IMG/VR virus record: IMGVR_UViG_3300036453_000012
Coordinates: 1 to 64,000 of that record
DNA from: a virus
Lineage: Duplodnaviria; Caudoviricetes
Direction: 5' to 3' (one strand)
DNA length: 64,000 nt
The position numbers and the translations under genes were made by a program. A model generated the notes under the pieces. That model was given only the letters and a program-made list of their open reading frames with translations, was not told the origin of the DNA and did not search any database. Numbering within the stretch: position 1 is the stretch's first letter; each line of letters starts with the position of its first letter. This document shows positions 1 to 64,000 of the stretch, piece after piece.

Positions 1-345
1 TGTCCGGTATTTAGAATTCCTATATATATATATATATTTTATAAATATCAAGTATGTTATAAATACATAAACGGACGCTCAGTTGGACAAACTGTAAAGT
101 AGGGTTTTATTTTTTTATTTTTTTTTTAGAGCAACTTTGGCAAAAGGTAGTCTAGTTGGGGAAAATTCCAGGACTCCAGGACAAATTATTCAGATCCCCA
201 ATAGACACTAGTACTATTTCTTAAAATTCTGTCCTGTTTTTATTATTGGAAAACAGGACAGTCAATAGGTATTGGATAATCAGTTGTCCTGGTTTTCAGG
301 ACAATAGGACAAATCCAGGACAATTTGGTAAATCCGGGACAAATA
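1..345. repeat. AT-rich region with iteron-like GGACA/TGTCC repeats; putative replication origin or genome-end region
   Basis: (TA)8 at 21-36 and T-tracts at 105-127. GGACA(A) at 85, 179, 256, 299, 307, 318 and 337; inverse TGTCC at 1, 230 and 286. 12-bp inverted repeat CTGTCCTGTTTT/AAAACAGGACAG at 229-261. No ORF. Confidence 0.45.
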
Positions 346-366
346 GAGATTTTGAGCAATCCTAGA

Positions 367-395
367 TTCAACATTCCCTAGTTTTGTGGTATAAG
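367..395 (+). promoter_or_regulatory. Phage bipartite promoter TTCAA-N15-TGGTATAAG driving the RT operon
   Basis: Matches a motif found 12-13 times in the window upstream of gene islands. Confidence 0.75.
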
Positions 396-462
396 AATAT
401 TGCAGAAGATCGCAAGCCTATCTTTTTATAAGACCCCTAAGCTGGGATCCTCTAAAACAACC

Positions 463-633
463 ATGGCACAAATAATTGACATCATTCGATTCTGTATGGA
501 TCTAGGCTTAGCCGCTATTAAACTTCTTCAATTTGCTATTCAGGTATACTATGAATTTATAGGAAACCAAACAGAGATAGTTTCTGAAGAAGTAGATGAT
601 ACGGAGGTCCCTACGGATTTGACCACAGCGTAG
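463..633 (+). CDS. Small hypothetical protein (56 aa, hydrophobic core, acidic tail); may instead be non-coding leader
   Basis: ATG at 463 within track ORF 400..633; no clear SD. Confidence 0.4.
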   Translation: MAQIIDIIRFCMDLGLAAIKLLQFAIQVYYEFIGNQTEIVSEEVDDTEVPTDLTTA

Positions 634-660
634 TTAGTAACTAACTACAGAAAGGATTAC

Positions 661-1191
661 GTGAGTATTTTCGATTTACCGGAGCCAAAATATACTACTC
701 CACGAATGAGTACTCCGACTCTGGAGCTCAAGAATAAATATTATGCTGTTACCGACGGTACAGTTTTTAGCTATTATCCGGTTACGTTCGAAGACCCGGA
801 TTCAAATCCAAGCCTAATACGGCTTATCAAATCCCCTCCGCTATTGCTAGAGGGATACATCATAGTAGCTAAAAAAATCTATCAAGTAACAACACAAGAT
901 TTATTTCGTAAAATCATTCGCAAGTCTAGACTTGTAACTCTGGAGAGTATCAATGGAAGTTCCATCAACGCCCTTAGTAGCATCCCCTACTCCACTGATT
1001 CTATCACCTCTGCTAGAGAAACCCTTCAACATCTCAACCAATCAAGAGCTAACTCAGCTACTGAATTGGAAGTCAGCCAAGCTATTAACTCTGCTTGGGA
1101 AAACCAAATCGGAACATTACTCAATCTTGAGAATGAGGAAGAGGGGATCTTCTCAGAAGCCTGGGAAATTGAGAATATTACACAATCCTGA
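661..1191 (+). CDS. Hypothetical protein upstream of and overlapping the RT (candidate RT partner)
   Basis: GTG start with AAGGA SD; 176 aa; last 80 codons overlap the RT in another frame. Confidence 0.6.
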   Translation: MSIFDLPEPKYTTPRMSTPTLELKNKYYAVTDGTVFSYYPVTFEDPDSNPSLIRLIKSPPLLLEGYIIVAKKIYQVTTQDLFRKIIRKSRLVTLESINGSSINALSSIPYSTDSITSARETLQHLNQSRANSATELEVSQAINSAWENQIGTLLNLENEEEGIFSEAWEIENITQS

Positions 1192-2101
1192 TGGAGTAAT
1201 GCGCGCTGTGCAATTCAAGATACTTAAACTTATACTTGAAAAAATTGAGGTACCAGACTACATCTTTGCATTTGAGATAGGTCGAAGTATTCCAGATATG
1301 GCTGCACAGCATGTAGATAAAAAGGTGGTGGTAAGTCTAGATATTCAAAACTTCTTTCCAAGTATCAAACAAGTCCACCTTAATGCATTATTTAAGAATA
1401 TAGGCTTCGGGGAAAAAGCAGCAACGACTTTATCAGAGTTATGTACTTATAAATCGTTTGTTCCTCAAGGAGCTCTGACTTCCCCAAAACTTAGTAATAT
1501 AGTAACCATGATGACCTTCGCCCCGGCTGTGCAAGAATACTGTACAAGTATGGGGTATACCCTAAGCATCTACGCTGACGACTTAGTTATATCGTCTACG
1601 GAGAGCATGGATGGGTTAGAAGGTAGAGGTACCATACCTCATCTCATAGAGGTAGTCAGACGAGCTATCGGTAAGTTCGGGTTTCGCCTAAACAAAGACA
1701 AGATAAAGATCATGTACCCTCATCAGCGTCAATGGGTATGCGGGGCTGTTGTAAATCGTAAAGTAAACATGAGGAGGTCGGAACGCAATACCTTACGAGC
1801 TATTGTTCATAATTCTGGCAAGAACGGATTAGAAGTTGAGGCATCTAAAAATGGGGTTACAACAGATCAATTTACTTCCAAGATTATGGGTCGATTAAAT
1901 TGGTTTGCTCAACTTAATCCAGAAGCAGGAAACGCAATGAAAGATATATTTAAACAAGTCGCTTCGGATCCCATAATGTACCCAAGCGCCGAGACTGTAG
2001 ACGTAAAAACCAATGCGCCGTTGGACAGTCTACTACCAGGAGGTATCACAGATCCTTCAGCTGTACTTATAGTACAGGATGTCGTTTCTCCTCCGTGGTA
2101 A
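953..2101 (+). CDS. Retron-type reverse transcriptase
   Basis: Motifs FAFEIGRS, AAQH (region X variant), LDIQNFFPSI, VPQGALTSPKLSN, YADD, GFRLNKDK and VCG (region Y VTG variant); thumb LRAIVHN...GRLNWFAQLNP; GGAG SD 7 nt upstream. Confidence 0.92.
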   Translation: MEVPSTPLVASPTPLILSPLLEKPFNISTNQELTQLLNWKSAKLLTLLGKTKSEHYSILRMRKRGSSQKPGKLRILHNPDGVMRAVQFKILKLILEKIEVPDYIFAFEIGRSIPDMAAQHVDKKVVVSLDIQNFFPSIKQVHLNALFKNIGFGEKAATTLSELCTYKSFVPQGALTSPKLSNIVTMMTFAPAVQEYCTSMGYTLSIYADDLVISSTESMDGLEGRGTIPHLIEVVRRAIGKFGFRLNKDKIKIMYPHQRQWVCGAVVNRKVNMRRSERNTLRAIVHNSGKNGLEVEASKNGVTTDQFTSKIMGRLNWFAQLNPEAGNAMKDIFKQVASDPIMYPSAETVDVKTNAPLDSLLPGGITDPSAVLIVQDVVSPPW

Positions 2102-2181
2102 GTAAACGAACTAAAAAGTAGGCTTATTAATACCTTAGGATTTCCCCAGCTTGGACTAAGGTAGTATTACAGAAGTAAGTA

Positions 2182-2221
2182 GGGTTACTAGAAAAGCCAT
2201 ATTCTAGTAGCCTTATTTTTT
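2182..2221 (+). terminator. Intrinsic terminator after the RT
   Basis: 12-bp stem GGGTTACTAGAA/TTCTAGTAGCCT followed by TATTTTTT. Confidence 0.65.
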
Positions 2222-2235
2222 AGGTCCTTATTGGT

Positions 2236-2265
2236 TTCAATAAAATTAGAGTTTGTTGGTATAAG
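2236..2265 (+). promoter_or_regulatory. Phage bipartite promoter
   Basis: TTCAA-N16-TGGTATAAG. Confidence 0.75.
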
Positions 2266-2314
2266 TACGGTGTAGAGATACTTACTTTTATAATTTAACT
2301 AAAGGAAATGAACC

Positions 2315-2725
2315 ATGAAAACACTGCACGATACTGTAATGGAAATGAGGCACATGGATGACATCGATAGAATGTCACCGTACACTCTGGTGTGTGTCAT
2401 CAGCAATGCACTGTTTCACATGCAGCAAGACATTCCGCCAGTCAAGGATATACCTGAAGAGATTACTGAACCGAACAGCAATATTCCTGCCTGGGAGAGG
2501 GACCAGTATGCCAAGTTCAGGAAGTGGGAAGAGACAGCCAACAAGAAATCTCCTTGGGAATGCTGGATTTCTGCTGCTCGACAAAACACAAGTCAGCGCA
2601 AAATAGGGGACATGGCTGAACTCAGTATGCGCAAATCAGACTACATTGAGTACCTGAGGGACTGCATTAACTGCTGTAGCGACCTGACCGTGGACACCCA
2701 AACAGAATTCGAGGCAAGACCATGA
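2315..2725 (+). CDS. Hypothetical protein
   Basis: 136 aa; AAGGA SD; first gene after promoter. Confidence 0.7.
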   Translation: MKTLHDTVMEMRHMDDIDRMSPYTLVCVISNALFHMQQDIPPVKDIPEEITEPNSNIPAWERDQYAKFRKWEETANKKSPWECWISAARQNTSQRKIGDMAELSMRKSDYIEYLRDCINCCSDLTVDTQTEFEARP

Positions 2726-3711
2726 ATACAGAAGAACAATCCATTAGTTACAATAAAGGTTTTACGACAGGTATTAACTGGAAGGACTCCTGGACTCCTG
2801 GGGGACCTCTTGTGTATTCTGCTAGAGGTAGCAAAATCAAGGAGAGGATGGAGAGAGAAAAGATTAGTAGATTAGACGCTGCTAATTGGAAGAGGGGATT
2901 TAACGAGGGTATTGCTAAGAGAGATACTATTAAGGAAGAACAACGCGCTGCTTTTGAAGATTGGAACTCGTATAGTCTAGCTGCATTTAAACAGACTGCA
3001 TGGTCGGCCTGGCAGGCGTCTCATGAATATAAGGAGACTGAACTGAAGAAAGCACTTTCTTACGAAGCCCTACTCAAACTAGCCCATGCACAGCTTGATC
3101 TGGAAAGGAAACGAGTAGAGCTATTGGAAGCAGCCAGTGATGCAAAGTCAGTTATCATCAAGAAGCTTCTCAAAGAAGCTGAGGAGAGGGCCTCGGCAGT
3201 CGTTACTCAAAACCTTATTAATAGAGATGGGAGGATGTCTAATACTATGCGCGAGTTAATTATTGGTATGTCTATTTCCGTGGATGTATCTACCTGTGAT
3301 GAAGACTCCTTGCACAGATACTTCGGGGTTGTGAGTGAGGTTATGGACGACGATGGCGATAAACACGGCGTGATAATACTAGCGTGCGACGCAGTACCAA
3401 ACTTCACTGTAAAGCCTATTGATCAAGAACCGGTGGCGGTGAGTATTGACTCTCTGGAATTTCGCATTGTTATTCAAGACTATATCAGCGACAATGCAAC
3501 TCCGCAGGACCTGATACTAAAAATCGACCAGCACTGCGCCGCCCAGGTAGCAGATGTTACGGGGGAGTGCAACAAAACCTTAGCACTATCCCAAGTGATA
3601 GTTGACGATGTGATAAAAACTTGTGCCGACCTCCGGGCACAGCTGGCTCAGGCACTGGCTACGAATAGTGATGCGAAAAAATATGTCACCAAAGGTAGTT
3701 CCCTATCTTAA
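2722..3711 (+). CDS. Hypothetical protein with coiled-coil segments, mosaic of small phage domains
   Basis: 329 aa; ATGA overlap with previous gene. Confidence 0.7.
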   Translation: MNTEEQSISYNKGFTTGINWKDSWTPGGPLVYSARGSKIKERMEREKISRLDAANWKRGFNEGIAKRDTIKEEQRAAFEDWNSYSLAAFKQTAWSAWQASHEYKETELKKALSYEALLKLAHAQLDLERKRVELLEAASDAKSVIIKKLLKEAEERASAVVTQNLINRDGRMSNTMRELIIGMSISVDVSTCDEDSLHRYFGVVSEVMDDDGDKHGVIILACDAVPNFTVKPIDQEPVAVSIDSLEFRIVIQDYISDNATPQDLILKIDQHCAAQVADVTGECNKTLALSQVIVDDVIKTCADLRAQLAQALATNSDAKKYVTKGSSLS

Positions 3712-3786
3712 CCAGAGCAATTCTCCCGGTCGTGAGAAGGATGCACGTAATATGCTTATAACAGCAGTACCTACTGAAAGAATCTT

Positions 3787-4104
3787 ATGACTACCCTTGA
3801 GATATTAAAAGCAGGACGGGCAAAAATTGCAAAGAAGGAGAACTTTGTAAAAGGACACTATGCCCTTGATAGTGAGGGCATGGATGTACTCCCTATGAGT
3901 TCAGAGGCTTGTAGGTTTTGCTCTGAAGGTGCCATTCATGCCAGCGTAAGATTGGAGGATCACCGTTATAAAGATTACGCTTTAGCTGCCTTGAAGGAAG
4001 AAATGTTAGAGGGTATTATTACGTTCAATGATAGTCACACTCATGCCGAAGTTCTAAATGCATGGGATAGGGCAATTACTAAACACGAGATAGAAACTAA
4101 TTAA
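3787..4104 (+). CDS. Small phage protein, DUF6197-like
   Basis: Pattern of CRFCSEGAI and ITFNDSHTHAEVLNAWDRAI. Confidence 0.55.
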   Translation: MTTLEILKAGRAKIAKKENFVKGHYALDSEGMDVLPMSSEACRFCSEGAIHASVRLEDHRYKDYALAALKEEMLEGIITFNDSHTHAEVLNAWDRAITKHEIETN

Positions 4105-4121
4105 CCAGACTAAGGATTATT

Positions 4122-4232
4122 ATGGACGCAGAAAGTATTCGAGCATTAGGGATATATTTTTTCATACCTATACTGATGGCAGTACTAGGTGTAGTTTTTC
4201 TATACTTTATATACAAGGTGGGTACAGAATGA
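4122..4232 (+). CDS. 36-aa single-pass membrane peptide (not in ORF track)
   Basis: MDAESIRALGIYFFIPILMAVLGVVFLYFIYKVGTE; AAGGA SD; stop overlaps next ATG. Confidence 0.6.
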   Translation: MDAESIRALGIYFFIPILMAVLGVVFLYFIYKVGTE

Positions 4233-4438
4233 GTGTAGAGACGAAAGTTGCGCAGTACCGGGGTAGATTCTATGAAGTACCCACCTGGTCTAAATATATA
4301 GCCGCTGATCTAGATGGTGACATTCACGCTTACGAACAGAATCCTGAATGGAAAGGTTACCGATATAGTTCTACCGGGGGGAAGTTTAGCCTAGTAAATG
4401 CGAAAGATTCCTCTCAACCCCCTTGTCAAGCCCTCTAA
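4229..4438 (+). CDS. Small phage protein, paralog of 10450..10659
   Basis: PTWSKYIAADLDGDIHAYEQNP motif. Confidence 0.65.
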   Translation: MSVETKVAQYRGRFYEVPTWSKYIAADLDGDIHAYEQNPEWKGYRYSSTGGKFSLVNAKDSSQPPCQAL

Positions 4439-4452
4439 TTTAAGGATATTAA

Positions 4453-4950
4453 ATGATTATCACATTAGACAGTATTAAAGAAGCGCAGGCCAATCTTGAA
4501 AAAATGATTGCCAAGTTTGAAGTCCAAAAAAAAGATCGTATATTGGTACTACCTTATCAAGAGATCAAGCTTACCCACGGGGAGACCTACTCGGGCGTCC
4601 TCCTAGGAAAAGATATGGCAGCTAGTCATCACCTCATCTTGATAGGCGACGCAGCAGAGAATATTAACTGGGTGTATGCTCAAGCATGGGCCTTGACAGT
4701 AGGGGGTGAACTACCTACTAGACGAGAACAGGCACTGTTATATGCGAACCTGAAAGAGGAATTCAAGCTGAACTATTACTGGTCCTGCGAGCAGCACGCC
4801 ACCGAGTCCGGATATGCCTGGACTCGTCACTTCGGCCACTGCGGAGAGGGTGACATCTCCAAGTCGTACCAGCGCCAAGCCCGTGCAGTTCGACGTATTC
4901 CTGTTATTCAGCCTTTACAAATTCAACAACCGCCCTATTTATTGGTATAA
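4453..4950 (+). CDS. DUF1566 (C-type-lectin-like fold) protein
   Basis: ELPTRREQALL, YYWS, AW..HF and ARAVRR motifs. Confidence 0.75.
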   Translation: MIITLDSIKEAQANLEKMIAKFEVQKKDRILVLPYQEIKLTHGETYSGVLLGKDMAASHHLILIGDAAENINWVYAQAWALTVGGELPTRREQALLYANLKEEFKLNYYWSCEQHATESGYAWTRHFGHCGEGDISKSYQRQARAVRRIPVIQPLQIQQPPYLLV

Positions 4951-4951
4951 G
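4922..4951 (+). promoter_or_regulatory. Phage bipartite promoter
   Basis: TTCAA-N16-TGGTATAAG followed by GTAGA-GAAA-TCTAT hairpin. Confidence 0.75.
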
Positions 4952-5048
4952 AGAAGTGTAGAGAAATCTATAACAAATCATAGCCTCAAAAAGGCTATGC
5001 TTAATTTACCCTACGGTTAAAACCCGAAATAAACTTAGGAATAACAAA

Positions 5049-7088
5049 ATGTCCGACTTCACTAACTTCGCAGCACTTGTCAAAGCACAATTCACCTTGA
5101 TGTCCAAGGGGGAACTCTTTCGCGTAGGGTTGTCTACCGTAGAGAATCCCTTAGAAGTAGCTAATCTCCCAGATCTTATTTGGAGTATGTACCTAGAAGC
5201 CTTCCCTGAAGGAACTAATCCTATCTATCGGGAACGCACGGAGCACGACTGCTCCTGCTGCAGGAGCTTCATAAGACATATCGGGAATGTGGTTAGTATC
5301 GTTGACGGTACGCTCGTATCCATTTGGGATATCGAAACGGATGACGCTACATATAAGGTCGTTTCGAAAACTTTATCGGATTATGTCAAATCTTGGCCAA
5401 TTACATCCTTGTTCCGAGTGTCTGATCTCAAGTATGGGGCGCTGACCAGCAAGGAACTCTTGGATAGCGGAGTGGTAAAAACCTGGAATCATTTTCAGGC
5501 GGACATCCATCTGCGGCATTACACACAAGACGTAGGATCTATCTGTGGAAGCTATGCTACCACTGCCCAAGTATTTGAACGCGGATTGAAGGAGCTCACC
5601 AAAGAATCCTTTACCACGGCTATCGAATTGATAGAATCCAATAACCTTTATCGTGGGGAAGAGTTCCTACCCTCCCTCAAGGCGTTTCAAGAACTTCAGA
5701 GTGCGTGGAGCCTCTTAGCCAATGATTCAGATTCTAATAACTTTATCTGGGCCAACTCCGGTAACCCTGTTTCTCGCTTTCGTAACACTGCCATCGGCAC
5801 GTTTATCCAGGACTTATCGGAAGGTTATGATTTGGTGGATGCGGTAAAGTCATTCGAAATAAAAGTAGCTCCTACAAACTATAAACGGCCTACTGCGTTG
5901 ATTACCCCGGGTATGGTCAAATCAGCTTTGAGTACGATCCAAGAACTGGGTTTGGAACAGGCTTTGGAGCGTCGCTTTGCCAAGATCTCGGATATCACTA
6001 TCAATAATGTACTATGGGCGGATGGCTCGGTACAGGATAAGATGAAGGGTGGATTGGAAAGCCTGCTCCTAGGCTCTGTAACGGCCCCTATGAAGGACTT
6101 GACAAGCAAGGCTGTGAACATTACCATCGAAGAGTTCATGGCCACTGTGGCACCCCAGGCGACCTCTATGGACCTACTGTTTAAAAACGGTATGCAATCT
6201 AACCTTATGAGTCTGACTGCGCCAGTCCACGAGGACAGTAAGAAGTTGTTCAAGTGGGGTAATGATTTTGCATGGTCTTACTCTGGTAACATCACGGACT
6301 CTATCAAGGAGCGAGTAAAACGTGCGGGGGGTAAAGTCGATGCAGTTCTTCGGGTTTCCCTGGCTTGGTTCAACCATGACGATTTGGATATTCAAGTTAT
6401 TGAGCCTGATCAAAATCTGATCAGCTTTCGGAGTAAGGTTAGCTCTTATGGAGCTCTTGACGTAGATATGAATGCGGGGGTAGGTACTACGCGGGAGCCT
6501 GTCGAGAACGTTACTTGGCACCATCCGCAAGATGGGGTGTACACTGTGAGAGTGAACAATTGGAGCAAACGAAATACTGCTGACGTAGGTTTCGTTATTG
6601 AAGTCGAAAACGAGGGTGTTATTCGACAATTCACCCATACAAAAGATGTACGCAATGGTGAAACAGTTACAGTCGGTACTATTAAAGTATCCGGTGGTAA
6701 AATTTTGAGTATTATCTTCTCTCAAGACATGGCTTGGGGTAATGCAAGTAAAGACGTATGGGGTATTCAAACCGAGAAATTGGTCAAGGTAAACACCCTC
6801 CTACAAAGTCCTAATCACTGGGATAAAAATGCTACCGGTAATAAACATTGGTTCTTTATTCTGGATCAGTGCAAAACCGACGAACCCACTCGTGGTATTT
6901 ATAATGAGTTCTTAAGCTCAGATCTGGAGGGGCACAGAAAGGTGTTTGAGGTACTTGGTAATAAAACACAGTGCCAACCTACTGAGGACCAACTCAGCGG
7001 GATTGGTTTTTCATCAACACGTAAAGATAGTGTACTGGTCAATGTGACAGGCGCTAAAAAACGTGGTACGTTCAACGTAACATTTTAA
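5049..7088 (+). CDS. Conserved large phage protein with HDCSCC motif and a YfaP/DUF2135-like domain
   Basis: 679 aa; EHDCSCCRSFI; LRVSLAWFNHDDLDIQVIEP...GALDVDMNAG. Confidence 0.6.
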   Translation: MSDFTNFAALVKAQFTLMSKGELFRVGLSTVENPLEVANLPDLIWSMYLEAFPEGTNPIYRERTEHDCSCCRSFIRHIGNVVSIVDGTLVSIWDIETDDATYKVVSKTLSDYVKSWPITSLFRVSDLKYGALTSKELLDSGVVKTWNHFQADIHLRHYTQDVGSICGSYATTAQVFERGLKELTKESFTTAIELIESNNLYRGEEFLPSLKAFQELQSAWSLLANDSDSNNFIWANSGNPVSRFRNTAIGTFIQDLSEGYDLVDAVKSFEIKVAPTNYKRPTALITPGMVKSALSTIQELGLEQALERRFAKISDITINNVLWADGSVQDKMKGGLESLLLGSVTAPMKDLTSKAVNITIEEFMATVAPQATSMDLLFKNGMQSNLMSLTAPVHEDSKKLFKWGNDFAWSYSGNITDSIKERVKRAGGKVDAVLRVSLAWFNHDDLDIQVIEPDQNLISFRSKVSSYGALDVDMNAGVGTTREPVENVTWHHPQDGVYTVRVNNWSKRNTADVGFVIEVENEGVIRQFTHTKDVRNGETVTVGTIKVSGGKILSIIFSQDMAWGNASKDVWGIQTEKLVKVNTLLQSPNHWDKNATGNKHWFFILDQCKTDEPTRGIYNEFLSSDLEGHRKVFEVLGNKTQCQPTEDQLSGIGFSSTRKDSVLVNVTGAKKRGTFNVTF

Positions 7089-7107
7089 TTAACTCAAAGG
7101 AAACATC

Positions 7108-7515
7108 ATGACTATCAATATCTTCGAATCAGCATCCAAAACTCAACTTCGTTTTCAATCGAACAAAGGTCTGCTCTCCACGGAGGATTTGTGGAACCTG
7201 CCACTCACCAGCAAGTCCAACTTCGATTTGGATACTCTCGCAAAGTATGTCTTTGCGGAACTCAAGGCTACAGAGGAGGGTAGCTTTGTATCTGTAAAGA
7301 CTAATCCGGCTAAAGCGGTACTCGAACTGAAACTGGAAATTCTCAAGCATATCATCGCTGTTAAGATTCAGGATGCCGCTAACGCATCCGCGATGAGTTC
7401 CCGTAAACAAGAGCATGATAAGTTGCTAGGCCTTCTTGAGCGTAAGCAAGACCAGGCTTTGGGTGAACTTACCGAAGCAGAGATTCTGGCCAAGATTGCT
7501 GCGCTGAATAACTAA
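7108..7515 (+). CDS. Helical phage protein following the 679-aa gene
   Basis: 135 aa; LRFQSNKGLLSTEDLWNLPL; AAGGA SD. Confidence 0.7.
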   Translation: MTINIFESASKTQLRFQSNKGLLSTEDLWNLPLTSKSNFDLDTLAKYVFAELKATEEGSFVSVKTNPAKAVLELKLEILKHIIAVKIQDAANASAMSSRKQEHDKLLGLLERKQDQALGELTEAEILAKIAALNN

Positions 7516-7536
7516 GCAAAGCAGGTAGTATTTATA

Positions 7537-7559
7537 GGAGGGGCTTTCCCCTCTTTTTT
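7537..7559 (+). terminator. Intrinsic terminator
   Basis: GAGGGG-CTTT-CCCCTC plus T6. Confidence 0.75.
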
Positions 7560-7585
7560 GTTAGACAATTTAAGGCTAGTTAAAT

Positions 7586-8107
7586 ATGAATAACCCTGAA
7601 CAAGTTATCGGAATTTCCACGTCAAATTTTACCAATACGCTTCCTATCTGGGCCATTCGAAATCCAGATCCTACCTGCCTAGAGATCGGGGGCAACCTTC
7701 CGACTCGTGATGGTCGCCGAACGGGTAACGCTTATATTATAAATATAATAGAGGGGGCCTCATATGACAAAAGTCCCCTCCATATTGTGCTAACCGACGC
7801 CGGTAATACTTTGAAACTGACGAAGGGTGAAGTTGAAGAACTTTTCTGGCCGTCAACTTGGATAAGCACGGTAAGGGAGATTATGGCCAAGTTCGGTCCT
7901 AGAAAATCAACACCAGATGCATACTTGGTCCCTAGTATTTTGAGCTTTAAAGGATCCGCTAGAACCAGTTGCCCTAAAGACCTCCAGGCCTCCATAGAAG
8001 GTACTGTAATGTGGAGTGCTGAGATTTGTTGCGACTCAGATGGAGTAGTGGATAAACACGGAGTAACTCACTTACCTAAACCTTTATTTACCAACCATCA
8101 GGATTAA
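7586..8107 (+). CDS. Hypothetical protein
   Basis: 173 aa ORF in co-oriented cluster. Confidence 0.65.
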   Translation: MNNPEQVIGISTSNFTNTLPIWAIRNPDPTCLEIGGNLPTRDGRRTGNAYIINIIEGASYDKSPLHIVLTDAGNTLKLTKGEVEELFWPSTWISTVREIMAKFGPRKSTPDAYLVPSILSFKGSARTSCPKDLQASIEGTVMWSAEICCDSDGVVDKHGVTHLPKPLFTNHQD

Positions 8108-8109
8108 TT

Positions 8110-8487
8110 ATGACCGCTCAAGAAATCTTCGATAAAGTTAGTCGTCATCTCATTACTCAAGGTCAACAGTCCTTTCTACCTGAGGACTTCAGTTCCCAAA
8201 ATCTCAATGGATGTGCTTACAGAGGGATTGAAGGTCGAATGTGCGCCGCAGGGTGTTTGATATCTGATGAGTTTTACTGCTTAGATATGGAGGGAAAAAC
8301 GTTCAGGACTATACTGCCTCTTCTTCCAAAGTATCTAAGGGATACTGAGGAGCTGATATCTGACCTTCAACTAGTGCATGACTCCGATGCTAACTTTGGC
8401 GCCAAAAAACTATTAAAGTCTAGTCTTCGTGGTGTGGCTAGTACCTACCGTCTTTCCCTAATTGAGGAGTTGCGAGATGAAAATTAA
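8110..8487 (+). CDS. Small phage protein, paralog of 8875..9258
   Basis: QEIFDKVSRHLITQG...CAYRG...MCAAGCLI..E.Y...MEGK. Confidence 0.75.
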   Translation: MTAQEIFDKVSRHLITQGQQSFLPEDFSSQNLNGCAYRGIEGRMCAAGCLISDEFYCLDMEGKTFRTILPLLPKYLRDTEELISDLQLVHDSDANFGAKKLLKSSLRGVASTYRLSLIEELRDEN

Positions 8488-8878
8488 GACATCAGAACTG
8501 ATCGGCCCTGCACTTGATTACGCGGTGGCAAAAGCCCTAGGGCTGAAGGTGTCGTACCACGGAAAAACCCACTGGCTTTACGACGACGTGAGGGGGCATG
8601 ACGACTTCCTGATCCCGTCTTATTCTACCGACTGGGCGCAAGGCGGGCCGGTCATCGAGCGGGAGGGTATCTCTTTTCGTAAGTATCACAACCCAGGCAG
8701 ACCTGGGCACGGCAAATACTATGCACAGTTCTGCCTACAATCCGGTTCGATGGTCTCGTGGAGTAAGGAACGCGCATCGACCGGACCAACAGCCTTAATC
8801 TCATCTATGCGCTGCTACGTGGCTTCCGAACTCGGGGGTGAAATCGAAATCCCAGACGAACTAGGAATTATCGTATGA
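8477..8878 (+). CDS. DUF2591/NinX-like phage protein
   Basis: ELIGPALDYAVAKA, YSTDWAQGGPVIEREGI, GPTALISSMRCYVAS; ATG 8477 with GAGGAG SD. Confidence 0.8.
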   Translation: MKIKTSELIGPALDYAVAKALGLKVSYHGKTHWLYDDVRGHDDFLIPSYSTDWAQGGPVIEREGISFRKYHNPGRPGHGKYYAQFCLQSGSMVSWSKERASTGPTALISSMRCYVASELGGEIEIPDELGIIV

Positions 8879-9258
8879 ATAAACAAGAAATTTTTGACAA
8901 AGTCTCCGCTCATCTACTTAAACAAGGACATCGTTCAATGTCCCCGTACCCTTTAAAATGTGATATCGATAATGAGAGGTGTAGTTACCGAGGATCCCAT
9001 GGCGATATGTGCGCAATAGGATGTCTCATACCCGATGAGTTATATAGTACTAATATGGAGGGTAAATCTATTTGTGGACTAGCTCTACCAGGTAACCCTT
9101 TTAACTTACCAGAGTTTTTCTACTCTGAAAATCATATTCTTAATGATTTACAAGTTGCGCATGATGATCCTATGTGGAAGTCTATTGTTGGGCTAACCTA
9201 TGCGTTAAATAGGGTTGCAACAGACCATGATCTAACCCCTTACTCACCTACCCCATAG
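8875..9258 (+). CDS. Small phage protein, paralog of 8110..8487
   Basis: QEIFDKVSAHLLKQG...CSYRG...MCAIGCLIPDELY...MEGK. Confidence 0.75.
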   Translation: MNKQEIFDKVSAHLLKQGHRSMSPYPLKCDIDNERCSYRGSHGDMCAIGCLIPDELYSTNMEGKSICGLALPGNPFNLPEFFYSENHILNDLQVAHDDPMWKSIVGLTYALNRVATDHDLTPYSPTP

Positions 9259-10369
9259 CAACACCTGCAGAGGTCACATTAACAAAGTGGCCTCCTGCAG
9301 TGGAATAGACTCCCTCTCCTGTAACTTTATGTTCTGATCCTCCTTTAGTTAACTGTATACCCGTACTACTTAACTTGACTACCGATCCGCTAAATACTGC
9401 CTGAATACCTGTATCGTCTAGATTGACTGTAGGGTTTCCATTTTTACTTAAATTAATTTGAGTAGCGTTAATCTTAATAACATTAACGTCGTTATAGGTT
9501 AGGGTTAACTCTCCGTTGGTATTTTTTATCCGGGTAAACACAGATCCATCTGAGTTCAGTACTACAAGATCATGAGTCCCGTCTAGACTTAGAACACGTC
9601 TTAGAAGCTCCTTAGAGGCACCTCCACTGCCTTCGGATACCTGTTCCTTATACACTCTTGCATCCTCTGCCGGAAACGTCTCTAAGAGGCTGTACTGAGT
9701 TCTAGCTGCTTCCGCTAATGCTACGTCTCCGATATACTGGTGATATTTATAGTTCTCCACCTTAGATTCTGCAAAGTTTTTAGCAAAGCCCGAGTAGCTA
9801 TAAACTCTGCCTTTTATATTTTTAATAACCACGGAAGACAGATCGGTGAAATGCTCGTAGTTGCGAGACACAATTCTAACTACGTCATCCCATTTACAGA
9901 TAAGTATCTCTGATAGACGAGAGCTGCGTAAAAGCAAAGATCCCCCCCTGAGCACCGCAAGCAGACCCCCACCTTGACTGGCAATAATTCGATCTCCTAG
10001 GAGCATATCTTTAGGAGCATTTTGATCCGGGACTACACTTACTCCAGCAGAACTAAAGTTACCAGTATCTATTAGTACCTCCCCCGCATCTATCTTTGTG
10101 GGAAAGGTATTCTCATCATTCTGGAGACGAGGTAGGAAGCCCTCTATCATAGCGTAGCCAAGCCCCGTATGAACTTTGACCCTGTCCCCTAGGTGGGGGG
10201 TAGTACGATCCCCTGCGCGTGATGATCCTCCTGAGGGCTGAAGCCACGCCACCGCGTTAAGGTTCTGACCAGAGAGAGTTTTTACTTTACACAGGAGGCG
10301 AATAGGATCGACTTCGGTAACAGTACCTTCATCGAAGGAGTAATCTATTTTGGTTGGGTTATTAAACAT
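9248..10369 (-). CDS. Baseplate hub/central spike-like protein (gp5/gp138-type)
   Basis: N-terminal OB-fold-like GTVTEVDP...PHLGDRVKV; C-terminal short beta-strand repeats ending in His-containing tip. Confidence 0.6.
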   Translation of the reverse strand: MFNNPTKIDYSFDEGTVTEVDPIRLLCKVKTLSGQNLNAVAWLQPSGGSSRAGDRTTPHLGDRVKVHTGLGYAMIEGFLPRLQNDENTFPTKIDAGEVLIDTGNFSSAGVSVVPDQNAPKDMLLGDRIIASQGGGLLAVLRGGSLLLRSSRLSEILICKWDDVVRIVSRNYEHFTDLSSVVIKNIKGRVYSYSGFAKNFAESKVENYKYHQYIGDVALAEAARTQYSLLETFPAEDARVYKEQVSEGSGGASKELLRRVLSLDGTHDLVVLNSDGSVFTRIKNTNGELTLTYNDVNVIKINATQINLSKNGNPTVNLDDTGIQAVFSGSVVKLSSTGIQLTKGGSEHKVTGEGVYSTAGGHFVNVTSAGVAMG

Positions 10370-10390
10370 TTTGAATTTTTGTGGTATAAG
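10361..10390 (+). promoter_or_regulatory. Variant phage promoter divergent from the spike gene
   Basis: TGGTATAAGAATA at 10382; upstream element is ATTAA rather than TTCAA. Confidence 0.55.
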
Positions 10391-10449
10391 AATATTGTAA
10401 GCAATGCTATTATTTATATAATCTAATTTTAACTAAACAGGGATAGGGC

Positions 10450-10659
10450 ATGGGTAAAACTAAAGATGTACTTTTAAAGGATAGGTCTTTCTCAGCACCC
10501 ATTTGGGCAAACTATATTACTAGGGACAATAAGGGCTTAATAATAGTTTTTGAAAAAAAACCTGTTTTAAGAATGGGTATGTGGAGCACGGAAGAAGACG
10601 TAGATAGGATGTGCATACTTGGATACGAACTACCTAGTTTTACTTGTCAAGAATGTTAA
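10450..10659 (+). CDS. Small phage protein, paralog of 4229..4438
   Basis: PIWANYITRDNKGLIIVFEKKP. Confidence 0.6.
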   Translation: MGKTKDVLLKDRSFSAPIWANYITRDNKGLIIVFEKKPVLRMGMWSTEEDVDRMCILGYELPSFTCQEC

Positions 10660-10669
10660 GGAATAATCA

Positions 10670-10849
10670 ATGAATAAACTTAGTCAATCCAGAAATAAGC
10701 GAGAAGGTTACTATATGGGTAAAGTTGATAAGGGTCATCAGAAGTACTACACGGCAAAGTATGTACGAGATCCTTATAGGGGAGGGGTTAGTACCTTGTC
10801 CGCTGAGTTTACTATTGCCGTAAGAAACGCTAGTTGGAGTTTTGAATGA
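10670..10849 (+). CDS. 59-aa hypothetical protein (not in ORF track)
   Basis: AAGGA SD; stop overlaps next ATG (ATGA). Confidence 0.55.
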   Translation: MNKLSQSRNKREGYYMGKVDKGHQKYYTAKYVRDPYRGGVSTLSAEFTIAVRNASWSFE

Positions 10850-11619
10850 AACTACAAATCAAAAGTGATCTACACCTGTCAGTGAGCACACCTGACTTTC
10901 GTAACCGAAGCCTACCTAAAGATACTAGCCCCGATCTACAAACCTCATCCGAAGCCGAGGTATTGATTCTAGCTGGAGATATAGTAGAAGACGGGGAGTA
11001 CAATTTATTTAGAAAAGCGTTCTCTGAAATAGAAATTCCTATTATATACGTACCTGGAAACCACGAATATTGGGGCGGAGATATAGACTTGGCATTGAAC
11101 ACTACTAAGCTTGCAACCCGCGATACAAACGTTAGTTTACTAGTTCGTAACTATAAGATAATTTACGATACTATCTTTATAGGCGCTACTTTATGGACGC
11201 CTCTCCTGGGTCTAGGGGGTCGAGAACACTTTAACGGAACCTGGGACATGAGTAAGGTTAGAGGATTGGATCCAGAACGTTGGCAGCGTGAGTTTGAATT
11301 AGATTTTGGTTTTATCAAAGCTACTCTTGAAAATCCTGAGTTTGCCGATCTTAAAAAAGTGGTAATAACTCACCACTTACCTTCTTACAAATCAGTTCCT
11401 GAAAGGTTTAAGAATGATAGATCAAATATATACTTTGCTAGCAATGTTTGTGAGCAACTTATGGAGTCTAATACAGCTCCAGAACTTTGGATTCACGGAC
11501 ACACCCATGACAATTGTGATTATATACACGGGAATACTCGTGTTATCTGTAATCCTTACGGTTATTTCGGGTACGAAATAAATCAGGGGTTTCAACCAGA
11601 GTTGGTTGTGGAGGTGTGA
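10846..11619 (+). CDS. Calcineurin-like metallophosphoesterase
   Basis: SDLH, AGD, PGNHE, THH and HGHTH motifs. Confidence 0.92.
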   Translation: MKLQIKSDLHLSVSTPDFRNRSLPKDTSPDLQTSSEAEVLILAGDIVEDGEYNLFRKAFSEIEIPIIYVPGNHEYWGGDIDLALNTTKLATRDTNVSLLVRNYKIIYDTIFIGATLWTPLLGLGGREHFNGTWDMSKVRGLDPERWQREFELDFGFIKATLENPEFADLKKVVITHHLPSYKSVPERFKNDRSNIYFASNVCEQLMESNTAPELWIHGHTHDNCDYIHGNTRVICNPYGYFGYEINQGFQPELVVEV

Positions 11620-11823
11620 ATGAGTAATACTGATAGAATTATATCTATCACGGTAATATGCGCAATAGGGGTTCTAATATTAGGATTAATTATCGCAGAA
11701 CCCGTACCTGTAAAACCCTACGGCCGGTGCACCTGGGATAAAATTGAGCCTAGACTGTTAGATTCTAAATACGAATCCTACTACTTTGTAAGGTGTACTT
11801 ATACTAGGGAGTTTTACAAGTAG
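11620..11823 (+). CDS. Small membrane-anchored protein
   Basis: N-terminal hydrophobic helix; GGAGG SD. Confidence 0.6.
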   Translation: MSNTDRIISITVICAIGVLILGLIIAEPVPVKPYGRCTWDKIEPRLLDSKYESYYFVRCTYTREFYK

Positions 11824-11826
11824 AAC

Positions 11827-11900
11827 TGGAGCGGGTGAAAGGAATCGAACCTGTGTTTTAAGTTTGGAAAACTTCTGCTCTACCATTGAGCTACACCCGC
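11827..11900 (-). tRNA. trnG: tRNA-Gly (UCC) with encoded CCA
   Basis: Reverse complement reads GCGGGTG acceptor, GCTC D-stem, loop TTTCCAA, TTCGATT T-loop, CACCCGC-T-CCA. Confidence 0.88.
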
Positions 11901-12009
11901 ATTAAAAAAGCCCTGCGTAAGCCGGGCTTCACCTTAGCCTGAAGCAGAGCTCAGCGCTGAAGGATTTGTATATCTATGTTAACCTGAAATTTCTAAACGA
12001 GAGAAAAAA

Positions 12010-13116
12010 ATGACTGATCGTAAACTAGCAACCGTAAGAAAAATTACTGCACTTAATCCTATCTCCGGAGCGGACCGTATTGAAGTAGCTACGGTAGACG
12101 GGTGGCAAGTAGTATGCCAGAAAGGATTGTACGTAGTGGGGGACTACTGCGTATATTGTGAAATTGACTCCTGGATCCCAACAGACATTGCACCCTTCCT
12201 ATCCAATGAAAAAGAACCTAAGGAATACTTAGGAGTAAAAGGAGAGAGGTTGCGTACTATTAAACTCAAGAAACAGATCTCACAGGGTTTGTTACTTCCA
12301 TTATCCGCTTTTCCGGAGATTGAAGTTTATGATAGTTTTTACATTGGAGAAATTGCCTCCTTATTAGTTATTATTAACGAATGTGAATTAGCAGATAACG
12401 ACCTCACCTTACACCTGGGAATAATTAAGTGGGAGCGTTCGTTACATCCTTCTTTGGCTGGAACCGCTCGTGGAAACTTCCCTTCGTTTATCCCTAAGAC
12501 AGATGAAGAACGGGTTCAGAACCTGGATCGTACTCTCGAGGGTTATTTAGACGAAGAGTTTGAAGCCACGATTAAGCTGGATGGTAGCTCTACCACTATG
12601 TACTTTTTACCCGAGGGGAATAAATACCTTAAGGAAGGCGAGGTTGAGCGGTTTGGAGTTTGCAGTCGTAATCTGGACTTGACAGAGACTGATGGTAATG
12701 CTTTCTGGCAGATTGCAAGAGAACTAGACGTAGAGAACAAACTACGTTCCCTGGGAATAGGCGAAGCTTTTGCTATCCAAGGGGAGCTGGTGGGGCCTAG
12801 TATTCAAGGTAACTACGAGAACGTTACTAAGCTAGAATTTTACGTCTATAAAATTTTCGATATCGATAATCAGGTTCAGGTTAGCACGGCGGAGAGACGC
12901 GCTCTTTGTAAAATATTAGGCTTAAAGCAGGTACCTATCTTAGATACTCTTTGGAAGTTCTACGGAACTGATAATGTAGTAAAGCAAGTACTAGACTATG
13001 CCGAAGGCCCTGGTATGAATCTTGGGGTTAAACGAGAAGGAGTTGTATTTAAACATACTAAATCTTCCTTCAGTTTTAAAGGCATCTCTAATAGTTATTT
13101 ACTTGCTGAGAGATGA
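12010..13116 (+). CDS. RNA ligase, DRB0094/Rnl2-like family
   Basis: RKLATVRKI..., ADRIEVATVDGWQVV, FPSFIPKTDEERVQN, KLDGSS, QGE, REGVVFK, SFKGISNSYLL. Confidence 0.9.
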   Translation: MTDRKLATVRKITALNPISGADRIEVATVDGWQVVCQKGLYVVGDYCVYCEIDSWIPTDIAPFLSNEKEPKEYLGVKGERLRTIKLKKQISQGLLLPLSAFPEIEVYDSFYIGEIASLLVIINECELADNDLTLHLGIIKWERSLHPSLAGTARGNFPSFIPKTDEERVQNLDRTLEGYLDEEFEATIKLDGSSTTMYFLPEGNKYLKEGEVERFGVCSRNLDLTETDGNAFWQIARELDVENKLRSLGIGEAFAIQGELVGPSIQGNYENVTKLEFYVYKIFDIDNQVQVSTAERRALCKILGLKQVPILDTLWKFYGTDNVVKQVLDYAEGPGMNLGVKREGVVFKHTKSSFSFKGISNSYLLAER

Positions 13117-13146
13117 TTCAACAATCGTAGTATTTATTGGTATAAG
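13117..13146 (+). promoter_or_regulatory. Phage bipartite promoter
   Basis: TTCAA-N16-TGGTATAAG. Confidence 0.75.
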
Positions 13147-13311
13147 AATAGTACAGGGAAGTAATATCTCTCTGTAATATCCTCTATATGAGGATTTACC
13201 CCCGGTATTACCAACCCGGCAATCGAGCTAATCTGCAGGTTAGTCTGATTGAAGAAGCGGCCACAAATAGCGGACAATAGCCGACCGCAACCCCTAAGAG
13301 ATACCTTGAGA

Positions 13312-13425
13312 AATACCAAGAGCAATACCAAGAGCAATACCAAGAGCAATACCAAGAGCAATACCAAGAGCAATACCAAGAGCAATACCAAGAGCAATAC
13401 CAAGAGCAATACCAAGAGCAATACC
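13312..13425 (+). repeat. Tandem 12-bp repeat AATACCAAGAGC x9 plus partial copy
   Basis: Nine perfect units from 13312, then AATACC; one degenerate unit upstream. Confidence 0.97.
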
Positions 13426-13477
13426 CATGAGAGTGTACGGGACGAAGTATCGACCTACCCTGTAGAAAAAGGAAGAT

Positions 13478-13608
13478 TTGAAAAACCCTGCTAGCACAGA
13501 GGGTTTTTCTTAGTCTAAGAAAGTCAATAACCATAGTACTTATTGGTATAAGAATAGTACAAAGAACTATATCTTTGCAACTAAACCTACCAAGGAAAAA
13601 ATATTATG
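13478..13608 (+). repeat. 131-bp direct repeat copy 1 (terminator + promoter + hairpin + SD + ATG)
   Basis: Identical to 14044..14174. Confidence 0.97.
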
Positions 13609-14043
13609 AAAACAATCGCCAATGTGTTTGACGCAAACTTCGAAGCAGTCACGAAGGTTACTAATTTCAATCCAAGTTGGTATAACGGCACCGGTTATTT
13701 CGACCATGCTGTCAACGGGGGTCCTCACAGCGTAACTCTCGAAGTAGGGGAGATGTCCAAGAGTCTAGCGGCGGGGGATGATGGTCGCAAGTTGATCTTC
13801 GTCGGAACTGACTTGGGGACCATCGTGGTATTCCAACGGTTTACAGATGATTCCGAAAAGATCGTCAGTAACGCTGATCGCCGTTTGGAGCAAAGTGGAT
13901 TGCTAGGCATTGGGAGTCTAATCTCCAGAAGTGACTTGCAGAGAATCCTGGGTAATCCTGAATTCAAGTATATGTTCAAGAATTGTGGGGTGTGGATTCG
14001 GGAATTGAAGAATTTGCTGAGCACTGTTCCCGTCGAAAAGTAA
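13606..14043 (+). CDS. Hypothetical protein bracketed by the 131-bp repeats
   Basis: 145 aa; ATG is the last codon of repeat 1 and the stop abuts repeat 2. Confidence 0.8.
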   Translation: MKTIANVFDANFEAVTKVTNFNPSWYNGTGYFDHAVNGGPHSVTLEVGEMSKSLAAGDDGRKLIFVGTDLGTIVVFQRFTDDSEKIVSNADRRLEQSGLLGIGSLISRSDLQRILGNPEFKYMFKNCGVWIRELKNLLSTVPVEK

Positions 14044-14174
14044 TTGAAAAACCCTGCTAGCACAGAGGGTTTTTCTTAGTCTAAGAAAGTCAATAACCAT
14101 AGTACTTATTGGTATAAGAATAGTACAAAGAACTATATCTTTGCAACTAAACCTACCAAGGAAAAAATATTATG
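14044..14174 (+). repeat. 131-bp direct repeat copy 2
   Basis: Identical to 13478..13608. Confidence 0.97.
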
Positions 14175-14618
14175 TCCGCATTTACTAACGAGCAATTAAT
14201 TAAATTGACGGCACTTGCCAAGGATCTGCTGGCCAATTCAGTCTGCACCACCGGACAGTTCTACGCCAACGACGGTAGCGGGGTGCTGACCTTGAGTGGT
14301 ACCCTGCATGAGGAGGGTGCGATGAGCTACGGACGAAGCCTTCCGGAGTGGATTTTCTTGGGAGAGGCTGCTGCTCAAGAAGATAGAACTCAAGTCAAGG
14401 ACAGAAACCAGGATGAAGAAGTTCGCAGTAAATTGAAAAAGATGGTGAAGTACTTCCGGATATACTCCGATTGCATGGAAAATTGGCATCAGGAAATGCT
14501 TAGTATCTCTCCTGCTCCGGAGGAGCTACTGGTAAAAATGCACTATGCCTCGGCACAGATGGCTCTGGCCGAATATGAAGAACTGAAGAAAGCTTTAATA
14601 ATAAATTTGATTAGATAA
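14172..14618 (+). CDS. Hypothetical protein
   Basis: 148 aa; begins at the repeat-encoded ATG. Confidence 0.8.
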   Translation: MSAFTNEQLIKLTALAKDLLANSVCTTGQFYANDGSGVLTLSGTLHEEGAMSYGRSLPEWIFLGEAAAQEDRTQVKDRNQDEEVRSKLKKMVKYFRIYSDCMENWHQEMLSISPAPEELLVKMHYASAQMALAEYEELKKALIINLIR

Positions 14619-14625
14619 GATTATT

Positions 14626-14660
14626 AAAAATAAGCCTAGATTAACTAGGCTTATTTTTTT
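14626..14660. terminator. Bidirectional terminator
   Basis: AAAAATAAGCCTAG-ATTAA-CTAGGCTTATTTTTTT between convergent genes. Confidence 0.85.
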
Positions 14661-14680
14661 AGTTCAAACTAACTTTATTT

Positions 14681-15349
14681 TTATAGAAATGCAACAGGTA
14701 CGGTACGGTCGTACTGAACTTGAATGTTCTCTTGAACAACAGGTGTTTGACTTGCGATTTGAAAACTATAACCTTCAAACATGCAACTCTCTAAGTAGAT
14801 AGCACTTAATACTTTACCATAGCCATCCGAGCCGCCGTGACGTGTTTTCATTACTAAGAGTAGTCCGAATGGCACTGAGAAGTATTCCGAATCTAGATTC
14901 ATCATAACCTGTGAACCTTCTGCACCTGGAGCGTTACTACCATCAATAGGTTGTAACGGACGATACGCAGCTTGAGATAGTGCAGCTAGAATATTCTTCT
15001 GGTCAGCTAGGATTTTGCTCAGTGATAGTACTGGCGCAGACTTACCTCTAGTGAAGAATGAACGATTTGAACCAATCTCAAATAAACGCATTAGCTGAGA
15101 GTTTTGCTGCAGGCTAATCGAATCTGCCAATCCGATGGGGATCAGATTGCCAATACCCCCACCAGCTAGGCCGGTAAAGCGTGCAGGGCCTGCAAATAGC
15201 ATAGTCGTGTCCGGACTAGCACTAAATCCTGAAAACCGCTCTAGGCCTTCATCTCCTACTTTATCTACGTAGCTTCCTTTATAGTCCCATGAACTAGAAA
15301 ACCCTGCCTCAACTACCGTACCTAATCGGTCGTTATCTTTATCTGCCAT
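14681..15349 (-). CDS. Tail tube protein (probable)
   Basis: 222 aa directly after sheath; RLFEIGSNRSFFTRG and IYLESCMFEGYSFQI beta-rich pattern. Confidence 0.7.
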   Translation of the reverse strand: MADKDNDRLGTVVEAGFSSSWDYKGSYVDKVGDEGLERFSGFSASPDTTMLFAGPARFTGLAGGGIGNLIPIGLADSISLQQNSQLMRLFEIGSNRSFFTRGKSAPVLSLSKILADQKNILAALSQAAYRPLQPIDGSNAPGAEGSQVMMNLDSEYFSVPFGLLLVMKTRHGGSDGYGKVLSAIYLESCMFEGYSFQIASQTPVVQENIQVQYDRTVPVAFL

Positions 15350-15416
15350 TTTATTTATTCCTTAAATTCAAATTATATTTAAAAGAAAGGTCTATTTCTA
15401 GACCCATCCTATCTTT

Positions 15417-18044
15417 TTAGATCACCAAGTAAATATCAGCAAAGTTCAACACGGCTGGCTGTGTGGTGGCCACAACAACTGTAACTCGGTCAATGCTGGT
15501 GGTATTCTGTTCTAGTTTAGTAATCTTGTATTCTAGCAACGGAGCGCCGATACGAGGTAACTTCTTACTCTTCAATAGTTCTGAACCAGACACAATAGTC
15601 TGACGAATAGTATTTAGGGTATCACTGGTAATGTTGTACTTACCGATAAATCCTTTTAACGCATCGTAGTAAAAGTATGATAAGAAATCCCAGTTCTTTA
15701 CTGCTTGAACTTCCCGGTATTGATATACCGACATATCTGTGGTTAGTTCATGACGAACGTAAGGTAGCCCTCCAGCAGTATCTTGGATAAACAGGAAAGT
15801 ACCAGCAGCAGCCATTGCATTTAATTGAGCACGGGTGAAGGTAAAGTTACTGTTAGATAAGTCCGAAATACCTGCAATAGCGATATTGGTCAAACCTTGC
15901 TGAGAAGGGAATCCCGCAACTAGGCCCGCTAGAGCACAAGCTAGGTAATACCCAGGTAGTGCCACTGAACGACCGTTAATGGTGATAACTACAGTATCTG
16001 GCTGTACGTGAACCACGCGGTTAGAACCGAAACTAGTACTCATAGCAGCTACTGCGGCAGCACGTTGAGTCTTGCTTAAAGTACGAGTAACGTAGTAGCT
16101 TACTCCACTAGCAATGGCGGTAGCATCGACTACGACTTGACTATTACTAACAACCGTTAGAATCTGTAGAGTAGTAGTAACCCCACCGTTAACAACGTTT
16201 ACAGTATCGCCTGCTACAGTATTATCACTAATAAAAGTAGCGTTAGAGGCATTAAGTACATACTTACCAGCTATTAAGGTAATGGCGTTATTACCGCTGT
16301 TTACGTTAAGAATAGCCGAGGTATAGCTGCCTACTGGAGCAATGGTAGGGATCTTGGTGTTTACATAAGCTGCGCGCCAAAGAGCATTTTCAGGAGTACT
16401 CATTGACTGTGCGTGTAGACTAAATGCTTGACAAATAGCAGGATCTTGAGTTAACGGAACTAAGCCATATACTCGCTCGGATTCTGCTAAATCTAGTGCA
16501 GCTAAATACCCTGCTTGATCGTTGGAACGAATAGCGATACAGCGTACACGAGTAGTAGTGTTAGCTAGGGCAATTTGGCAACCTAGTGCTAGAGGATTTA
16601 GCTCGTTCACTAGACCAAAGATACCTAGGTTATCGACTTGATCATTTACGGTCTGAATAATACCAGATAGGTCGGTACGTAATGCTTTGTATCCGATATG
16701 GATATTAGCTGAGATAACCTTGCCGTAGATAACTTCCGGACTAGCATTGACAATAAACGTGCCACTGGTGGCGGTAGCCGAAGTATCGTAAGCTGAACCA
16801 CCTGAGATAGGCTTAACACCAGCAATAACTTGGTTATTGAATAGCTTGCGGGTCTTGAATGTCACTCGAGCTTGCTTTTGAACTACGACGGCCCCTGCAG
16901 TAGCGGAGATGGTGGCAGGGCTTAGGCCGGTAACTACAGCACCCGTTAGAGTACCTATGGTAGCGTAATGATCTGTACCATTGGCACCAGCGCCTTTAAT
17001 AGCGATATTGTCTCCGGTAGCAAATCCCGTAGCAGAAACTAGGGTGAATCCTACCGAGCCTGCAGCAACTATCGCAGTGGTAGAAGTACTGGCAGACACT
17101 AATGCAGGGAGCACGTCAGCGATAGTGATGTTCGTGATAGTTCCAGTAGCCGCAATAACATTCACTACGGTACTGGCTTTTATCTGAGCGATAGAATTAG
17201 TATCTACATACTCGATAAGCACCTGATCACCAGACTCGATCATTAGGGTTGAGGTAATAGGGTTAATATTACTAACGTTAATTTTAGTCATAGCAGTACC
17301 TACGACTGCGGTAGTAGCAGCATTCGATAGGGTAACTACAGTACCTGAGATAACTAGAATCTTACCTACTAATACCGACCCTGCAACCCCTGCGCCCAAC
17401 ACTGATACGGTATCGCCTACTGAGTAGTTAAAAGCATTAGTTACAGCCGTTAGCACTGCTGAGCCTGATGCTGAAGTGGCTACTCCGGATGCTGAAGAAT
17501 ACACTATTGCATTTGAACCAGGAAAGCCTGTGAACCCAGTAGAAATAGTTTCTACTAGGGCGTTATTAGCGTATACGACGATAGACGCTGCATCGATAAC
17601 TTGGCCAGGAATTTGCCCAGGTAGAGCAAAAGTGTTACTAACTAGGGGGTTAACTAAAAGACCTTGCTTAGTAACTAGTGCTGTTAGGGAATCTACTGCC
17701 GCCTTAGTATCCAGGGTTAGAGATAATCCTGAAGCCGAAACTACTTTAGCCTGTAGGGTTGTACCTAGCAGAGTAGCTTTAGGGACTAGAACCACGTCTC
17801 CTACTACAAAGGGTGGGGCAGAAGTAAAGTTCAGAACAAAGCTACCTGCCAGAATTGCGGCCACTGCATTAGTCGTGCTAGTAGCTGCAGTTTTAATTAG
17901 TGAGGGAATATCTCCTGCTACGTAACTAATAATTTGGTAAGCGGGGCCGATGATACATGCTTCTAAATCGGGGGTAATGTCAGCAAGACCGCCAGAGTTA
18001 GAAAGTTGTTGGTAGATATTTACGGCGGGGGTGTTATATGCCAT
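15417..18044 (-). CDS. Contractile tail sheath protein
   Basis: PAVNIYQQ N-terminus; C-terminal LPGYYLACALAG...QGLTN, VRHELTT, EVQAVKNWDFL. Confidence 0.88.
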   Translation of the reverse strand: MAYNTPAVNIYQQLSNSGGLADITPDLEACIIGPAYQIISYVAGDIPSLIKTAATSTTNAVAAILAGSFVLNFTSAPPFVVGDVVLVPKATLLGTTLQAKVVSASGLSLTLDTKAAVDSLTALVTKQGLLVNPLVSNTFALPGQIPGQVIDAASIVVYANNALVETISTGFTGFPGSNAIVYSSASGVATSASGSAVLTAVTNAFNYSVGDTVSVLGAGVAGSVLVGKILVISGTVVTLSNAATTAVVGTAMTKINVSNINPITSTLMIESGDQVLIEYVDTNSIAQIKASTVVNVIAATGTITNITIADVLPALVSASTSTTAIVAAGSVGFTLVSATGFATGDNIAIKGAGANGTDHYATIGTLTGAVVTGLSPATISATAGAVVVQKQARVTFKTRKLFNNQVIAGVKPISGGSAYDTSATATSGTFIVNASPEVIYGKVISANIHIGYKALRTDLSGIIQTVNDQVDNLGIFGLVNELNPLALGCQIALANTTTRVRCIAIRSNDQAGYLAALDLAESERVYGLVPLTQDPAICQAFSLHAQSMSTPENALWRAAYVNTKIPTIAPVGSYTSAILNVNSGNNAITLIAGKYVLNASNATFISDNTVAGDTVNVVNGGVTTTLQILTVVSNSQVVVDATAIASGVSYYVTRTLSKTQRAAAVAAMSTSFGSNRVVHVQPDTVVITINGRSVALPGYYLACALAGLVAGFPSQQGLTNIAIAGISDLSNSNFTFTRAQLNAMAAAGTFLFIQDTAGGLPYVRHELTTDMSVYQYREVQAVKNWDFLSYFYYDALKGFIGKYNITSDTLNTIRQTIVSGSELLKSKKLPRIGAPLLEYKITKLEQNTTSIDRVTVVVATTQPAVLNFADIYLVI

Positions 18045-18121
18045 TGAGAATCCTAGGTTGGTAATTAACCTTGCTTACTGCAAGGCTCAATAATTTTGTA
18101 TAGTCTTATTTTAGCTGACGA

Positions 18122-18151
18122 TTCAATATAGGTGTATTTTATTGGTATAAG
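18122..18151 (+). promoter_or_regulatory. Phage bipartite promoter in a diverged copy of the cassette repeat
   Basis: TTCAA-N16-TGGTATAAGAATAGTACA, then CAGAGA/TCTCTG hairpin and CCTACCAAGGA. Confidence 0.78.
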
Positions 18152-18203
18152 AATAGTACAGAGAAATATATCTCTGCAATAAAAGCCTACCAAGGAGTTT
18201 TAA

Positions 18204-18464
18204 ATGACTAAAACATTTAACTTGATTACTACCGTCACAGTTCTAAAGGGTCGTCATTGTGACTGGCGTTATCTGAATGACATTGATGCGGAAGAGTTCG
18301 CAGAGGAGTTTGAGGCTGACCGAGTAGAGGTGCCAGGGTACCTAGACCCGCAAGGCATCACTGAATACTTGCAGAAACAAGATGATGCTCGATATGAAGA
18401 GCATCGGCGTCAGGTTAGCGGAGGATACACCATTCACGGGCAGGCGATGCATCGTTCGGCGTAA
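18204..18464 (+). CDS. Acidic hypothetical protein
   Basis: 86 aa; AAGGAG SD. Confidence 0.75.
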   Translation: MTKTFNLITTVTVLKGRHCDWRYLNDIDAEEFAEEFEADRVEVPGYLDPQGITEYLQKQDDARYEEHRRQVSGGYTIHGQAMHRSA

Positions 18465-18532
18465 TATACGAACCCCCCGCTAACCCCGGGGGCTACCGCA
18501 TTAGGAATACAACTATCTATTAAGGAATTGGT

Positions 18533-18739
18533 ATGGCTTACGTTAGTATTAACAAAGGATTGCGTATTTCCGATAAGCACTACACTATCGACATGGATCA
18601 CGAATCTATCTGCAAGCTCATGGGTTTGATGATAAGATGTCACAACTCTACCGAAGGCCTTACGGTCGAGGACAAGAAGTACCTTCGTGACCTTGACGAT
18701 AAAATCATGGAGGCTCGTCAGCAAGGTACTCCGGCGTAG
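18533..18739 (+). CDS. Hypothetical protein
   Basis: 68 aa; AAGGA SD; followed by ATCCTC/GAGGAT plus T-tract terminator. Confidence 0.7.
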   Translation: MAYVSINKGLRISDKHYTIDMDHESICKLMGLMIRCHNSTEGLTVEDKKYLRDLDDKIMEARQQGTPA

Positions 18740-18806
18740 TATCTTAAGGACAACATCCTCACTAACCACGAGGATTTTTTTAATAGTCACCACTTAGAAC
18801 AAAACC

Positions 18807-19409
18807 ATGAAAACTACCTTGAATAAGATTAGAGCTAAAAATCCATGCCACTCCGGCTGGAGTATGTTAATGAGGGCATTGGGTAAGACAAGACCCGACG
18901 ACGAGCCTATCAGTATTGCTACAATTCTGAATAGCAACGGTTTAGAGGACGCATTATGGTGCCTTTCAGCAGTTGAAGGTTCGGATCGTGAAATTCGTTT
19001 GTTTGCAATATTTTGTGCTAGGCAAGTTCAGCACTTAATGACCAGTAGCCATAGTTTAAACGCGGTAGATGTTGCTGAACGTTTTGCAAATGGAAATGCA
19101 TCTGCGGAGGAGTTAGTTAGTACGTGGAACGATTCCGATAAAGTGTCTAAAGAGCTTTGGGAATTAGCGTATTCCTCCCCTACTGAATCAACGTTATCGT
19201 CTAGAATATCTCACGCAGCCGCGTCCGCCGCAAGACGGGTAACTATTTTATCGGCTGAACTGGCTGCGATATACGCTTCATGGGATGCCTTGCAGTGCAT
19301 AGAGTTAGAATCTCGTAAGAATAATCCACATCAAGATTACTGCACTTTATCAGCCAGAGGGGATGCTAAGAAGGAGCAGGAGAATAAGTTACGAGAGTTG
19401 TGCTCTTAA
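18807..19409 (+). CDS. Conserved phage protein (TTLNKIR..PC..GW..L family)
   Basis: ILNSNGLEDALWCL and IRLFAIFCARQV pattern. Confidence 0.7.
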   Translation: MKTTLNKIRAKNPCHSGWSMLMRALGKTRPDDEPISIATILNSNGLEDALWCLSAVEGSDREIRLFAIFCARQVQHLMTSSHSLNAVDVAERFANGNASAEELVSTWNDSDKVSKELWELAYSSPTESTLSSRISHAAASAARRVTILSAELAAIYASWDALQCIELESRKNNPHQDYCTLSARGDAKKEQENKLRELCS

Positions 19410-19447
19410 ATATAGTATTTATAAACCTAATGATACCAAGGAATTAT

Positions 19448-19573
19448 ATGCTTTTAAGTAATCCTTATTTGTGGTCTGGTGTACTTCAGATAGTAATTTG
19501 GGTAGGTTGGCTTACAGTAGTTTTCTATCGACCTAGATTTATTAAAAAAGTTTTTAAAATTTTTTCTGAGTAA
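19448..19573 (+). CDS. 41-aa membrane peptide (not in ORF track)
   Basis: MLLSNPYLWSGVLQIVIWVGWLTVVFYRPRFIKKVFKIFSE; AAGGA SD. Confidence 0.55.
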   Translation: MLLSNPYLWSGVLQIVIWVGWLTVVFYRPRFIKKVFKIFSE

Positions 19574-19777
19574 GAATTTATTATGAGTACCAAATTATTA
19601 AGACTATATCTGATAGCGTGCACTATGAAGCATCAGCTTGATCTTTTAAAAGTTTAGATTCCGGTAATAACAAAAGATCGTTTACAAAGTCGTAGAGTCC
19701 TCTGTTGCGTGTGGGGGGTCTGTAGGAACCGAAGTTTATAACACCGCTTATTATTTAACTCACCTGGAGTAATAGTC

Positions 19778-20017
19778 ATGACAGTAGCTTCTATGTATTT
19801 CGCAACGAACCACATAACCGGGAACCCCGTTCCCGTGTACCAAGGAGATAAGACTAAACCGGTTTTCTGCAGAGATTGCCGCTGCTCCCGGACCGAGCAG
19901 GAGATGTTGCCTGCCGATAAGAATGGTCGGAGAACTTGCGTAATATGCAAGGCAAGAAAGACGGCTCCGGTTAGGCCATTTTTGCCTAAGGTTCAGGGTC
20001 CAGTGTATCCCGGGTAA
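19778..20017 (+). CDS. Small zinc-finger-like protein
   Basis: CRDC...CVIC; GGAG SD. Confidence 0.55.
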   Translation: MTVASMYFATNHITGNPVPVYQGDKTKPVFCRDCRCSRTEQEMLPADKNGRRTCVICKARKTAPVRPFLPKVQGPVYPG

Positions 20018-20056
20018 ACGGCAAGGAATTTTCAATTAATTAAATAAGGAGTTGAT

Positions 20057-20680
20057 ATGGATAAGATCCAAGAGTTGTTCGAGCAGGTTCACTTAGGTGG
20101 AAATAAGCAACGTGCTTACAAAAATTCCACTACAGGTGATTACGTCAGCCCGTGTGTTCAGGACGCCTATTCTGGCTGGCGCTCAGCCCTGGAATATACG
20201 GAAGCAAGAGCCTACCCTAAACAGGACAACCCACCGTCCACTCCTGCCTCCACTTGGCGGGCCAACGGTGAACCTGATCCTCACGGAACACGTTACGACG
20301 GTGAGCGAGCTAAGCTCTGCCTAGGCAAAATGACGGACGATGAACTCGCCAATGCAGCGTATCTTAATTACGACACTCGCCCTTCGATACAAGATCTGCT
20401 TGACGGCAACGGCTTTATGCCGATTGTATATATGACTGCCGTGAAGGAGCGTATTCGTTGGCTGTCGAGGGCTTTACTGGCTAGAACAAAGCTAAGAAGT
20501 ATGGGTGATTCCCCTGTTAAAAATTGGTACTTTAATTGTGAGGGGCATTATGTAGACGTAAACCTAGATGATGACGGTAAATACTCCATTTTCTTCAAGG
20601 ATAGAAATACTGAAGACGAGGCTTGGTTGGATCAAGCAGATCTCCCGTCTGACCCATCAACCCCCGTGAACCCTGCCTAA
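20057..20680 (+). CDS. Hypothetical mosaic phage protein
   Basis: 207 aa; TAAGGAG SD. Confidence 0.75.
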   Translation: MDKIQELFEQVHLGGNKQRAYKNSTTGDYVSPCVQDAYSGWRSALEYTEARAYPKQDNPPSTPASTWRANGEPDPHGTRYDGERAKLCLGKMTDDELANAAYLNYDTRPSIQDLLDGNGFMPIVYMTAVKERIRWLSRALLARTKLRSMGDSPVKNWYFNCEGHYVDVNLDDDGKYSIFFKDRNTEDEAWLDQADLPSDPSTPVNPA

Positions 20681-21250
20681 ATCTATAAAGAAGCCTTTCA
20701 GTTGAAGGGCTTCTTGATTTACCCGCCAATCTTCTTCTACGGTGTAGGGGAATTGAATAGTGACTTTAAATTTCTCTATATCTTCTTTATCTACCTCAGG
20801 TTCCGAAACCTGCATAGGTAATCCAAAATCTTTAAAACCCATACTGTCACATAATAGCGGTCTAGTCCACACGATGAAGTGCGATACCATATCTGCAATA
20901 AGCTCACACGTACCTTCATTCCTAGCCTCTATTATAATAGCTGCTGTACCATTAATAAATACCTTGTTATATCTATCACTACTACCTCTTAGAGTAGATA
21001 CGCTTTCGCTATGAGATAGGTTATCTGATAGCCCTGTTTTTTGAATGTTAAAGGTTCCCCTAGTTACTAGTATCCTAGGTATCGCACCTATGCGTATTCT
21101 ATTAAAGTCGTTAACGGAAGATATTTCTAAGGTTCTAAGCTTATCATCTGGATCCCAGAATAATCCTGAGCTTTTAGCATAGTTAGCAAAGAAATATTTA
21201 AGAGGTTCCATTATAATAGTAGTAACCATAGCAGGAGAGAACTTAGGCAT
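20657..21250 (-). CDS. Tail completion/terminator-like virion protein
   Basis: 197 aa after neck gene; PRILVTRG...IIIEARNEGTCELIADMV pattern; position. Confidence 0.45.
   Translation of the reverse strand: MPKFSPAMVTTIIMEPLKYFFANYAKSSGLFWDPDDKLRTLEISSVNDFNRIRIGAIPRILVTRGTFNIQKTGLSDNLSHSESVSTLRGSSDRYNKVFINGTAAIIIEARNEGTCELIADMVSHFIVWTRPLLCDSMGFKDFGLPMQVSEPEVDKEDIEKFKVTIQFPYTVEEDWRVNQEALQLKGFFIDLGRVHGG
20688..20715. terminator. Bidirectional terminator
   Basis: AAGAAGCCTTTC-AGTT-GAAGGGCTTCTT at convergent junction. Confidence 0.65.
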
Positions 21251-21425
21251 AATGTCCTTTTTTAGTTTTACGAGGTTTGGAGTTTAGTTTCTGGTAGTGA
21301 CCATATAGGTCTTTGGCAGAATCCATAGTCTCTAATACCTTTTCTTCTTTAGAGTGTCCGGTAGCTACGACTAGTCTATGTAGTCCTCTACCTTTAGAAG
21401 CTATCTTCTCTAAATATTTATTCAT
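21243..21425 (-). CDS. Small basic protein with N-terminal NKYLEKIA tag
   Basis: MNKYLEKIASK. Confidence 0.7.
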   Translation of the reverse strand: MNKYLEKIASKGRGLHRLVVATGHSKEEKVLETMDSAKDLYGHYQKLNSKPRKTKKGHYA

Positions 21426-22300
21426 TTGTAATCCTCGGGAAAATCATTTTTAATTTTATCTATCAGGTAGTTCTCTATCGCTTCTTTACCTAGGATAACC
21501 ATAGTTAGAGTTTGTTTAACAGTCTTGGATTGAAGCTCTGTACAACTTACTTCCTCTATGCGATGTATCTCCCAGTCCCCAGACTTGATAAGGACATCGG
21601 AAGGGTGGGCCTCGGGAAAAGCTATGGTCCAACCGCTATTAGCGTTAGGCTCCGTCACACCATTATATCCGCGTTCCAGGGAATTACCTGTAGGATTGTA
21701 CTGTACATAGCAAGGAGCTGGTGCGTAAAAACCATCCTCAAATCCCGTACCTAAACAGGTATGACAATGATCTTTGGTGATCTTTTCAGTTTTGTAATCC
21801 CAACATTCAGTACATCTTTTTCCGTAAGTCTTACGTTTAAATAGAAAAGACTTGACTCCGACAAATTTAGATAGGAGAAAATATTCTCTACGGTTAATTT
21901 CCCTAGCCCTAATATCTGCAAAAGTAGAACGCTCAGTAGACCAAGTTACGGACTTAGATCTAATAATGGCGGAGCCGTCTTGGGGCACGGCCTCCACTAC
22001 ATAGAACCCGTTATTAAAGTTGCGGTATTCTTGGGTATCTTTATCTATTAGATAATTACCATTTATAGGGGTAAGGTTAAGCTTCTCAAATCCCGAGTCC
22101 TCCACCTGAGAAAAGTAGACATTAAATAAGCAAGTAGGCCACGTAGCTGGAACAGACCATTGTACCGCTATGTGTTTATACCATCTTGGATATAGAGTAA
22201 TATCTATGTCTGATGAGATTAGATTAGACGTAGATAGCTCTAAGTTTACCCCGAGTATGGGGGCAAAGAAGTAGCTGGGTTTGATAGAGTAGGATAGCAT
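21422..22300 (-). CDS. Neck/head-closure-like protein with Zn-binding CxxC pairs
   Basis: GKRCTECWD...HCHTCLGTGFEDGF; structural context. Confidence 0.55.
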   Translation of the reverse strand: MLSYSIKPSYFFAPILGVNLELSTSNLISSDIDITLYPRWYKHIAVQWSVPATWPTCLFNVYFSQVEDSGFEKLNLTPINGNYLIDKDTQEYRNFNNGFYVVEAVPQDGSAIIRSKSVTWSTERSTFADIRAREINRREYFLLSKFVGVKSFLFKRKTYGKRCTECWDYKTEKITKDHCHTCLGTGFEDGFYAPAPCYVQYNPTGNSLERGYNGVTEPNANSGWTIAFPEAHPSDVLIKSGDWEIHRIEEVSCTELQSKTVKQTLTMVILGKEAIENYLIDKIKNDFPEDYK

Positions 22301-22335
22301 GTTTCTATTTTAGATGTTACAGGGTAAATAGAAAA

Positions 22336-22365
22336 TTCAATAATAGACTTGTTTATTGGTATAAG
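22336..22365 (+). promoter_or_regulatory. Phage bipartite promoter
   Basis: TTCAA-N16-TGGTATAAG inside the late region, antisense to neighbours. Confidence 0.75.
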
Positions 22366-22370
22366 AATAG

Positions 22371-22509
22371 TATCAAGGAGTTTTAACAAACACTTCTCTG
22401 ATATGAAGTTGCAAGTGAAGTTCCCATTTGTCCCTGGTAGGACGAGTCCGGTGATTAATACTCACCTTTTCCGGGATTTGAGGTTATTCCCCTCATCCCG
22501 GATTTTTTT
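22371..22509 (+). ncRNA. Candidate ~140-nt small RNA
   Basis: Promoter, several hairpins, terminator 22470-22509; no well-placed SD/ORF; intergenic. Confidence 0.5.
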
Positions 22510-23509
22510 AGGTAGTAGAGGATACTACTATGGATCCTCCAAACATATCATAGTAGGTTACTATAGTATGTTTAAGACCATCATCTGAGGATGAACAATC
22601 CCTAATTGAACCTATGATATTTGGCGGTAACAATATGCTAGACCAAGTAGTACCTCCATTAGTTGAAGAATGAGCTGTACCGATAGGTGTACATACTAAT
22701 AGACTTAACCCATCAGCAGAGGACGTGCAAGACGCTTGTTCGTAACGATACGTTTGGTCATAAATTATCTCTGGAATAGTGGCTGCTAATGCCCAGTTTA
22801 CGCCAGAATCTATTGATCTCCAGACTCCCCCCGTAACACCGTCTAGTGCAATCTGTTTAGTCCCATCGGCCGATAATGCACAATCGACCCAATTTCCAGT
22901 AGGGCCTCTGGCAATCCAGTTAGCCCCGAAATCTACAGATGTTGCTAGGCGTCGAAAGGTAGTGGTCATTAACGCCATAGTACCTGATGAGGATAGTGCC
23001 ACAGTGCCCGTAGCGTCGTCTGAAAGGCTCATACTCCAAGTTGATCCGTAATCGCTAGATCTGTACATTCTACCAGACGTACGAAGGGCTAACAAATACT
23101 GACCACTAGACGAAGACGCACATTCCATCCAATTTCCAGAGTCACTGGCGGAAGTACCAGTCGTGCCTACTGTAGTTAGTAGCCAGGTTGAGCCATAATC
23201 TGTAGATAGATGTACCCTACCTCCTGGGTTAGTGGTATCAAGGGCTATCATACGTGATCCATCTGCAGACGTGGCACCCGCCACCCACTGCCCGGATATC
23301 CCCGTAGCAGTCCACGTAGATCCAGAATTCCTAGAGACGTGTAATTGCGTGTTGTATCCAAATGCAATTCGAGTGACTGCATCTGCTGAGACCGCACAAC
23401 CCATCCATTTACCTTTTGGTCCAACAGAAAACCAAGAGCTTACCTTCGCCACTGCGGCAGCAACTGTTGAAAAGAATTTTTTAATCATCATCTCATTATC
23501 CTCCCCCAT
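22508..23509 (-). CDS. BNR/Asp-box beta-propeller virion protein
   Basis: Repeats SRNSGSTW, STDYGSTW, SSDYGSTW, SVDFGANW, SIDSGVNW, STNGGTTW. Confidence 0.75.
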   Translation of the reverse strand: MGEDNEMMIKKFFSTVAAAVAKVSSWFSVGPKGKWMGCAVSADAVTRIAFGYNTQLHVSRNSGSTWTATGISGQWVAGATSADGSRMIALDTTNPGGRVHLSTDYGSTWLLTTVGTTGTSASDSGNWMECASSSSGQYLLALRTSGRMYRSSDYGSTWSMSLSDDATGTVALSSSGTMALMTTTFRRLATSVDFGANWIARGPTGNWVDCALSADGTKQIALDGVTGGVWRSIDSGVNWALAATIPEIIYDQTYRYEQASCTSSADGLSLLVCTPIGTAHSSTNGGTTWSSILLPPNIIGSIRDCSSSDDGLKHTIVTYYDMFGGSIVVSSTT

Positions 23510-24183
23510 ACTTTAGAGCCGCCATTCCTAGTCCATAAAAGAACAAAATCTGTTCCAGAGGATTGTAGAGTGTACCCGCTTGCAGAGAAGGATAGGGTAC
23601 TACTACCGTCAGCCTTTATCCAGTTAACACTACTACCCATGTCGAACCCGTAAAATCCTCCGCTCTGAATCTCTAGTAGTAGTTCTCCATAATAGCCTGA
23701 GGCGGGCCAATCAGATACTCTAAAAGTCATACCTGTAGTTAGGGGAGTGATTCCCTGTGCTTGACTTTTAATATATGACACGTAGAATATATTTGAGATG
23801 GGGGTAATCTCGTGAAATACAATTGGGCCTGAGATAACCGATAGGCCCGCTATGCTGGCAATTGCAGCTTCTCGTGCCGACTGTACTGAGTAGACCTCCG
23901 CTGTAATACTAGTAATAGCCGTAGCTTTTGAGGAGGTAATACCTGTAGTATTAAATAACGTAGCCACTTGAGCAGCCGCAGAATTTGCACTGGCTGCAGC
24001 CGCCGCTGCGCTAATAGAAGCCTCAGATGCTTTAGTAGCTATGCTAGACGCGTTACCTAGGATAGCTACCTGCGTGGTAACATTTGATACAACCGTATCT
24101 AGTACAGATTTTTTAACCAGAATCTGAGACAGTAACTCAGTAGTGGCAGTTGTTAAATCGGAGACTTGTTGCTCAATAGTCAT
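23488..24183 (-). CDS. Tail fibre-associated protein
   Basis: Ala/Ser-rich coiled N-terminus shared in style with 25267..30150; C-terminal beta domain. Confidence 0.55.
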   Translation of the reverse strand: MTIEQQVSDLTTATTELLSQILVKKSVLDTVVSNVTTQVAILGNASSIATKASEASISAAAAAASANSAAAQVATLFNTTGITSSKATAITSITAEVYSVQSAREAAIASIAGLSVISGPIVFHEITPISNIFYVSYIKSQAQGITPLTTGMTFRVSDWPASGYYGELLLEIQSGGFYGFDMGSSVNWIKADGSSTLSFSASGYTLQSSGTDFVLLWTRNGGSKVWGRIMR

Positions 24184-24210
24184 ATATCAGTCCTGTATTA
24201 ATCATATTCT

Positions 24211-24444
24211 TTATTTTAGTAGAGCTAGTAGAGAAAATCCTATTGCTCCACCAATATACGTAGCTATTGCATCCCAGATATCACAAGTGTGGTTCGGATG
24301 AAAGTAGTCATAAATCTCTTTACCCGTACCTGCTACAAATACCAGAACTAGAGCTGCTGCAGTTTCTAAAACCACCCAAGCCATTATAAATATCATAAAA
24401 CCTACTATAATATGTAATAATTTATCTTTAGGTATATTAGTCAT
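24211..24444 (-). CDS. Small multi-pass membrane protein (holin/VanZ-like)
   Basis: DKLLHIIVGF...GKEIYDY...DAIATYIGG. Confidence 0.55.
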   Translation of the reverse strand: MTNIPKDKLLHIIVGFMIFIMAWVVLETAAALVLVFVAGTGKEIYDYFHPNHTCDIWDAIATYIGGAIGFSLLALLK

Positions 24445-24763
24445 TAGATAGAAGACTTTTAGCTTGTGCGTGGGTAACTTTAGTTTTATATTTAGTTAGC
24501 ATATCCGCAGCTTGGTCTAGAGATATTCCACCAAGATCAATTTGTACTCTATATCCTCTTACTTCTGCTGCCAGTCTAAATTTGGGAGAGAACGCGTACC
24601 TTATTAACCAGGGTAATACTAAGCAAGATCTCTGCTCGTAATAGTGTACTAATTCATGTGCTATTAAAGGTTTGTTGGTTATTTGAGTAGGGTCCACAAA
24701 TATAAAAGGATACACGGTTAGTGCATCAAATTTAGAGGGTAAGAAAGTTGTTTGAATTATCAT
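24437..24763 (-). CDS. Small HExxH metallopeptidase-like protein
   Basis: LIAHELVHYYEQ...AEVRGY. Confidence 0.6.
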   Translation of the reverse strand: MIIQTTFLPSKFDALTVYPFIFVDPTQITNKPLIAHELVHYYEQRSCLVLPWLIRYAFSPKFRLAAEVRGYRVQIDLGGISLDQAADMLTKYKTKVTHAQAKSLLSND

Positions 24764-25230
24764 AAGTCTACTTTAGGAGGCACTGGATTTCGCAGGAGCA
24801 CTAAATCTAGGGTACTAACTGCAGCTTCATTCACTACTGCTTGAGCTATATTCCGCTCGTCCAAGTCTACGGCCAATGCTGGATTTGTTTCTTCGACACC
24901 TTCTACTTCAATAGTTTTAGGTTCTAGTACCTCCGGAATGGATAATCTTTGTTTAGCTGATTCATATTTTAGAACCAGTCTCAGTAAGACCATAGATGTA
25001 CGAGCTACATTACCAGCAATTGCAGCCGCTTCACATACGCTAGAGTAAGCCTGTACTTCTAGCTCCTCTTCTGTAGTTAAGGTGTACTGCCCCAACATAG
25101 CTGCAGTAACCTTTCTATTCATGATAACGGTTGCAGCGGTGGAAAATCTAGAGGCAATCATATCTTCTGTTCGACTTAAGATATCTGACTCACTCCATAT
25201 AATGTTTGACATTAAATTTACTATATTCAT
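24760..25230 (-). CDS. Fibre assembly/chaperone-like protein
   Basis: 156 aa immediately downstream of large fibre gene. Confidence 0.4.
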   Translation of the reverse strand: MNIVNLMSNIIWSESDILSRTEDMIASRFSTAATVIMNRKVTAAMLGQYTLTTEEELEVQAYSSVCEAAAIAGNVARTSMVLLRLVLKYESAKQRLSIPEVLEPKTIEVEGVEETNPALAVDLDERNIAQAVVNEAAVSTLDLVLLRNPVPPKVDL

Positions 25231-25266
25231 TTCTACTCCTGAAACGGGGCCTGAGCCCCTTTAACT

Positions 25267-28200
25267 TTAATTTGATCGAGCTGCTAATACTGATACCCAT
25301 ACTCCGTTACCAGGGCTTACCGCAAAGTTGATATACTCTACAAAGCCATCGAAGCTGCGGGTCCACGTCTTAGTGGCACCTTCACGCTTACGCAATTCCC
25401 CTGCGTACAATGTCTTTGCCGTGTAGCCCTTTGGCATAGAAAAGGTAGTCTGACCAAGGAGCACGCCCGTACCTGCTACGGTACACGCTGATGATAGAGT
25501 GTACGTGGTTCCACTGATGCCAACGATTGTGGTGCCTGATGGAACACCCGTACCGCTAATACCCATACCGAGATACGGAGTGCCTGTCGTGACAGCAACA
25601 GCAGTGATTGAGTTGGAAGATGCTGTTGTTGTTGCATTGAATCCAATTGTATCAAACTCAAAAGGAGTCATCAACTTTCCAATGGCTCTTGCAGCTTCAA
25701 TACGCTTCTTAATCTCAGTACGCAGAGACATCGAAGGCTGATACGTCTTCGAGGAAGAAGAAGAGGCAACAGACACCACACCATTGCTTGCAGAGATACT
25801 TGTCAGCGCACCGATGGTAGAAACTTCTGATTCAACACGCAGCAAATCCTTGAAAGAAGAACGACCCCAAGATGTACCTACTTGCAGAAGATCAGTCGAA
25901 TCATCGTATGTCATCGCTGTAATAACCGAAGAGTTTCCGTCAATTGTGCATTGCGCACCGGGTTGAAACAGTGGCAATTCGGTGCGGTAAGCATAAGCTA
26001 TTTGATCCGCACTTGGCACGGTTGCAGAAATTCTAGTTAATGCAATTGTGCCAGGGAAGGGGGTATCTAAATTAAAACTATTACCAACAGTTAATACTGC
26101 TGTGCTATTACTTATTGACAGAAGTTGCAGCCCATTACTCTTAGCGACTTCAACACCATTGACTGCAATTGCTAAAGAGCCGTCATTTTTGTAATAAGCA
26201 AAAACTTGTACTGGAAGACCAGTATTAACAGGTGAGGGTGTTATAGTATTACGTGTGTTTACTCCGTCATACGCTGTAACGCTCAAGAGTCCTGTTCCAT
26301 CGATACCGAATTTAATACTCGAATTAATGGAGGATCTTAATACAGCAGGCGCGGCAGGGTTGTAAATAGCAGTTTGACCCACAGTGTATAGCCCAGGTGA
26401 AACACCTTGATTAACTTTTAAACCCCAGGCATAGATACCCGAGATACCGTCCCCTAAATACGAATCTCCTTGATTTGCGTCAATAGTCCCGTCTATTTCT
26501 GTGGATACTGAAAAACCAAGATTTATATTTACCGCAGAGGTAGAACATAGAGAAACCCTGAACCATCCGTTACCAACTGGTGTGATATTTGCGGAATTAA
26601 TATTTATACCTGATACAACTTGCTGTGTAATTAAACCGTTAATAAGGTCAATACGCAAACAAGCTCGAACGCTGTTACCTACCGAGAATACGCTTGCAAA
26701 TGAGCGTTCTCCAGCTTTTAAATAAACACTAAAAGCCGTAGTAATACCCGAAGCTAATCCGGTAAGTGGAAACGAAGATACACTGTGTATAGCATTCGTA
26801 GTGTTTTCAACAATTTTGTCTGCTGTAGTTGTTCCATCTGGTGCTACTATAGCATTAGAAATTATACTACATGAATTTTTAGACCAGTATGAATTTTCAA
26901 GTTGCTCAGGGTATTGAACAAGGTTGGCCGCATCACACCCATACAAAGTGTTAATCCACATTCCAATACACCAATCTCCCGGCCCAAAATCCAAAGAAGA
27001 ACTATAAGGTTGACGTAAATAATTTAAATTAGAAAAGCCAGAATAAGCAACAAGGTTTGCACCAATGGCAACTGGAGCTTTAGTCAATGTACCGTTGAGA
27101 ATCAGTCCATTGTTTTTAACTGATCTATCAGAGACTGCCAGCTTACAGGAGATGTTGTCGTAAGTTGCGGTACTTGTAGCAGCACTGGCAGCTACGAGTC
27201 CAAATGACAAATAGTTAGCAGTAGCGATAAAATATGCTAAATGTTTTCCAACAGTTTGAGGATAGTAATACCCAGGGCCTGTTTGCGGAAAAAACGTAGC
27301 TCCTGGAGAGGAAATACCACTTCCAGGTACAATAATCTCAAATTGCAAACAATATCTATTACCAATAATTAAATTGTTAATAGTTTGAAACGCTTGCGGC
27401 CATCCTGCTTGAGTTCCAGTTATAACTAACTGACCTGACCCATTAACCGATAGTGAATCACTTGAAGTCCACCCATTTGTATCAACATCAAAGGTGCCAT
27501 TTTTTATTAACTCTCCAGACGCTGTAATCGTTTCAGCGATAGTATCCGCAAGAGTTGCGAGGCGAGAATCCCCTACTTGCCAGCCTGTGTTGTAGGATGT
27601 ATTAATAGCAGCATAAAGTGATTTTCCAAAAGATGTATAATCTTCTTTTATAACACCAACACCACCCCCAATACCTATAGCTCGGCCATAAATAGCATTG
27701 TTTTTTGCATAGCAGACCCTAATAGCTTGAACAGCGCCTATAAGTCCTATTCCTGCAATGCCGCTAGTAGAAACATACTCAGTGTAAGCAGGGGCAATTG
27801 TTTTTCTGTAATGGGCGCTATTTTCACCCATGCACACAACGTTATTCATAATGTCAAAAGCAACGGTGGCGGCACCAAAGTTAATGATTTGAGAATTTGC
27901 TACTGTACCGTCATGTTTAATAACACTAATTCCACCAGTAGTTGCTATAGCAATAGTCGGAACCTTAAGGCCAGTTGCCGGATCAACAGGTGCGTTATCG
28001 AGAACTGTAACTGCAATGTCGTTGACTACGTAAGACACTAATGCAAACTCCGGGGCTTTAACTCTACCGTTATGGGTTTGAATACCTTTTGTTGAGGTAA
28101 AATTATAGATTTTTCCAGCCCAGTAAGCACCATTGTCCATATTATTAGATAACAAGGAGCCTGCTATAAAATTTAGTATTGAAATACCATTACCTGAGTA

Positions 28201-30150
28201 TCCCGCAGCAGAACTTATCCCAATGTACAGTTGCCCTTGCATAGCATATACTGATGTTATACCTCGCCCAGATACAACGTCCCAAAAATGAATACCATTA
28301 CTGAGTACCATCCACATAGGACAACCAACAACCGAAGTGTCATAAACAATCACACGGCCCGATTCAGCAACGATCATCGAAGTTGCAGGAAACTCACGCG
28401 AAATTCCACGGAATACTTCAGTCTGTCCGTAAGCTGCATTCAGCGAATAAAACTTTCCATCAGTAGTGTTTTGGTACACGGTTCCTGCGAGTGCAGAATA
28501 TGGGACGTAAGGCGTGGCGAGAACGGTTACTTCTTTTACTGAGTAATTATCTACGTAAGCAAAGTTTCCAGCAACTCCAGTGTTCAAACCGAAATGTATA
28601 TACGTAGTAGTAGTAAGAGCAATAAAATTATGTCTAAAACTAGCCGTGCCACTTCCATTTCCAGCTAAATTAGAACTGTTAAGGGTCGTGCCTACAAAAA
28701 AGTAAGCCAAGCCACCAGAGCCATTAGTCTGGTCTACATACACCGAATACATTTTACCAATGACAGTTTGGATCACTTGATATGCTGAAGAGCCTGTACT
28801 ACCTTTTGTAACCATCATACGACCTGATGATTCCCAAGTTATTGTTGCGTCTCCAGATGGAATCCAGCCATTTACATTTAAATCAAAAGTACCGTTCGAC
28901 ACAAGCTCGGGGGAAGCTGAATATGTTGCTGGTAAAACACCTACCTTATTAATTTTAAAACCCCAAACGTAAATACCTGAAACTCCATCACCAATGTAAG
29001 GTGTTCTGTTGTTTCGAATAGACAAATAATGCCAGCTTGACATATACCCCATAAAAGTACACCTGTACCATCCATTACCTACGGGAGATATTGTTGCCGA
29101 CCAGTTTGATGCAACCGAACTTACCACTCCGGTACTTAAATTAAAAGTCGCGCTTGCCGAACCCGCAGAGTCACCTAAACAAAAAGTAGTCTCCCCTGCT
29201 GATTTTACGTAAACGCTAGATACACCTATATAAGGAAGTCCTATATTTTGGTTTTCAGTACCAATTCTATGCTCAAGATTATCTACTGTAGAAACAACTA
29301 AATCCGCTGTAATTGTCCCGTCTGGTGCTATTGTTGTGTTAGGTGTAACCGTGACGTTAATTTTACTCCAAGCCCCGCTATTAATTTCTTCTGGGAATGC
29401 TAAAAGGTTATCCCCGCGCTCAATCAATTCATTAACAGCTTGACCACCCCACTTATTTCCACCTAATGTTTCGTTAAACCAGCTTCCACGAGCTTTTTGT
29501 ATCCAGGCTCCTCCGTCGCTATCTTTTGCCGTATCATAAGGAAACATCTTTACGATATTCCCCGAGTGCAGGGTTTGACTCATTGCCGCAAGAGATTCGT
29601 TAGCGGCTGTAGCCACTTGCGATGCTGCGATTGCTTTATCCCTTGCGTTAGCCGCCTGAGCCACTGCGGAGGATGTGCCTGCCAAAGCCGTTTGTGCAGC
29701 AACACTGGCTGAGGTCGAGATGGTAGCAAAATTCGATGCATTTACGGAGAACGTGTTTGACGAGTTCTTATTAGCCAAAGAATTAACTGATGCTAAGTCA
29801 GCAGCAGCAGCGGAAGAAAAGGCGTTGTTAGCGTAAGTGTTCGTTAAGTTTTTATTAGCTAGAGCTGCGGCAGCCGAATTTGTAGAACTGTTAGAGGACG
29901 CTAAAGAATTAGCTTCAGAAGTACCGGATGCTAGCTTATTAGCTAGAGAATTGCTCTCAGACAGAGAAGCAGACGCAGCTTTAATAGTTGCTATATTTGC
30001 TTTTTCTACAGCGGTTAGTGCACTTGCTGCAGCCTCAGCAGCTTTACCCTGAACTGCATCGATCGCCGCTCTCTTGATACTAGTAGCAGTGGTTAAGGAT
30101 GTGGTTTGAGTAACTAAGTCTGTTACTATCTGTTCTAAATTTGAAGACAT
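25267..30150 (-). CDS. Large tail fibre/adhesin (1627 aa) with multiple CBM-like and ConA/LamG-like modules
   Basis: Ala/Ser-rich N-terminus; two NLL.....W.K....APDGT.TAD modules; two NGTFD..NGW modules. Confidence 0.75.
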   Translation of the reverse strand: MSSNLEQIVTDLVTQTTSLTTATSIKRAAIDAVQGKAAEAAASALTAVEKANIATIKAASASLSESNSLANKLASGTSEANSLASSNSSTNSAAAALANKNLTNTYANNAFSSAAAADLASVNSLANKNSSNTFSVNASNFATISTSASVAAQTALAGTSSAVAQAANARDKAIAASQVATAANESLAAMSQTLHSGNIVKMFPYDTAKDSDGGAWIQKARGSWFNETLGGNKWGGQAVNELIERGDNLLAFPEEINSGAWSKINVTVTPNTTIAPDGTITADLVVSTVDNLEHRIGTENQNIGLPYIGVSSVYVKSAGETTFCLGDSAGSASATFNLSTGVVSSVASNWSATISPVGNGWYRCTFMGYMSSWHYLSIRNNRTPYIGDGVSGIYVWGFKINKVGVLPATYSASPELVSNGTFDLNVNGWIPSGDATITWESSGRMMVTKGSTGSSAYQVIQTVIGKMYSVYVDQTNGSGGLAYFFVGTTLNSSNLAGNGSGTASFRHNFIALTTTTYIHFGLNTGVAGNFAYVDNYSVKEVTVLATPYVPYSALAGTVYQNTTDGKFYSLNAAYGQTEVFRGISREFPATSMIVAESGRVIVYDTSVVGCPMWMVLSNGIHFWDVVSGRGITSVYAMQGQLYIGISSAAGYSGNGISILNFIAGSLLSNNMDNGAYWAGKIYNFTSTKGIQTHNGRVKAPEFALVSYVVNDIAVTVLDNAPVDPATGLKVPTIAIATTGGISVIKHDGTVANSQIINFGAATVAFDIMNNVVCMGENSAHYRKTIAPAYTEYVSTSGIAGIGLIGAVQAIRVCYAKNNAIYGRAIGIGGGVGVIKEDYTSFGKSLYAAINTSYNTGWQVGDSRLATLADTIAETITASGELIKNGTFDVDTNGWTSSDSLSVNGSGQLVITGTQAGWPQAFQTINNLIIGNRYCLQFEIIVPGSGISSPGATFFPQTGPGYYYPQTVGKHLAYFIATANYLSFGLVAASAATSTATYDNISCKLAVSDRSVKNNGLILNGTLTKAPVAIGANLVAYSGFSNLNYLRQPYSSSLDFGPGDWCIGMWINTLYGCDAANLVQYPEQLENSYWSKNSCSIISNAIVAPDGTTTADKIVENTTNAIHSVSSFPLTGLASGITTAFSVYLKAGERSFASVFSVGNSVRACLRIDLINGLITQQVVSGININSANITPVGNGWFRVSLCSTSAVNINLGFSVSTEIDGTIDANQGDSYLGDGISGIYAWGLKVNQGVSPGLYTVGQTAIYNPAAPAVLRSSINSSIKFGIDGTGLLSVTAYDGVNTRNTITPSPVNTGLPVQVFAYYKNDGSLAIAVNGVEVAKSNGLQLLSISNSTAVLTVGNSFNLDTPFPGTIALTRISATVPSADQIAYAYRTELPLFQPGAQCTIDGNSSVITAMTYDDSTDLLQVGTSWGRSSFKDLLRVESEVSTIGALTSISASNGVVSVASSSSSKTYQPSMSLRTEIKKRIEAARAIGKLMTPFEFDTIGFNATTTASSNSITAVAVTTGTPYLGMGISGTGVPSGTTIVGISGTTYTLSSACTVAGTGVLLGQTTFSMPKGYTAKTLYAGELRKREGATKTWTRSFDGFVEYINFAVSPGNGVWVSVLAARSN

Positions 30151-30160
30151 TTATTAAATC

Positions 30161-30829
30161 CTAGTTAAGTGCGAAGTAGTTGGCTATGAGAGTCTGAGTA
30201 GTAATAAGGCTGTTGGCCATAGTGAGTATCTTGCCCGAGATCGCATCAACGCTGGCAGCTGCAGATGCGGAAGCGGCACTGGCTAATGCTACTTGATCTA
30301 CCCCAGTATAATCTACCCAAGCAGTTCCGTTATAAAGGAATACCCGGCTCTCTGTTAAATTAAAGTATTCAGCGCCCTGTTTGATCATATCTCCATTATT
30401 ATCTAATGTAGGAACAGATGAGAATGCTCCTAGGTATTTAGATTGAAATAGGCGTATAATATCTTTAATATTAGTATTAGATAATCCTGCAGAATTAGCC
30501 GCTAATACGGACGCTAATGAACTAGCTATCGTATCAGTGTACTGAGTAGCAATCACTGCAGCCTGAGCGGATATGATGGCTGCATTATTACTAGATTTAT
30601 CTGCATTGGTCCGAGCTATCCCCGCATTAACTGTGCTAGTATTTGCATCGTTGACACAAGTAATTTGAGCGTTAAGGCTTATTAGGGCGCTGGCAGCAGA
30701 TCTGGCTGCAGCGCTAACAGTCTGAGCAGACCACTCCTGAATGGCGTCTAGTGTGGGAACCGACTCTATTATGGAGGTCTCTACGGCTGTGGCGGGAAAA
30801 CTACCAGTGGAAGAAAAAATTCTAGTCAT
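30161..30829 (-). CDS. Fibre-like virion protein
   Basis: Ala-rich coils; YLGAFSSVPTLDNNG...GAEYFN...YNGTAW. Confidence 0.55.
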   Translation of the reverse strand: MTRIFSSTGSFPATAVETSIIESVPTLDAIQEWSAQTVSAAARSAASALISLNAQITCVNDANTSTVNAGIARTNADKSSNNAAIISAQAAVIATQYTDTIASSLASVLAANSAGLSNTNIKDIIRLFQSKYLGAFSSVPTLDNNGDMIKQGAEYFNLTESRVFLYNGTAWVDYTGVDQVALASAASASAAASVDAISGKILTMANSLITTQTLIANYFALN

Positions 30830-30877
30830 GTAATAATTAAGTTAATTAATTGATATAACCTATTTTAACGTAAATTG

Positions 30878-31315
30878 TTACCACAGAGGAAGAGTAGAGA
30901 AGTCAGAGCTAACGCTACCCCAGCCAGATTCCATATTACTATGAATTTTCAAAGCCCTAGCACGCTCATCAAAAGATGCTTTAAAACTAGAAGCCGTATT
31001 TCTATACAATTCAAATCTCTCTTCAATAGGAATTTGCAAACCTCCATCGGAGTAATTCATAGTATTACGAGCGAGCAGAGTGGCTTTGCCTTCAAACATA
31101 TGCCAGCAAGTACCAAAGAGTAATAGGCTTTTGGATTGAAAAGTTTCTAGCGTAAGTACGGATATAGGGGGGAGAACGTTATACGCATCCACCGCCAAGT
31201 CCATACATAACGATATATAAGAGTCGGTAAATTCCTCCCCGTCTAGGAGGTAGTTATTAGGAGCGTAGTCAGAGACAAACGTTCTAACCTCAGTGACTAG
31301 GAGGACGTTTGTCAT
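30878..31315 (-). CDS. Head-tail adaptor/connector-like protein
   Basis: EVRTFVSDY...EFTD...AVDAYN; YSDGG; position downstream of head genes. Confidence 0.5.
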   Translation of the reverse strand: MTNVLLVTEVRTFVSDYAPNNYLLDGEEFTDSYISLCMDLAVDAYNVLPPISVLTLETFQSKSLLLFGTCWHMFEGKATLLARNTMNYSDGGLQIPIEERFELYRNTASSFKASFDERARALKIHSNMESGWGSVSSDFSTLPLW

Positions 31316-31317
31316 AA

Positions 31318-31683
31318 TTAGGCTTTAGCTTTTGAAACTTTAGCAGCTTTAGGTTCGGGAGTTGACTCAACCTTGTTTTCTGAAGATTTAGCCTCTTCGA
31401 CTTTTTTAGCTTCATCTTTAACTAACTCTGCTTGTAGTTCAGAATAGGAGTAACCAGTAAAGGCCTTATGCTCAGTAACTTCTACTTCAGGCTGAATAAA
31501 TTCTTTAGTAGTAGGTTTAGTAATAACTAGCTCCGCGAAGTTGTTATACGCTAGTTGAGCAATTTCTGTACTTTTAGTTTCTTCTTCCGAAACAGCGATG
31601 TATCCTAGGGGCAATATATTTACATAGCCGTTACGAATGACTAGGGTAGTTTTAGTTTTGTTTACTAGATAATTTTGAGTCAT
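31318..31683 (-). CDS. Hypothetical virion protein
   Basis: 121 aa; lysine/alanine-rich tail. Confidence 0.65.
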   Translation of the reverse strand: MTQNYLVNKTKTTLVIRNGYVNILPLGYIAVSEEETKSTEIAQLAYNNFAELVITKPTTKEFIQPEVEVTEHKAFTGYSYSELQAELVKDEAKKVEEAKSSENKVESTPEPKAAKVSKAKA

Positions 31684-31716
31684 GTTATTCCAAGGTTAAA
31701 AGATGTATATGCTATG

Positions 31717-32064
31717 TTAGCTCTTAGGGGTATACATTTGGTTAATCCTGGCCATTATCTTTTCGTCCTTGTGTTGCTGGTACTTGTGTAGACCTAGGAA
31801 TCCTGCTGTACCTACCCCTACAACACCCACGCCCGTTTTAATTCTAGTGTTGGTAGATTCTGATCTAGCTTTTCTAGCAAGCCTCTCCATGGCTCTAATA
31901 GAGTCCTGGGGCACTTGGTTTCTTAACGATAACCCACTACGGTTGGCAGAGTTTAAGGAATGTGCCATACCCTCATAGCTACGAGCTGAGTGAGCTGTTA
32001 AGTTATCTGTTAATTTAGTAGCTTTGTGAATAAGATCGTCTGCGTTAAAGCGAGGAAATTTCAT
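31717..32064 (-). CDS. Hypothetical virion protein with Gly-rich hydrophobic segment
   Basis: GVGVVGVGTAGFLGL; preceded by TTAAAATA motif. Confidence 0.65.
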   Translation of the reverse strand: MKFPRFNADDLIHKATKLTDNLTAHSARSYEGMAHSLNSANRSGLSLRNQVPQDSIRAMERLARKARSESTNTRIKTGVGVVGVGTAGFLGLHKYQQHKDEKIMARINQMYTPKS

Positions 32065-32108
32065 ATTTAGTAATCCTAGTTAATAAGTGTATTTTAAGGT
32101 TATGTAGA

Positions 32109-32138
32109 TTCAATAAATAAGAATAAACGTGGTATAAG
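32109..32138 (+). promoter_or_regulatory. Phage bipartite promoter
   Basis: TTCAA-N16-TGGTATAAG, then GTATA-GAAA-TATAC hairpin. Confidence 0.75.
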
Positions 32139-32185
32139 AAAAGTGTATAGAAATATACCACCTCAACTTAGCTAGATAGGAAAAT

Positions 32186-32644
32186 ATGATTACGACGAAG
32201 GTAGGGGACTTGCTTAGTGTTACTAGCGGTATTATCGTGCATGGGTGTAACGCGCAAGGAGTTATGGGGTCTGGTGTAGCCAAGGCTATTAGGGAGAAGT
32301 GGCCTAGGGTATACGAAGATTACAAGAATGAGGAAAAATTCAAAGGGCTATATGAAGGATCTACTATTTACACCACTGTTGCAGAAAACTTAGTAGTGGC
32401 ATCTACCGTTACTCAAGAATTCTACGGTAGAGATAAAAGTAAAGTGTACGTTGATTACCACGCTATACAGTGCTGTTTTTCTTGGATAAGAAGAGCAGCG
32501 GAGAACACGGGACTTCCGGTCCATTTCCCATTAATAGGGTGTGGTTTGGCTAATGGAAATTGGGGCGTAGTATCTTCTATTATAGAAGAAGCTTTAGGCC
32601 CTGATATTAAATCTACTCTTTGGCTACTAGAGGAAAAATTATGA
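32186..32644 (+). CDS. Macrodomain (ADP-ribose binding/hydrolase) protein
   Basis: GDLL, IVHGCNAQGVMGSGVAKAI, FPLIGCGLANG. Confidence 0.9.
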   Translation: MITTKVGDLLSVTSGIIVHGCNAQGVMGSGVAKAIREKWPRVYEDYKNEEKFKGLYEGSTIYTTVAENLVVASTVTQEFYGRDKSKVYVDYHAIQCCFSWIRRAAENTGLPVHFPLIGCGLANGNWGVVSSIIEEALGPDIKSTLWLLEEKL

Positions 32645-33549
32645 TAGAAGCACAAGCGTACGTTAGAAAAGGTCAGTGGTGGCACAGGAATGTAGGGCTA
32701 GGTCCTGTAAAAGTAGACTGCGTCGGTAGAACTTATATTTACGTAACTGAAGGGGTATTTGATCTACGATTTACTATTCCAAGATCAGAGTTTTTTCGGG
32801 AGTATAGCAAAGGTAAAAACCCAGTACTGCCTGAGTTTGATCCGCTACCAGTAGAAGATATTACACAAGTGTTTAGCGTGACTAGTGATATCCTGGAATT
32901 AGGGCAAACTTGGGGTAGCTACAATAGATCTAGTGCCACCATTACTGAAATACTAAATAGAGGTATGGGGGTTAAATATACTACGGCTAGATCAGCAGGT
33001 ATGGAATTTAGCCTGTCTGCTAATACCTTTAGAAGCATGTACCCTGTATTTATTACCAAGGTCCTCCCGGCGATTACCATCGAACCTGAAGATAGAGTAC
33101 TGGAGGTAGGTGCATTTTATGAGAGGATAGTTCAACTACAAGGATGCCTTGACGTAGGGAATAGGGTGATACTACTTGGGTTTGAAGAGAACTACGTAAC
33201 GTACCAGTTTACTCCTAACGCCACCTCAGTATTTTCTCTAAGAGTAGATGATTTTTGGTTAACATTTAGAAAAGAGGTTCCTATTTTGGATGCACTTGTT
33301 CTTCCGCCTACTTTGGATCCTGTAATTACTCTATCTAGCCCACTTACGTTTCAGTCATACAAAGAATCTTACAAAGGATTTTTACCCTTTATATCAGAGA
33401 CGATCCCTATTAACCAAGAACTAGCAGCACTACGCCAAGAAGTAAGTTTACTAAAGGACTTGTTACGGGAATCTTTTACCTTACACACTCAAAGGCCTAA
33501 AGGATACGGGGATTGTATGGGTAGAATCAAGGCAGTTTTGGAGAAGTAG
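32641..33549 (+). CDS. Hypothetical protein with three SH3/Tudor-like repeats
   Basis: RKGQWW, ELGQTW and EVGAFY-initiated ~60-aa units each ending F...F...[YF]. Confidence 0.65.
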   Translation: MIEAQAYVRKGQWWHRNVGLGPVKVDCVGRTYIYVTEGVFDLRFTIPRSEFFREYSKGKNPVLPEFDPLPVEDITQVFSVTSDILELGQTWGSYNRSSATITEILNRGMGVKYTTARSAGMEFSLSANTFRSMYPVFITKVLPAITIEPEDRVLEVGAFYERIVQLQGCLDVGNRVILLGFEENYVTYQFTPNATSVFSLRVDDFWLTFRKEVPILDALVLPPTLDPVITLSSPLTFQSYKESYKGFLPFISETIPINQELAALRQEVSLLKDLLRESFTLHTQRPKGYGDCMGRIKAVLEK

Positions 33550-33562
33550 AAGTACTGTAGAA

Positions 33563-33598
33563 TAGAAAAAGCCTGATCACTCCAGGCTTATTTTTAGC
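33563..33598. repeat. Terminator-type direct repeat, left copy
   Basis: TAGAAAAAGCCTGATCACTCCAGGCTTATTTTTAGC. Confidence 0.85.
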
Positions 33599-33628
33599 GT
33601 ATACTAGTGAAATCTCGGAGGATGAAGA

Positions 33629-35095
33629 ATGCCCATAGTAGTGACTAATGAAGAATTTCAACTGAGATCTATAAGAGCTCATCCGGAAGGGTCCGGAGTA
33701 AGTAGACCTAGGATGGTGTACGTCAACGCAAAGACTCCAGTGTGTATTACATGTGATGTTCACAATGAAGATTTTTATCAACTACCGTCTAAGCACATTG
33801 CAGGGCAAGGGTGTCCTAAATGCAAAGGTGCAAAACTTAGACTAGCTTTTGTATCGAGTAAAGAGGTGTTCGTAAGTAAGGCAGAATTAAAACATCCTGG
33901 ACTAAATACTTATGATCTAGTAGAGTATGTAAATAGTAAAACTAAGGTAAAAATACTATGCCTAAACCATAACACTTATTACCTAAAAACCCCAGAGAAG
34001 CACTTATCAGGTCAGGGGTGCCCTAGTTGTGCAATTGAGAGTACGCCACAATGCGTATCTAGGCCATTACCGTTAACCCTAGAACTGGCTTACGCGCTAG
34101 GCTTGAATAATATAGATTATTCCAAAGTAACAGAAGTGACTTGTAAGGACAAGGTAGTTCTTACCTGTAGTATTCACGGTGATTTTTTAACCACTATGGA
34201 TAATCACTTAAATGCAGGTAGTAGTTGTCCGAAGTGCTCTCATATAGTAAGCAAAGCTCAAATATCTTTATTTAAATATATTCAGAGCATAAAACCAGAT
34301 GCAGTAGAGAATAAGAAATTATTAGATAATACAGAACTAGATGTATTTATCCCTTCTCTTAATTTAGGATTTGAGTATAACGGACTATATTGGCATGGGG
34401 AGGGGAAAAAAGACAAAGGGTATCACCTTAGGAAAACTAACCAGGCGGAATCAGAAGGTATTAGATTAGTACATATCTGGGAGGACGAATGGCAGAGTAA
34501 TCGTAGTAAGGTGGAGAACTTGATTGCCAGTCTAACGGGATTATGCAAGACTACTTGTGGGGCAAGGGAGTGCGTTACTCAAGCTATATCCTGGAAGGTA
34601 TGTTCAGAGTTCCTACAACAAAACCACTTGCAAGGAGAGTGCGCACCTACCAGTATGTGTTACGGGTTACTTAAAAACTCCGAGGTAATCTCCGTTATGT
34701 GCTTCACAACATCTACGGTAAAGAATAACGAGGTAGAACTCATTAGGTTCTGTAGTAGTGGCAATGTACCGGGAGGATTTAGTAAGTTACTAAAGTACTT
34801 TCTCTCTATTACAAACTTTGACTCCGTAATTAGCTTCTCTGATAAAAGATGGAGCCAAGGAGCTATATACAGTAGTAGAGGCTTTATTAAAGTAGGGAAT
34901 ACTGATCCGGCATACTCATGGTGTAAAGGTATGGTTCGGTATCATAGACGAGGATTTCAGCACAAGTATCTAGCATCCAAACTTAAAGTGTACGACCCAA
35001 ACATGTCTGAGTCGAAGAATTGCAGGGCTAACGGATATTTTAAATTATGGGATTGTGGTAAGGATAAGTGGGAACTAAAAATCACCCTACCATAG
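33629..35095 (+). mobile_element. Hef-like homing endonuclease: three Zn-binding repeats, PD-(D/E)XK-type nuclease, C-terminal GNAT-like domain
   Basis: C..H...H...GCPxC x3; ELDVFIPSLNLGFEYNGLYWH; IHIWEDEW-like; ELIRFC...GGFSKLL...SFSDKRWSQG.IY...GF; WDCG. Confidence 0.75.
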
Positions 35096-35130
35096 AAAAA
35101 GCCTGGATCACTCCAGGCTTATTTTTTAGC
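35093..35130. repeat. Terminator-type direct repeat, right copy
   Basis: TAGAAAAAGCCTGGATCACTCCAGGCTTATTTTTTAGC; two 1-nt insertions relative to left copy. Confidence 0.85.
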
Positions 35131-35147
35131 TAACTCTAATTTTTAGA

Positions 35148-36038
35148 TTAGAAATTGCAAACTTGAATAGCGTTGATGTTACCAATACCAGCACCGATGG
35201 CTTCGTAGGTGCGGAACTCGATCATATCTGCTTCCGTTTTTAGGAACACGGTTGGCTCCTGTAGGGAGTAGAACTGACCTAGATACTCTTGAGGAGCAAA
35301 GATGATAGCTTGGTTAGCAGCGACTAGTTCAGTCTTATTCGTAGTGATGATCTTGTAGCCGAAGAAGTTATCTAGGCTAGTTTGACCACGGAATAGACCA
35401 CCTGCGGTTTCACTACCAACAGTGGTAGCAGGTTGAGCTAGTAGATCAGCGTACATTGATTGTGACATCAAGATACATCCGACCGGTAGCTTACGGACTA
35501 GAAGTTTCTTAACTGCGTTCATTAGGTTAGGGATAGTGAAACCACCTGAGATAGTGAACACGTTACCAGCAGCAGCAGCGATAGCATTAATGTTACCGAT
35601 GAAGTTGGTATCTTCTTGTGCTTGAATATCTTTGACACTGTTCTCTTGCAAGATAGTGCGGATATCAGTACGATACGTAGCTAGTTCAAACTTTGACTTC
35701 TTGAACGTTACTGATTCGATCTTTTGGAACGTAACAGGATAGCGACCACCTTTGAAGTAACGAATTTCGCCACGACCTAGGAAAGGCATATTGGCTGCTA
35801 CCGAATCAGGCTCAGTCTCAACGATAATGGTTGGCTCTTCGGTGAGTTGACGGTCTAGTTCTGATGCAGTGATCTGAACTGGGGTCAAAATCTTACGGGT
35901 AAAGCCGTCTTCCCGTAGCTTCTGACGAACGAAAGCTGACATAGCCGCGCCTGCTTCTTTTTCTAGGCCTTGATCAATCTTATCTAGGAAAGACTGGTTT
36001 AGGAATTGAACGTTAATGGTTTCTGTATTATAGCTCAT
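35148..36038 (-). CDS. Major capsid protein (HK97 fold)
   Basis: 296 aa; FVRQKLREDGFTRKIL; last gene of protease-scaffold-decoration block; C-terminal YEAIGAGIGN. Confidence 0.82.
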   Translation of the reverse strand: MSYNTETINVQFLNQSFLDKIDQGLEKEAGAAMSAFVRQKLREDGFTRKILTPVQITASELDRQLTEEPTIIVETEPDSVAANMPFLGRGEIRYFKGGRYPVTFQKIESVTFKKSKFELATYRTDIRTILQENSVKDIQAQEDTNFIGNINAIAAAAGNVFTISGGFTIPNLMNAVKKLLVRKLPVGCILMSQSMYADLLAQPATTVGSETAGGLFRGQTSLDNFFGYKIITTNKTELVAANQAIIFAPQEYLGQFYSLQEPTVFLKTEADMIEFRTYEAIGAGIGNINAIQVCNF

Positions 36039-36046
36039 ATTATTCC

Positions 36047-36547
36047 TTATTTCACTAAGATGGTGATTGATGCAGTGTCTCTACCGGCTACGCCTGGAGT
36101 GATACCGATGACGTGACCCACGATATTGTCCGTACCTACAACGCCAACGACTAGTTGACCTGGGTTAGCAGCCTTAGTGGTAACAGCGGCGCCGTTAGCA
36201 AAAGAACCGATGGCACCAGCAAAGTTTGACACTTCAACAGTAAAGCCACTCCAAAGTACAACTGCTTTACCAGTAACGGCAGACGAGTTACCAGTAAATA
36301 GACCTGGAATAGTGACGCCACTAATTACGACTGGGATTGCTGAAGTATCGCCGTTACCTGAAACAACTAGACCAACGATAGTTGACAAGTTACCTGCGGT
36401 ACCAGCTTTATCGACTGAACCATCTGCTTGACGAGTAACCCAATCGCCGTTCGATAGAGTAGTGAGAGCTTTAATATTCTCTGCACGATCGATGGCACCT
36501 TCATTAGGCCAACCACGACGGACCATTGCGGTATATTCCATTAACAT
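36047..36547 (-). CDS. Head decoration/cement protein
   Basis: Small beta-rich protein immediately upstream of capsid gene. Confidence 0.6.
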   Translation of the reverse strand: MLMEYTAMVRRGWPNEGAIDRAENIKALTTLSNGDWVTRQADGSVDKAGTAGNLSTIVGLVVSGNGDTSAIPVVISGVTIPGLFTGNSSAVTGKAVVLWSGFTVEVSNFAGAIGSFANGAAVTTKAANPGQLVVGVVGTDNIVGHVIGITPGVAGRDTASITILVK

Positions 36548-36685
36548 ATTTAAATCCTTGTAAGTTAATTACCAAGCTTAAACTTGGTGGGGTGTTGATT
36601 ATGTTGTGCCACAATTAAGCAGCTATCTATATTTTAATACGTAAACGTAAAACGGTAGAAAGTCAAGCTAATTATATGAGTATAT

Positions 36686-36907
36686 TTAAAAAATAGATTT
36701 AGTTTGAGCTCTAGTATGTTGATTACGAAGACTAGTAATACCCTCTTTATTTTGAGTAGTAGAAATAGAAGAGTGTAATTTAGTAATAGGCTCAATACCG
36801 GATTTATTAATACCGCTAGCAGTAGGAGCCCTTGTCTTAGCTAAGCTCTTAACTCCAGAAAAGTTAAGGGCCGCTATTTTAAGTAGGTACCTATTAACCA
36901 TTACCAA
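36686..36907 (-). CDS. Small basic protein with NRYLLKIA tag
   Basis: MVNRYLLKIAAL. Confidence 0.55.
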   Translation of the reverse strand: MVMVNRYLLKIAALNFSGVKSLAKTRAPTASGINKSGIEPITKLHSSISTTQNKEGITSLRNQHTRAQTKSIF

Positions 36908-37469
36908 GCATAAATTCTAGTAGGGGATCCGTCACAGGACGCGAGTACCCGGAGGCTTGACCCATCTCCCAAGGCTGCTCCATAACAGAGGCAATCTTAG
37001 TAAGTACTTCACTATCCATCTTTTGAAGCGCGGCCAAATCTTCATTAGTGAACGCACCATTGGAAGCAGCTTTAGTAATACTAGTAGGAAGAACAACTTC
37101 AGAGTATGCATTATCTTGTGCGCTTTTAGTCAAAGCGTCGATCTCAGCTTCTAGTGAATCTATATATTGTGCAGCCTTCTGCATAAGATCAGATGAGGTA
37201 TCTTCAACAAGAGTCTCTGACTCATACGAAGCTAAGTCTTTAAGATGAACTCCAGCAGCTTTGACCATTTTTACAGCCGTATCAATATCGATACCTGCCA
37301 TGGTTAATTGAGAGCAAGCTTCTTTCTCCATGTCTTGTTGATCTAGTTCACGACGAGCGTCTGCTTCGGTAAAGCCAGCTTCTTTGAGCAAACCCACCGC
37401 AACTTCGTAAGGGGAAGCTTCTTGTAGTTCTGCTGCTTTTGTTAAGAGTTGTTGTGATAGGTTTGTCAT
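36894..37469 (-). CDS. Acidic scaffold-like protein with many K-x-A sites
   Basis: TKAA, LKEA, EKEA, VKAA, QKAA, TKSA, TKIA. Confidence 0.6.
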   Translation of the reverse strand: MTNLSQQLLTKAAELQEASPYEVAVGLLKEAGFTEADARRELDQQDMEKEACSQLTMAGIDIDTAVKMVKAAGVHLKDLASYESETLVEDTSSDLMQKAAQYIDSLEAEIDALTKSAQDNAYSEVVLPTSITKAASNGAFTNEDLAALQKMDSEVLTKIASVMEQPWEMGQASGYSRPVTDPLLEFMLGNG

Positions 37470-37478
37470 AATAATATT

Positions 37479-37913
37479 TTAATCCTTGCTGTATTGATCG
37501 TGCATACGTTCGGACATGCCTTCCAGGTTTCTAGTCTGTCTACCTTTAACCGCCATCAACCCACCAGCTGTGGAACCTAGGAAACCACCTAACATAGCCG
37601 ATCCTCCCTGTAAGTAAGGATTTTTAGCGAACTTTGGAATTTTACTTAAACCATGCCCTATAGCCGATCCTACTCCAAACCCTGCTGCACCACCTACTAT
37701 ATTACCACCTATAGACTTTATCGCGGTACCCTTACCTTGTTCCGACCCCAGTGCTGATTGATGTTTCATGTTACCCCACCAACCTTTGTCAGATACCGTC
37801 TTACCGTATTGGCTAGCAATCCCTTGCTCCATTCTACCCGCTCCCTCCCAGTAGTGTTTCTTAGCGTCTGCTTTATAATCTGCGGCAATCTTCTCTAAAT
37901 ACTTATTAGTCAT
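37479..37913 (-). CDS. Tagged internal virion protein with Gly-zipper
   Basis: MTNKYLEKIAAD; GGAAGFGVGSAIG. Confidence 0.65.
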   Translation of the reverse strand: MTNKYLEKIAADYKADAKKHYWEGAGRMEQGIASQYGKTVSDKGWWGNMKHQSALGSEQGKGTAIKSIGGNIVGGAAGFGVGSAIGHGLSKIPKFAKNPYLQGGSAMLGGFLGSTAGGLMAVKGRQTRNLEGMSERMHDQYSKD

Positions 37914-37915
37914 TT

Positions 37916-38899
37916 CTAATCCTGGGTTAATAATGTCGGATGCATTATGTTTAATTCTTTTAGGGCGTCATTATGAGCCATCTTATTACCTACATGTAGA
38001 GCTAATCCCCCTGCTAAACTACCGCCGATTAATCCCGCCAATGCAGGTCTACCACCTGTTTTACTTGCTTTATAAGCTAATCCTGCTCCTACTCCTAATC
38101 CAGTTACTCCAGGCAATATCCCAGTCTTCCAGTTATTATCAATAGACTTAGCATAGTGGTGGTATTGACTACGGTCTAGATTTACTCTAGGAGTAGCCCA
38201 GTCACCTCTAAAAGAACCTGAGTGGCCTTTGACGTTATAGCTCTCTTCTGCAATCTTTTCTAGGTAACGGTTGGAGGCTTGCTTATTCATATTCTCGATA
38301 TTATCTCTACGAGAAGACAACGCGTATGCACCAGAACCTACGAGAGCAGCACCCCCTAGTACTAGTGGATTTTTTACTAAATTCATTGCTGATCTCACCC
38401 TGATCCTGCCATAGTCAGTAGGTGCTACCCCCTTTTTAAATTGGTAGCCTATGCCGGGGTCTTTCATAACACTAAAATTATGCTTGGCATCTTCAGCCTT
38501 GTCCCGTAGCCCTGTCATAAGGTATTCTTTAATAAGGTGATAGTCTGCTTGTTTACTCATGCTCTCAGAGTTTCTCTTATTATTGAACTTAACAGCGGCG
38601 TAATCTCCTAGTAGTCCGATAGTACCGCTTACCGCACCTAATCCTATAGCTTTTTTAAAGCCAGGACTACGCAAAGTTTTTCCAGCAGAAGCGATAGGTG
38701 ACCTAGCTGCAGCCATTAAGCGCTTGCCTAGTGGGATAACGTTTTTTTCTTGAGGCCCATTTATACCTAGGGCATTAGCTACGGGATTAGAAAGCATACC
38801 ACCCCCGAACCCTACCGCACCAATCACGGCAGTATCTTTTAATTCAGAACTATGTGAGGGTTGGGTAGGTGCATTCAAGGAGGGGAGTGATTTACTCAT
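37916..38899 (-). CDS. Segmented internal virion protein (polyprotein-like)
   Basis: Three Gly-rich segments separated by MSKQA and MNKQASNRYLEKIAEE. Confidence 0.65.
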   Translation of the reverse strand: MSKSLPSLNAPTQPSHSSELKDTAVIGAVGFGGGMLSNPVANALGINGPQEKNVIPLGKRLMAAARSPIASAGKTLRSPGFKKAIGLGAVSGTIGLLGDYAAVKFNNKRNSESMSKQADYHLIKEYLMTGLRDKAEDAKHNFSVMKDPGIGYQFKKGVAPTDYGRIRVRSAMNLVKNPLVLGGAALVGSGAYALSSRRDNIENMNKQASNRYLEKIAEESYNVKGHSGSFRGDWATPRVNLDRSQYHHYAKSIDNNWKTGILPGVTGLGVGAGLAYKASKTGGRPALAGLIGGSLAGGLALHVGNKMAHNDALKELNIMHPTLLTQD

Positions 38900-38905
38900 A
38901 TATGA

Positions 38906-39361
38906 TTAGTACTGTTTAACCATAGCCACTGCAGTATCAAAGTCATAGCCTTCTGAGACTAGTTCATTGATTGCGGCTTGTTTTTCACGAGTAGCTGCAT
39001 AACCGCCTACTCCAGCAGCTCCAGTAGCAGCCAATCCGGCACCAATTTGAACCAAGCCATTACGAGCTAGAGCTTTGACTCCGTCCATACGATGACCTGG
39101 AGTTTTTACAGCTTTCACAGCATCTCCTGCGTGTTGACCTGATCTCCAAGTATTAAAAGCTGCATCATCGGTAGCATTCCGTGCTGCTCCAGTGGTTTTA
39201 CCGTACGCCCCTGATACCGCACCTTTAGCTTTACTATAAGCTCCTGATACAACTGCTTTTGCCGAATCTAAACGACTGGCTTCTTTAATCATTTCAGCCG
39301 CAGTGTCAAAATCGTAACCATCTTCAATTAAGTAGTTAAACGAGGCTTGTTTAGTAATCAT
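38906..39361 (-). CDS. Core/scaffold protein with GYDFD repeats
   Basis: LIEDGYDFDTAAEMIKEA; LVSEGYDFDTAVAMVKQ. Confidence 0.65.
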   Translation of the reverse strand: MITKQASFNYLIEDGYDFDTAAEMIKEASRLDSAKAVVSGAYSKAKGAVSGAYGKTTGAARNATDDAAFNTWRSGQHAGDAVKAVKTPGHRMDGVKALARNGLVQIGAGLAATGAAGVGGYAATREKQAAINELVSEGYDFDTAVAMVKQY

Positions 39362-39434
39362 GTTATTCCTTTTATAATTTTGTAAAGTACAGATCTAAAA
39401 AAGGGGACCGAAGTCCCCTTCTGAGCTTATTTTA

Positions 39435-40550
39435 TTAAGCGCCGTAAAGTTCGTATGATTTCTCGTTAACTAGGTTAACTGCTAGATCGTAGTCCACGCC
39501 GTTATAGCATAGTTCATCTAGGGCAGCTTTCTTTTCACGACCTAGTGCGTATGCACCTGCACCGCCTGCTGCTGCTAGACCTGCGGCCCCTGCGGCCGAC
39601 TTGCCCTTATTAGCGGCGATAGCATTGCCCGCCTGGGTAGCTTTGCCCTTAAGGTAAGTCGCACCTTTAGCTGCATTGCCATATGCTTTACCCGCTGCGC
39701 TACCGACTGCACCAGCAACAGAGTCCATACGACTAGCTTGTTTAACCATGGCAACCGCATAGTCAAAATCTACGCCTTGATCTAGAAGATCGTTTAGGGC
39801 AGCTTGCTTGACATGGGTGTCATACTCTGATTCTAGTGCGTCTGATGCTGACTTGACCATATCAACGGCTGAGTCAAAATCGTAGCCAGAATTGACTAGT
39901 GAGATAACAGCAGCAGTTTTCTCATGAGTTTCACCATCTAGGCCTTCAGGGCCGATTTGTTGATTCTGGTTAGGGGCTTGGCGTAGAACAGCAGCGCCTT
40001 CGGCACCTGAGTTATTACCGGTCATGTTTGAGTCTACCGCGCCATGAGCTTGTGCGTCTTGGACGATTGAATCAAAGATTTGGTTAATAGTGCCGCCGTT
40101 ACCTAGGCCATCGGTACCTGGGGTTGATTGAAAGATCTGGTCATGTTCAGCGCGTTGAGCCATTTGGTCTTGAAGCATCTTATTAGGTACGGCGCCTGGG
40201 GCTAGGCCACTCTCAGTATTAGTATCGCCGATACCAGCTTGTTTTAGGAGGGCTTGTGCTAGTGCTTTACCAGCGTCTGATGCTTGTTTGTTCATAGTGT
40301 CTTCACCTTTAGTAGTATTTGAATCGCTTTTTACGGAAGCAAACTTTTCCATAATTTCTCGTGCTAGTGCTGAACCCGATTTGTAGGCTGCTGACTTCTC
40401 AACTCCCTGCTCGTCTTTGTCTTCTTTAGTGTCTTTTTTTACAGACTTAGCGTCTTTATTTTCTTTGTCTTCCTTCTGGTCCGTACCGTCTTCCTTGTCT
40501 GGAAAACCTGCAGACTTTTCAAGACCGGCTAATAGGTCATCTAAATTCAT
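39435..40550 (-). CDS. Major scaffold/core protein
   Basis: Charged N-terminus, many K-x-A sites, three GxDxD repeats; directly after protease. Confidence 0.65.
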   Translation of the reverse strand: MNLDDLLAGLEKSAGFPDKEDGTDQKEDKENKDAKSVKKDTKEDKDEQGVEKSAAYKSGSALAREIMEKFASVKSDSNTTKGEDTMNKQASDAGKALAQALLKQAGIGDTNTESGLAPGAVPNKMLQDQMAQRAEHDQIFQSTPGTDGLGNGGTINQIFDSIVQDAQAHGAVDSNMTGNNSGAEGAAVLRQAPNQNQQIGPEGLDGETHEKTAAVISLVNSGYDFDSAVDMVKSASDALESEYDTHVKQAALNDLLDQGVDFDYAVAMVKQASRMDSVAGAVGSAAGKAYGNAAKGATYLKGKATQAGNAIAANKGKSAAGAAGLAAAGGAGAYALGREKKAALDELCYNGVDYDLAVNLVNEKSYELYGA

Positions 40551-40596
40551 TCTAAATCCTTGTGTAAGTGTTTGTGGTACAACTTCTATATTCCTG

Positions 40597-42090
40597 CTAC
40601 TTCTTAATCGCCTGTATCATAGAGGCTTTGGCCAACTGATAGGATACTTTATAATCCGAAGCAGACTTTACTAAGTTTATTTTAACATGGGAATAAGCAT
40701 TAGCTTCTGCTGACTCCTTCATTTTAGCTTCGATTTGTCTAGAGATGTACCATTTCATAAGTAAAGCCGTGGAACCTATTCCTAGCAGCACCTTGATTAA
40801 TTTACCTATACTAGACTTATCTTCGGAGTGACCTGTAGACATTAGGAATTCCCGTACAGTAGGCTCAGGCACTGGGCCGTTACCTGCGTAACCTACGCCC
40901 GTACTTCTAGCTATATTCATTCCTCTCGCTGAACGAATACCTACGTACTCTGGAAACATGGAGCTAGAATCCATGTATGGACCTAACATATTCGCTACTT
41001 TAGTAATAGGCTGATGATTTGTTATACACGCATCCTCTGGTGGTAATATAAGGTTGGCAATACCGTGCTCCTCAACTAGCGCCTCAACTACGGGTCCGCA
41101 ACCCTTCATAGATGAACCGTTTTCTACTTGGCCTACTAGCTCTGCCAAGAAAGATACTGAAGGACTCATACCCATATGGGCTAGGGTAGCCATAACTTCA
41201 GGCAGTGGGAAATTCTTTAGAACTGAAATTAATTTTAACTCAGGATCTGCTACCTTGCTTAAGATTGGATCTAACGCGTGATCATAGTCAACTATTTGCC
41301 CATCAACTTCTTTTATTAACTCTGAGAGTTTTTTAAAGGCAGAGGCTTTAGTTAAAGTAGTGTCTGTTAACCCCTCTATTACAGCCATCTCGGCTGAGCC
41401 TATTACCGGTTCTGATGAGTTCTGGGCGGCCAGCTTTTGTAAGACGGATGAGGTTACGTCAGCTGGGCGGACAACTATTGACATGTCAAAGAATTTTAAG
41501 GGTGCTAGATTTAAAGACTGAACTTTTCTACCATCCGGATATACCTTGCCTAAATCGTCCCTTAAATGTGAACAGTACTCTTGCAAGGTATGCGCCTTGT
41601 TACCGCAGATAGAGCATACGTCATAGGCCGTTTTACAAGCCATTGAGGTTGCAGGGAACTCTCCCCTAGATAAGCGATCTACGATGTCGGATCCTTTTAC
41701 CTTATCAATCCAAGCAACTACCTCAACTCTATGCATGCGCTCGTTATACACGGAAAATACAACCTGACCTATTGCTATGGCTGGGTTTTTATTTTGATGA
41801 TTACGAAAAATGTGAGAGGGAGAGGTTACGAAAGTACCATGACAATCTATTAGATTGGCTTCTGGGAAATAGTCAGAGTTTCTATTAGCCCCAAAATACT
41901 CCCCAGCCCCCATAGCCAGTATGTGAACGTATATCTTAGTAGGATCAGGTACTATTCCTAAAGAAAATTGAGTGATACGGGAATCAGAGGCCTGCTTAAT
42001 CATACCTTTAGAAGAGTCTAAATCCAGTATGGTTATTTGAGGCTCATCTTTATAAAAAGAACTAGATTCCACCAGCTTAATAAGTGCCAT
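40597..42090 (-). CDS. Prohead (head maturation) protease with C-terminal extension
   Basis: GANRNSDYFP, HIFRNHQNK, TSMACKTAYDVCSICGN, CSHL, FFDMSIVVRPAD. Confidence 0.8.
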   Translation of the reverse strand: MALIKLVESSSFYKDEPQITILDLDSSKGMIKQASDSRITQFSLGIVPDPTKIYVHILAMGAGEYFGANRNSDYFPEANLIDCHGTFVTSPSHIFRNHQNKNPAIAIGQVVFSVYNERMHRVEVVAWIDKVKGSDIVDRLSRGEFPATSMACKTAYDVCSICGNKAHTLQEYCSHLRDDLGKVYPDGRKVQSLNLAPLKFFDMSIVVRPADVTSSVLQKLAAQNSSEPVIGSAEMAVIEGLTDTTLTKASAFKKLSELIKEVDGQIVDYDHALDPILSKVADPELKLISVLKNFPLPEVMATLAHMGMSPSVSFLAELVGQVENGSSMKGCGPVVEALVEEHGIANLILPPEDACITNHQPITKVANMLGPYMDSSSMFPEYVGIRSARGMNIARSTGVGYAGNGPVPEPTVREFLMSTGHSEDKSSIGKLIKVLLGIGSTALLMKWYISRQIEAKMKESAEANAYSHVKINLVKSASDYKVSYQLAKASMIQAIKK

Positions 42091-42092
42091 AG

Positions 42093-42860
42093 TTATTTTC
42101 CACCCTTAAATGAATGCTTCAGATACGCCGCACCACCTGCAATACCTGCCGCACCTAGCGCAGCCATACCTACTCCTTTTCCGAATCTACTTCTATTCTT
42201 AGACGCGTATTCTAGAATTTCCTTAGCAGAGTTTTTCTTATAGGTAGGGGATCCCACGATATGATCTGTGTGGATTCCCCCTTTGGCTGTGTAGACGCTA
42301 TCTTGAAAAGTGTGCTTCATAGCCTCGTCTTGCATCCTGTCGCCAAAATTAAACTTAGTAGCATTCTTATAGTTTGTGTATTCAGGATTATCTACTCCCC
42401 TAAGACCTTCTTTCCAGTCAGGTACGTTGATCTTGGTGACACTTTTATTATTACCAGTGAGCATTCTTTTTAGTACAGGAAGCTCCGGCTTGTTAGCATC
42501 CCCTACCATGCCTAGGGTTTGTTTAATATGAGTACCAGATTCTATCTTATTCTGGTTCTCCCCGTACATCATTGCCCTATACTTACTCTTCTCAGCAAAA
42601 ACTAAATCTTTATTATGTTCTGTTAATCCAGCTATATGGGAGACCCCGGTAGTTCTATTAGGGGTCAACCCCTCCATCTTAATCTTAGCGGTATTAGCAT
42701 CAGAAGACCCGTGGAAGTAAGTACTTCTACCGGTCAAGTTTCCTCTACTATAGTTATGCTGAATAACCCCAGCTCCGCCCAGCACTGCGGTCCCCGCCAA
42801 AACCTTTTTATCGTCGGGATCTACTAGATCTTCTGCAATTTTAGTCAAATACTTATTCAT
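42093..42860 (-). CDS. Tagged virion protein with ADP-ribosyltransferase-like domain
   Basis: MNKYLTKIAED; YFHGS...KIKMEGLTP...VFAEKSKYRAMMY. Confidence 0.55.
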   Translation of the reverse strand: MNKYLTKIAEDLVDPDDKKVLAGTAVLGGAGVIQHNYSRGNLTGRSTYFHGSSDANTAKIKMEGLTPNRTTGVSHIAGLTEHNKDLVFAEKSKYRAMMYGENQNKIESGTHIKQTLGMVGDANKPELPVLKRMLTGNNKSVTKINVPDWKEGLRGVDNPEYTNYKNATKFNFGDRMQDEAMKHTFQDSVYTAKGGIHTDHIVGSPTYKKNSAKEILEYASKNRSRFGKGVGMAALGAAGIAGGAAYLKHSFKGGK

Positions 42861-42863
42861 AGT

Positions 42864-43340
42864 TTATAGTTTTTTAGGGGATTGTCGTAGTGCAGGTACG
42901 GCGCTAGGAACAATAGTAGATGAACTTAAAGTTCTATTTATATTTTGTAACGCAGCTAAAGATCGTCTTTCTAAATTAGCTTTATCTTGATTAGTAATAG
43001 CGGTAATTTTACCGTTATTATAATTAGCAGCAGATAGCCCTAACCCCGTACCCGACATCAGCAAACTGGCCTTTGCAATATGACTAGACTCTTTAAAAGC
43101 ATTTTTCATATTGTTAGCTATTCTGCTAATGGCGATCTTCTCTAGATATTTGTTACCTGCATTTTTAGTCATCTCTTGATACGGGCCTTCAGACTCTTGG
43201 TTATATTTGAACTGAGAATTTTGATTGCCAGTAACATCCGCAGGAGAAGTTATCCCCTGCGTAAAAGAACCTGTGGAGTTTCTAACACTAGGCTGATTAT
43301 TAGATATAGGTTTTTGGGCTGAAGCTGTCATTCTCTGCAT
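42864..43340 (-). CDS. Tagged internal virion protein
   Basis: Internal GNKYLEKIAIS; the true start may be nearer the tag. Confidence 0.55.
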   Translation of the reverse strand: MQRMTASAQKPISNNQPSVRNSTGSFTQGITSPADVTGNQNSQFKYNQESEGPYQEMTKNAGNKYLEKIAISRIANNMKNAFKESSHIAKASLLMSGTGLGLSAANYNNGKITAITNQDKANLERRSLAALQNINRTLSSSTIVPSAVPALRQSPKKL

Positions 43341-43875
43341 AGCGACCTTCCAAATCAGTGAGAGTTTTAATAGTCATAGGGTCAATACCGTCCCCGTGAA
43401 TCGCATTAGTCAGTACTGCGGTAAGCACATTAACGTCTGTAGATACATTAGGTGCAAAGCGAAATAGGGTATTAGCATACTGCATTACTTTATCTCTAGG
43501 AGCTTCATGGATAATATGATTACCTGCAATAGCTTTCTCTAGAGAAGCTAGAAATTGAACATGTAGGTTACCACGATTAATCTTCTTATACAAAACACCT
43601 GCTCCACCAATGCCTAGAGATAGTAGCAGTCCTCCTAAACCTTTACCGGCCTCCCCCATGAAACCATTACGAAGACTTCCATAAGGTCCTTTATTTCTTT
43701 GCTCAAAGTCAAACTTTTCTTGCTCCAAATCTGGATTTCGCCCAGAGGGGGATAAAGGACTCACGGGAGCAGCTTCCTTAATAAACCCATCCATAAAATC
43801 TTTGACCTGACTAATATCCCCGGCAAACTTTTCCATCGCGTATTCTTGTACTTCATTTAACATAGTAGTATCCAT
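43300..43875 (-). CDS. Virion core protein
   Basis: EKFA and IKEAA sites; Gly-rich hydrophobic segment. Confidence 0.6.
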   Translation of the reverse strand: MDTTMLNEVQEYAMEKFAGDISQVKDFMDGFIKEAAPVSPLSPSGRNPDLEQEKFDFEQRNKGPYGSLRNGFMGEAGKGLGGLLLSLGIGGAGVLYKKINRGNLHVQFLASLEKAIAGNHIIHEAPRDKVMQYANTLFRFAPNVSTDVNVLTAVLTNAIHGDGIDPMTIKTLTDLEGRYAENDSFSPKTYI

Positions 43876-43886
43876 TATAATTTATC

Positions 43887-44918
43887 TTACGAACGTTGTA
43901 GAGCAGACCAGGCATCTTTACTTTCACCTGTGCTAGTATCTTTACCAGGGCTATACATGGCTGCATCAAATCCTATTGTAGCACCTGTACCAATAACTGC
44001 TCCGATACCTAAACCTTTACGCATTGGTGTCAGAGGTTTACCAATTTTAGCTTTAACTACGTTACCTGCCTTATTACCTAGGTTAACTGCGGTATTGGCT
44101 ATACCTTTTCCGATAGCCTTAATAGGTGTAGCTACGACGGATCCTATCATCTTACCAATACCTGAACCCATAGCTCCTAGGAATGCTACTTTAAGTAAGG
44201 CGCTTCTATCTGATAAAGCTTGTTTCTCGGAAATAGAACTTTGAAGTAGACGCGCCTCTTTATATAGATCCGATAACCGAATAACCTGTTTAAGCTCAGC
44301 CTGTTTAAATAGTCCAGAATCAGAGTAAACTTTAGTTTCCCCAAACGCCATCTTAGTTAAGGCACTAAATTCTAGCCCGGACGTTACCGTAGCTAATTTT
44401 TCTAAGCCTTGGCTGTCAGCCTTTACTGCACTAGCGGCCTTAATCATCTCCGGAAGAATAGTGGTTGCTCTATCCTTTAGTTCCTGTAGCTGAGCATCGT
44501 TAATAGCCGCTTGCTTAATAAACAGAACTCGTTGTTCAGCGTCTACCAATTTCGTAGAAGTAAAGCTTGAGGGTACTGATTTTCCTAGAGAGGCGGATTT
44601 AGTAATAGTAGTAGCGTAACCTTGACTGGACTCAGGTAAACTGACCTTTGCCATAACTTCTGCATATTTACATAGCGGAAATTCAATAGTACGATCATCC
44701 GTAAGAGTTAGTACTTTCAGGTAGGCGATAGAGTTGGTAGCCTCTACCGAACGTTGAATTTGTTCGGAGTTAAGTTGAAGGGATGACGCTTGTTTGGCCA
44801 AGCCTTCACTTAACGGAACTTTATGGTTTAAGAAACCCTCTACCGTCTTAATGGAGATGTCTCGAATCTGATCTGAGGTAATTGATGGCATAGGGTTCCT
44901 ATAGGTGCGGTAATGCAA
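43887..44918 (-). CDS. Virion core protein with many K-x-A sites
   Basis: KQAS, TKSA, IKQAA, EKLA, LKVA; Gly-rich C-terminus; start may be the internal ATG (MPSIT). Confidence 0.65.
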   Translation of the reverse strand: MHYRTYRNPMPSITSDQIRDISIKTVEGFLNHKVPLSEGLAKQASSLQLNSEQIQRSVEATNSIAYLKVLTLTDDRTIEFPLCKYAEVMAKVSLPESSQGYATTITKSASLGKSVPSSFTSTKLVDAEQRVLFIKQAAINDAQLQELKDRATTILPEMIKAASAVKADSQGLEKLATVTSGLEFSALTKMAFGETKVYSDSGLFKQAELKQVIRLSDLYKEARLLQSSISEKQALSDRSALLKVAFLGAMGSGIGKMIGSVVATPIKAIGKGIANTAVNLGNKAGNVVKAKIGKPLTPMRKGLGIGAVIGTGATIGFDAAMYSPGKDTSTGESKDAWSALQRS

Positions 44919-44937
44919 TAGCTTATTTTAAGCTGGG

Positions 44938-45078
44938 TTAACCGTGCCCTGTATAGTGTTGAAACCGCCTAAGCTTAGGTTTTTTTATTTTCCTAGGACG
45001 GTGAATGGCCCTCTCACTCCGAGGTGTCTCCGGAGGTTTGAGCATTTTGGCAATCTTTTCTAAATATTTGTTACTCAT
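44938..45078 (-). CDS. 46-aa very basic tagged peptide (not in ORF track)
   Basis: MSNKYLEKIAKMLKPPETPRSERAIHRPRKIKKPKLRRFQHYTGHG. Confidence 0.7.
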   Translation of the reverse strand: MSNKYLEKIAKMLKPPETPRSERAIHRPRKIKKPKLRRFQHYTGHG

Positions 45079-45763
45079 TATTTAATCCTTCAAAACCCTC
45101 AAACTCTGTGACGCCGTTAGCGAAGTCTTTTTCTCTGTCTAGATCACTATACCCGCCGAACTCCGGAACAACTTCCATCAACGCTAACTCAATGTCTTTC
45201 TTAGCTGCTGCACTGTCTAGTACCCATACTTTAATTAGACGAGCAATATCCATAGACAATTTAATGTACTTAGTGGATTCCTTACTAGCGTCCGAGATAT
45301 TTCCATTGAATAGGGCTTCTTTAGACTTAAACACGCACATAGTATATAGATCTTGTAAACCATCTACGGGGGATATATTTACTTGCTTTCCAAGTCGCCA
45401 CTTTAAAAAATCAAGACCGACGGAAGTAGCCCATAGCTTAAGATTATTTTCTTCTTTATTAGGACCATTCAGCAGTTCCATCTTACTGAGCTTATCTAGG
45501 CCTTTTACGTCGTAGATTAGAGTTCTGTAGGATTCTAAAACTTCTACAGGTATCTCTAATACGTCGGATATCTCTTCAAGATTTTCAGAAGCTAAAAAAG
45601 AGGCCTCTACATACATTTTCTTTAGAGGGCTGTTTAATATTCGTTTAGCTTTGGAATAGGATATCGCCTCAGGGCAGGTAGGGTCTTGTATAATCTTATC
45701 TACAAGAAGGTCTGCACCAAGGGATTTGAGTTCAATTAGGATTGATTTATCGTCTAGGGCCAT
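45071..45763 (-). CDS. Hypothetical protein in head gene block
   Basis: 230 aa, co-oriented. Confidence 0.7.
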   Translation of the reverse strand: MALDDKSILIELKSLGADLLVDKIIQDPTCPEAISYSKAKRILNSPLKKMYVEASFLASENLEEISDVLEIPVEVLESYRTLIYDVKGLDKLSKMELLNGPNKEENNLKLWATSVGLDFLKWRLGKQVNISPVDGLQDLYTMCVFKSKEALFNGNISDASKESTKYIKLSMDIARLIKVWVLDSAAAKKDIELALMEVVPEFGGYSDLDREKDFANGVTEFEGFEGLNNE

Positions 45764-45782
45764 GTGCTAGTTTAGTACTAAG

Positions 45783-46280
45783 TTAAGACGACATATCTTT
45801 CTTACGGCTAAGAGCATACGCTCCTAGCCCTAGAGCTCCAGCAGCGCCTATACCTAGGCCGATCTTACCTTTGGTTCCTAGTTTGAAGACCTGTTTAGCA
45901 GGAGAGGGTCTCTCTACTAACGTAGGCTTTTCTACCCGAATACCCCCTACTAAAGGTTTTTCTACCGTAGGTTCATACTTGGGAAGACCGTGATCAACCC
46001 TAAGTTGTACAGGTAACCTAGGGTATGGATCACCCATTTTTTTAGAAAACCCGGCATTATGTGCAGTCATACGTTTATGAGTACTTTCTGCATGATACCT
46101 ATTAAATTCAGGAGAAAAACTGGGGTTCATAAGACTAGAATGTACCCTTACTTTATGGTCTTGGGAGTCCATAAACTTTTGTAGTCTTTCCTGTGTGGCA
46201 TTTGAACCATGTATATTTTTCTGTATCCACTCTGTAGATACCGCAATCTTCTCTAAATATTTATTTTTAGACATGATCAA
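45783..46280 (-). CDS. Tagged internal virion protein
   Basis: KNKYLEKIAVS; C-terminal GIGAAGALGLGAYAL. Confidence 0.7.
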   Translation of the reverse strand: MIMSKNKYLEKIAVSTEWIQKNIHGSNATQERLQKFMDSQDHKVRVHSSLMNPSFSPEFNRYHAESTHKRMTAHNAGFSKKMGDPYPRLPVQLRVDHGLPKYEPTVEKPLVGGIRVEKPTLVERPSPAKQVFKLGTKGKIGLGIGAAGALGLGAYALSRKKDMSS

Positions 46281-48175
46281 CCCCTACCTTTCCCAGACTC
46301 AGGCTTGATGGCCAACATCTCTTTAAGCTTGATAGAATTATCTCCCAATGTCCGATATGTATTCTTCAAACTAGACAGGAATGAAAACACCGAATCAATG
46401 TCGTTACCTTCAGCTAATTGATTTATATTGACCCGGCTTAGGAATAGTATACGGCCTAGCTTATCTATACATTGTTCGATATCTGGTTGATATTCCTCAA
46501 TGAGATCATACATATCTGGAGTCTGTAGCAACTCCGAGATGATAGTGGCTTCAGTACTTTGAGCGTCTCCTAGCTTAAGAGAGTTCTGTACATTAGGCAT
46601 GAATGATCCATTCAAACCGGTCTTAGGAACAGGGGCAGGCATTTGTCCAGGATACTCTCTGTCCGCAGCTTTAAAGTTACTATTAGCCTGCTTAGAAAGG
46701 TATACCACTAACCGCTTTTTCTCCTTAGCTTGCTTAATGAAAGACTTGGCTAAGGTAGGTTCAATATGTTCTACGCTCGCTAGTTTGTGCATTAAGTCCG
46801 CTTCAGAGCCCACTACTTTATTATTGACCGAGAACTCCACATTGTCGTATCCGATATTAATCTGGTCCCCAAGCATTGCCGCCACGGATAGCTCACTGCG
46901 CTTAGCTGCGGAATTAATACTACGTTCGAGGTGTGTGGATACGTCTTCCTTTAGTACCAATACTAGGGAAGAAAAAGGCATATAAATAGTACTCCCTACG
47001 ATAGTAGGCTTGGCTCCATAGTTTCTAGATGCACAAATATTATTAATAAAATGAGGAGCGCCAGCTACGACGTGCACTGAAATTTCTACTCCAGTACTAC
47101 CGTGAGTTACTCTTTTGGCATTAAACACCCCAAGCAAGTTAGCGTCAGTATCTATAACTGCGAAACATTCTCCTGAACTTAAATCTCTAGGTAGAACAGG
47201 TGGATTGTTAGAGAATAAAGTATCTAGTACCATTTTACGATCTAGCTTACTACCTACTGAAATAAAAGATTGACCGACAGCGTAGGCTCCGTTAGTAAAT
47301 AATGCAACCGACTGAGTACTTGAGTTAGTGCCTAGATCCATTATTTTAGGAATAAAAGCTTCTCTAGCCTGCCCGTTACCTAGGACTAGTTCGTGGTCGG
47401 AATTACCGTCAAGATTAGTAACCGAGGTAAATTTAGTATTCTCACTATTTTGTAATACTGCAACTCTGCTAGTACCCGCAGATTGTTCGCCTCTGGCAGA
47501 ATATCCATCTTCTAAAATAGCTGCAATTTCCCCGGAAGTCAGATTTGAAGAAGATCCAGTCACAATTGAAATAGGGCTTTGGTTAGTCACTCTAGCCATA
47601 CTAGAACTGGCTGTTGGAGATTTTAATGCAGCAAAAATATCTCTAATAGCGAATAATTTATTCAGCTCTTCATATACAGATTTCTCTTCCGCCACCTTAG
47701 TTAAAGTAAATTCTTTTAAGTATTCCGGCATAGACGCTAGAAAATCACCAAGCCTAGACGTAGATGCATATGCAAATTTACCTGTTCTAGGAGGGGTTAT
47801 GAGGTTAGTTAAGTCAGGGTTGGCCTGAACCCCCGCAGGGATCTTAACTCCTTTACCTTGGGTTTCTTGACTTGCAGTTAGGATAGACATAACTGTTTTT
47901 TTAGTCAAAGGAAAGAACTGCCCTGTAGAAGTTTTAAATACGCTATCGATAGGATATATATTTTCTGCCTTACTTATTACCGGAACGTAGAATAAATCCA
48001 ATCCTGTTCTAAGGATAAATACGCCGACCTTTATATCAGTAGCCTGAGGGAGATCCTCGGATATGTCCTTGTAGCTGACTATGTTATTACCCAGCTCAGG
48101 GGCTACTTGTAAAAACTTAGCCAGAGCCAACGGATAGATGTCAACTTCTTGTGTCTGATTTGCACTTTGATCCAC
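46277..48175 (-). CDS. Large virion structural/core protein
   Basis: 632 aa; GKFA, TKVA, HKLA, IKQA, SKQA sites; late motif upstream. Confidence 0.6.
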   Translation of the reverse strand: MDQSANQTQEVDIYPLALAKFLQVAPELGNNIVSYKDISEDLPQATDIKVGVFILRTGLDLFYVPVISKAENIYPIDSVFKTSTGQFFPLTKKTVMSILTASQETQGKGVKIPAGVQANPDLTNLITPPRTGKFAYASTSRLGDFLASMPEYLKEFTLTKVAEEKSVYEELNKLFAIRDIFAALKSPTASSSMARVTNQSPISIVTGSSSNLTSGEIAAILEDGYSARGEQSAGTSRVAVLQNSENTKFTSVTNLDGNSDHELVLGNGQAREAFIPKIMDLGTNSSTQSVALFTNGAYAVGQSFISVGSKLDRKMVLDTLFSNNPPVLPRDLSSGECFAVIDTDANLLGVFNAKRVTHGSTGVEISVHVVAGAPHFINNICASRNYGAKPTIVGSTIYMPFSSLVLVLKEDVSTHLERSINSAAKRSELSVAAMLGDQINIGYDNVEFSVNNKVVGSEADLMHKLASVEHIEPTLAKSFIKQAKEKKRLVVYLSKQANSNFKAADREYPGQMPAPVPKTGLNGSFMPNVQNSLKLGDAQSTEATIISELLQTPDMYDLIEEYQPDIEQCIDKLGRILFLSRVNINQLAEGNDIDSVFSFLSSLKNTYRTLGDNSIKLKEMLAIKPESGKGRG

Positions 48176-48213
48176 GAATTAATCCTTAATAAAGTTATGA
48201 CTTATTTTAAACG

Positions 48214-49029
48214 TTAACAATCGGGAAAGCTAAGCTTAGTTCCGCTTGCTTTAGTTTTGATAGGGCCCCCTGGATAAATAGAGTTAGGGGTTACGGTGTC
48301 TCCAGTAGCAGCTAGAGATACCCCCTCTGCAGACATGCCATTATTAGCTATTTGGTAGCTACTACCACGTATAATTTTATTAGCGTAGCGTTCCGGAGTC
48401 ATTCCAAGCCCGTCCGACGCTCCTATTATTCCCAAATACGCAGAAACTGCCGCAGTTAATCTATTATTAAAAATACCTTTTTTAACTAAGTTATCGACAT
48501 ATATAGATCTGTACTTCCCCTCTAGGACTATTAACCCAGCCAATATTTGATTACGAGTATTCCCTAGTAAGATAGTGGACACATTCATTCCAGGATCTAA
48601 TATCAAGGGGGCCGCTAAGTCAGGCCTAAGTCTTTGAATCTCACTCTGACCCCCGGGACTGGCACCCTTAGTAACATAATATCCGGTTACTTGAGCTAAA
48701 CCAAATGCAGCTATAGAGTCGGTAATGTTCCCCCGCTCTTCAGCGGTCCCCATATTATATTTATTCTTAATAGCGGACCAGGATATTACTTTATTAATAT
48801 GAGACTTGGGGTAAGTTATACCTCTTCGTGGTTTAAAACTACTCTCCGTATATATTAACGACATAATGATATTAACTATGTCAGTCTCTCTAGCTAGTGT
48901 ACTGGAGAAACTAGTCTGCAGTATTTCTTTTATCTCCTCTCTCACTATTTGTTTAAAAGAGGAGTTGGTAGTCACCGATACAGGATTAGACTGTAGATTA
49001 CTAGTACTTACCATTTGGACTTTCTCCAA
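48214..49029 (-). CDS. Lytic transglycosylase (SLT-like)
   Basis: IYTESSF (catalytic E), FGLAQV, SAYLG. Confidence 0.7.
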   Translation of the reverse strand: MEKVQMVSTSNLQSNPVSVTTNSSFKQIVREEIKEILQTSFSSTLARETDIVNIIMSLIYTESSFKPRRGITYPKSHINKVISWSAIKNKYNMGTAEERGNITDSIAAFGLAQVTGYYVTKGASPGGQSEIQRLRPDLAAPLILDPGMNVSTILLGNTRNQILAGLIVLEGKYRSIYVDNLVKKGIFNNRLTAAVSAYLGIIGASDGLGMTPERYANKIIRGSSYQIANNGMSAEGVSLAATGDTVTPNSIYPGGPIKTKASGTKLSFPDC

Positions 49030-50833
49030 ATTCTGTACCCATGATGTACGGGGTAATAGGATCTGAACTATGGATAGGGCTTTCCTCGTTTAGGGCTGCA
49101 GCTTGCGTAATAGTGTCTTTAAGCTTTGAGAACGCTAGTTTAGAAATCCAGTTCTTATCTAAAAGTTTAGCGGTTTGCAGACCAGGCACTAAAGGTATAA
49201 ACTTCATTTTGGTAGGGGATACCTCTACTTCGGTTACCCCGTGAGACTTAAGGTCCTGAATATGATTGTAGTCCAGTAGCGTACCCGCTGTAACATTGAG
49301 AACTCCATCCGCTAGAACTTTGCCCTCGGCCCTATCTATGGTTACTTTACCCTTATTGTGCTGAAGATACTTATTAAGATTGCCTATGGTTACCTTATCT
49401 CCTGGTAGGTACCCTGTTTCACCGGGATCTAAAATCTGCACATACTTAATAAGATTACTAGCTACGACTTCGAAGTGTCTAGGATCCAACCCTGCTTTGT
49501 AAATATCCCTTAGTTCATTGGCTAAGTATTCCCGACCCGCACCGAGCCCTCGTAGAGTTACTAATGTCCTAGGGTTAATAGTGCCTGTAGAGAGCCTCTC
49601 GCCTTGTTTAATCGGACTACCTACTTTATGTATTACTTTTTGAGCGATAGGTACGAAGTGACGAACTTCATTTACAAAAACTAAATGGTCTCCAAGAGGT
49701 GTTTCGGTTATTTTACTGATTACACCATTATTGTTGGAAATAGTAGCCTCATCTTGAAAGTTTTGGGCCGGATTATTCAATAGGTTAGCAGCCTGAGTAT
49801 ACGCGTTACCCTTACGCTCACCCACCGTAGCCCTATGCTTAGTACCTAGCATAGCTTGAGTAAGTACCTCTGAGATAGATTGAGCGGCGATAACTCCAAC
49901 GTTCTCCCCTATGGTTGCAATCTTACCGCTGGCCATTAACCCGTAGCATTTTTTGCAAACACCTTCGTGGGCTTCACATGTAAGAGAAGACCTGACTTTT
50001 ACTAATTTCTTACCTGACATTTTTAATTCAGAGATATAATGCTCATCTATTTGAGTATTGGTACCGGCTTCGAATCGACCTAGTATAGCCTTAGTATCTT
50101 CAACCTTATGCATGATGCCGTTTTTAGTAAAGCAATCATCTATGGTGATAACTGTGCCAAACAAAGTAGGGCTAATACGTTTAAACAAAGCTCCCGGAAG
50201 TGACGTGGATAATTGGGCGGATACGGTGGACGCTCGACCCATGTACGACAGGGCTAACTGTTCAGCAGGGGACATGCCTTGAGCGAAGGAGCTCTTAATT
50301 ACTAATGGGACTAAATCTCCGGTCAAACCTGCAGACATTAGCGGAGTCGAGGTACCAACTGCTAATTGAGAAGGATTTCCTCGGGCCCCGGTCTTAGCCA
50401 TCTTACCAACCATAGATCCTTTGGCTAGTAGAAAGTCCAAGTTCTGTTTTTTAATAACTTCACCATAGTGAGACGTTAGATCTAGTAGCGCAGTATTCTG
50501 ATCTCCTTTAGATAGTCCTTTAGCTAGGACTGCTTTTACTTTGGAATCAAATTCCTGAATAATAGCCTCTCTCTCATCTGAATCATTTATATAGTGATCT
50601 AACGGAGTGGACGCACCTATCTCAGTAGCCTTATTAAAAAAGTGCTGACCTAGGCTGTTGATAGTATCATGAGCGTTTTCCCCACCTTTAACTAGCAGCA
50701 TGTTAATCATGCTAGCCATACCGTCTTTATCTATAGTTCGATATAGATCAAATCCGGCTTTAGCTTCTGGAGTAGGCATTTGGCTCTTTAAAAAGATAGA
50801 GCCTGCGGTGGTATATTTTTGGGTATTAGTCAT
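49001..50833 (-). CDS. rpoC: DNA-directed RNA polymerase beta-prime subunit, C-terminal half (split gene)
   Basis: TTAGSIFL..., TGARGN, bridge-helix region, RSSLTC...VCKKCYG Zn site, GENVGVIAAQSISE..TQ...TKH trigger loop, RHFEVV; no NADFDGD. Confidence 0.92.
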   Translation of the reverse strand: MTNTQKYTTAGSIFLKSQMPTPEAKAGFDLYRTIDKDGMASMINMLLVKGGENAHDTINSLGQHFFNKATEIGASTPLDHYINDSDEREAIIQEFDSKVKAVLAKGLSKGDQNTALLDLTSHYGEVIKKQNLDFLLAKGSMVGKMAKTGARGNPSQLAVGTSTPLMSAGLTGDLVPLVIKSSFAQGMSPAEQLALSYMGRASTVSAQLSTSLPGALFKRISPTLFGTVITIDDCFTKNGIMHKVEDTKAILGRFEAGTNTQIDEHYISELKMSGKKLVKVRSSLTCEAHEGVCKKCYGLMASGKIATIGENVGVIAAQSISEVLTQAMLGTKHRATVGERKGNAYTQAANLLNNPAQNFQDEATISNNNGVISKITETPLGDHLVFVNEVRHFVPIAQKVIHKVGSPIKQGERLSTGTINPRTLVTLRGLGAGREYLANELRDIYKAGLDPRHFEVVASNLIKYVQILDPGETGYLPGDKVTIGNLNKYLQHNKGKVTIDRAEGKVLADGVLNVTAGTLLDYNHIQDLKSHGVTEVEVSPTKMKFIPLVPGLQTAKLLDKNWISKLAFSKLKDTITQAAALNEESPIHSSDPITPYIMGTEFGESPNGKY

Positions 50834-50851
50834 ACCCTATTTTAATGAGAA

Positions 50852-50881
50852 TTCAACGAAAGGCCCTTTTATTGGTATAAG
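50852..50881 (+). promoter_or_regulatory. Phage bipartite promoter
   Basis: TTCAA-N16-TGGTATAAG, then CAGGG/CCCTG hairpin. Confidence 0.75.
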
Positions 50882-50908
50882 AGAAGTACAGGGAAATTAT
50901 ACCCTGCA

Positions 50909-51601
50909 ATGCAACTCTGCCAGGAATTTTATAGCATGAATAACACTAACGTAGTTGAAGTTAAAGCGGTTCCTGCAGGTCTGGTTCATCCCCGGTCCAG
51001 GATTTATGACTGCTTCAAATCCCGCCCAACATCCGCATTGACCACGACCCAACTGTGTAAGATCCTTCAGCCCGAAGGATATACTTATTCCCAAGTCCAC
51101 AATGCGGTACAAGACTTAAAGAGAGAGGTACACCTCGAGGAAATCTCTGGAAGTGGTCGCAGCGGAGATCCTCTACGATTGGCCCTGACTGAGATAGCTA
51201 CTCGATACGTAGCTACTGGCAAGTATCCTCGTAGCAGATCCAAGATGGTAGTTGCAAAGGAAAAGTACCTGAAGGCTAAGGGGGTCGCTGAAAAGTTGAA
51301 ACTTATCAACTCCTCTCCGAAGCACCCCTCAAAGGGGGGCAATACTATTCAGACGGAGATACTCCGCCTTCATAAAGGCGAGTCACGGCTGCTGGAAACA
51401 CCTGTGGGACCTATCACCAAGGTCTCCGTAGATTCCCTCCCAGTTGTGAACACCCCTCCTGTTACTAAGGGGGTCTCCGCTCCGGGGAGGGCCCTACCAC
51501 CCGGCCTTCAAATCCTCTGGCGCGGACAGGTAATGTCCATTCCAGAGTTAAAGGAGTTACATAAGGAGCTGAGTAGTATCAGCTTCTTGTTCTCGGAGTA
51601 A
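50909..51601 (+). CDS. Winged-helix DNA-binding-like protein (monocistronic)
   Basis: ALTTTQLCKIL...YSQVHNAVQDLKREVHLEE; own promoter and terminator (51607-51638). Confidence 0.5.
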   Translation: MQLCQEFYSMNNTNVVEVKAVPAGLVHPRSRIYDCFKSRPTSALTTTQLCKILQPEGYTYSQVHNAVQDLKREVHLEEISGSGRSGDPLRLALTEIATRYVATGKYPRSRSKMVVAKEKYLKAKGVAEKLKLINSSPKHPSKGGNTIQTEILRLHKGESRLLETPVGPITKVSVDSLPVVNTPPVTKGVSAPGRALPPGLQILWRGQVMSIPELKELHKELSSISFLFSE

Positions 51602-51654
51602 CTAGTAGAAGCGGCCCCTTACGAGCCGCTTCTTTTTTCATATAAAGGAATATC

Positions 51655-52734
51655 ATGTCAGTAGAGATAAGTGTAACCAATACCCAGTCAATCCCCGTTA
51701 TCGACGCTAAGCCTATTGAGCGTAGATATTACCAAGAGTACACTCAGAGATTATTAACTTTTATAAAAAAAGTAAATACCACTACTAATCAATTTACCTC
51801 AGTAATTAACCAGTATCCTACTAATGGATTTTATAAAAGTATAGATATATTTAGCGATATCCTAGGATGGGACTACAGTGCCCTAGAGACGTTTAAGAAT
51901 AACCTGATGAATCCTAAAAATCTCAGCATACCAAGTTCACTGGTGCACACTGAAGATGGCTCTATTCTGTCTTTTATATGGGAAGAAGTTAAAGTAAACA
52001 TAATTTACGCTACCCCCTTTTACAAACAGCTATTAGACTGGAATATAGGGGGGCTTATATCAGTAATTTCAAAAGATATGGGTTTGGTCATAAATAGCAA
52101 AGGATTAGGAGTTACTTTAGATAAGACATTTTATCTACTAACTAACGATTTGTATGTGTACTTACAAATGTTCTTTCATACCAGCTATCTTCCAAATTTT
52201 GCAGATCAACCATCCATGTATCGTTGGGTTACTACCTCTAAGTATTTTAATCAGGAGTCATTTTTAACGACTGACCCTATCCCCGTATCTGATATAGATA
52301 CTATTCGAGGGGTAGACTATTCCTCGTTTAAAGAGTTTATTTCTAAGCCAGGTACACAGTGCTCTGACTACAATTTTCGAGCGGAGGGTAGCTCAAAGCC
52401 TTGGGTGGATCACTTGATTCGTAACTATCCAGATTCAGTTAATACGATTAGAAAAATCGAGGAGGAACTAAAGATCCAGGCATTATTATTTTCTAAAATT
52501 AACCCAGAACTAGTAGCAGGTTGGACGAATATTCCTAAAAAAAGTGACTCAGTTAAGTTTATTAACGATTTTAAAAAAGAGTTTAGTAAGGACTCTGACT
52601 ATAAGATGTTTATCCTCGAAAGCTTACCTAGTACTATTAAAAATAGGATTCTTAAATTTAAGGATACTCTAGTTATCTCGAGTCAGGCACCCGCAGTCTC
52701 TCCTATTCACCCCCAACTACCAACACAGGAATAA
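51655..52734 (+). CDS. Divergent nucleotidyltransferase-like protein
   Basis: NIGGLISVISKDMGLVINSKGL and SKYFNQESF resemble a phage NTase family seen near RNA ligases; catalytic DxD unclear. Confidence 0.4.
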   Translation: MSVEISVTNTQSIPVIDAKPIERRYYQEYTQRLLTFIKKVNTTTNQFTSVINQYPTNGFYKSIDIFSDILGWDYSALETFKNNLMNPKNLSIPSSLVHTEDGSILSFIWEEVKVNIIYATPFYKQLLDWNIGGLISVISKDMGLVINSKGLGVTLDKTFYLLTNDLYVYLQMFFHTSYLPNFADQPSMYRWVTTSKYFNQESFLTTDPIPVSDIDTIRGVDYSSFKEFISKPGTQCSDYNFRAEGSSKPWVDHLIRNYPDSVNTIRKIEEELKIQALLFSKINPELVAGWTNIPKKSDSVKFINDFKKEFSKDSDYKMFILESLPSTIKNRILKFKDTLVISSQAPAVSPIHPQLPTQE

Positions 52735-52736
52735 TC

Positions 52737-53876
52737 ATGAAAACGATTGAGTATCTTAAAGAGCACGGCCTAGCTAGACTCAAAGAAGAGTTGTTCATAA
52801 AGGTCAAAGAATATGATGAAGGTTTGATCGTATTGAACTACGACCAGATATATTCTCCAAAAGCTCACCCTGTTGTCATAGAGTGTCGAGGATTAATCCT
52901 GGATAAGGAGTTTAACGTAGTGTCCAGAGCCTTTGACAGATTCTTTAACTACGGGGAACAGCCAGAGACACAGGCACATATCGATTGGGATAAGGCCGTG
53001 CTATACGAGAAAGTGGATGGCAGCCTTATTCGTATCTACTGCTGGAAAGGAGTCTGGTATATCGCTACTCGCGGCACAGCTTTTGCCGAGAGCGAGGTTA
53101 ACGGATTTGATATTAGCTTTAAAGACTTAGTGTTTAAAGCTTTGAATCTACACGACACCTTAGCCTCCCATACTGACGAAGTGTACGCCTCTAAAGAGGA
53201 TCATTTTCAATATGGATGCAATGAATGTTTACTACCCGATACTACTTATATCTGTGAAATAACAAGCATGGAGAATCGGGTAGTAAAACGTTATGATGAC
53301 TACACGCTGCATTATCTGGCGGCTCGTAGTAATACTACCTTCGAATACGTAGACGCATCTCGCCCTATGGCTGAGCTAGGTGCTACGCCGATAAAACAAT
53401 TTTCTTTTAATAATTGGGGTCACTGTAACCAGACCGTCAACGAATTGAAAAACTTGGATGAAGGTTTTTGTCTTTACCAAGACGGCATTCCCGTATGTAA
53501 AATCAAGAGTCCTTTATACGTAAAAGTACACTTGATTAAAGGCGAAGGTCTTAATCCTAAGCGTATTGCGGAGTTGGTAGTGCAGGGAGAATACGAGGAA
53601 TACCTTACGTATTATCCCGAAGATCGCAAATACCTAAATCCCTCAATTGATGCGGAGGTTACTCTGAAAGAGGAGATTGAAAAAGCTTGGTTTACTAATA
53701 GAAATTTAGCTACTCAGAAAGAGTACGCAATGGCCGTAAAAGATCATGCGGGTTCAGCAGTTCTGTTTTATCTTCGTAAGAACCCTGAGTATTCAGTGGA
53801 TCAATCCTGGGCGTGTCAAACTGAGCTTTACAAAGTACGATTGATAATGGAGAGTGTAGAATTATGGAGAATGTAG
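52737..53876 (+). CDS. rnl1: T4 Rnl1-like RNA ligase
   Basis: ECRGLIL, FDRFFNYGE, YEKVDGSL, EGF..Y...KIKS. Confidence 0.9.
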   Translation: MKTIEYLKEHGLARLKEELFIKVKEYDEGLIVLNYDQIYSPKAHPVVIECRGLILDKEFNVVSRAFDRFFNYGEQPETQAHIDWDKAVLYEKVDGSLIRIYCWKGVWYIATRGTAFAESEVNGFDISFKDLVFKALNLHDTLASHTDEVYASKEDHFQYGCNECLLPDTTYICEITSMENRVVKRYDDYTLHYLAARSNTTFEYVDASRPMAELGATPIKQFSFNNWGHCNQTVNELKNLDEGFCLYQDGIPVCKIKSPLYVKVHLIKGEGLNPKRIAELVVQGEYEEYLTYYPEDRKYLNPSIDAEVTLKEEIEKAWFTNRNLATQKEYAMAVKDHAGSAVLFYLRKNPEYSVDQSWACQTELYKVRLIMESVELWRM

Positions 53877-53877
53877 A

Positions 53878-54750
53878 ATGAAAGCGACCATATGTATAGG
53901 GGTTTCTGCATCGGGAAAATCTGTATGGGCTTCGGCCCAGTCTAAGTATACAGGGGCTATCGTAACTAATAGAGATGATCTTAGGTTTTCTCTGACCGGC
54001 AGTAAAGGGTGGGGGGATTTTAAGTTTAATAAGCAAATAGAATCTATTGTTACAGATATTCAACGGGCTACAATTACTAGCTGCTCCGTCTTGAAAAAAG
54101 ATATTATCATAGCGGATACTAATCTTAACGAGAGATTTCGTGAAGAGCTAATAGTATTCCTGCGGAGTAAGGGATTTCAAGTAGAGCTCAAGCCGTTTCA
54201 CGTCACCTTAGAGGAGGCGTGGAGACGTGATAGTTCTAGGGGTAACGGAGTGGGTCATGATGTAATTTCTCGTCAATACAAGGACTGGCTCAAGTACCTT
54301 GGCAGGAAAGTCTACGTACCCGACTTGACTTTACCCAAGGCTGTTATATTTGATATAGATGGGACTTTGGCGCACATGAATGGCCGCAATCCTTTTCAAT
54401 GGGAGAAGGTCGGTACTGATACGGTGGACGGGCATATTGCCGGACTATTAGACTACTACCAAAAAAAGGGACATAGGATTATCCTTGTAAGTGGCCGGGA
54501 CTCGGTATGCAAGGAGGAAACCGTATGTTGGTTGTCCAAACATGAACTTACTTACTACGAACTATTCATGCGTCCTGCAGGGGACTCTCGGAAAGACACA
54601 ATAATCAAGGAAGAAATTTTCTGGGATAGTATCGCCCCTAAATATAACGTCGAAGTAGTATTCGATGATAGACCTTGTGTTGTTCGTATGTGGCAAGAAC
54701 TCCAGATCCCTAAGGTAATTGCAGTAGGGGATCAGAGCGTTGAATTTTAA
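53878..54750 (+). CDS. pseT: Polynucleotide 5-kinase/3-phosphatase (PNKP)
   Basis: GVSASGKS P-loop, NRDDLR, FDIDGTLA, SGR, FDDRP. Confidence 0.93.
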   Translation: MKATICIGVSASGKSVWASAQSKYTGAIVTNRDDLRFSLTGSKGWGDFKFNKQIESIVTDIQRATITSCSVLKKDIIIADTNLNERFREELIVFLRSKGFQVELKPFHVTLEEAWRRDSSRGNGVGHDVISRQYKDWLKYLGRKVYVPDLTLPKAVIFDIDGTLAHMNGRNPFQWEKVGTDTVDGHIAGLLDYYQKKGHRIILVSGRDSVCKEETVCWLSKHELTYYELFMRPAGDSRKDTIIKEEIFWDSIAPKYNVEVVFDDRPCVVRMWQELQIPKVIAVGDQSVEF

Positions 54751-54766
54751 TCAATAGGAGAATCGA

Positions 54767-55174
54767 ATGAAAGAAGAACAAGTTAGGGCCATATTTCTAC
54801 TAGCAGGAGTAGAAGTGCGATCCCTGTACGAAATCAAAAATAAGTATTGGCCACCAACCTATGTCGATTTAATAGCTGCGCACCCTTGGTGGCTCGTTAG
54901 CACTGATAAAGGTCTGATAGAAATTGGTTGGAGGAAGCGGGTTATAAGTATCGATTGGAAAGATACTGGGGTGACTCTACCGTTGGTAAATCCGAACTCT
55001 GCACAACTAGAGCGTTCCGAGATTACCTCGGATGCCACTACTACTTGGCCTACCGGAGTACACGCTTGGACTTATGGTAAAGCTGTAGATTATCTGAAAG
55101 TATTATTCAAGGAGATTATTCCTAGAAAAGAATGGTTGGATAGTCAGAAAGAAGCAGTTATAGTAGTAGCATAA
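54767..55174 (+). CDS. Hypothetical protein
   Basis: 135 aa; AGGAG SD; WWLVST..GLIEIGWRKRVI. Confidence 0.75.
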   Translation: MKEEQVRAIFLLAGVEVRSLYEIKNKYWPPTYVDLIAAHPWWLVSTDKGLIEIGWRKRVISIDWKDTGVTLPLVNPNSAQLERSEITSDATTTWPTGVHAWTYGKAVDYLKVLFKEIIPRKEWLDSQKEAVIVVA

Positions 55175-55241
55175 CTGTAGTGAAGTAACAACCCTCACTA
55201 CCATTGCGGTAGTGAGTTTTTTACCTATAGAGAAAATTTAA

Positions 55242-55988
55242 ATGAGTACAGTTAATACAAACATATCTATGATGAATCAAGTTTCAATCCCCGCTTTAGC
55301 TATGACTAGTAGGGAGATTGCAGAGTTGACGGGCAAGGAGCATCGCAATGTTCTGGCGGATGTGAGGGCTATGCTAGCCGAGTTGGTACTAGGAGAGCTG
55401 AGTTTTCAGCAGTCCTACCTTAACGCCCAAAACAAGGAACAACCAATGTATTCCCTTCCAAAGGACTTGACTTTGACGCTAGTCTCAGGGTACAGCATAG
55501 TCCTCCGCAAACGAATCATAGATCGTTGGTTAGAATTAGAAACAGTCGTAGCGGCTCCGGTAACTCCTGTACCGGTTATAAACACCCCTATTGCACTTGC
55601 CCTATCCCTAGTACCCCTGGCAGTAGCTGCGGCTAATGCTTTTGGTTTTATTGGTAATCAGGGTATCCTCTCTGCTGATAAACTCATCTCGGCACATACA
55701 GGACTAAGTCCGCTATCTCTAATGGGTCACACTCACCTGTTAGCAGATCAGCGTGGATTAACCTTTACTCCTACTCAGTTGGGTAAAGATAAAGGCTTAT
55801 CCGCAATGGTTATTAATAAATTACTAGAAGCTAGCGGTCTACAAATTAAGGTAGACAAGGAATGGGTACCAACTGAGATAGGCCTAAGCCACGCTGAAAT
55901 GTTAGACACGGGGAAGAACCATTCTAATGGAACTCCTGTAAAACAAATCAAATGGTTTAGTAGTGTGAAGAATACCATTTTTAACTAA
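55242..55988 (+). CDS. Rha family/antirepressor-like protein
   Basis: MTSREIAELTGKEHRNVLADVR, LVSGYS..LRKRIIDRWLELE; C-terminal TPTQLGK...DTGK.HS.GT.V.QIKW. Confidence 0.85.
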   Translation: MSTVNTNISMMNQVSIPALAMTSREIAELTGKEHRNVLADVRAMLAELVLGELSFQQSYLNAQNKEQPMYSLPKDLTLTLVSGYSIVLRKRIIDRWLELETVVAAPVTPVPVINTPIALALSLVPLAVAAANAFGFIGNQGILSADKLISAHTGLSPLSLMGHTHLLADQRGLTFTPTQLGKDKGLSAMVINKLLEASGLQIKVDKEWVPTEIGLSHAEMLDTGKNHSNGTPVKQIKWFSSVKNTIFN

Positions 55989-55999
55989 TACCTAGTATG

Positions 56000-56029
56000 T
56001 TCAATTAATTGATCATTTAATGGTATAAG
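56000..56029 (+). promoter_or_regulatory. Phage bipartite promoter
   Basis: TTCAA-N16-TGGTATAAG. Confidence 0.75.
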
Positions 56030-56063
56030 GATAGTACGAAGAACTAATTAATCTACCAATGGA

Positions 56064-56399
56064 TTGGATAAAATCATGAACAAAATAGTTACGCTTGGAA
56101 ATGCCGTTGAGATGAACGCAAAATACCCAGATACTTTCGAAGTTCCTTCTGCGGATACTATCTCCGAAGTATCCCTCGGAGAAGACGTAAAGTTGTGCTT
56201 CAAGTATGATGGGGATAACCTTCTGCCAAATAGGAATGAAGCAGGTATACAGTGTGACAGTGAACGTATGTGGGTTACCGTTATAAAGAAGGATGGAAAC
56301 AATTGGGTTGGTACTATCGACAATGACCCTGTAAGTCCACTGCTCAAGTATGGGGAGGAAGTACACTTCCACACAAGTAACATCTACGCTACTCAGTAG
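56064..56399 (+). CDS. DUF2314-like small protein
   Basis: ERMWVTV...GTIDNDP...YGEEVHF; terminator at 56412-56438. Confidence 0.6.
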   Translation: MDKIMNKIVTLGNAVEMNAKYPDTFEVPSADTISEVSLGEDVKLCFKYDGDNLLPNRNEAGIQCDSERMWVTVIKKDGNNWVGTIDNDPVSPLLKYGEEVHFHTSNIYATQ

Positions 56400-56476
56400 G
56401 ATAGGCGGTACTAAAAGACCAGCTCACCGGTCTTTTTTAGTATTGTCAAGTATTAACTAAACTCTAAAATAGAACT

Positions 56477-57778
56477 ATGATAACTATCCCCCACGGTCAA
56501 GATGTCCTACTAACTAGACAAAAACACGAAGCAGACAGAGCCGGTCTTCATTACGATTATAGAATGGTTATTGGAGAGGTTGCCCATAGTTGGGCTACTA
56601 AAAAAGAGTTACCTACTGAAGGCAATTCTATTATTCTCTGGGAGCAGCCTATTCATAGCGCAGCCTATGCTTTAACTGAACATTTAGTTATTCCCAAGGG
56701 TCAGTACGGGGCAGGTACTACTACCCTAGACTTGGCTATGCGAGGGGCTATCTCTAATCCTGAGAATAGCAAAGACAAGTTTGTACTTACCGTTAGTGGA
56801 GGAGATAGATATCTGTTTAAAGAAACACCTGGCTTTGGGCAAGGAGCGTGGCTGTTCCGTGCGTTAGGTAAGGCTAAAGATATTACCCCTACAAAAGAAT
56901 ATAGTATGACTAAAGTAGCACCTAACAAATATCTAGACAAAGTAGCCTCCTTGGTACTAGGAGGCATAGCTACTCACTTAGCCCAAAACGTGGGAACAAA
57001 AGTAGCATTAGGAAGTAAGCGGGTATCCAAGTATTTAGCCAATTCATTTTCTGAGGGCGTTCACGGAGTAGTAAATACTAGTCTTAAAGCTAAAGCGGCT
57101 AGATTCCTAACAGGCGCAGGATTACCAGACATCGCAATGGCGCATAAGCAAGTTCATGAACTCGGTAGGAAACTGGCACCTGTACTAGGGGTGGCTACTA
57201 AGAGACAACAAGTAGGATTACGAATGTTATCTCAAGGACGCATCTCTGATTTTACTAAACGAGATTTTCATAAAGATCCATTACTACAGAAAGCGTATGG
57301 CTTAGCATCCGATAAGATGAAGCTTCCAGAAATGAGTTCATTAGGAGCTAATGCAGGCAAAATAGAATCTGTGTTTAAAGATAAGACTCATCCGCTGGCA
57401 TCCAACATAGTGCATGGTATAAGTAGAGGCAATACTCCTATCGGTAAAAACTTTAAGCCTGGAGCTATGACTGTTAAAAACCCTCTACTAGGAGCAGCAG
57501 CTATAGGTGCGGCAGATCCTGCTGCAGGAGTTCTGAGCGGAGTAAAGACTCTTATGTCTAGCAAGTCTTTTAGTGGTACTCGGGTAGGTGGAAAAATAAA
57601 TCATTTCTTGGAAAATGAATTTGTTAAAAAGCCTATAAGCCAAGGTAGAGAACTATCTCGAATAGGTGGGGTTATAAATAATCTTAAACATAAGGCTTCA
57701 GAGTTCCTTATAAGCCCAGTCTCTGCTCAGCTAAAAAGAACATCGGCGGCTATCTCCGATGCTATCAAAACACATTAA
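56477..57778 (+). CDS. LigD-type 3-prime phosphoesterase domain fused to a tagged virion-protein domain
   Basis: QKHEADRAGLHYDYR...HSWATKK...IPKGQYGAG; then TKVAPNKYLDKVAS. Confidence 0.8.
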   Translation: MITIPHGQDVLLTRQKHEADRAGLHYDYRMVIGEVAHSWATKKELPTEGNSIILWEQPIHSAAYALTEHLVIPKGQYGAGTTTLDLAMRGAISNPENSKDKFVLTVSGGDRYLFKETPGFGQGAWLFRALGKAKDITPTKEYSMTKVAPNKYLDKVASLVLGGIATHLAQNVGTKVALGSKRVSKYLANSFSEGVHGVVNTSLKAKAARFLTGAGLPDIAMAHKQVHELGRKLAPVLGVATKRQQVGLRMLSQGRISDFTKRDFHKDPLLQKAYGLASDKMKLPEMSSLGANAGKIESVFKDKTHPLASNIVHGISRGNTPIGKNFKPGAMTVKNPLLGAAAIGAADPAAGVLSGVKTLMSSKSFSGTRVGGKINHFLENEFVKKPISQGRELSRIGGVINNLKHKASEFLISPVSAQLKRTSAAISDAIKTH

Positions 57779-57867
57779 CGATGTTTATCTATCCAGTCCC
57801 AGACTAGTATGCCTAGAGCTAGGACTATGGCTAGTGTTACTCCTAGATGATCTATTAATAGATACAT
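57775..57867 (-). CDS. 30-aa membrane peptide with own promoter (not in ORF track)
   Basis: MYLLIDHLGVTLAIVLALGILVWDWIDKHR; AAGGG SD. Confidence 0.6.
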   Translation of the reverse strand: MYLLIDHLGVTLAIVLALGILVWDWIDKHR

Positions 57868-57900
57868 ATTTTTACCCTTTAAGATAGTTTGTATACATAT

Positions 57901-57930
57901 CTTATACCAATAAACGGACTAAATCTTGAA
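57901..57930 (-). promoter_or_regulatory. Phage bipartite promoter (minus strand)
   Basis: Reverse complement TTCAA-N16-TGGTATAAG. Confidence 0.75.
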
Positions 57931-59386
57931 CAAATATTTAACTAAAATAGCCTACGATTTAAAAGAACATCAGTCTCGTTCAGTAGATAAACTTATGGAA
58001 ACTGGTGGACTTATTCTTAATCACTCTACCGGCTCTGGTAAAACCTTAACTATCCTGGAGGCTATTAAACGAGTTCAAGAATTAGATCCTAAAGGTAAGA
58101 GTAAGCAGTTAGTCATCACCCCCGCCTCCCTGACAACTAATATTCATAAAGAGATGAAGAAGCATGACGTAGGTATTGATCCTTCTAGAGTCGAATCTAT
58201 TAGCTACGAAAAAGCGGTGAATGATGCTATGAGATTGAGCCACACGCAATATTCCTTAGTGGCACTGGATGAAGCTCATAAATTACGCAATACAGGTACC
58301 AAGAGATTTGCCAAGCTCAACAAGCTAATAGACAGGGCCGACTATAAGTTATTGGCCACGGCAACCCCTATCTATAATTCCCCCTCAGATATATCTCCGT
58401 TAGTGAACCTTGTATCCGGAGAAAAACTCCTACCTACCAACCGTGGATTATTTGAAGGTAGATACGTCACTGAAGTTAAGTCTCCTAAAAAAGGATTGCT
58501 TGGCAGCATGATAACCGGACCTGCCGCACCCAATACCATTCGTATTAAGAACGGGACGGAGCTTAAACAGATACTTCAGATGTACGTGGATAACTATAGT
58601 CTAAGAGATGATCCTAGTTCCTCTGAGAGTTTTCCAGGAAGTACTCACCATACCATAGAAACCCACATGTCCCCCGAGCAAGAGAAGGTATATAAGTACT
58701 TAGAAGGAAATATACCTTACCTTATCAGGATGAAGATTCGTAATAATTTACCGTTAGATAAAAAAGAGTCGGCAGCATTAAATGCGTTCTCTATGGGCGT
58801 AAGGCAGGCCTCTAATTCTATTAAGCCGTACACGCTGCATGATAACGTAGAACGTAGCCCTAAGCTAACCAAGGCTGTTTCTGAATTAGCCAGACATGCA
58901 GCTACTACCCCTAACTTTAAAGCTGTAGTATATTCTAACTATTTGAAAGCAGGGTTGGAAGATTACTCGGATGCGTTGATAGATGCTAGGATGGACCATA
59001 TCGTATATCACGGTGGATTGAATAAGAAACAAAAAGATCAAGCAGTGCTGGATTATAACTCAGGTAAGATTCCCGTATTGCTTATCTCCTCGTCAGGGGC
59101 CGAAGGTTTGGATCTTAGAGGAACAAAGCTTATTCAGATTCTAGAACCTCACTTTAACAATTCTAAAATACAACAAGTAACAGGTAGAGGTATTCGATTT
59201 AATTCTCATGCACACTTGCCGGAGGAAGAGCGTCACGTAATAGTTCAACATTACCTATCTACGTTTAGTCCTGGTATATTTGGACCTAGCAAAGCTAAGA
59301 CTATTGATCAGTACCTAAAACAGAATAGTCAAGGCAAAGACTTAGTTGTAGATAAGATAAACGAATTGATAAAGAATAGTGATTAA
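57926..59386 (+). CDS. SNF2/SF2 helicase with N-terminal NKYLTKIA tag
   Basis: HSTGSGKT, DEAH, TATP, SSGAEGLDL, QVTGRGIR. Confidence 0.9.
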   Translation: MNKYLTKIAYDLKEHQSRSVDKLMETGGLILNHSTGSGKTLTILEAIKRVQELDPKGKSKQLVITPASLTTNIHKEMKKHDVGIDPSRVESISYEKAVNDAMRLSHTQYSLVALDEAHKLRNTGTKRFAKLNKLIDRADYKLLATATPIYNSPSDISPLVNLVSGEKLLPTNRGLFEGRYVTEVKSPKKGLLGSMITGPAAPNTIRIKNGTELKQILQMYVDNYSLRDDPSSSESFPGSTHHTIETHMSPEQEKVYKYLEGNIPYLIRMKIRNNLPLDKKESAALNAFSMGVRQASNSIKPYTLHDNVERSPKLTKAVSELARHAATTPNFKAVVYSNYLKAGLEDYSDALIDARMDHIVYHGGLNKKQKDQAVLDYNSGKIPVLLISSSGAEGLDLRGTKLIQILEPHFNNSKIQQVTGRGIRFNSHAHLPEEERHVIVQHYLSTFSPGIFGPSKAKTIDQYLKQNSQGKDLVVDKINELIKNSD

Positions 59387-59675
59387 TATGACAAATAAGT
59401 ATTTAGAGAAAATAGCGGCTCGAGGCTTTCCTTCTAAAAAGCCCTCTACCAATTCTCACTGGTCACCTGAAGAGTTTACTACTCGATTTAAGGAGATGTA
59501 TAAGCATAGCCTGAAGACTGGCAAGATTAAAGAGAAGGACGCTAAGAGCTATCGTTGGGGAAGTACTATCGGCGTGGCCAATTCCGAAGGTAAGCTGTCT
59601 AAAATAATGGTAGCTTCAAAGAATAAAAAAGTTAAGAACTTAGTTCTCACACATAAAGATTACAAAGATCAATAG
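59379..59675 (+). CDS. Small basic tagged protein
   Basis: MTNKYLEKIAAR. Confidence 0.7.
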   Translation: MINMTNKYLEKIAARGFPSKKPSTNSHWSPEEFTTRFKEMYKHSLKTGKIKEKDAKSYRWGSTIGVANSEGKLSKIMVASKNKKVKNLVLTHKDYKDQ

Positions 59676-59680
59676 ATTAT

Positions 59681-60355
59681 ATGAGCAATAAATACTTAGA
59701 GAAAATAGCTTCAGCAGCATCCGATCTACGCGTAATCCTACAAGATCATCACCACGCAGTAGAACAGATTGATGCCCCGATCTTAGAGATGAGAAATAGA
59801 ATGGATCTATATCACTCTAATCCTTATCAGTATAGTACCGACCCTTCTCACGAGGGTATCTCTGAGCAATTAGAAGCAATGAATGAAGCTGCCAAAGATA
59901 CTGAAGAGCGTCATCTTCGCCGGGAATTAGGATTGGATGCCAAGCATGATGAGAATGTAATTCACACTGCAAAAGCTATGATGTCATCACACGGAATGGA
60001 TCCTAGCCTAATAACGGATTCTAAGATTGCCAATAACGTATATAATGAATTGGTGTCTACCCCCTCTGGCGGTTGGAACGGGTATCAGGTATCCAAAAAC
60101 CTGGGAGTGATTGGGGGTATTGTAGCGGGTGGGTTAGGTGGGGCTTTTGCTTCAGGTAGACATTTCGGTAGAGGCACTGAAATGCTAGGAGCTATAGGGG
60201 GTGCAATCGCGGGTGGAGTCGGTAGTCACTACGCTTTGAAAAGTGGGATGGGTCACCTCATTGAAGGTAGAAATACGGAAATTCATGATAAGTATGAAGG
60301 TAATATAGAAAATGCTTATGCTACTCTTAATCGTAGGTTGCAGAAGCAGGATTAA
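59681..60355 (+). CDS. Tagged protein with Gly-zipper
   Basis: MSNKYLEKIASA; GGIVAGGLGGAF...GAIGGAIAGGVG. Confidence 0.7.
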   Translation: MSNKYLEKIASAASDLRVILQDHHHAVEQIDAPILEMRNRMDLYHSNPYQYSTDPSHEGISEQLEAMNEAAKDTEERHLRRELGLDAKHDENVIHTAKAMMSSHGMDPSLITDSKIANNVYNELVSTPSGGWNGYQVSKNLGVIGGIVAGGLGGAFASGRHFGRGTEMLGAIGGAIAGGVGSHYALKSGMGHLIEGRNTEIHDKYEGNIENAYATLNRRLQKQD

Positions 60356-60357
60356 CT

Positions 60358-61245
60358 TTGTTTCAACGAGCTAAATACAAGTCAGACTCAGATAGGGATT
60401 GGTTTTCAGTCCCTAATCCTGTTGCTACTCTTAAGAGGGACGGGGCTCATTTTTTTCTTTCAATAGACTCCGCTGGAAATCAACACTACTACTCACGTAG
60501 AGAGTCAGTTAAAGGGGGGTTTCCAGAACGTACCTCACAGATCCCACACATATCTTCTGTTAAGTTACCTCAATACGCTGGCCATACATATAGTGTAGAG
60601 TTAATACATACTGGACATGATAAGAACACCCCTGAGTCTCATCCTAAAGCAAGTGGTATTCTTAATTCTTTGACTCCTAAATCTATTCAGACTCAGCAGG
60701 AGACAGGCCCTATTCGCGCAGTATTATTAGATGTTATTAATCCTGCTTTACCAACATATAGAGACAAGTTGCTTCATATGAAAGAATTAGAAAAAGCCGT
60801 TGGTAAGCCAGATTATCTATTCATAGACATGCCTGCTATTACTAAGCCTGACATAGTTAAACTTATAGAATCTACCAAGAAGCAGGGACGAGAGGGTGTT
60901 ATTATAACTTCGTTAACTGAACCTGAACATAATAATCCTCGTATAAAAATTAAGCATATAGACACGTATAACCTAAAAGTAAGTAAAGTTTTACAGGAGT
61001 TCGATATATCTGGTAAGCCTAAGAACTCAATGGGTTCTTTAGAAGTAATAGATGCTTCCGGTAGAGTAGTAGCTAATGTTGGGACAGGCTTTAGTAAAGC
61101 TGATCGAGAAGGAATTTGGATAGATAAAGAAGAGTGGACAGGTAGACTTATACAAGTTAAAACCTTAGGGTTGCTTAACCCTGATGGTAGACTTAGATCC
61201 CCTGTTTTTAACGGCATTGCCGATGGAGAACTAGACAGATTATGA
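60358..61245 (+). CDS. lig: Minimal ATP-dependent DNA ligase
   Basis: KRDG (KxDG), EGVII, KIK, OB-fold VGTGFS, RSPVF. Confidence 0.88.
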   Translation: MFQRAKYKSDSDRDWFSVPNPVATLKRDGAHFFLSIDSAGNQHYYSRRESVKGGFPERTSQIPHISSVKLPQYAGHTYSVELIHTGHDKNTPESHPKASGILNSLTPKSIQTQQETGPIRAVLLDVINPALPTYRDKLLHMKELEKAVGKPDYLFIDMPAITKPDIVKLIESTKKQGREGVIITSLTEPEHNNPRIKIKHIDTYNLKVSKVLQEFDISGKPKNSMGSLEVIDASGRVVANVGTGFSKADREGIWIDKEEWTGRLIQVKTLGLLNPDGRLRSPVFNGIADGELDRL

Positions 61246-61640
61246 ATAGCGAATTTAAACCAGATTTAACTCCTGATCAAATGGAGGCCCTAGGAGTACT
61301 AGCCAGTCAGTATTACAATGCCGACCCTAAGACTCACAACTTCTTTAAGGTCGATGCTTCTATGAAGAAGTGGCCTGACGAATGGAAGAAAGAATCCGCC
61401 CCGATGGGGTGGTTTGATTGGTATAAGCAATACAGTGCAGGGATACGAAGTGCAGATGATGAAAGACAGATAAAACGTTGGCTAAGTTTTAAGTCTAGAC
61501 ATTTAGCTCAATTACTTAAAGCGGATCCTACTGGAGAAGACTTTAGTATCCAACCCCGTAGAAGACAAGCCCTATTAAACTGGGGAATAGCTCCGGGGCT
61601 GGATAAGAATAAATATCTAGATAGGATTAATAAAGTCTAG
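61242..61640 (+). CDS. Conserved Trp-rich protein of unknown function
   Basis: FKPDLTP..M..LG, NFFKV.AS, GWFDWY, DDERQIKRW, RQALLNW; C-terminal NKYLDRI. Confidence 0.7.
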   Translation: MNSEFKPDLTPDQMEALGVLASQYYNADPKTHNFFKVDASMKKWPDEWKKESAPMGWFDWYKQYSAGIRSADDERQIKRWLSFKSRHLAQLLKADPTGEDFSIQPRRRQALLNWGIAPGLDKNKYLDRINKV

Positions 61641-61643
61641 GTA

Positions 61644-63959
61644 TCAAGGGGTCCTATAATACGACTTTTGGTTTAGCTCAAGGTCTAGTCGGTCGGCGGT
61701 GGATAAGGCCTGTGCGAAGAGAACGATGTCGGAGAAGATTGCATTCCCTATACCCCCTAGTGTCCGGCCTACTGTAAGTGCGTTATGCTCTCCAACCCCA
61801 TTACCTGTCGTATTTGTAGTAACGCCGTTGTAACTGCCTAATGAGGTAACGGTATCGAAAATCTCTGAAATTGTAGCAACTGACCCTGGATTAATTCCGG
61901 CCTTAAATGATTTGGGCACTCCGGGCGAGCTACTGTACATTACCAAGTTGCCGGCTCCGTAAAAAAACAAAGGTACATTTATGCCGTTAGCAGTACCAAT
62001 AAACTCACCAGTATTTGCCAAAAACTGCAACACGCTGCTACGGGTAAATGGCTGAGGCACAACAAAATTCGCTGTTTGCATAAACTGCGACACCCCGTCA
62101 GTCCTGTATCCAGGCTTATTGAAGTGGTGAGTATCCCCTAGCGTAACAGGGGCCCCTGCAGTGCGGCAGTAGGTGCGGGCGGTGGAGCCAGTGTTGAGTT
62201 GAGCACCCCATATTAAAGCGGAGCCATTTACAACGTAAGGGCCAATGTCACTGAATCCTATGCTGGTGCTCGTTGTAAATGTAAAAATATATCTAACAAG
62301 TTCATCAGAAAGAACAAAGGTGGCAGAACCCCTTGACACAAGTCCATCCCACGATTGAAGCCTGAGCGTAGGAGAGCCACTAGACTTTTTTGCGTAAATA
62401 GAGAATGTATAGGTCGTGCTCGGCTGGAAGCTAATGGGACTGACATAGATATAGCCATCGTTGCTTGTCCACGTCACCAGGTCGGCAGTCAAAGCCCCAT
62501 CTGCTCCAAGTCCGGTATTTGGCGTAACTAAAATTCCGCTTCGCTTTCCCCAAGCAGCGTTACTAAAATCTTCGCTCCACGCCAGCAGGTTCTCTGCAAC
62601 TTTTACCCGTTCGATAGACCCTGCGAACGCGATGCGGGGCTGATTCGCTGTAGCCGCTTGCGTGAGATCCCTTGCATTTCCAGATTGGTCGTACATGCGC
62701 GTGACGAAGCCTGAGCCCTTATCAAGTATTGCAGTGGTTGTCGATTTATAAGGGAGCAGGGTAGACCCATCGTTGTAGCGATAAGCAGTGATACGAAACC
62801 CCTTAGTAGAATTGGTAGCCCATTTAACTATACCTGTCTGATCTAGATTCTGCCCGGCACAAACCACCGTACCGTGGACTAAATATTGACCCCCTCCAAG
62901 GGCTACAACACTTGCACCAGACGCAAACACTCCAGATATCTTGAGTTGCCCATCACTCGCCGCAGAATTATCTCCGAATACGGGTATACTGTTGTCATCC
63001 ATCTGGACTACTACACCAAAAGAATAGGTGCGTCCGGTTACTGCGAAGAATGCTGTCCGGTAAGCCCACCTATCTGCCCCCGATACGAATTGTAATGATG
63101 CGGCAAATCCAGTAATCCCCGTAACAGCATCTGAAATTCCGCTAGTGCTACCGAGCGTGGTTACGTCACCCTCGCTATTGGCACAGAAGTTCTGCCCACT
63201 AGTCAGGGGGGTGCTAGTTGTGCGACAGTAATCTAGTGCTACTGGCCCCGTATTAAGTTGAACCCCCCACAAGTACAATCCCGAAAAACCGTCCCCCTCG
63301 TAAGATACTTGAGTCCCCCTTAAAGTGAAATACGGGCTGTGCCCATACGAGGTTGGAGTTGCAGTCATGGTACAATAAAACCAACCCCCCTCTACTGGAG
63401 TAATAGTGGCGCTAACGCCGGTTGTGGAGACCGTACCTGATAACAGATTATAGTTTGCATTAAAAGTAATACCTCCTGCAACCCCAAGACCTACTATAGA
63501 CTCTTCCCCTGCTTTTGCAAAGAATGAATAAGTCCCGGTTACATTTGGGGGTATGATATTTCCGACGTTGTATCCACTATAATGGTTAATGGATCCTGCC
63601 AGTGCGATTAGTTTATCTGCGGTCCTAGCTCCGTCCGGGGCAACTATGGTATTAGGTAGGAGCGTCGAATTGACTTTTGACCAGATAGGATTACTAAAAT
63701 CCTCACTCCAGGTAATCAGATTCTCCGCCCCCACATGATTCATGAGCGCATAGACATCCAGATCGCCATTCTCCAGAAATCCAATATCCAATTCGACGTT
63801 GGAGTTGTTGCGCACGCGGCATGCCGGACCGCGATAGTCGTCGCGCAAGCGTCGCATGCTGACGGCGAATGCTGTTGGTGCGAAGTTATCTAGAGAAAAA
63901 CGTCTAGCTACTATAGGCTGTTTTTCAAGTACTACATTACGTAGGGACTGAGGTCTCAT
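61644..63959 (-). CDS. Fibre/spike-like virion protein with ConA/LamG-like frame and inserted CBM-like modules
   Basis: AFAVSMRRLR..Y.GPACRVR; NLITWSEDFSN and NLLAWSEDFSN modules shared with 25267..30150. Confidence 0.7.
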   Translation of the reverse strand: MRPQSLRNVVLEKQPIVARRFSLDNFAPTAFAVSMRRLRDDYRGPACRVRNNSNVELDIGFLENGDLDVYALMNHVGAENLITWSEDFSNPIWSKVNSTLLPNTIVAPDGARTADKLIALAGSINHYSGYNVGNIIPPNVTGTYSFFAKAGEESIVGLGVAGGITFNANYNLLSGTVSTTGVSATITPVEGGWFYCTMTATPTSYGHSPYFTLRGTQVSYEGDGFSGLYLWGVQLNTGPVALDYCRTTSTPLTSGQNFCANSEGDVTTLGSTSGISDAVTGITGFAASLQFVSGADRWAYRTAFFAVTGRTYSFGVVVQMDDNSIPVFGDNSAASDGQLKISGVFASGASVVALGGGQYLVHGTVVCAGQNLDQTGIVKWATNSTKGFRITAYRYNDGSTLLPYKSTTTAILDKGSGFVTRMYDQSGNARDLTQAATANQPRIAFAGSIERVKVAENLLAWSEDFSNAAWGKRSGILVTPNTGLGADGALTADLVTWTSNDGYIYVSPISFQPSTTYTFSIYAKKSSGSPTLRLQSWDGLVSRGSATFVLSDELVRYIFTFTTSTSIGFSDIGPYVVNGSALIWGAQLNTGSTARTYCRTAGAPVTLGDTHHFNKPGYRTDGVSQFMQTANFVVPQPFTRSSVLQFLANTGEFIGTANGINVPLFFYGAGNLVMYSSSPGVPKSFKAGINPGSVATISEIFDTVTSLGSYNGVTTNTTGNGVGEHNALTVGRTLGGIGNAIFSDIVLFAQALSTADRLDLELNQKSYYRTP

Positions 63960-64000
63960 TAGTTATTTTCTACGGTTAATTCTACATAGAAGTTTTGAGC

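Follow-up and report, generated by a model that had tools for sequence, protein, structure and literature searches.

An eight-residue element shared by otherwise unrelated proteins of an uncultured phage clade, and its probable role in capsid loading and processing

Tagged genes and their setting

The window, the whole stretch of 64,000 nucleotides analysed here, is part of a 76.7-kb phage contig. A six-frame scan for N-[KR]-Y-L-x-[KR]-[IV]-A found 13 copies of this tag in the window and 14 in the contig, whereas 0.23 copies were expected from shuffled sequences, with a shuffle maximum of two. The first-pass annotation had reported the tag on 12 proteins; every open reading frame that it named carries one, be it N-terminal, internal or a C-terminal variant, and only the count needs amending. 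The copies in the window are as follows.

21399-21422 (-): NKYLEKIA at residue 2 of a 60-aa basic protein (21243-21425)
36872-36895 (-): NRYLLKIA, N-terminal, in a 71-73-aa basic protein (36686-36907)
37884-37907 (-): NKYLEKIA at residue 3 of a 144-aa glycine-zipper protein (37479-37913)
38249-38272 (-): internal NRYLEKIA at residue 210 of 37916-38899
42834-42857 (-): NKYLTKIA at residue 2 of a 255-aa protein with a glycine-zipper C-terminus (42093-42860)
43131-43154 (-): internal NKYLEKIA at residue 63 of 42864-43340, with M-T-K-N-A-G just upstream
45049-45072 (-): NKYLEKIA at residue 3 of a 46-aa, very basic peptide of pI 11.1 (44938-45078)
46242-46265 (-): NKYLEKIA, N-terminal, in a 163-165-aa basic protein with a glycine-zipper end (45783-46280)
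56924-56947 (+): internal NKYLDKVA at residue 150 of 56477-57778
57929-57952 (+): NKYLTKIA at residue 2 of an SNF2-family helicase with a TTG start (57926-59386)
59394-59417 (+): NKYLEKIA, N-terminal, in a 95-98-aa basic protein (59379-59675)
59687-59710 (+): NKYLEKIA at residue 3 of a 224-aa glycine-zipper protein (59681-60355)
61608-61631 (+): C-terminal variant NKYLDRIN, devoid of the K-x-A core, in 61242-61640

The 14th carrier lies just past the window (contig positions 64824-65039, + strand) and starts with MNRYLNKIAS. At three of the listed starts (TTG or GTG), the reading frame probably begins a few codons too early; from the nearest ATG, the Asn of the tag falls at residue 3 or 4 (36686-36901, 45783-46274 and 59388-59675). 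In the true internal tags, a second K-x-A is located two to five residues upstream. Thus, N-K-Q-A-S upstream of the tag in 37916-38899 places K-x-A sites at both flanks; in the orthologue of this protein in G001, a relative with a complete 185-kb genome, the tags are found at other positions. The copy at 61608 is the weakest member and its membership is doubtful; NKYLD[KR]IK variants occur repeatedly in relatives.

The carriers are basic, with pI values of 9-11 against a genome median of 6.2, the sole acidic one being 59681-60355 (pI 5.9). Many have hydrophobic glycine-zipper segments, and soluble enzymes (helicase and phosphoesterase) are tagged too. The protein at 42093-42860 likely adopts an ADP-ribosyltransferase-superfamily fold: its structural model best matches KptA/Tpt1 (Z 8.1, rmsd 2.5 Å, 85 residues aligned), and pertussis toxin S1 and PltA top the Foldseek list (E about 6e-3). 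As for 56477-57778, it comprises an N-terminal LigD 3'-phosphoesterase domain, then the tag, then a domain whose counterpart in the cultured relative phage Arash, gp100, is a stand-alone virion protein.

In the stretch from the capsid gene to the RNAP beta' gene, eight carriers of the window are intermingled with head genes, and the tag is found mostly on hypervariable basic proteins interspersed among the portal, protease, scaffold and capsid genes. The gene at 21243-21425 occupies a slot between two conserved tail-region genes in which G001 has the tagged helicase. The block at 56477-61640 on the (+) strand is preceded by a sigma70-like promoter of the kind that also serves non-structural genes, and therefore its 'late' expression is not established.

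A portable element at the peptide level

The carriers were claimed to be otherwise unrelated, and this holds: with the tag masked, BLASTP gives no significant match between any pair of window carriers, the best pair (E 0.011) aligning two glycine-zipper stretches. One might then ask whether the element is a peptide at all or a shared 5' gene segment, that is, a recombination or translation-initiation cassette with AT-rich first codons that is spread by gene shuffling. The tag is indeed AT-rich and located at gene starts, and tagged genes fill hot-spot slots between conserved genes. Nevertheless, its codons include all six for Leu, all four for Ala, all three for Ile and both for Asn, Lys, Tyr and Glu. 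As every synonymous codon is in use, selection must act on the peptide, and the codon data already contradict a cassette. Furthermore, no conservation was seen in the DNA upstream of the tag, and the motif also occurs in frame internally and near C-termini. We regard the cassette explanation as highly improbable.

Scanning the whole genome and its relatives, a check proposed with the first-pass annotation, showed that the tag goes well beyond the 14 copies of this contig. An exact-pattern scan of IMG/VR identified 93 stretches on about 55 contigs of up to 193 kb, many with two to five copies, yielding 149 distinct tagged proteins in 70 sequence clusters. The tag is at the extreme N-terminus in 137 of them (92%). 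Bacterial genomes yielded just scattered single internal matches. The carriers change fast: most of those in the window are without a homologue, even in relatives that share 55% identity in the protease, and core head genes have 17-26 orthologues at loci where most carriers have none. These results confirm that the tag is a portable, peptide-level element on unrelated, fast-changing proteins of a clade of large, uncultured phages.

The K-x-A core and the head protease

What is new here is that the second half of the tag, L-x-K-x-A, equals a motif of the head-core proteins, hydrophobic-x-K-x-A, which is conserved in scaffold-like proteins, in the linkers of the protease and in the N-arm of the capsid protein. 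In the window, G001 and Arash, this motif is enriched 6-20-fold in head-core proteins only; no conserved sites were found in tail proteins, RNAP beta', the body of the helicase or the ligase. The corresponding genes of the window are listed below.

35148-36038 (-): major capsid protein, sharing 56% identity with Arash gp226; its one conserved site is G-L-E-K-E-A (residues 24-29)
36894-37469 (-): head-core or scaffold-like protein of 191 aa; 8 sites against 0.4 expected, 7 of them conserved in 27 orthologues
39435-40550 (-): scaffold-like protein of 371 aa, Arash gp223 family; 7 sites against 1.1 expected, 6 conserved
40597-42090 (-): prohead protease; its T4 gp21/herpesvirus-assemblin-fold domain spans about residues 16-210, and its C-terminal extension is helical
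43887-44918 (-): head-core protein of 343 aa, Arash gp220 family; 10 sites against 1.3 expected, 7 conserved

The Pfam Peptidase_S77 model has no match anywhere in the contig, and the protease was recognised by its fold. It aligns with the T4 gp21-type structure 5jbl over 142 residues (Z 12.2, rmsd 2.8 Å), its H98 and S149 matching the catalytic H85 and S140 of T4 gp21, and with the herpesvirus assemblin fold at Z 7-9. Its four invariant K-x-A sites (K32, K219, K248 and K475) are in or beside low-confidence linkers.

As hydrophobic-x-K-x-A studs the head-core proteins, it is most likely the cleavage site of the phage's own T4-type head protease. A cut after Glu in (L/I)-x-E, as in T4, was considered and rejected: the only Glu, located five residues before the tag's end, is replaced with T, D, V, L or N in about one sixth of the copies, and the conserved core is K-x-A. 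The cut is thus likely to follow the Ala, which is invariant at this predicted P1 position. The residue right after the tag varies (S, E, A, G or K); most core sites and about half of the N-terminal tags carry S, A or G at P1'.

Cleavage might be all that the tag does. It would then be an efficient prohead-protease site ending a short propeptide, and entry into the head would depend on the protein bodies, by binding to the virion RNA polymerase, DNA or scaffold, by their basic charge or by their glycine-zipper ends. The wider clade lends some weight to this reading. The N-terminal element of Arash and Vibrio phage D181 amounts to just M-x-K-x-A-S, which is too short for a docking helix, so the conserved function may be cleavage alone. 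K-x-A is the only part conserved at the equivalent position in the ART-like family, at the start of Arash gp100 (MEKQAS) and in the RNAP beta N-termini (MPKSAS/MPKKAS). The K-x-A core is ancestral and more widespread, occurring also in Arash and D181, and N-K-Y-L-E is an extension specific to the subclade of the window. Moreover, the Arash helicase is present in virions in large amounts without any tag; other contacts can thus load a protein, and the tag is not the sole route into the head.

However, hydrophobic-x-K-x-A suffices at the scaffold and protease sites, where upstream residues are variable, whereas on cargo N, K/R and Y are near-invariant over 70 unrelated clusters. N-[KR]-Y precedes 103 of the 160 N-terminal K-x-A-type sites of the clade, many of the others belonging to core head proteins. 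This difference between cargo and core sites suggests a second constraint besides cleavage. In T4, targeting and processing determinants adjoin within one 10-residue peptide (PMC9026906). Altogether, we consider a role in processing only to be unlikely, yet the most serious of the alternatives.

Loading, release and known systems

Three tagged families have homologues in Arash, and all three match abundant virion proteins. The spectra obtained by mass spectrometry of Arash virions numbered 1148 for the gp217 helicase, 471 for gp100 and 816 for the ART-like gp96, compared with 1333 for the capsid protein (PMC10585845). That proteome comprises 116 of 272 proteins, such that detection by itself is not very specific, and Arash does not have the full tag. 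In G001, all nine tag copies are at 36.8-77 kb, inside the virion supermodule.

These observations also bear on the idea that the motif is unrelated to the virion and, for instance, docks its carriers to some factor of the host or phage (chaperone, protease adaptor or polymerase), acts as a degron or stabiliser at the N-terminus, or directs the localisation of membrane-active glycine-zipper proteins. The hydrophobic segments of many carriers and the promoter of the 56.5-61.6 kb block would be in line with it. The tagging of soluble enzymes, the confinement of the core motif to head-core proteins, the clustering of the tags in the virion module of G001 and the abundance of the Arash homologues in virions all argue the other way, and we find this idea improbable.

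The general cargo-loading code put forward in the first-pass annotation is partly supported, with the Arash homologues in its favour and the untagged Arash helicase as a qualification. Its parallel with the capsid-targeting sequence (CTS) of T4 stands as regards the portable peptide and the gp21-fold protease encoded in the same block, though not the cleavage residue. On balance, the tag probably serves both capsid loading and processing, in a T4-CTS-like manner and with an Ala-type cleavage code. It would fold as a short amphipathic helix that begins an accessory protein or, in occasional cases, separates two domains. The N-K-Y half, found on variable cargo only, may dock the protein to the scaffold/protease core during prohead assembly. 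The L-x-K-x-A half would be recognised by the gp21-fold prohead protease, as suggested by its fold and by the distribution and conservation of the motif, and the predicted cut after the Ala would release the mature protein within the head. The cargo, namely small basic proteins, glycine-zipper proteins, the SNF2 helicase, the ART-fold protein and the LigD phosphoesterase as an N-terminal passenger, would presumably exit with the DNA at infection.

Two carriers illustrate what this cut might produce. The helicase has its tag in all clade orthologues with a complete N-terminus, and Arash gp217 starts three residues ahead of the aligned Tyr; once cut, the helicase would begin at the start of its untagged Arash homologue. 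Similarly, NKYLDKVAS of 56477-57778, NEFLDKTAS of its G001 counterpart and the MEKQAS start of Arash gp100 occupy the same alignment column, and the cut gp100-like domain would begin where Arash gp100 does after removal of its M-E-K-Q-A.

It is tempting to go further and to view the tag as a self-sufficient, position-independent load-and-release module, in which N-K-Y docks, an Ala-specific gp21-type protease frees the protein at K-x-A and upstream passenger domains ride along. The LigD phosphoesterase is found upstream of the tag on two different carriers. This broader proposal is tentative, and we lean against it for now. If true, the clade would run a programmable protein-injection system with dozens of swappable effectors, the 8-mer would lend itself to use as a delivery tag, and the K-x-A code would link the T4-type and herpesvirus-type capsid proteases in specificity.

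Cargo-loading peptides of encapsulins, whose shell has the HK97 fold, and encapsulation peptides of microcompartments are likewise short and transferable and direct unrelated enzymes into a protein shell. Unlike the tag, they are usually C-terminal and uncleaved and bind the shell protein directly, without a protease. With 92% of the tags N-terminal and an overlap with the putative protease motif, we rejected a loading peptide of this type.

Herpesvirus assemblin (pUL26) cleaves between Ala and Ser, and the cut predicted here is similarly after Ala, often with Ser next. The assemblin and the phage protease share their fold and a layout of protease domain, cleavage site and scaffold-like extension (PMC4498786). 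In contrast, the herpesvirus sites lack a Lys at P3 and do not serve as portable tags for accessory cargo.

In giant phages (phiKZ, 201phi2-1 and SPN3US), gp175/gp245-type proteases cut the propeptides of head and ejection proteins at S/A/G-x-E. Those phages and the tag-bearing ones have in common a gp21-related protease with a C-terminal extension (autoprocessed in the former and putatively so in the latter) and numerous internal head proteins; both also package a virion RNAP, and in each case propeptides are proposed to target cargo (PMC5694885). Nevertheless, most giant-phage propeptides exceed 100 residues, and they have no single portable sequence and end in P1 Glu. The tag, with its 8-11 residues ending in K-x-A and its predicted P1 Ala, was not assigned to that type.

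The closest parallel remains T4. Its internal proteins are diverse and conserved only in the CTS, which gp21 removes (PMC3012670, PMC9026906); these proteins are described as basic, and Y4 is one targeting determinant (PMC9026906). The CTS MKTYQEFIAE was confirmed in the T4 record, and the five identities out of nine positions noted earlier (M1, Y4, E6, I8 and A9) are correct. The CTS of IPII and IPIII, to which the propeptides of IPI and Alt are related, and the tag are both short N-terminal peptides that represent the only common part of unrelated, fast-evolving, mostly basic proteins. The former ends in a gp21 I-x-E site and the latter in the putative site of a gp21-fold protease of the head module. 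Both sets of cargo include an ADP-ribosyltransferase-type enzyme, Alt in T4 and a predicted fold here. The two systems differ in their cut, after Glu in (L/I)-x-E in T4 and, as predicted here, after Ala in K-x-A. The tag is also found on many more families, amounting to 70 clusters clade-wide, with 14 tagged genes within 77 kb, and it may lie internally as a domain joint or near the C-terminus. Finally, the phages that bear it are not T4-like, and the virion RNA polymerase that they carry is a multisubunit enzyme.

Distribution of the tag and of its carriers

A six-frame scan for N-[KR]-Y-[LIVM]-x-[KR]-[IVL] places 13 copies of the tag in the window, at exactly the open reading frames listed in the first-pass annotation, and a 14th, MNRYLNKIAS, lies just beyond it at contig positions 64824-65039. 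Shuffled sequence yields a mean of 0.23 copies and a maximum of 2. The tag comes right after the start Met or one to three residues later in 10 of the 14 copies; the others are three internal copies and a C-terminal variant devoid of the Lys-x-Ala core. The proteins that bear the tag, hereafter carriers, had been described as unrelated, and no two window carriers show significant similarity in BLASTP searches with the tag masked. Given this result and the 70 clusters found clade-wide, carriers are not paralogues. The idea that the 60-aa protein at 21243-21425 is a helicase remnant was likewise rejected, as no significant similarity was found. Codons vary between copies, and the 157 copies collected in the clade use all synonymous codons at all positions (6 for Leu, 4 for Ala, 3 for Ile), so that what is under selection is the peptide, rather than a signal in the DNA or RNA. 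Together with the unconserved upstream DNA, this full synonymous codon use rules out a nucleic acid element.

The contig is 76.7 kb long, and its first 64 kb form the window. Among named phages, Salmonella phage Arash (181 kb) and Vibrio phages D181, D148 and D69 (187 kb) come closest, with about 48-49% identity over one RNA polymerase (RNAP) beta' piece; no near-identical phage record was found by megablast. Gene order is as in the Arash head block, namely portal, RNAP beta, RNAP beta', gp218- to gp223-like genes and capsid protein gp226. RNAP beta is found beyond the window (contig 67045-73747) in two pieces about 2.1 kb apart, with three ORFs without homologues between them; Arash encodes it in one gene (1525 aa), and G001, a complete relative of 184,920 bp, in two that are adjacent.

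In IMG/VR, an exact-pattern scan for DNA encoding NKYLEKIA found 93 stretches; they come from about 55 contigs, the longest of 193 kb and many with 2-5 copies. The same scan of prokaryotic genomes (596 Gb) gave 115 single matches. The 68 of them that read NKYLEKIA in frame are background, located in unrelated proteins or in short frames that do not code for protein, which rules out a motif of bacteria or hosts in general. G001 has 9 copies and Arash none. All G001 copies are located within 36.8-77 kb, inside a virion module that begins at the portal gene (24 kb). Arash has no alternative shared N-terminal peptide, and its repeated peptides correspond to paralogue families. The fetched loci encode 149 distinct proteins with the tag, which BLAST groups into 70 clusters; 137 of the 149 have it at the extreme N-terminus. 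Of 91 representatives, only a handful have Pfam matches (SNF2 helicase, glycine zippers, DnaJ, PARP, DUF6273). A literature text search did not find NKYLEKIA in any paper.

Location and nature of the tagged genes

Eight window carriers are interspersed among conserved head genes, from the capsid gene (35148-36038) to RNAP beta' (49001-50833). The fetched loci contain 17-26 orthologues of the core head genes and none of most carriers, even where the protease of a relative is 55-58% identical. Carriers are basic (pI 9-11 vs a genome median of 6.2), and many end with hydrophobic glycine-zipper segments. Bodies are recognisable in three of them: an SNF2 helicase, a LigD 3'-phosphoesterase fusion in which the LigD domain lies upstream of an internal tag, and the 255-aa protein at 42093-42860. 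The model of the latter matches KptA/Tpt1 (Z 8.1, rmsd 2.5 A, 85 aligned residues) and, at weak E-values, pertussis toxin S1, PltA and Rhs ART toxins; language-model and Atlas structure leads agree with the ADP-ribosyltransferase superfamily. The modelled protein best fits folds of that superfamily, with only moderate confidence. The same genome harbours a macro-domain protein at 32186-32644 (Pfam Macro, E 5e-7).

The slot at 20657-22300, between two conserved tail-region genes, holds the 60-aa tagged protein in this phage, a tagged helicase in G001 and a 151-aa basic protein starting MDNVDTLLEKIAA in D181. Tagged cargo has a hot spot here, away from the head block. Tag positions differ between two glycine-zipper orthologues: in G001 (52905-53900) tags are found at the N-terminus and at residue 123, and in the window (37916-38899) at residue 210, with a decayed MSKSLPSL at the N-terminus. 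Within one protein family, tags have thus come and gone.

Other genes of the window include a large HNH/homing endonuclease gene at 33629-35095 (phrog_559, E 4e-107), which lies on the other strand, immediately next to the capsid gene. At 52737-54750, an Rnl1-type RNA ligase gene (phrog_562, E 4e-54) is followed by a polynucleotide kinase-phosphatase gene (HAD_PNKP, E 8e-45), an RNA-repair pair similar to the one with which T4 counters tRNA-cutting defences. A sigma70-like promoter, TTCAA-N16-TGGTATAAG, is present in 12 copies and precedes non-structural genes as well as the block at 56477-61640. One perfect copy, at 57901-57930(-), overlaps the helicase start and runs antisense into the phosphoesterase-fusion gene.

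The prohead protease and the K-x-A motif

The predicted product of 40597-42090(-) has PHROG matches only, to head maturation protease. Nothing relevant was found for it in Pfam, a PDB sequence search returned 0 matches, and the Peptidase_S77 HMM has no match anywhere on the contig. An AlphaFold model built from a 42-sequence alignment superimposes on the T4 capsid assembly protease gp21 with a Z of 12.2 and an rmsd of 2.8 A (142 of 166 residues), and herpesvirus proteases score well below that (Z 7-9). The hhalign match to T4 gp21 is weak (E 0.16); the invariant His98 and Ser149 fall on His85 and Ser140, the catalytic residues of the T4 enzyme. The fold comparison, on which the assignment rests, points to a gp21-type protease. 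Just past Ser149, invariant C159, C162, C173 and H175 form a cluster that may represent a zinc-binding insertion absent from T4 gp21. The family alignment also contains four invariant Lys-x-Ala pairs (K32, K219, K248, K475), all in or beside low-confidence linkers; one of these pairs directly follows the protease domain.

Hydrophobic-x-K-x-A sites in head proteins of the window
36894-37469, head-core protein: 8 sites vs 0.4 expected
43887-44918, head-core protein: 10 sites vs 1.3 expected
39435-40550, head-core protein: 7 sites vs 1.1 expected
40597-42090(-), protease: 5 sites vs 0.8 expected
35148-36038, capsid protein: 1 conserved site, residues 24-29

Only in head-core proteins is the hydrophobic-x-K-x-A motif both conserved and present in strong excess. 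The equivalent proteins are enriched in G001 too, and in Arash gp220, gp222 and gp223 contain 9, 6 and 8 sites vs 0.8, 0.9 and 0.6 expected, respectively. Tail proteins, RNAP beta', the helicase body and the ligase have no conserved site. The gp21 sites of T4 show the same pattern, as they are found in gp22, gp67, gp68, gp23 and gp24 (PMC5694885). From this shared restriction to the head core we infer, by analogy, that the 40597-42090 protease would cut the motif after Ala. Herpesvirus assemblins, which have the same fold, cut after Ala. Such a specificity for hydrophobic-x-K-x-A, with a predicted cut after Ala, would be new for a T4-type prohead protease.

The second half of the tag, L-E-K-I-A, matches this motif exactly, and one scaffold site reads V-L-T-K-I-A-S. 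In the clade, N-[KR]-Y directly precedes 103 of the 160 N-terminal hydrophobic-x-K-x-A sites; many of the remaining ones belong to conserved core head proteins and have varied upstream residues. The ART-like family keeps the Lys of K-x-[AG] without exception, even in distant members with the N-termini YKEYIYKIA, YKNEIMKIA and KYVFEKLG. A minimal M-x-K-x-A-S is present in Arash and D181, where it begins RNAP beta (MPKSAS, MPKKAS), gp100 (MEKQAS) and small glycine-zipper proteins. These two observations indicate that K-x-A is an old, widespread core, and N-K-Y-L-E is a clade-specific extension, on variable cargo. Ahead of the true internal tags, at a distance of two to five residues, lies another K-x-A (in T-K-N-A-G, N-K-Q-A-S, T-K-V-A-P and others), so that these tags could be excised on both sides.

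Proposed loading and processing, and comparison with T4

Three tagged families have Arash homologues, all of them among the more abundant Arash virion proteins: 1148 spectra were reported for the gp217 helicase, 816 for the ART-like gp96 and 471 for gp100, compared with 1333 for the capsid protein (PMC10585845). As the Arash virion proteome comprises 116 of 272 proteins (PMC10585845), presence in it is weak evidence by itself, but these counts are nonetheless high. In alignments, the N-termini that would result from a putative cut behind the tag are natural ones. Past the tag, the window helicase continues with Y-D-L-K-E-H-Q, aligned with M-P-E-Y-Q-L-R-D-H-Q in Arash, and the gp100-like domain with S-L-V-L-G-G, aligned with M-E-K-Q-A-S-F-I-F. 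The LigD domain precedes the tag on the gp100-like virion protein in the window (56477-57778) and in G001; in the locus of another relative (L084, 5888-7819(-)), it precedes the tag on an SNF2 helicase instead. It looks like a passenger moving between tagged proteins, which the putative cut would also free.

Probably, the tag serves as both a loading and a processing signal for capsid cargo. Weak points of this proposal are the promoter that the 56477-61640 block shares with non-structural genes and the Arash helicase, which is loaded without a tag. Alternatively, the tag might be a cleavage signal with no role in loading. The five-residue minimal element of Arash and D181 suits cleavage only better than docking. 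We consider this alternative rather unlikely. If the tag does combine loading and processing, the head-carried, injected proteins could be read from sequence for a whole clade of large uncultured phages. Besides a helicase, an ADP-ribosyltransferase-like enzyme and a DNA-end phosphoesterase, they would include many orphans that are basic or membrane-active. Host defences are likeliest to be met first by this part of the phage proteome. The predicted cleavage code can be tested in the cultured phages Arash, D181, D148 and D69, and the tag is a compact candidate for bringing foreign proteins into capsids.

The concept of a loading tag is already known from T4, whose capsid targeting sequence (CTS), MKTYQEFIAE, is the sole conserved part of diverse internal proteins, directs them to the scaffolding core and is then cleaved off by gp21, with residues 4 and 7 involved in targeting and residues 8 and 10 in processing (PMC3012670, PMC9026906). 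MKTYQEFIAE was verified twice in the T4 record, and against it the identities with M-N-K-Y-L-E-K-I-A noticed at first reading (M1, Y4, E6, I8, A9) are borne out. These identities are a lead and do not prove common descent. The tag system appears to work like the T4 CTS but is not a sequence member of it. Cleavage is after Glu in T4 and is predicted to be after Ala here; the tag is also found on far more families, and it can serve as an internal joint. The value of the present system lies in its scale, its different code and its testability.
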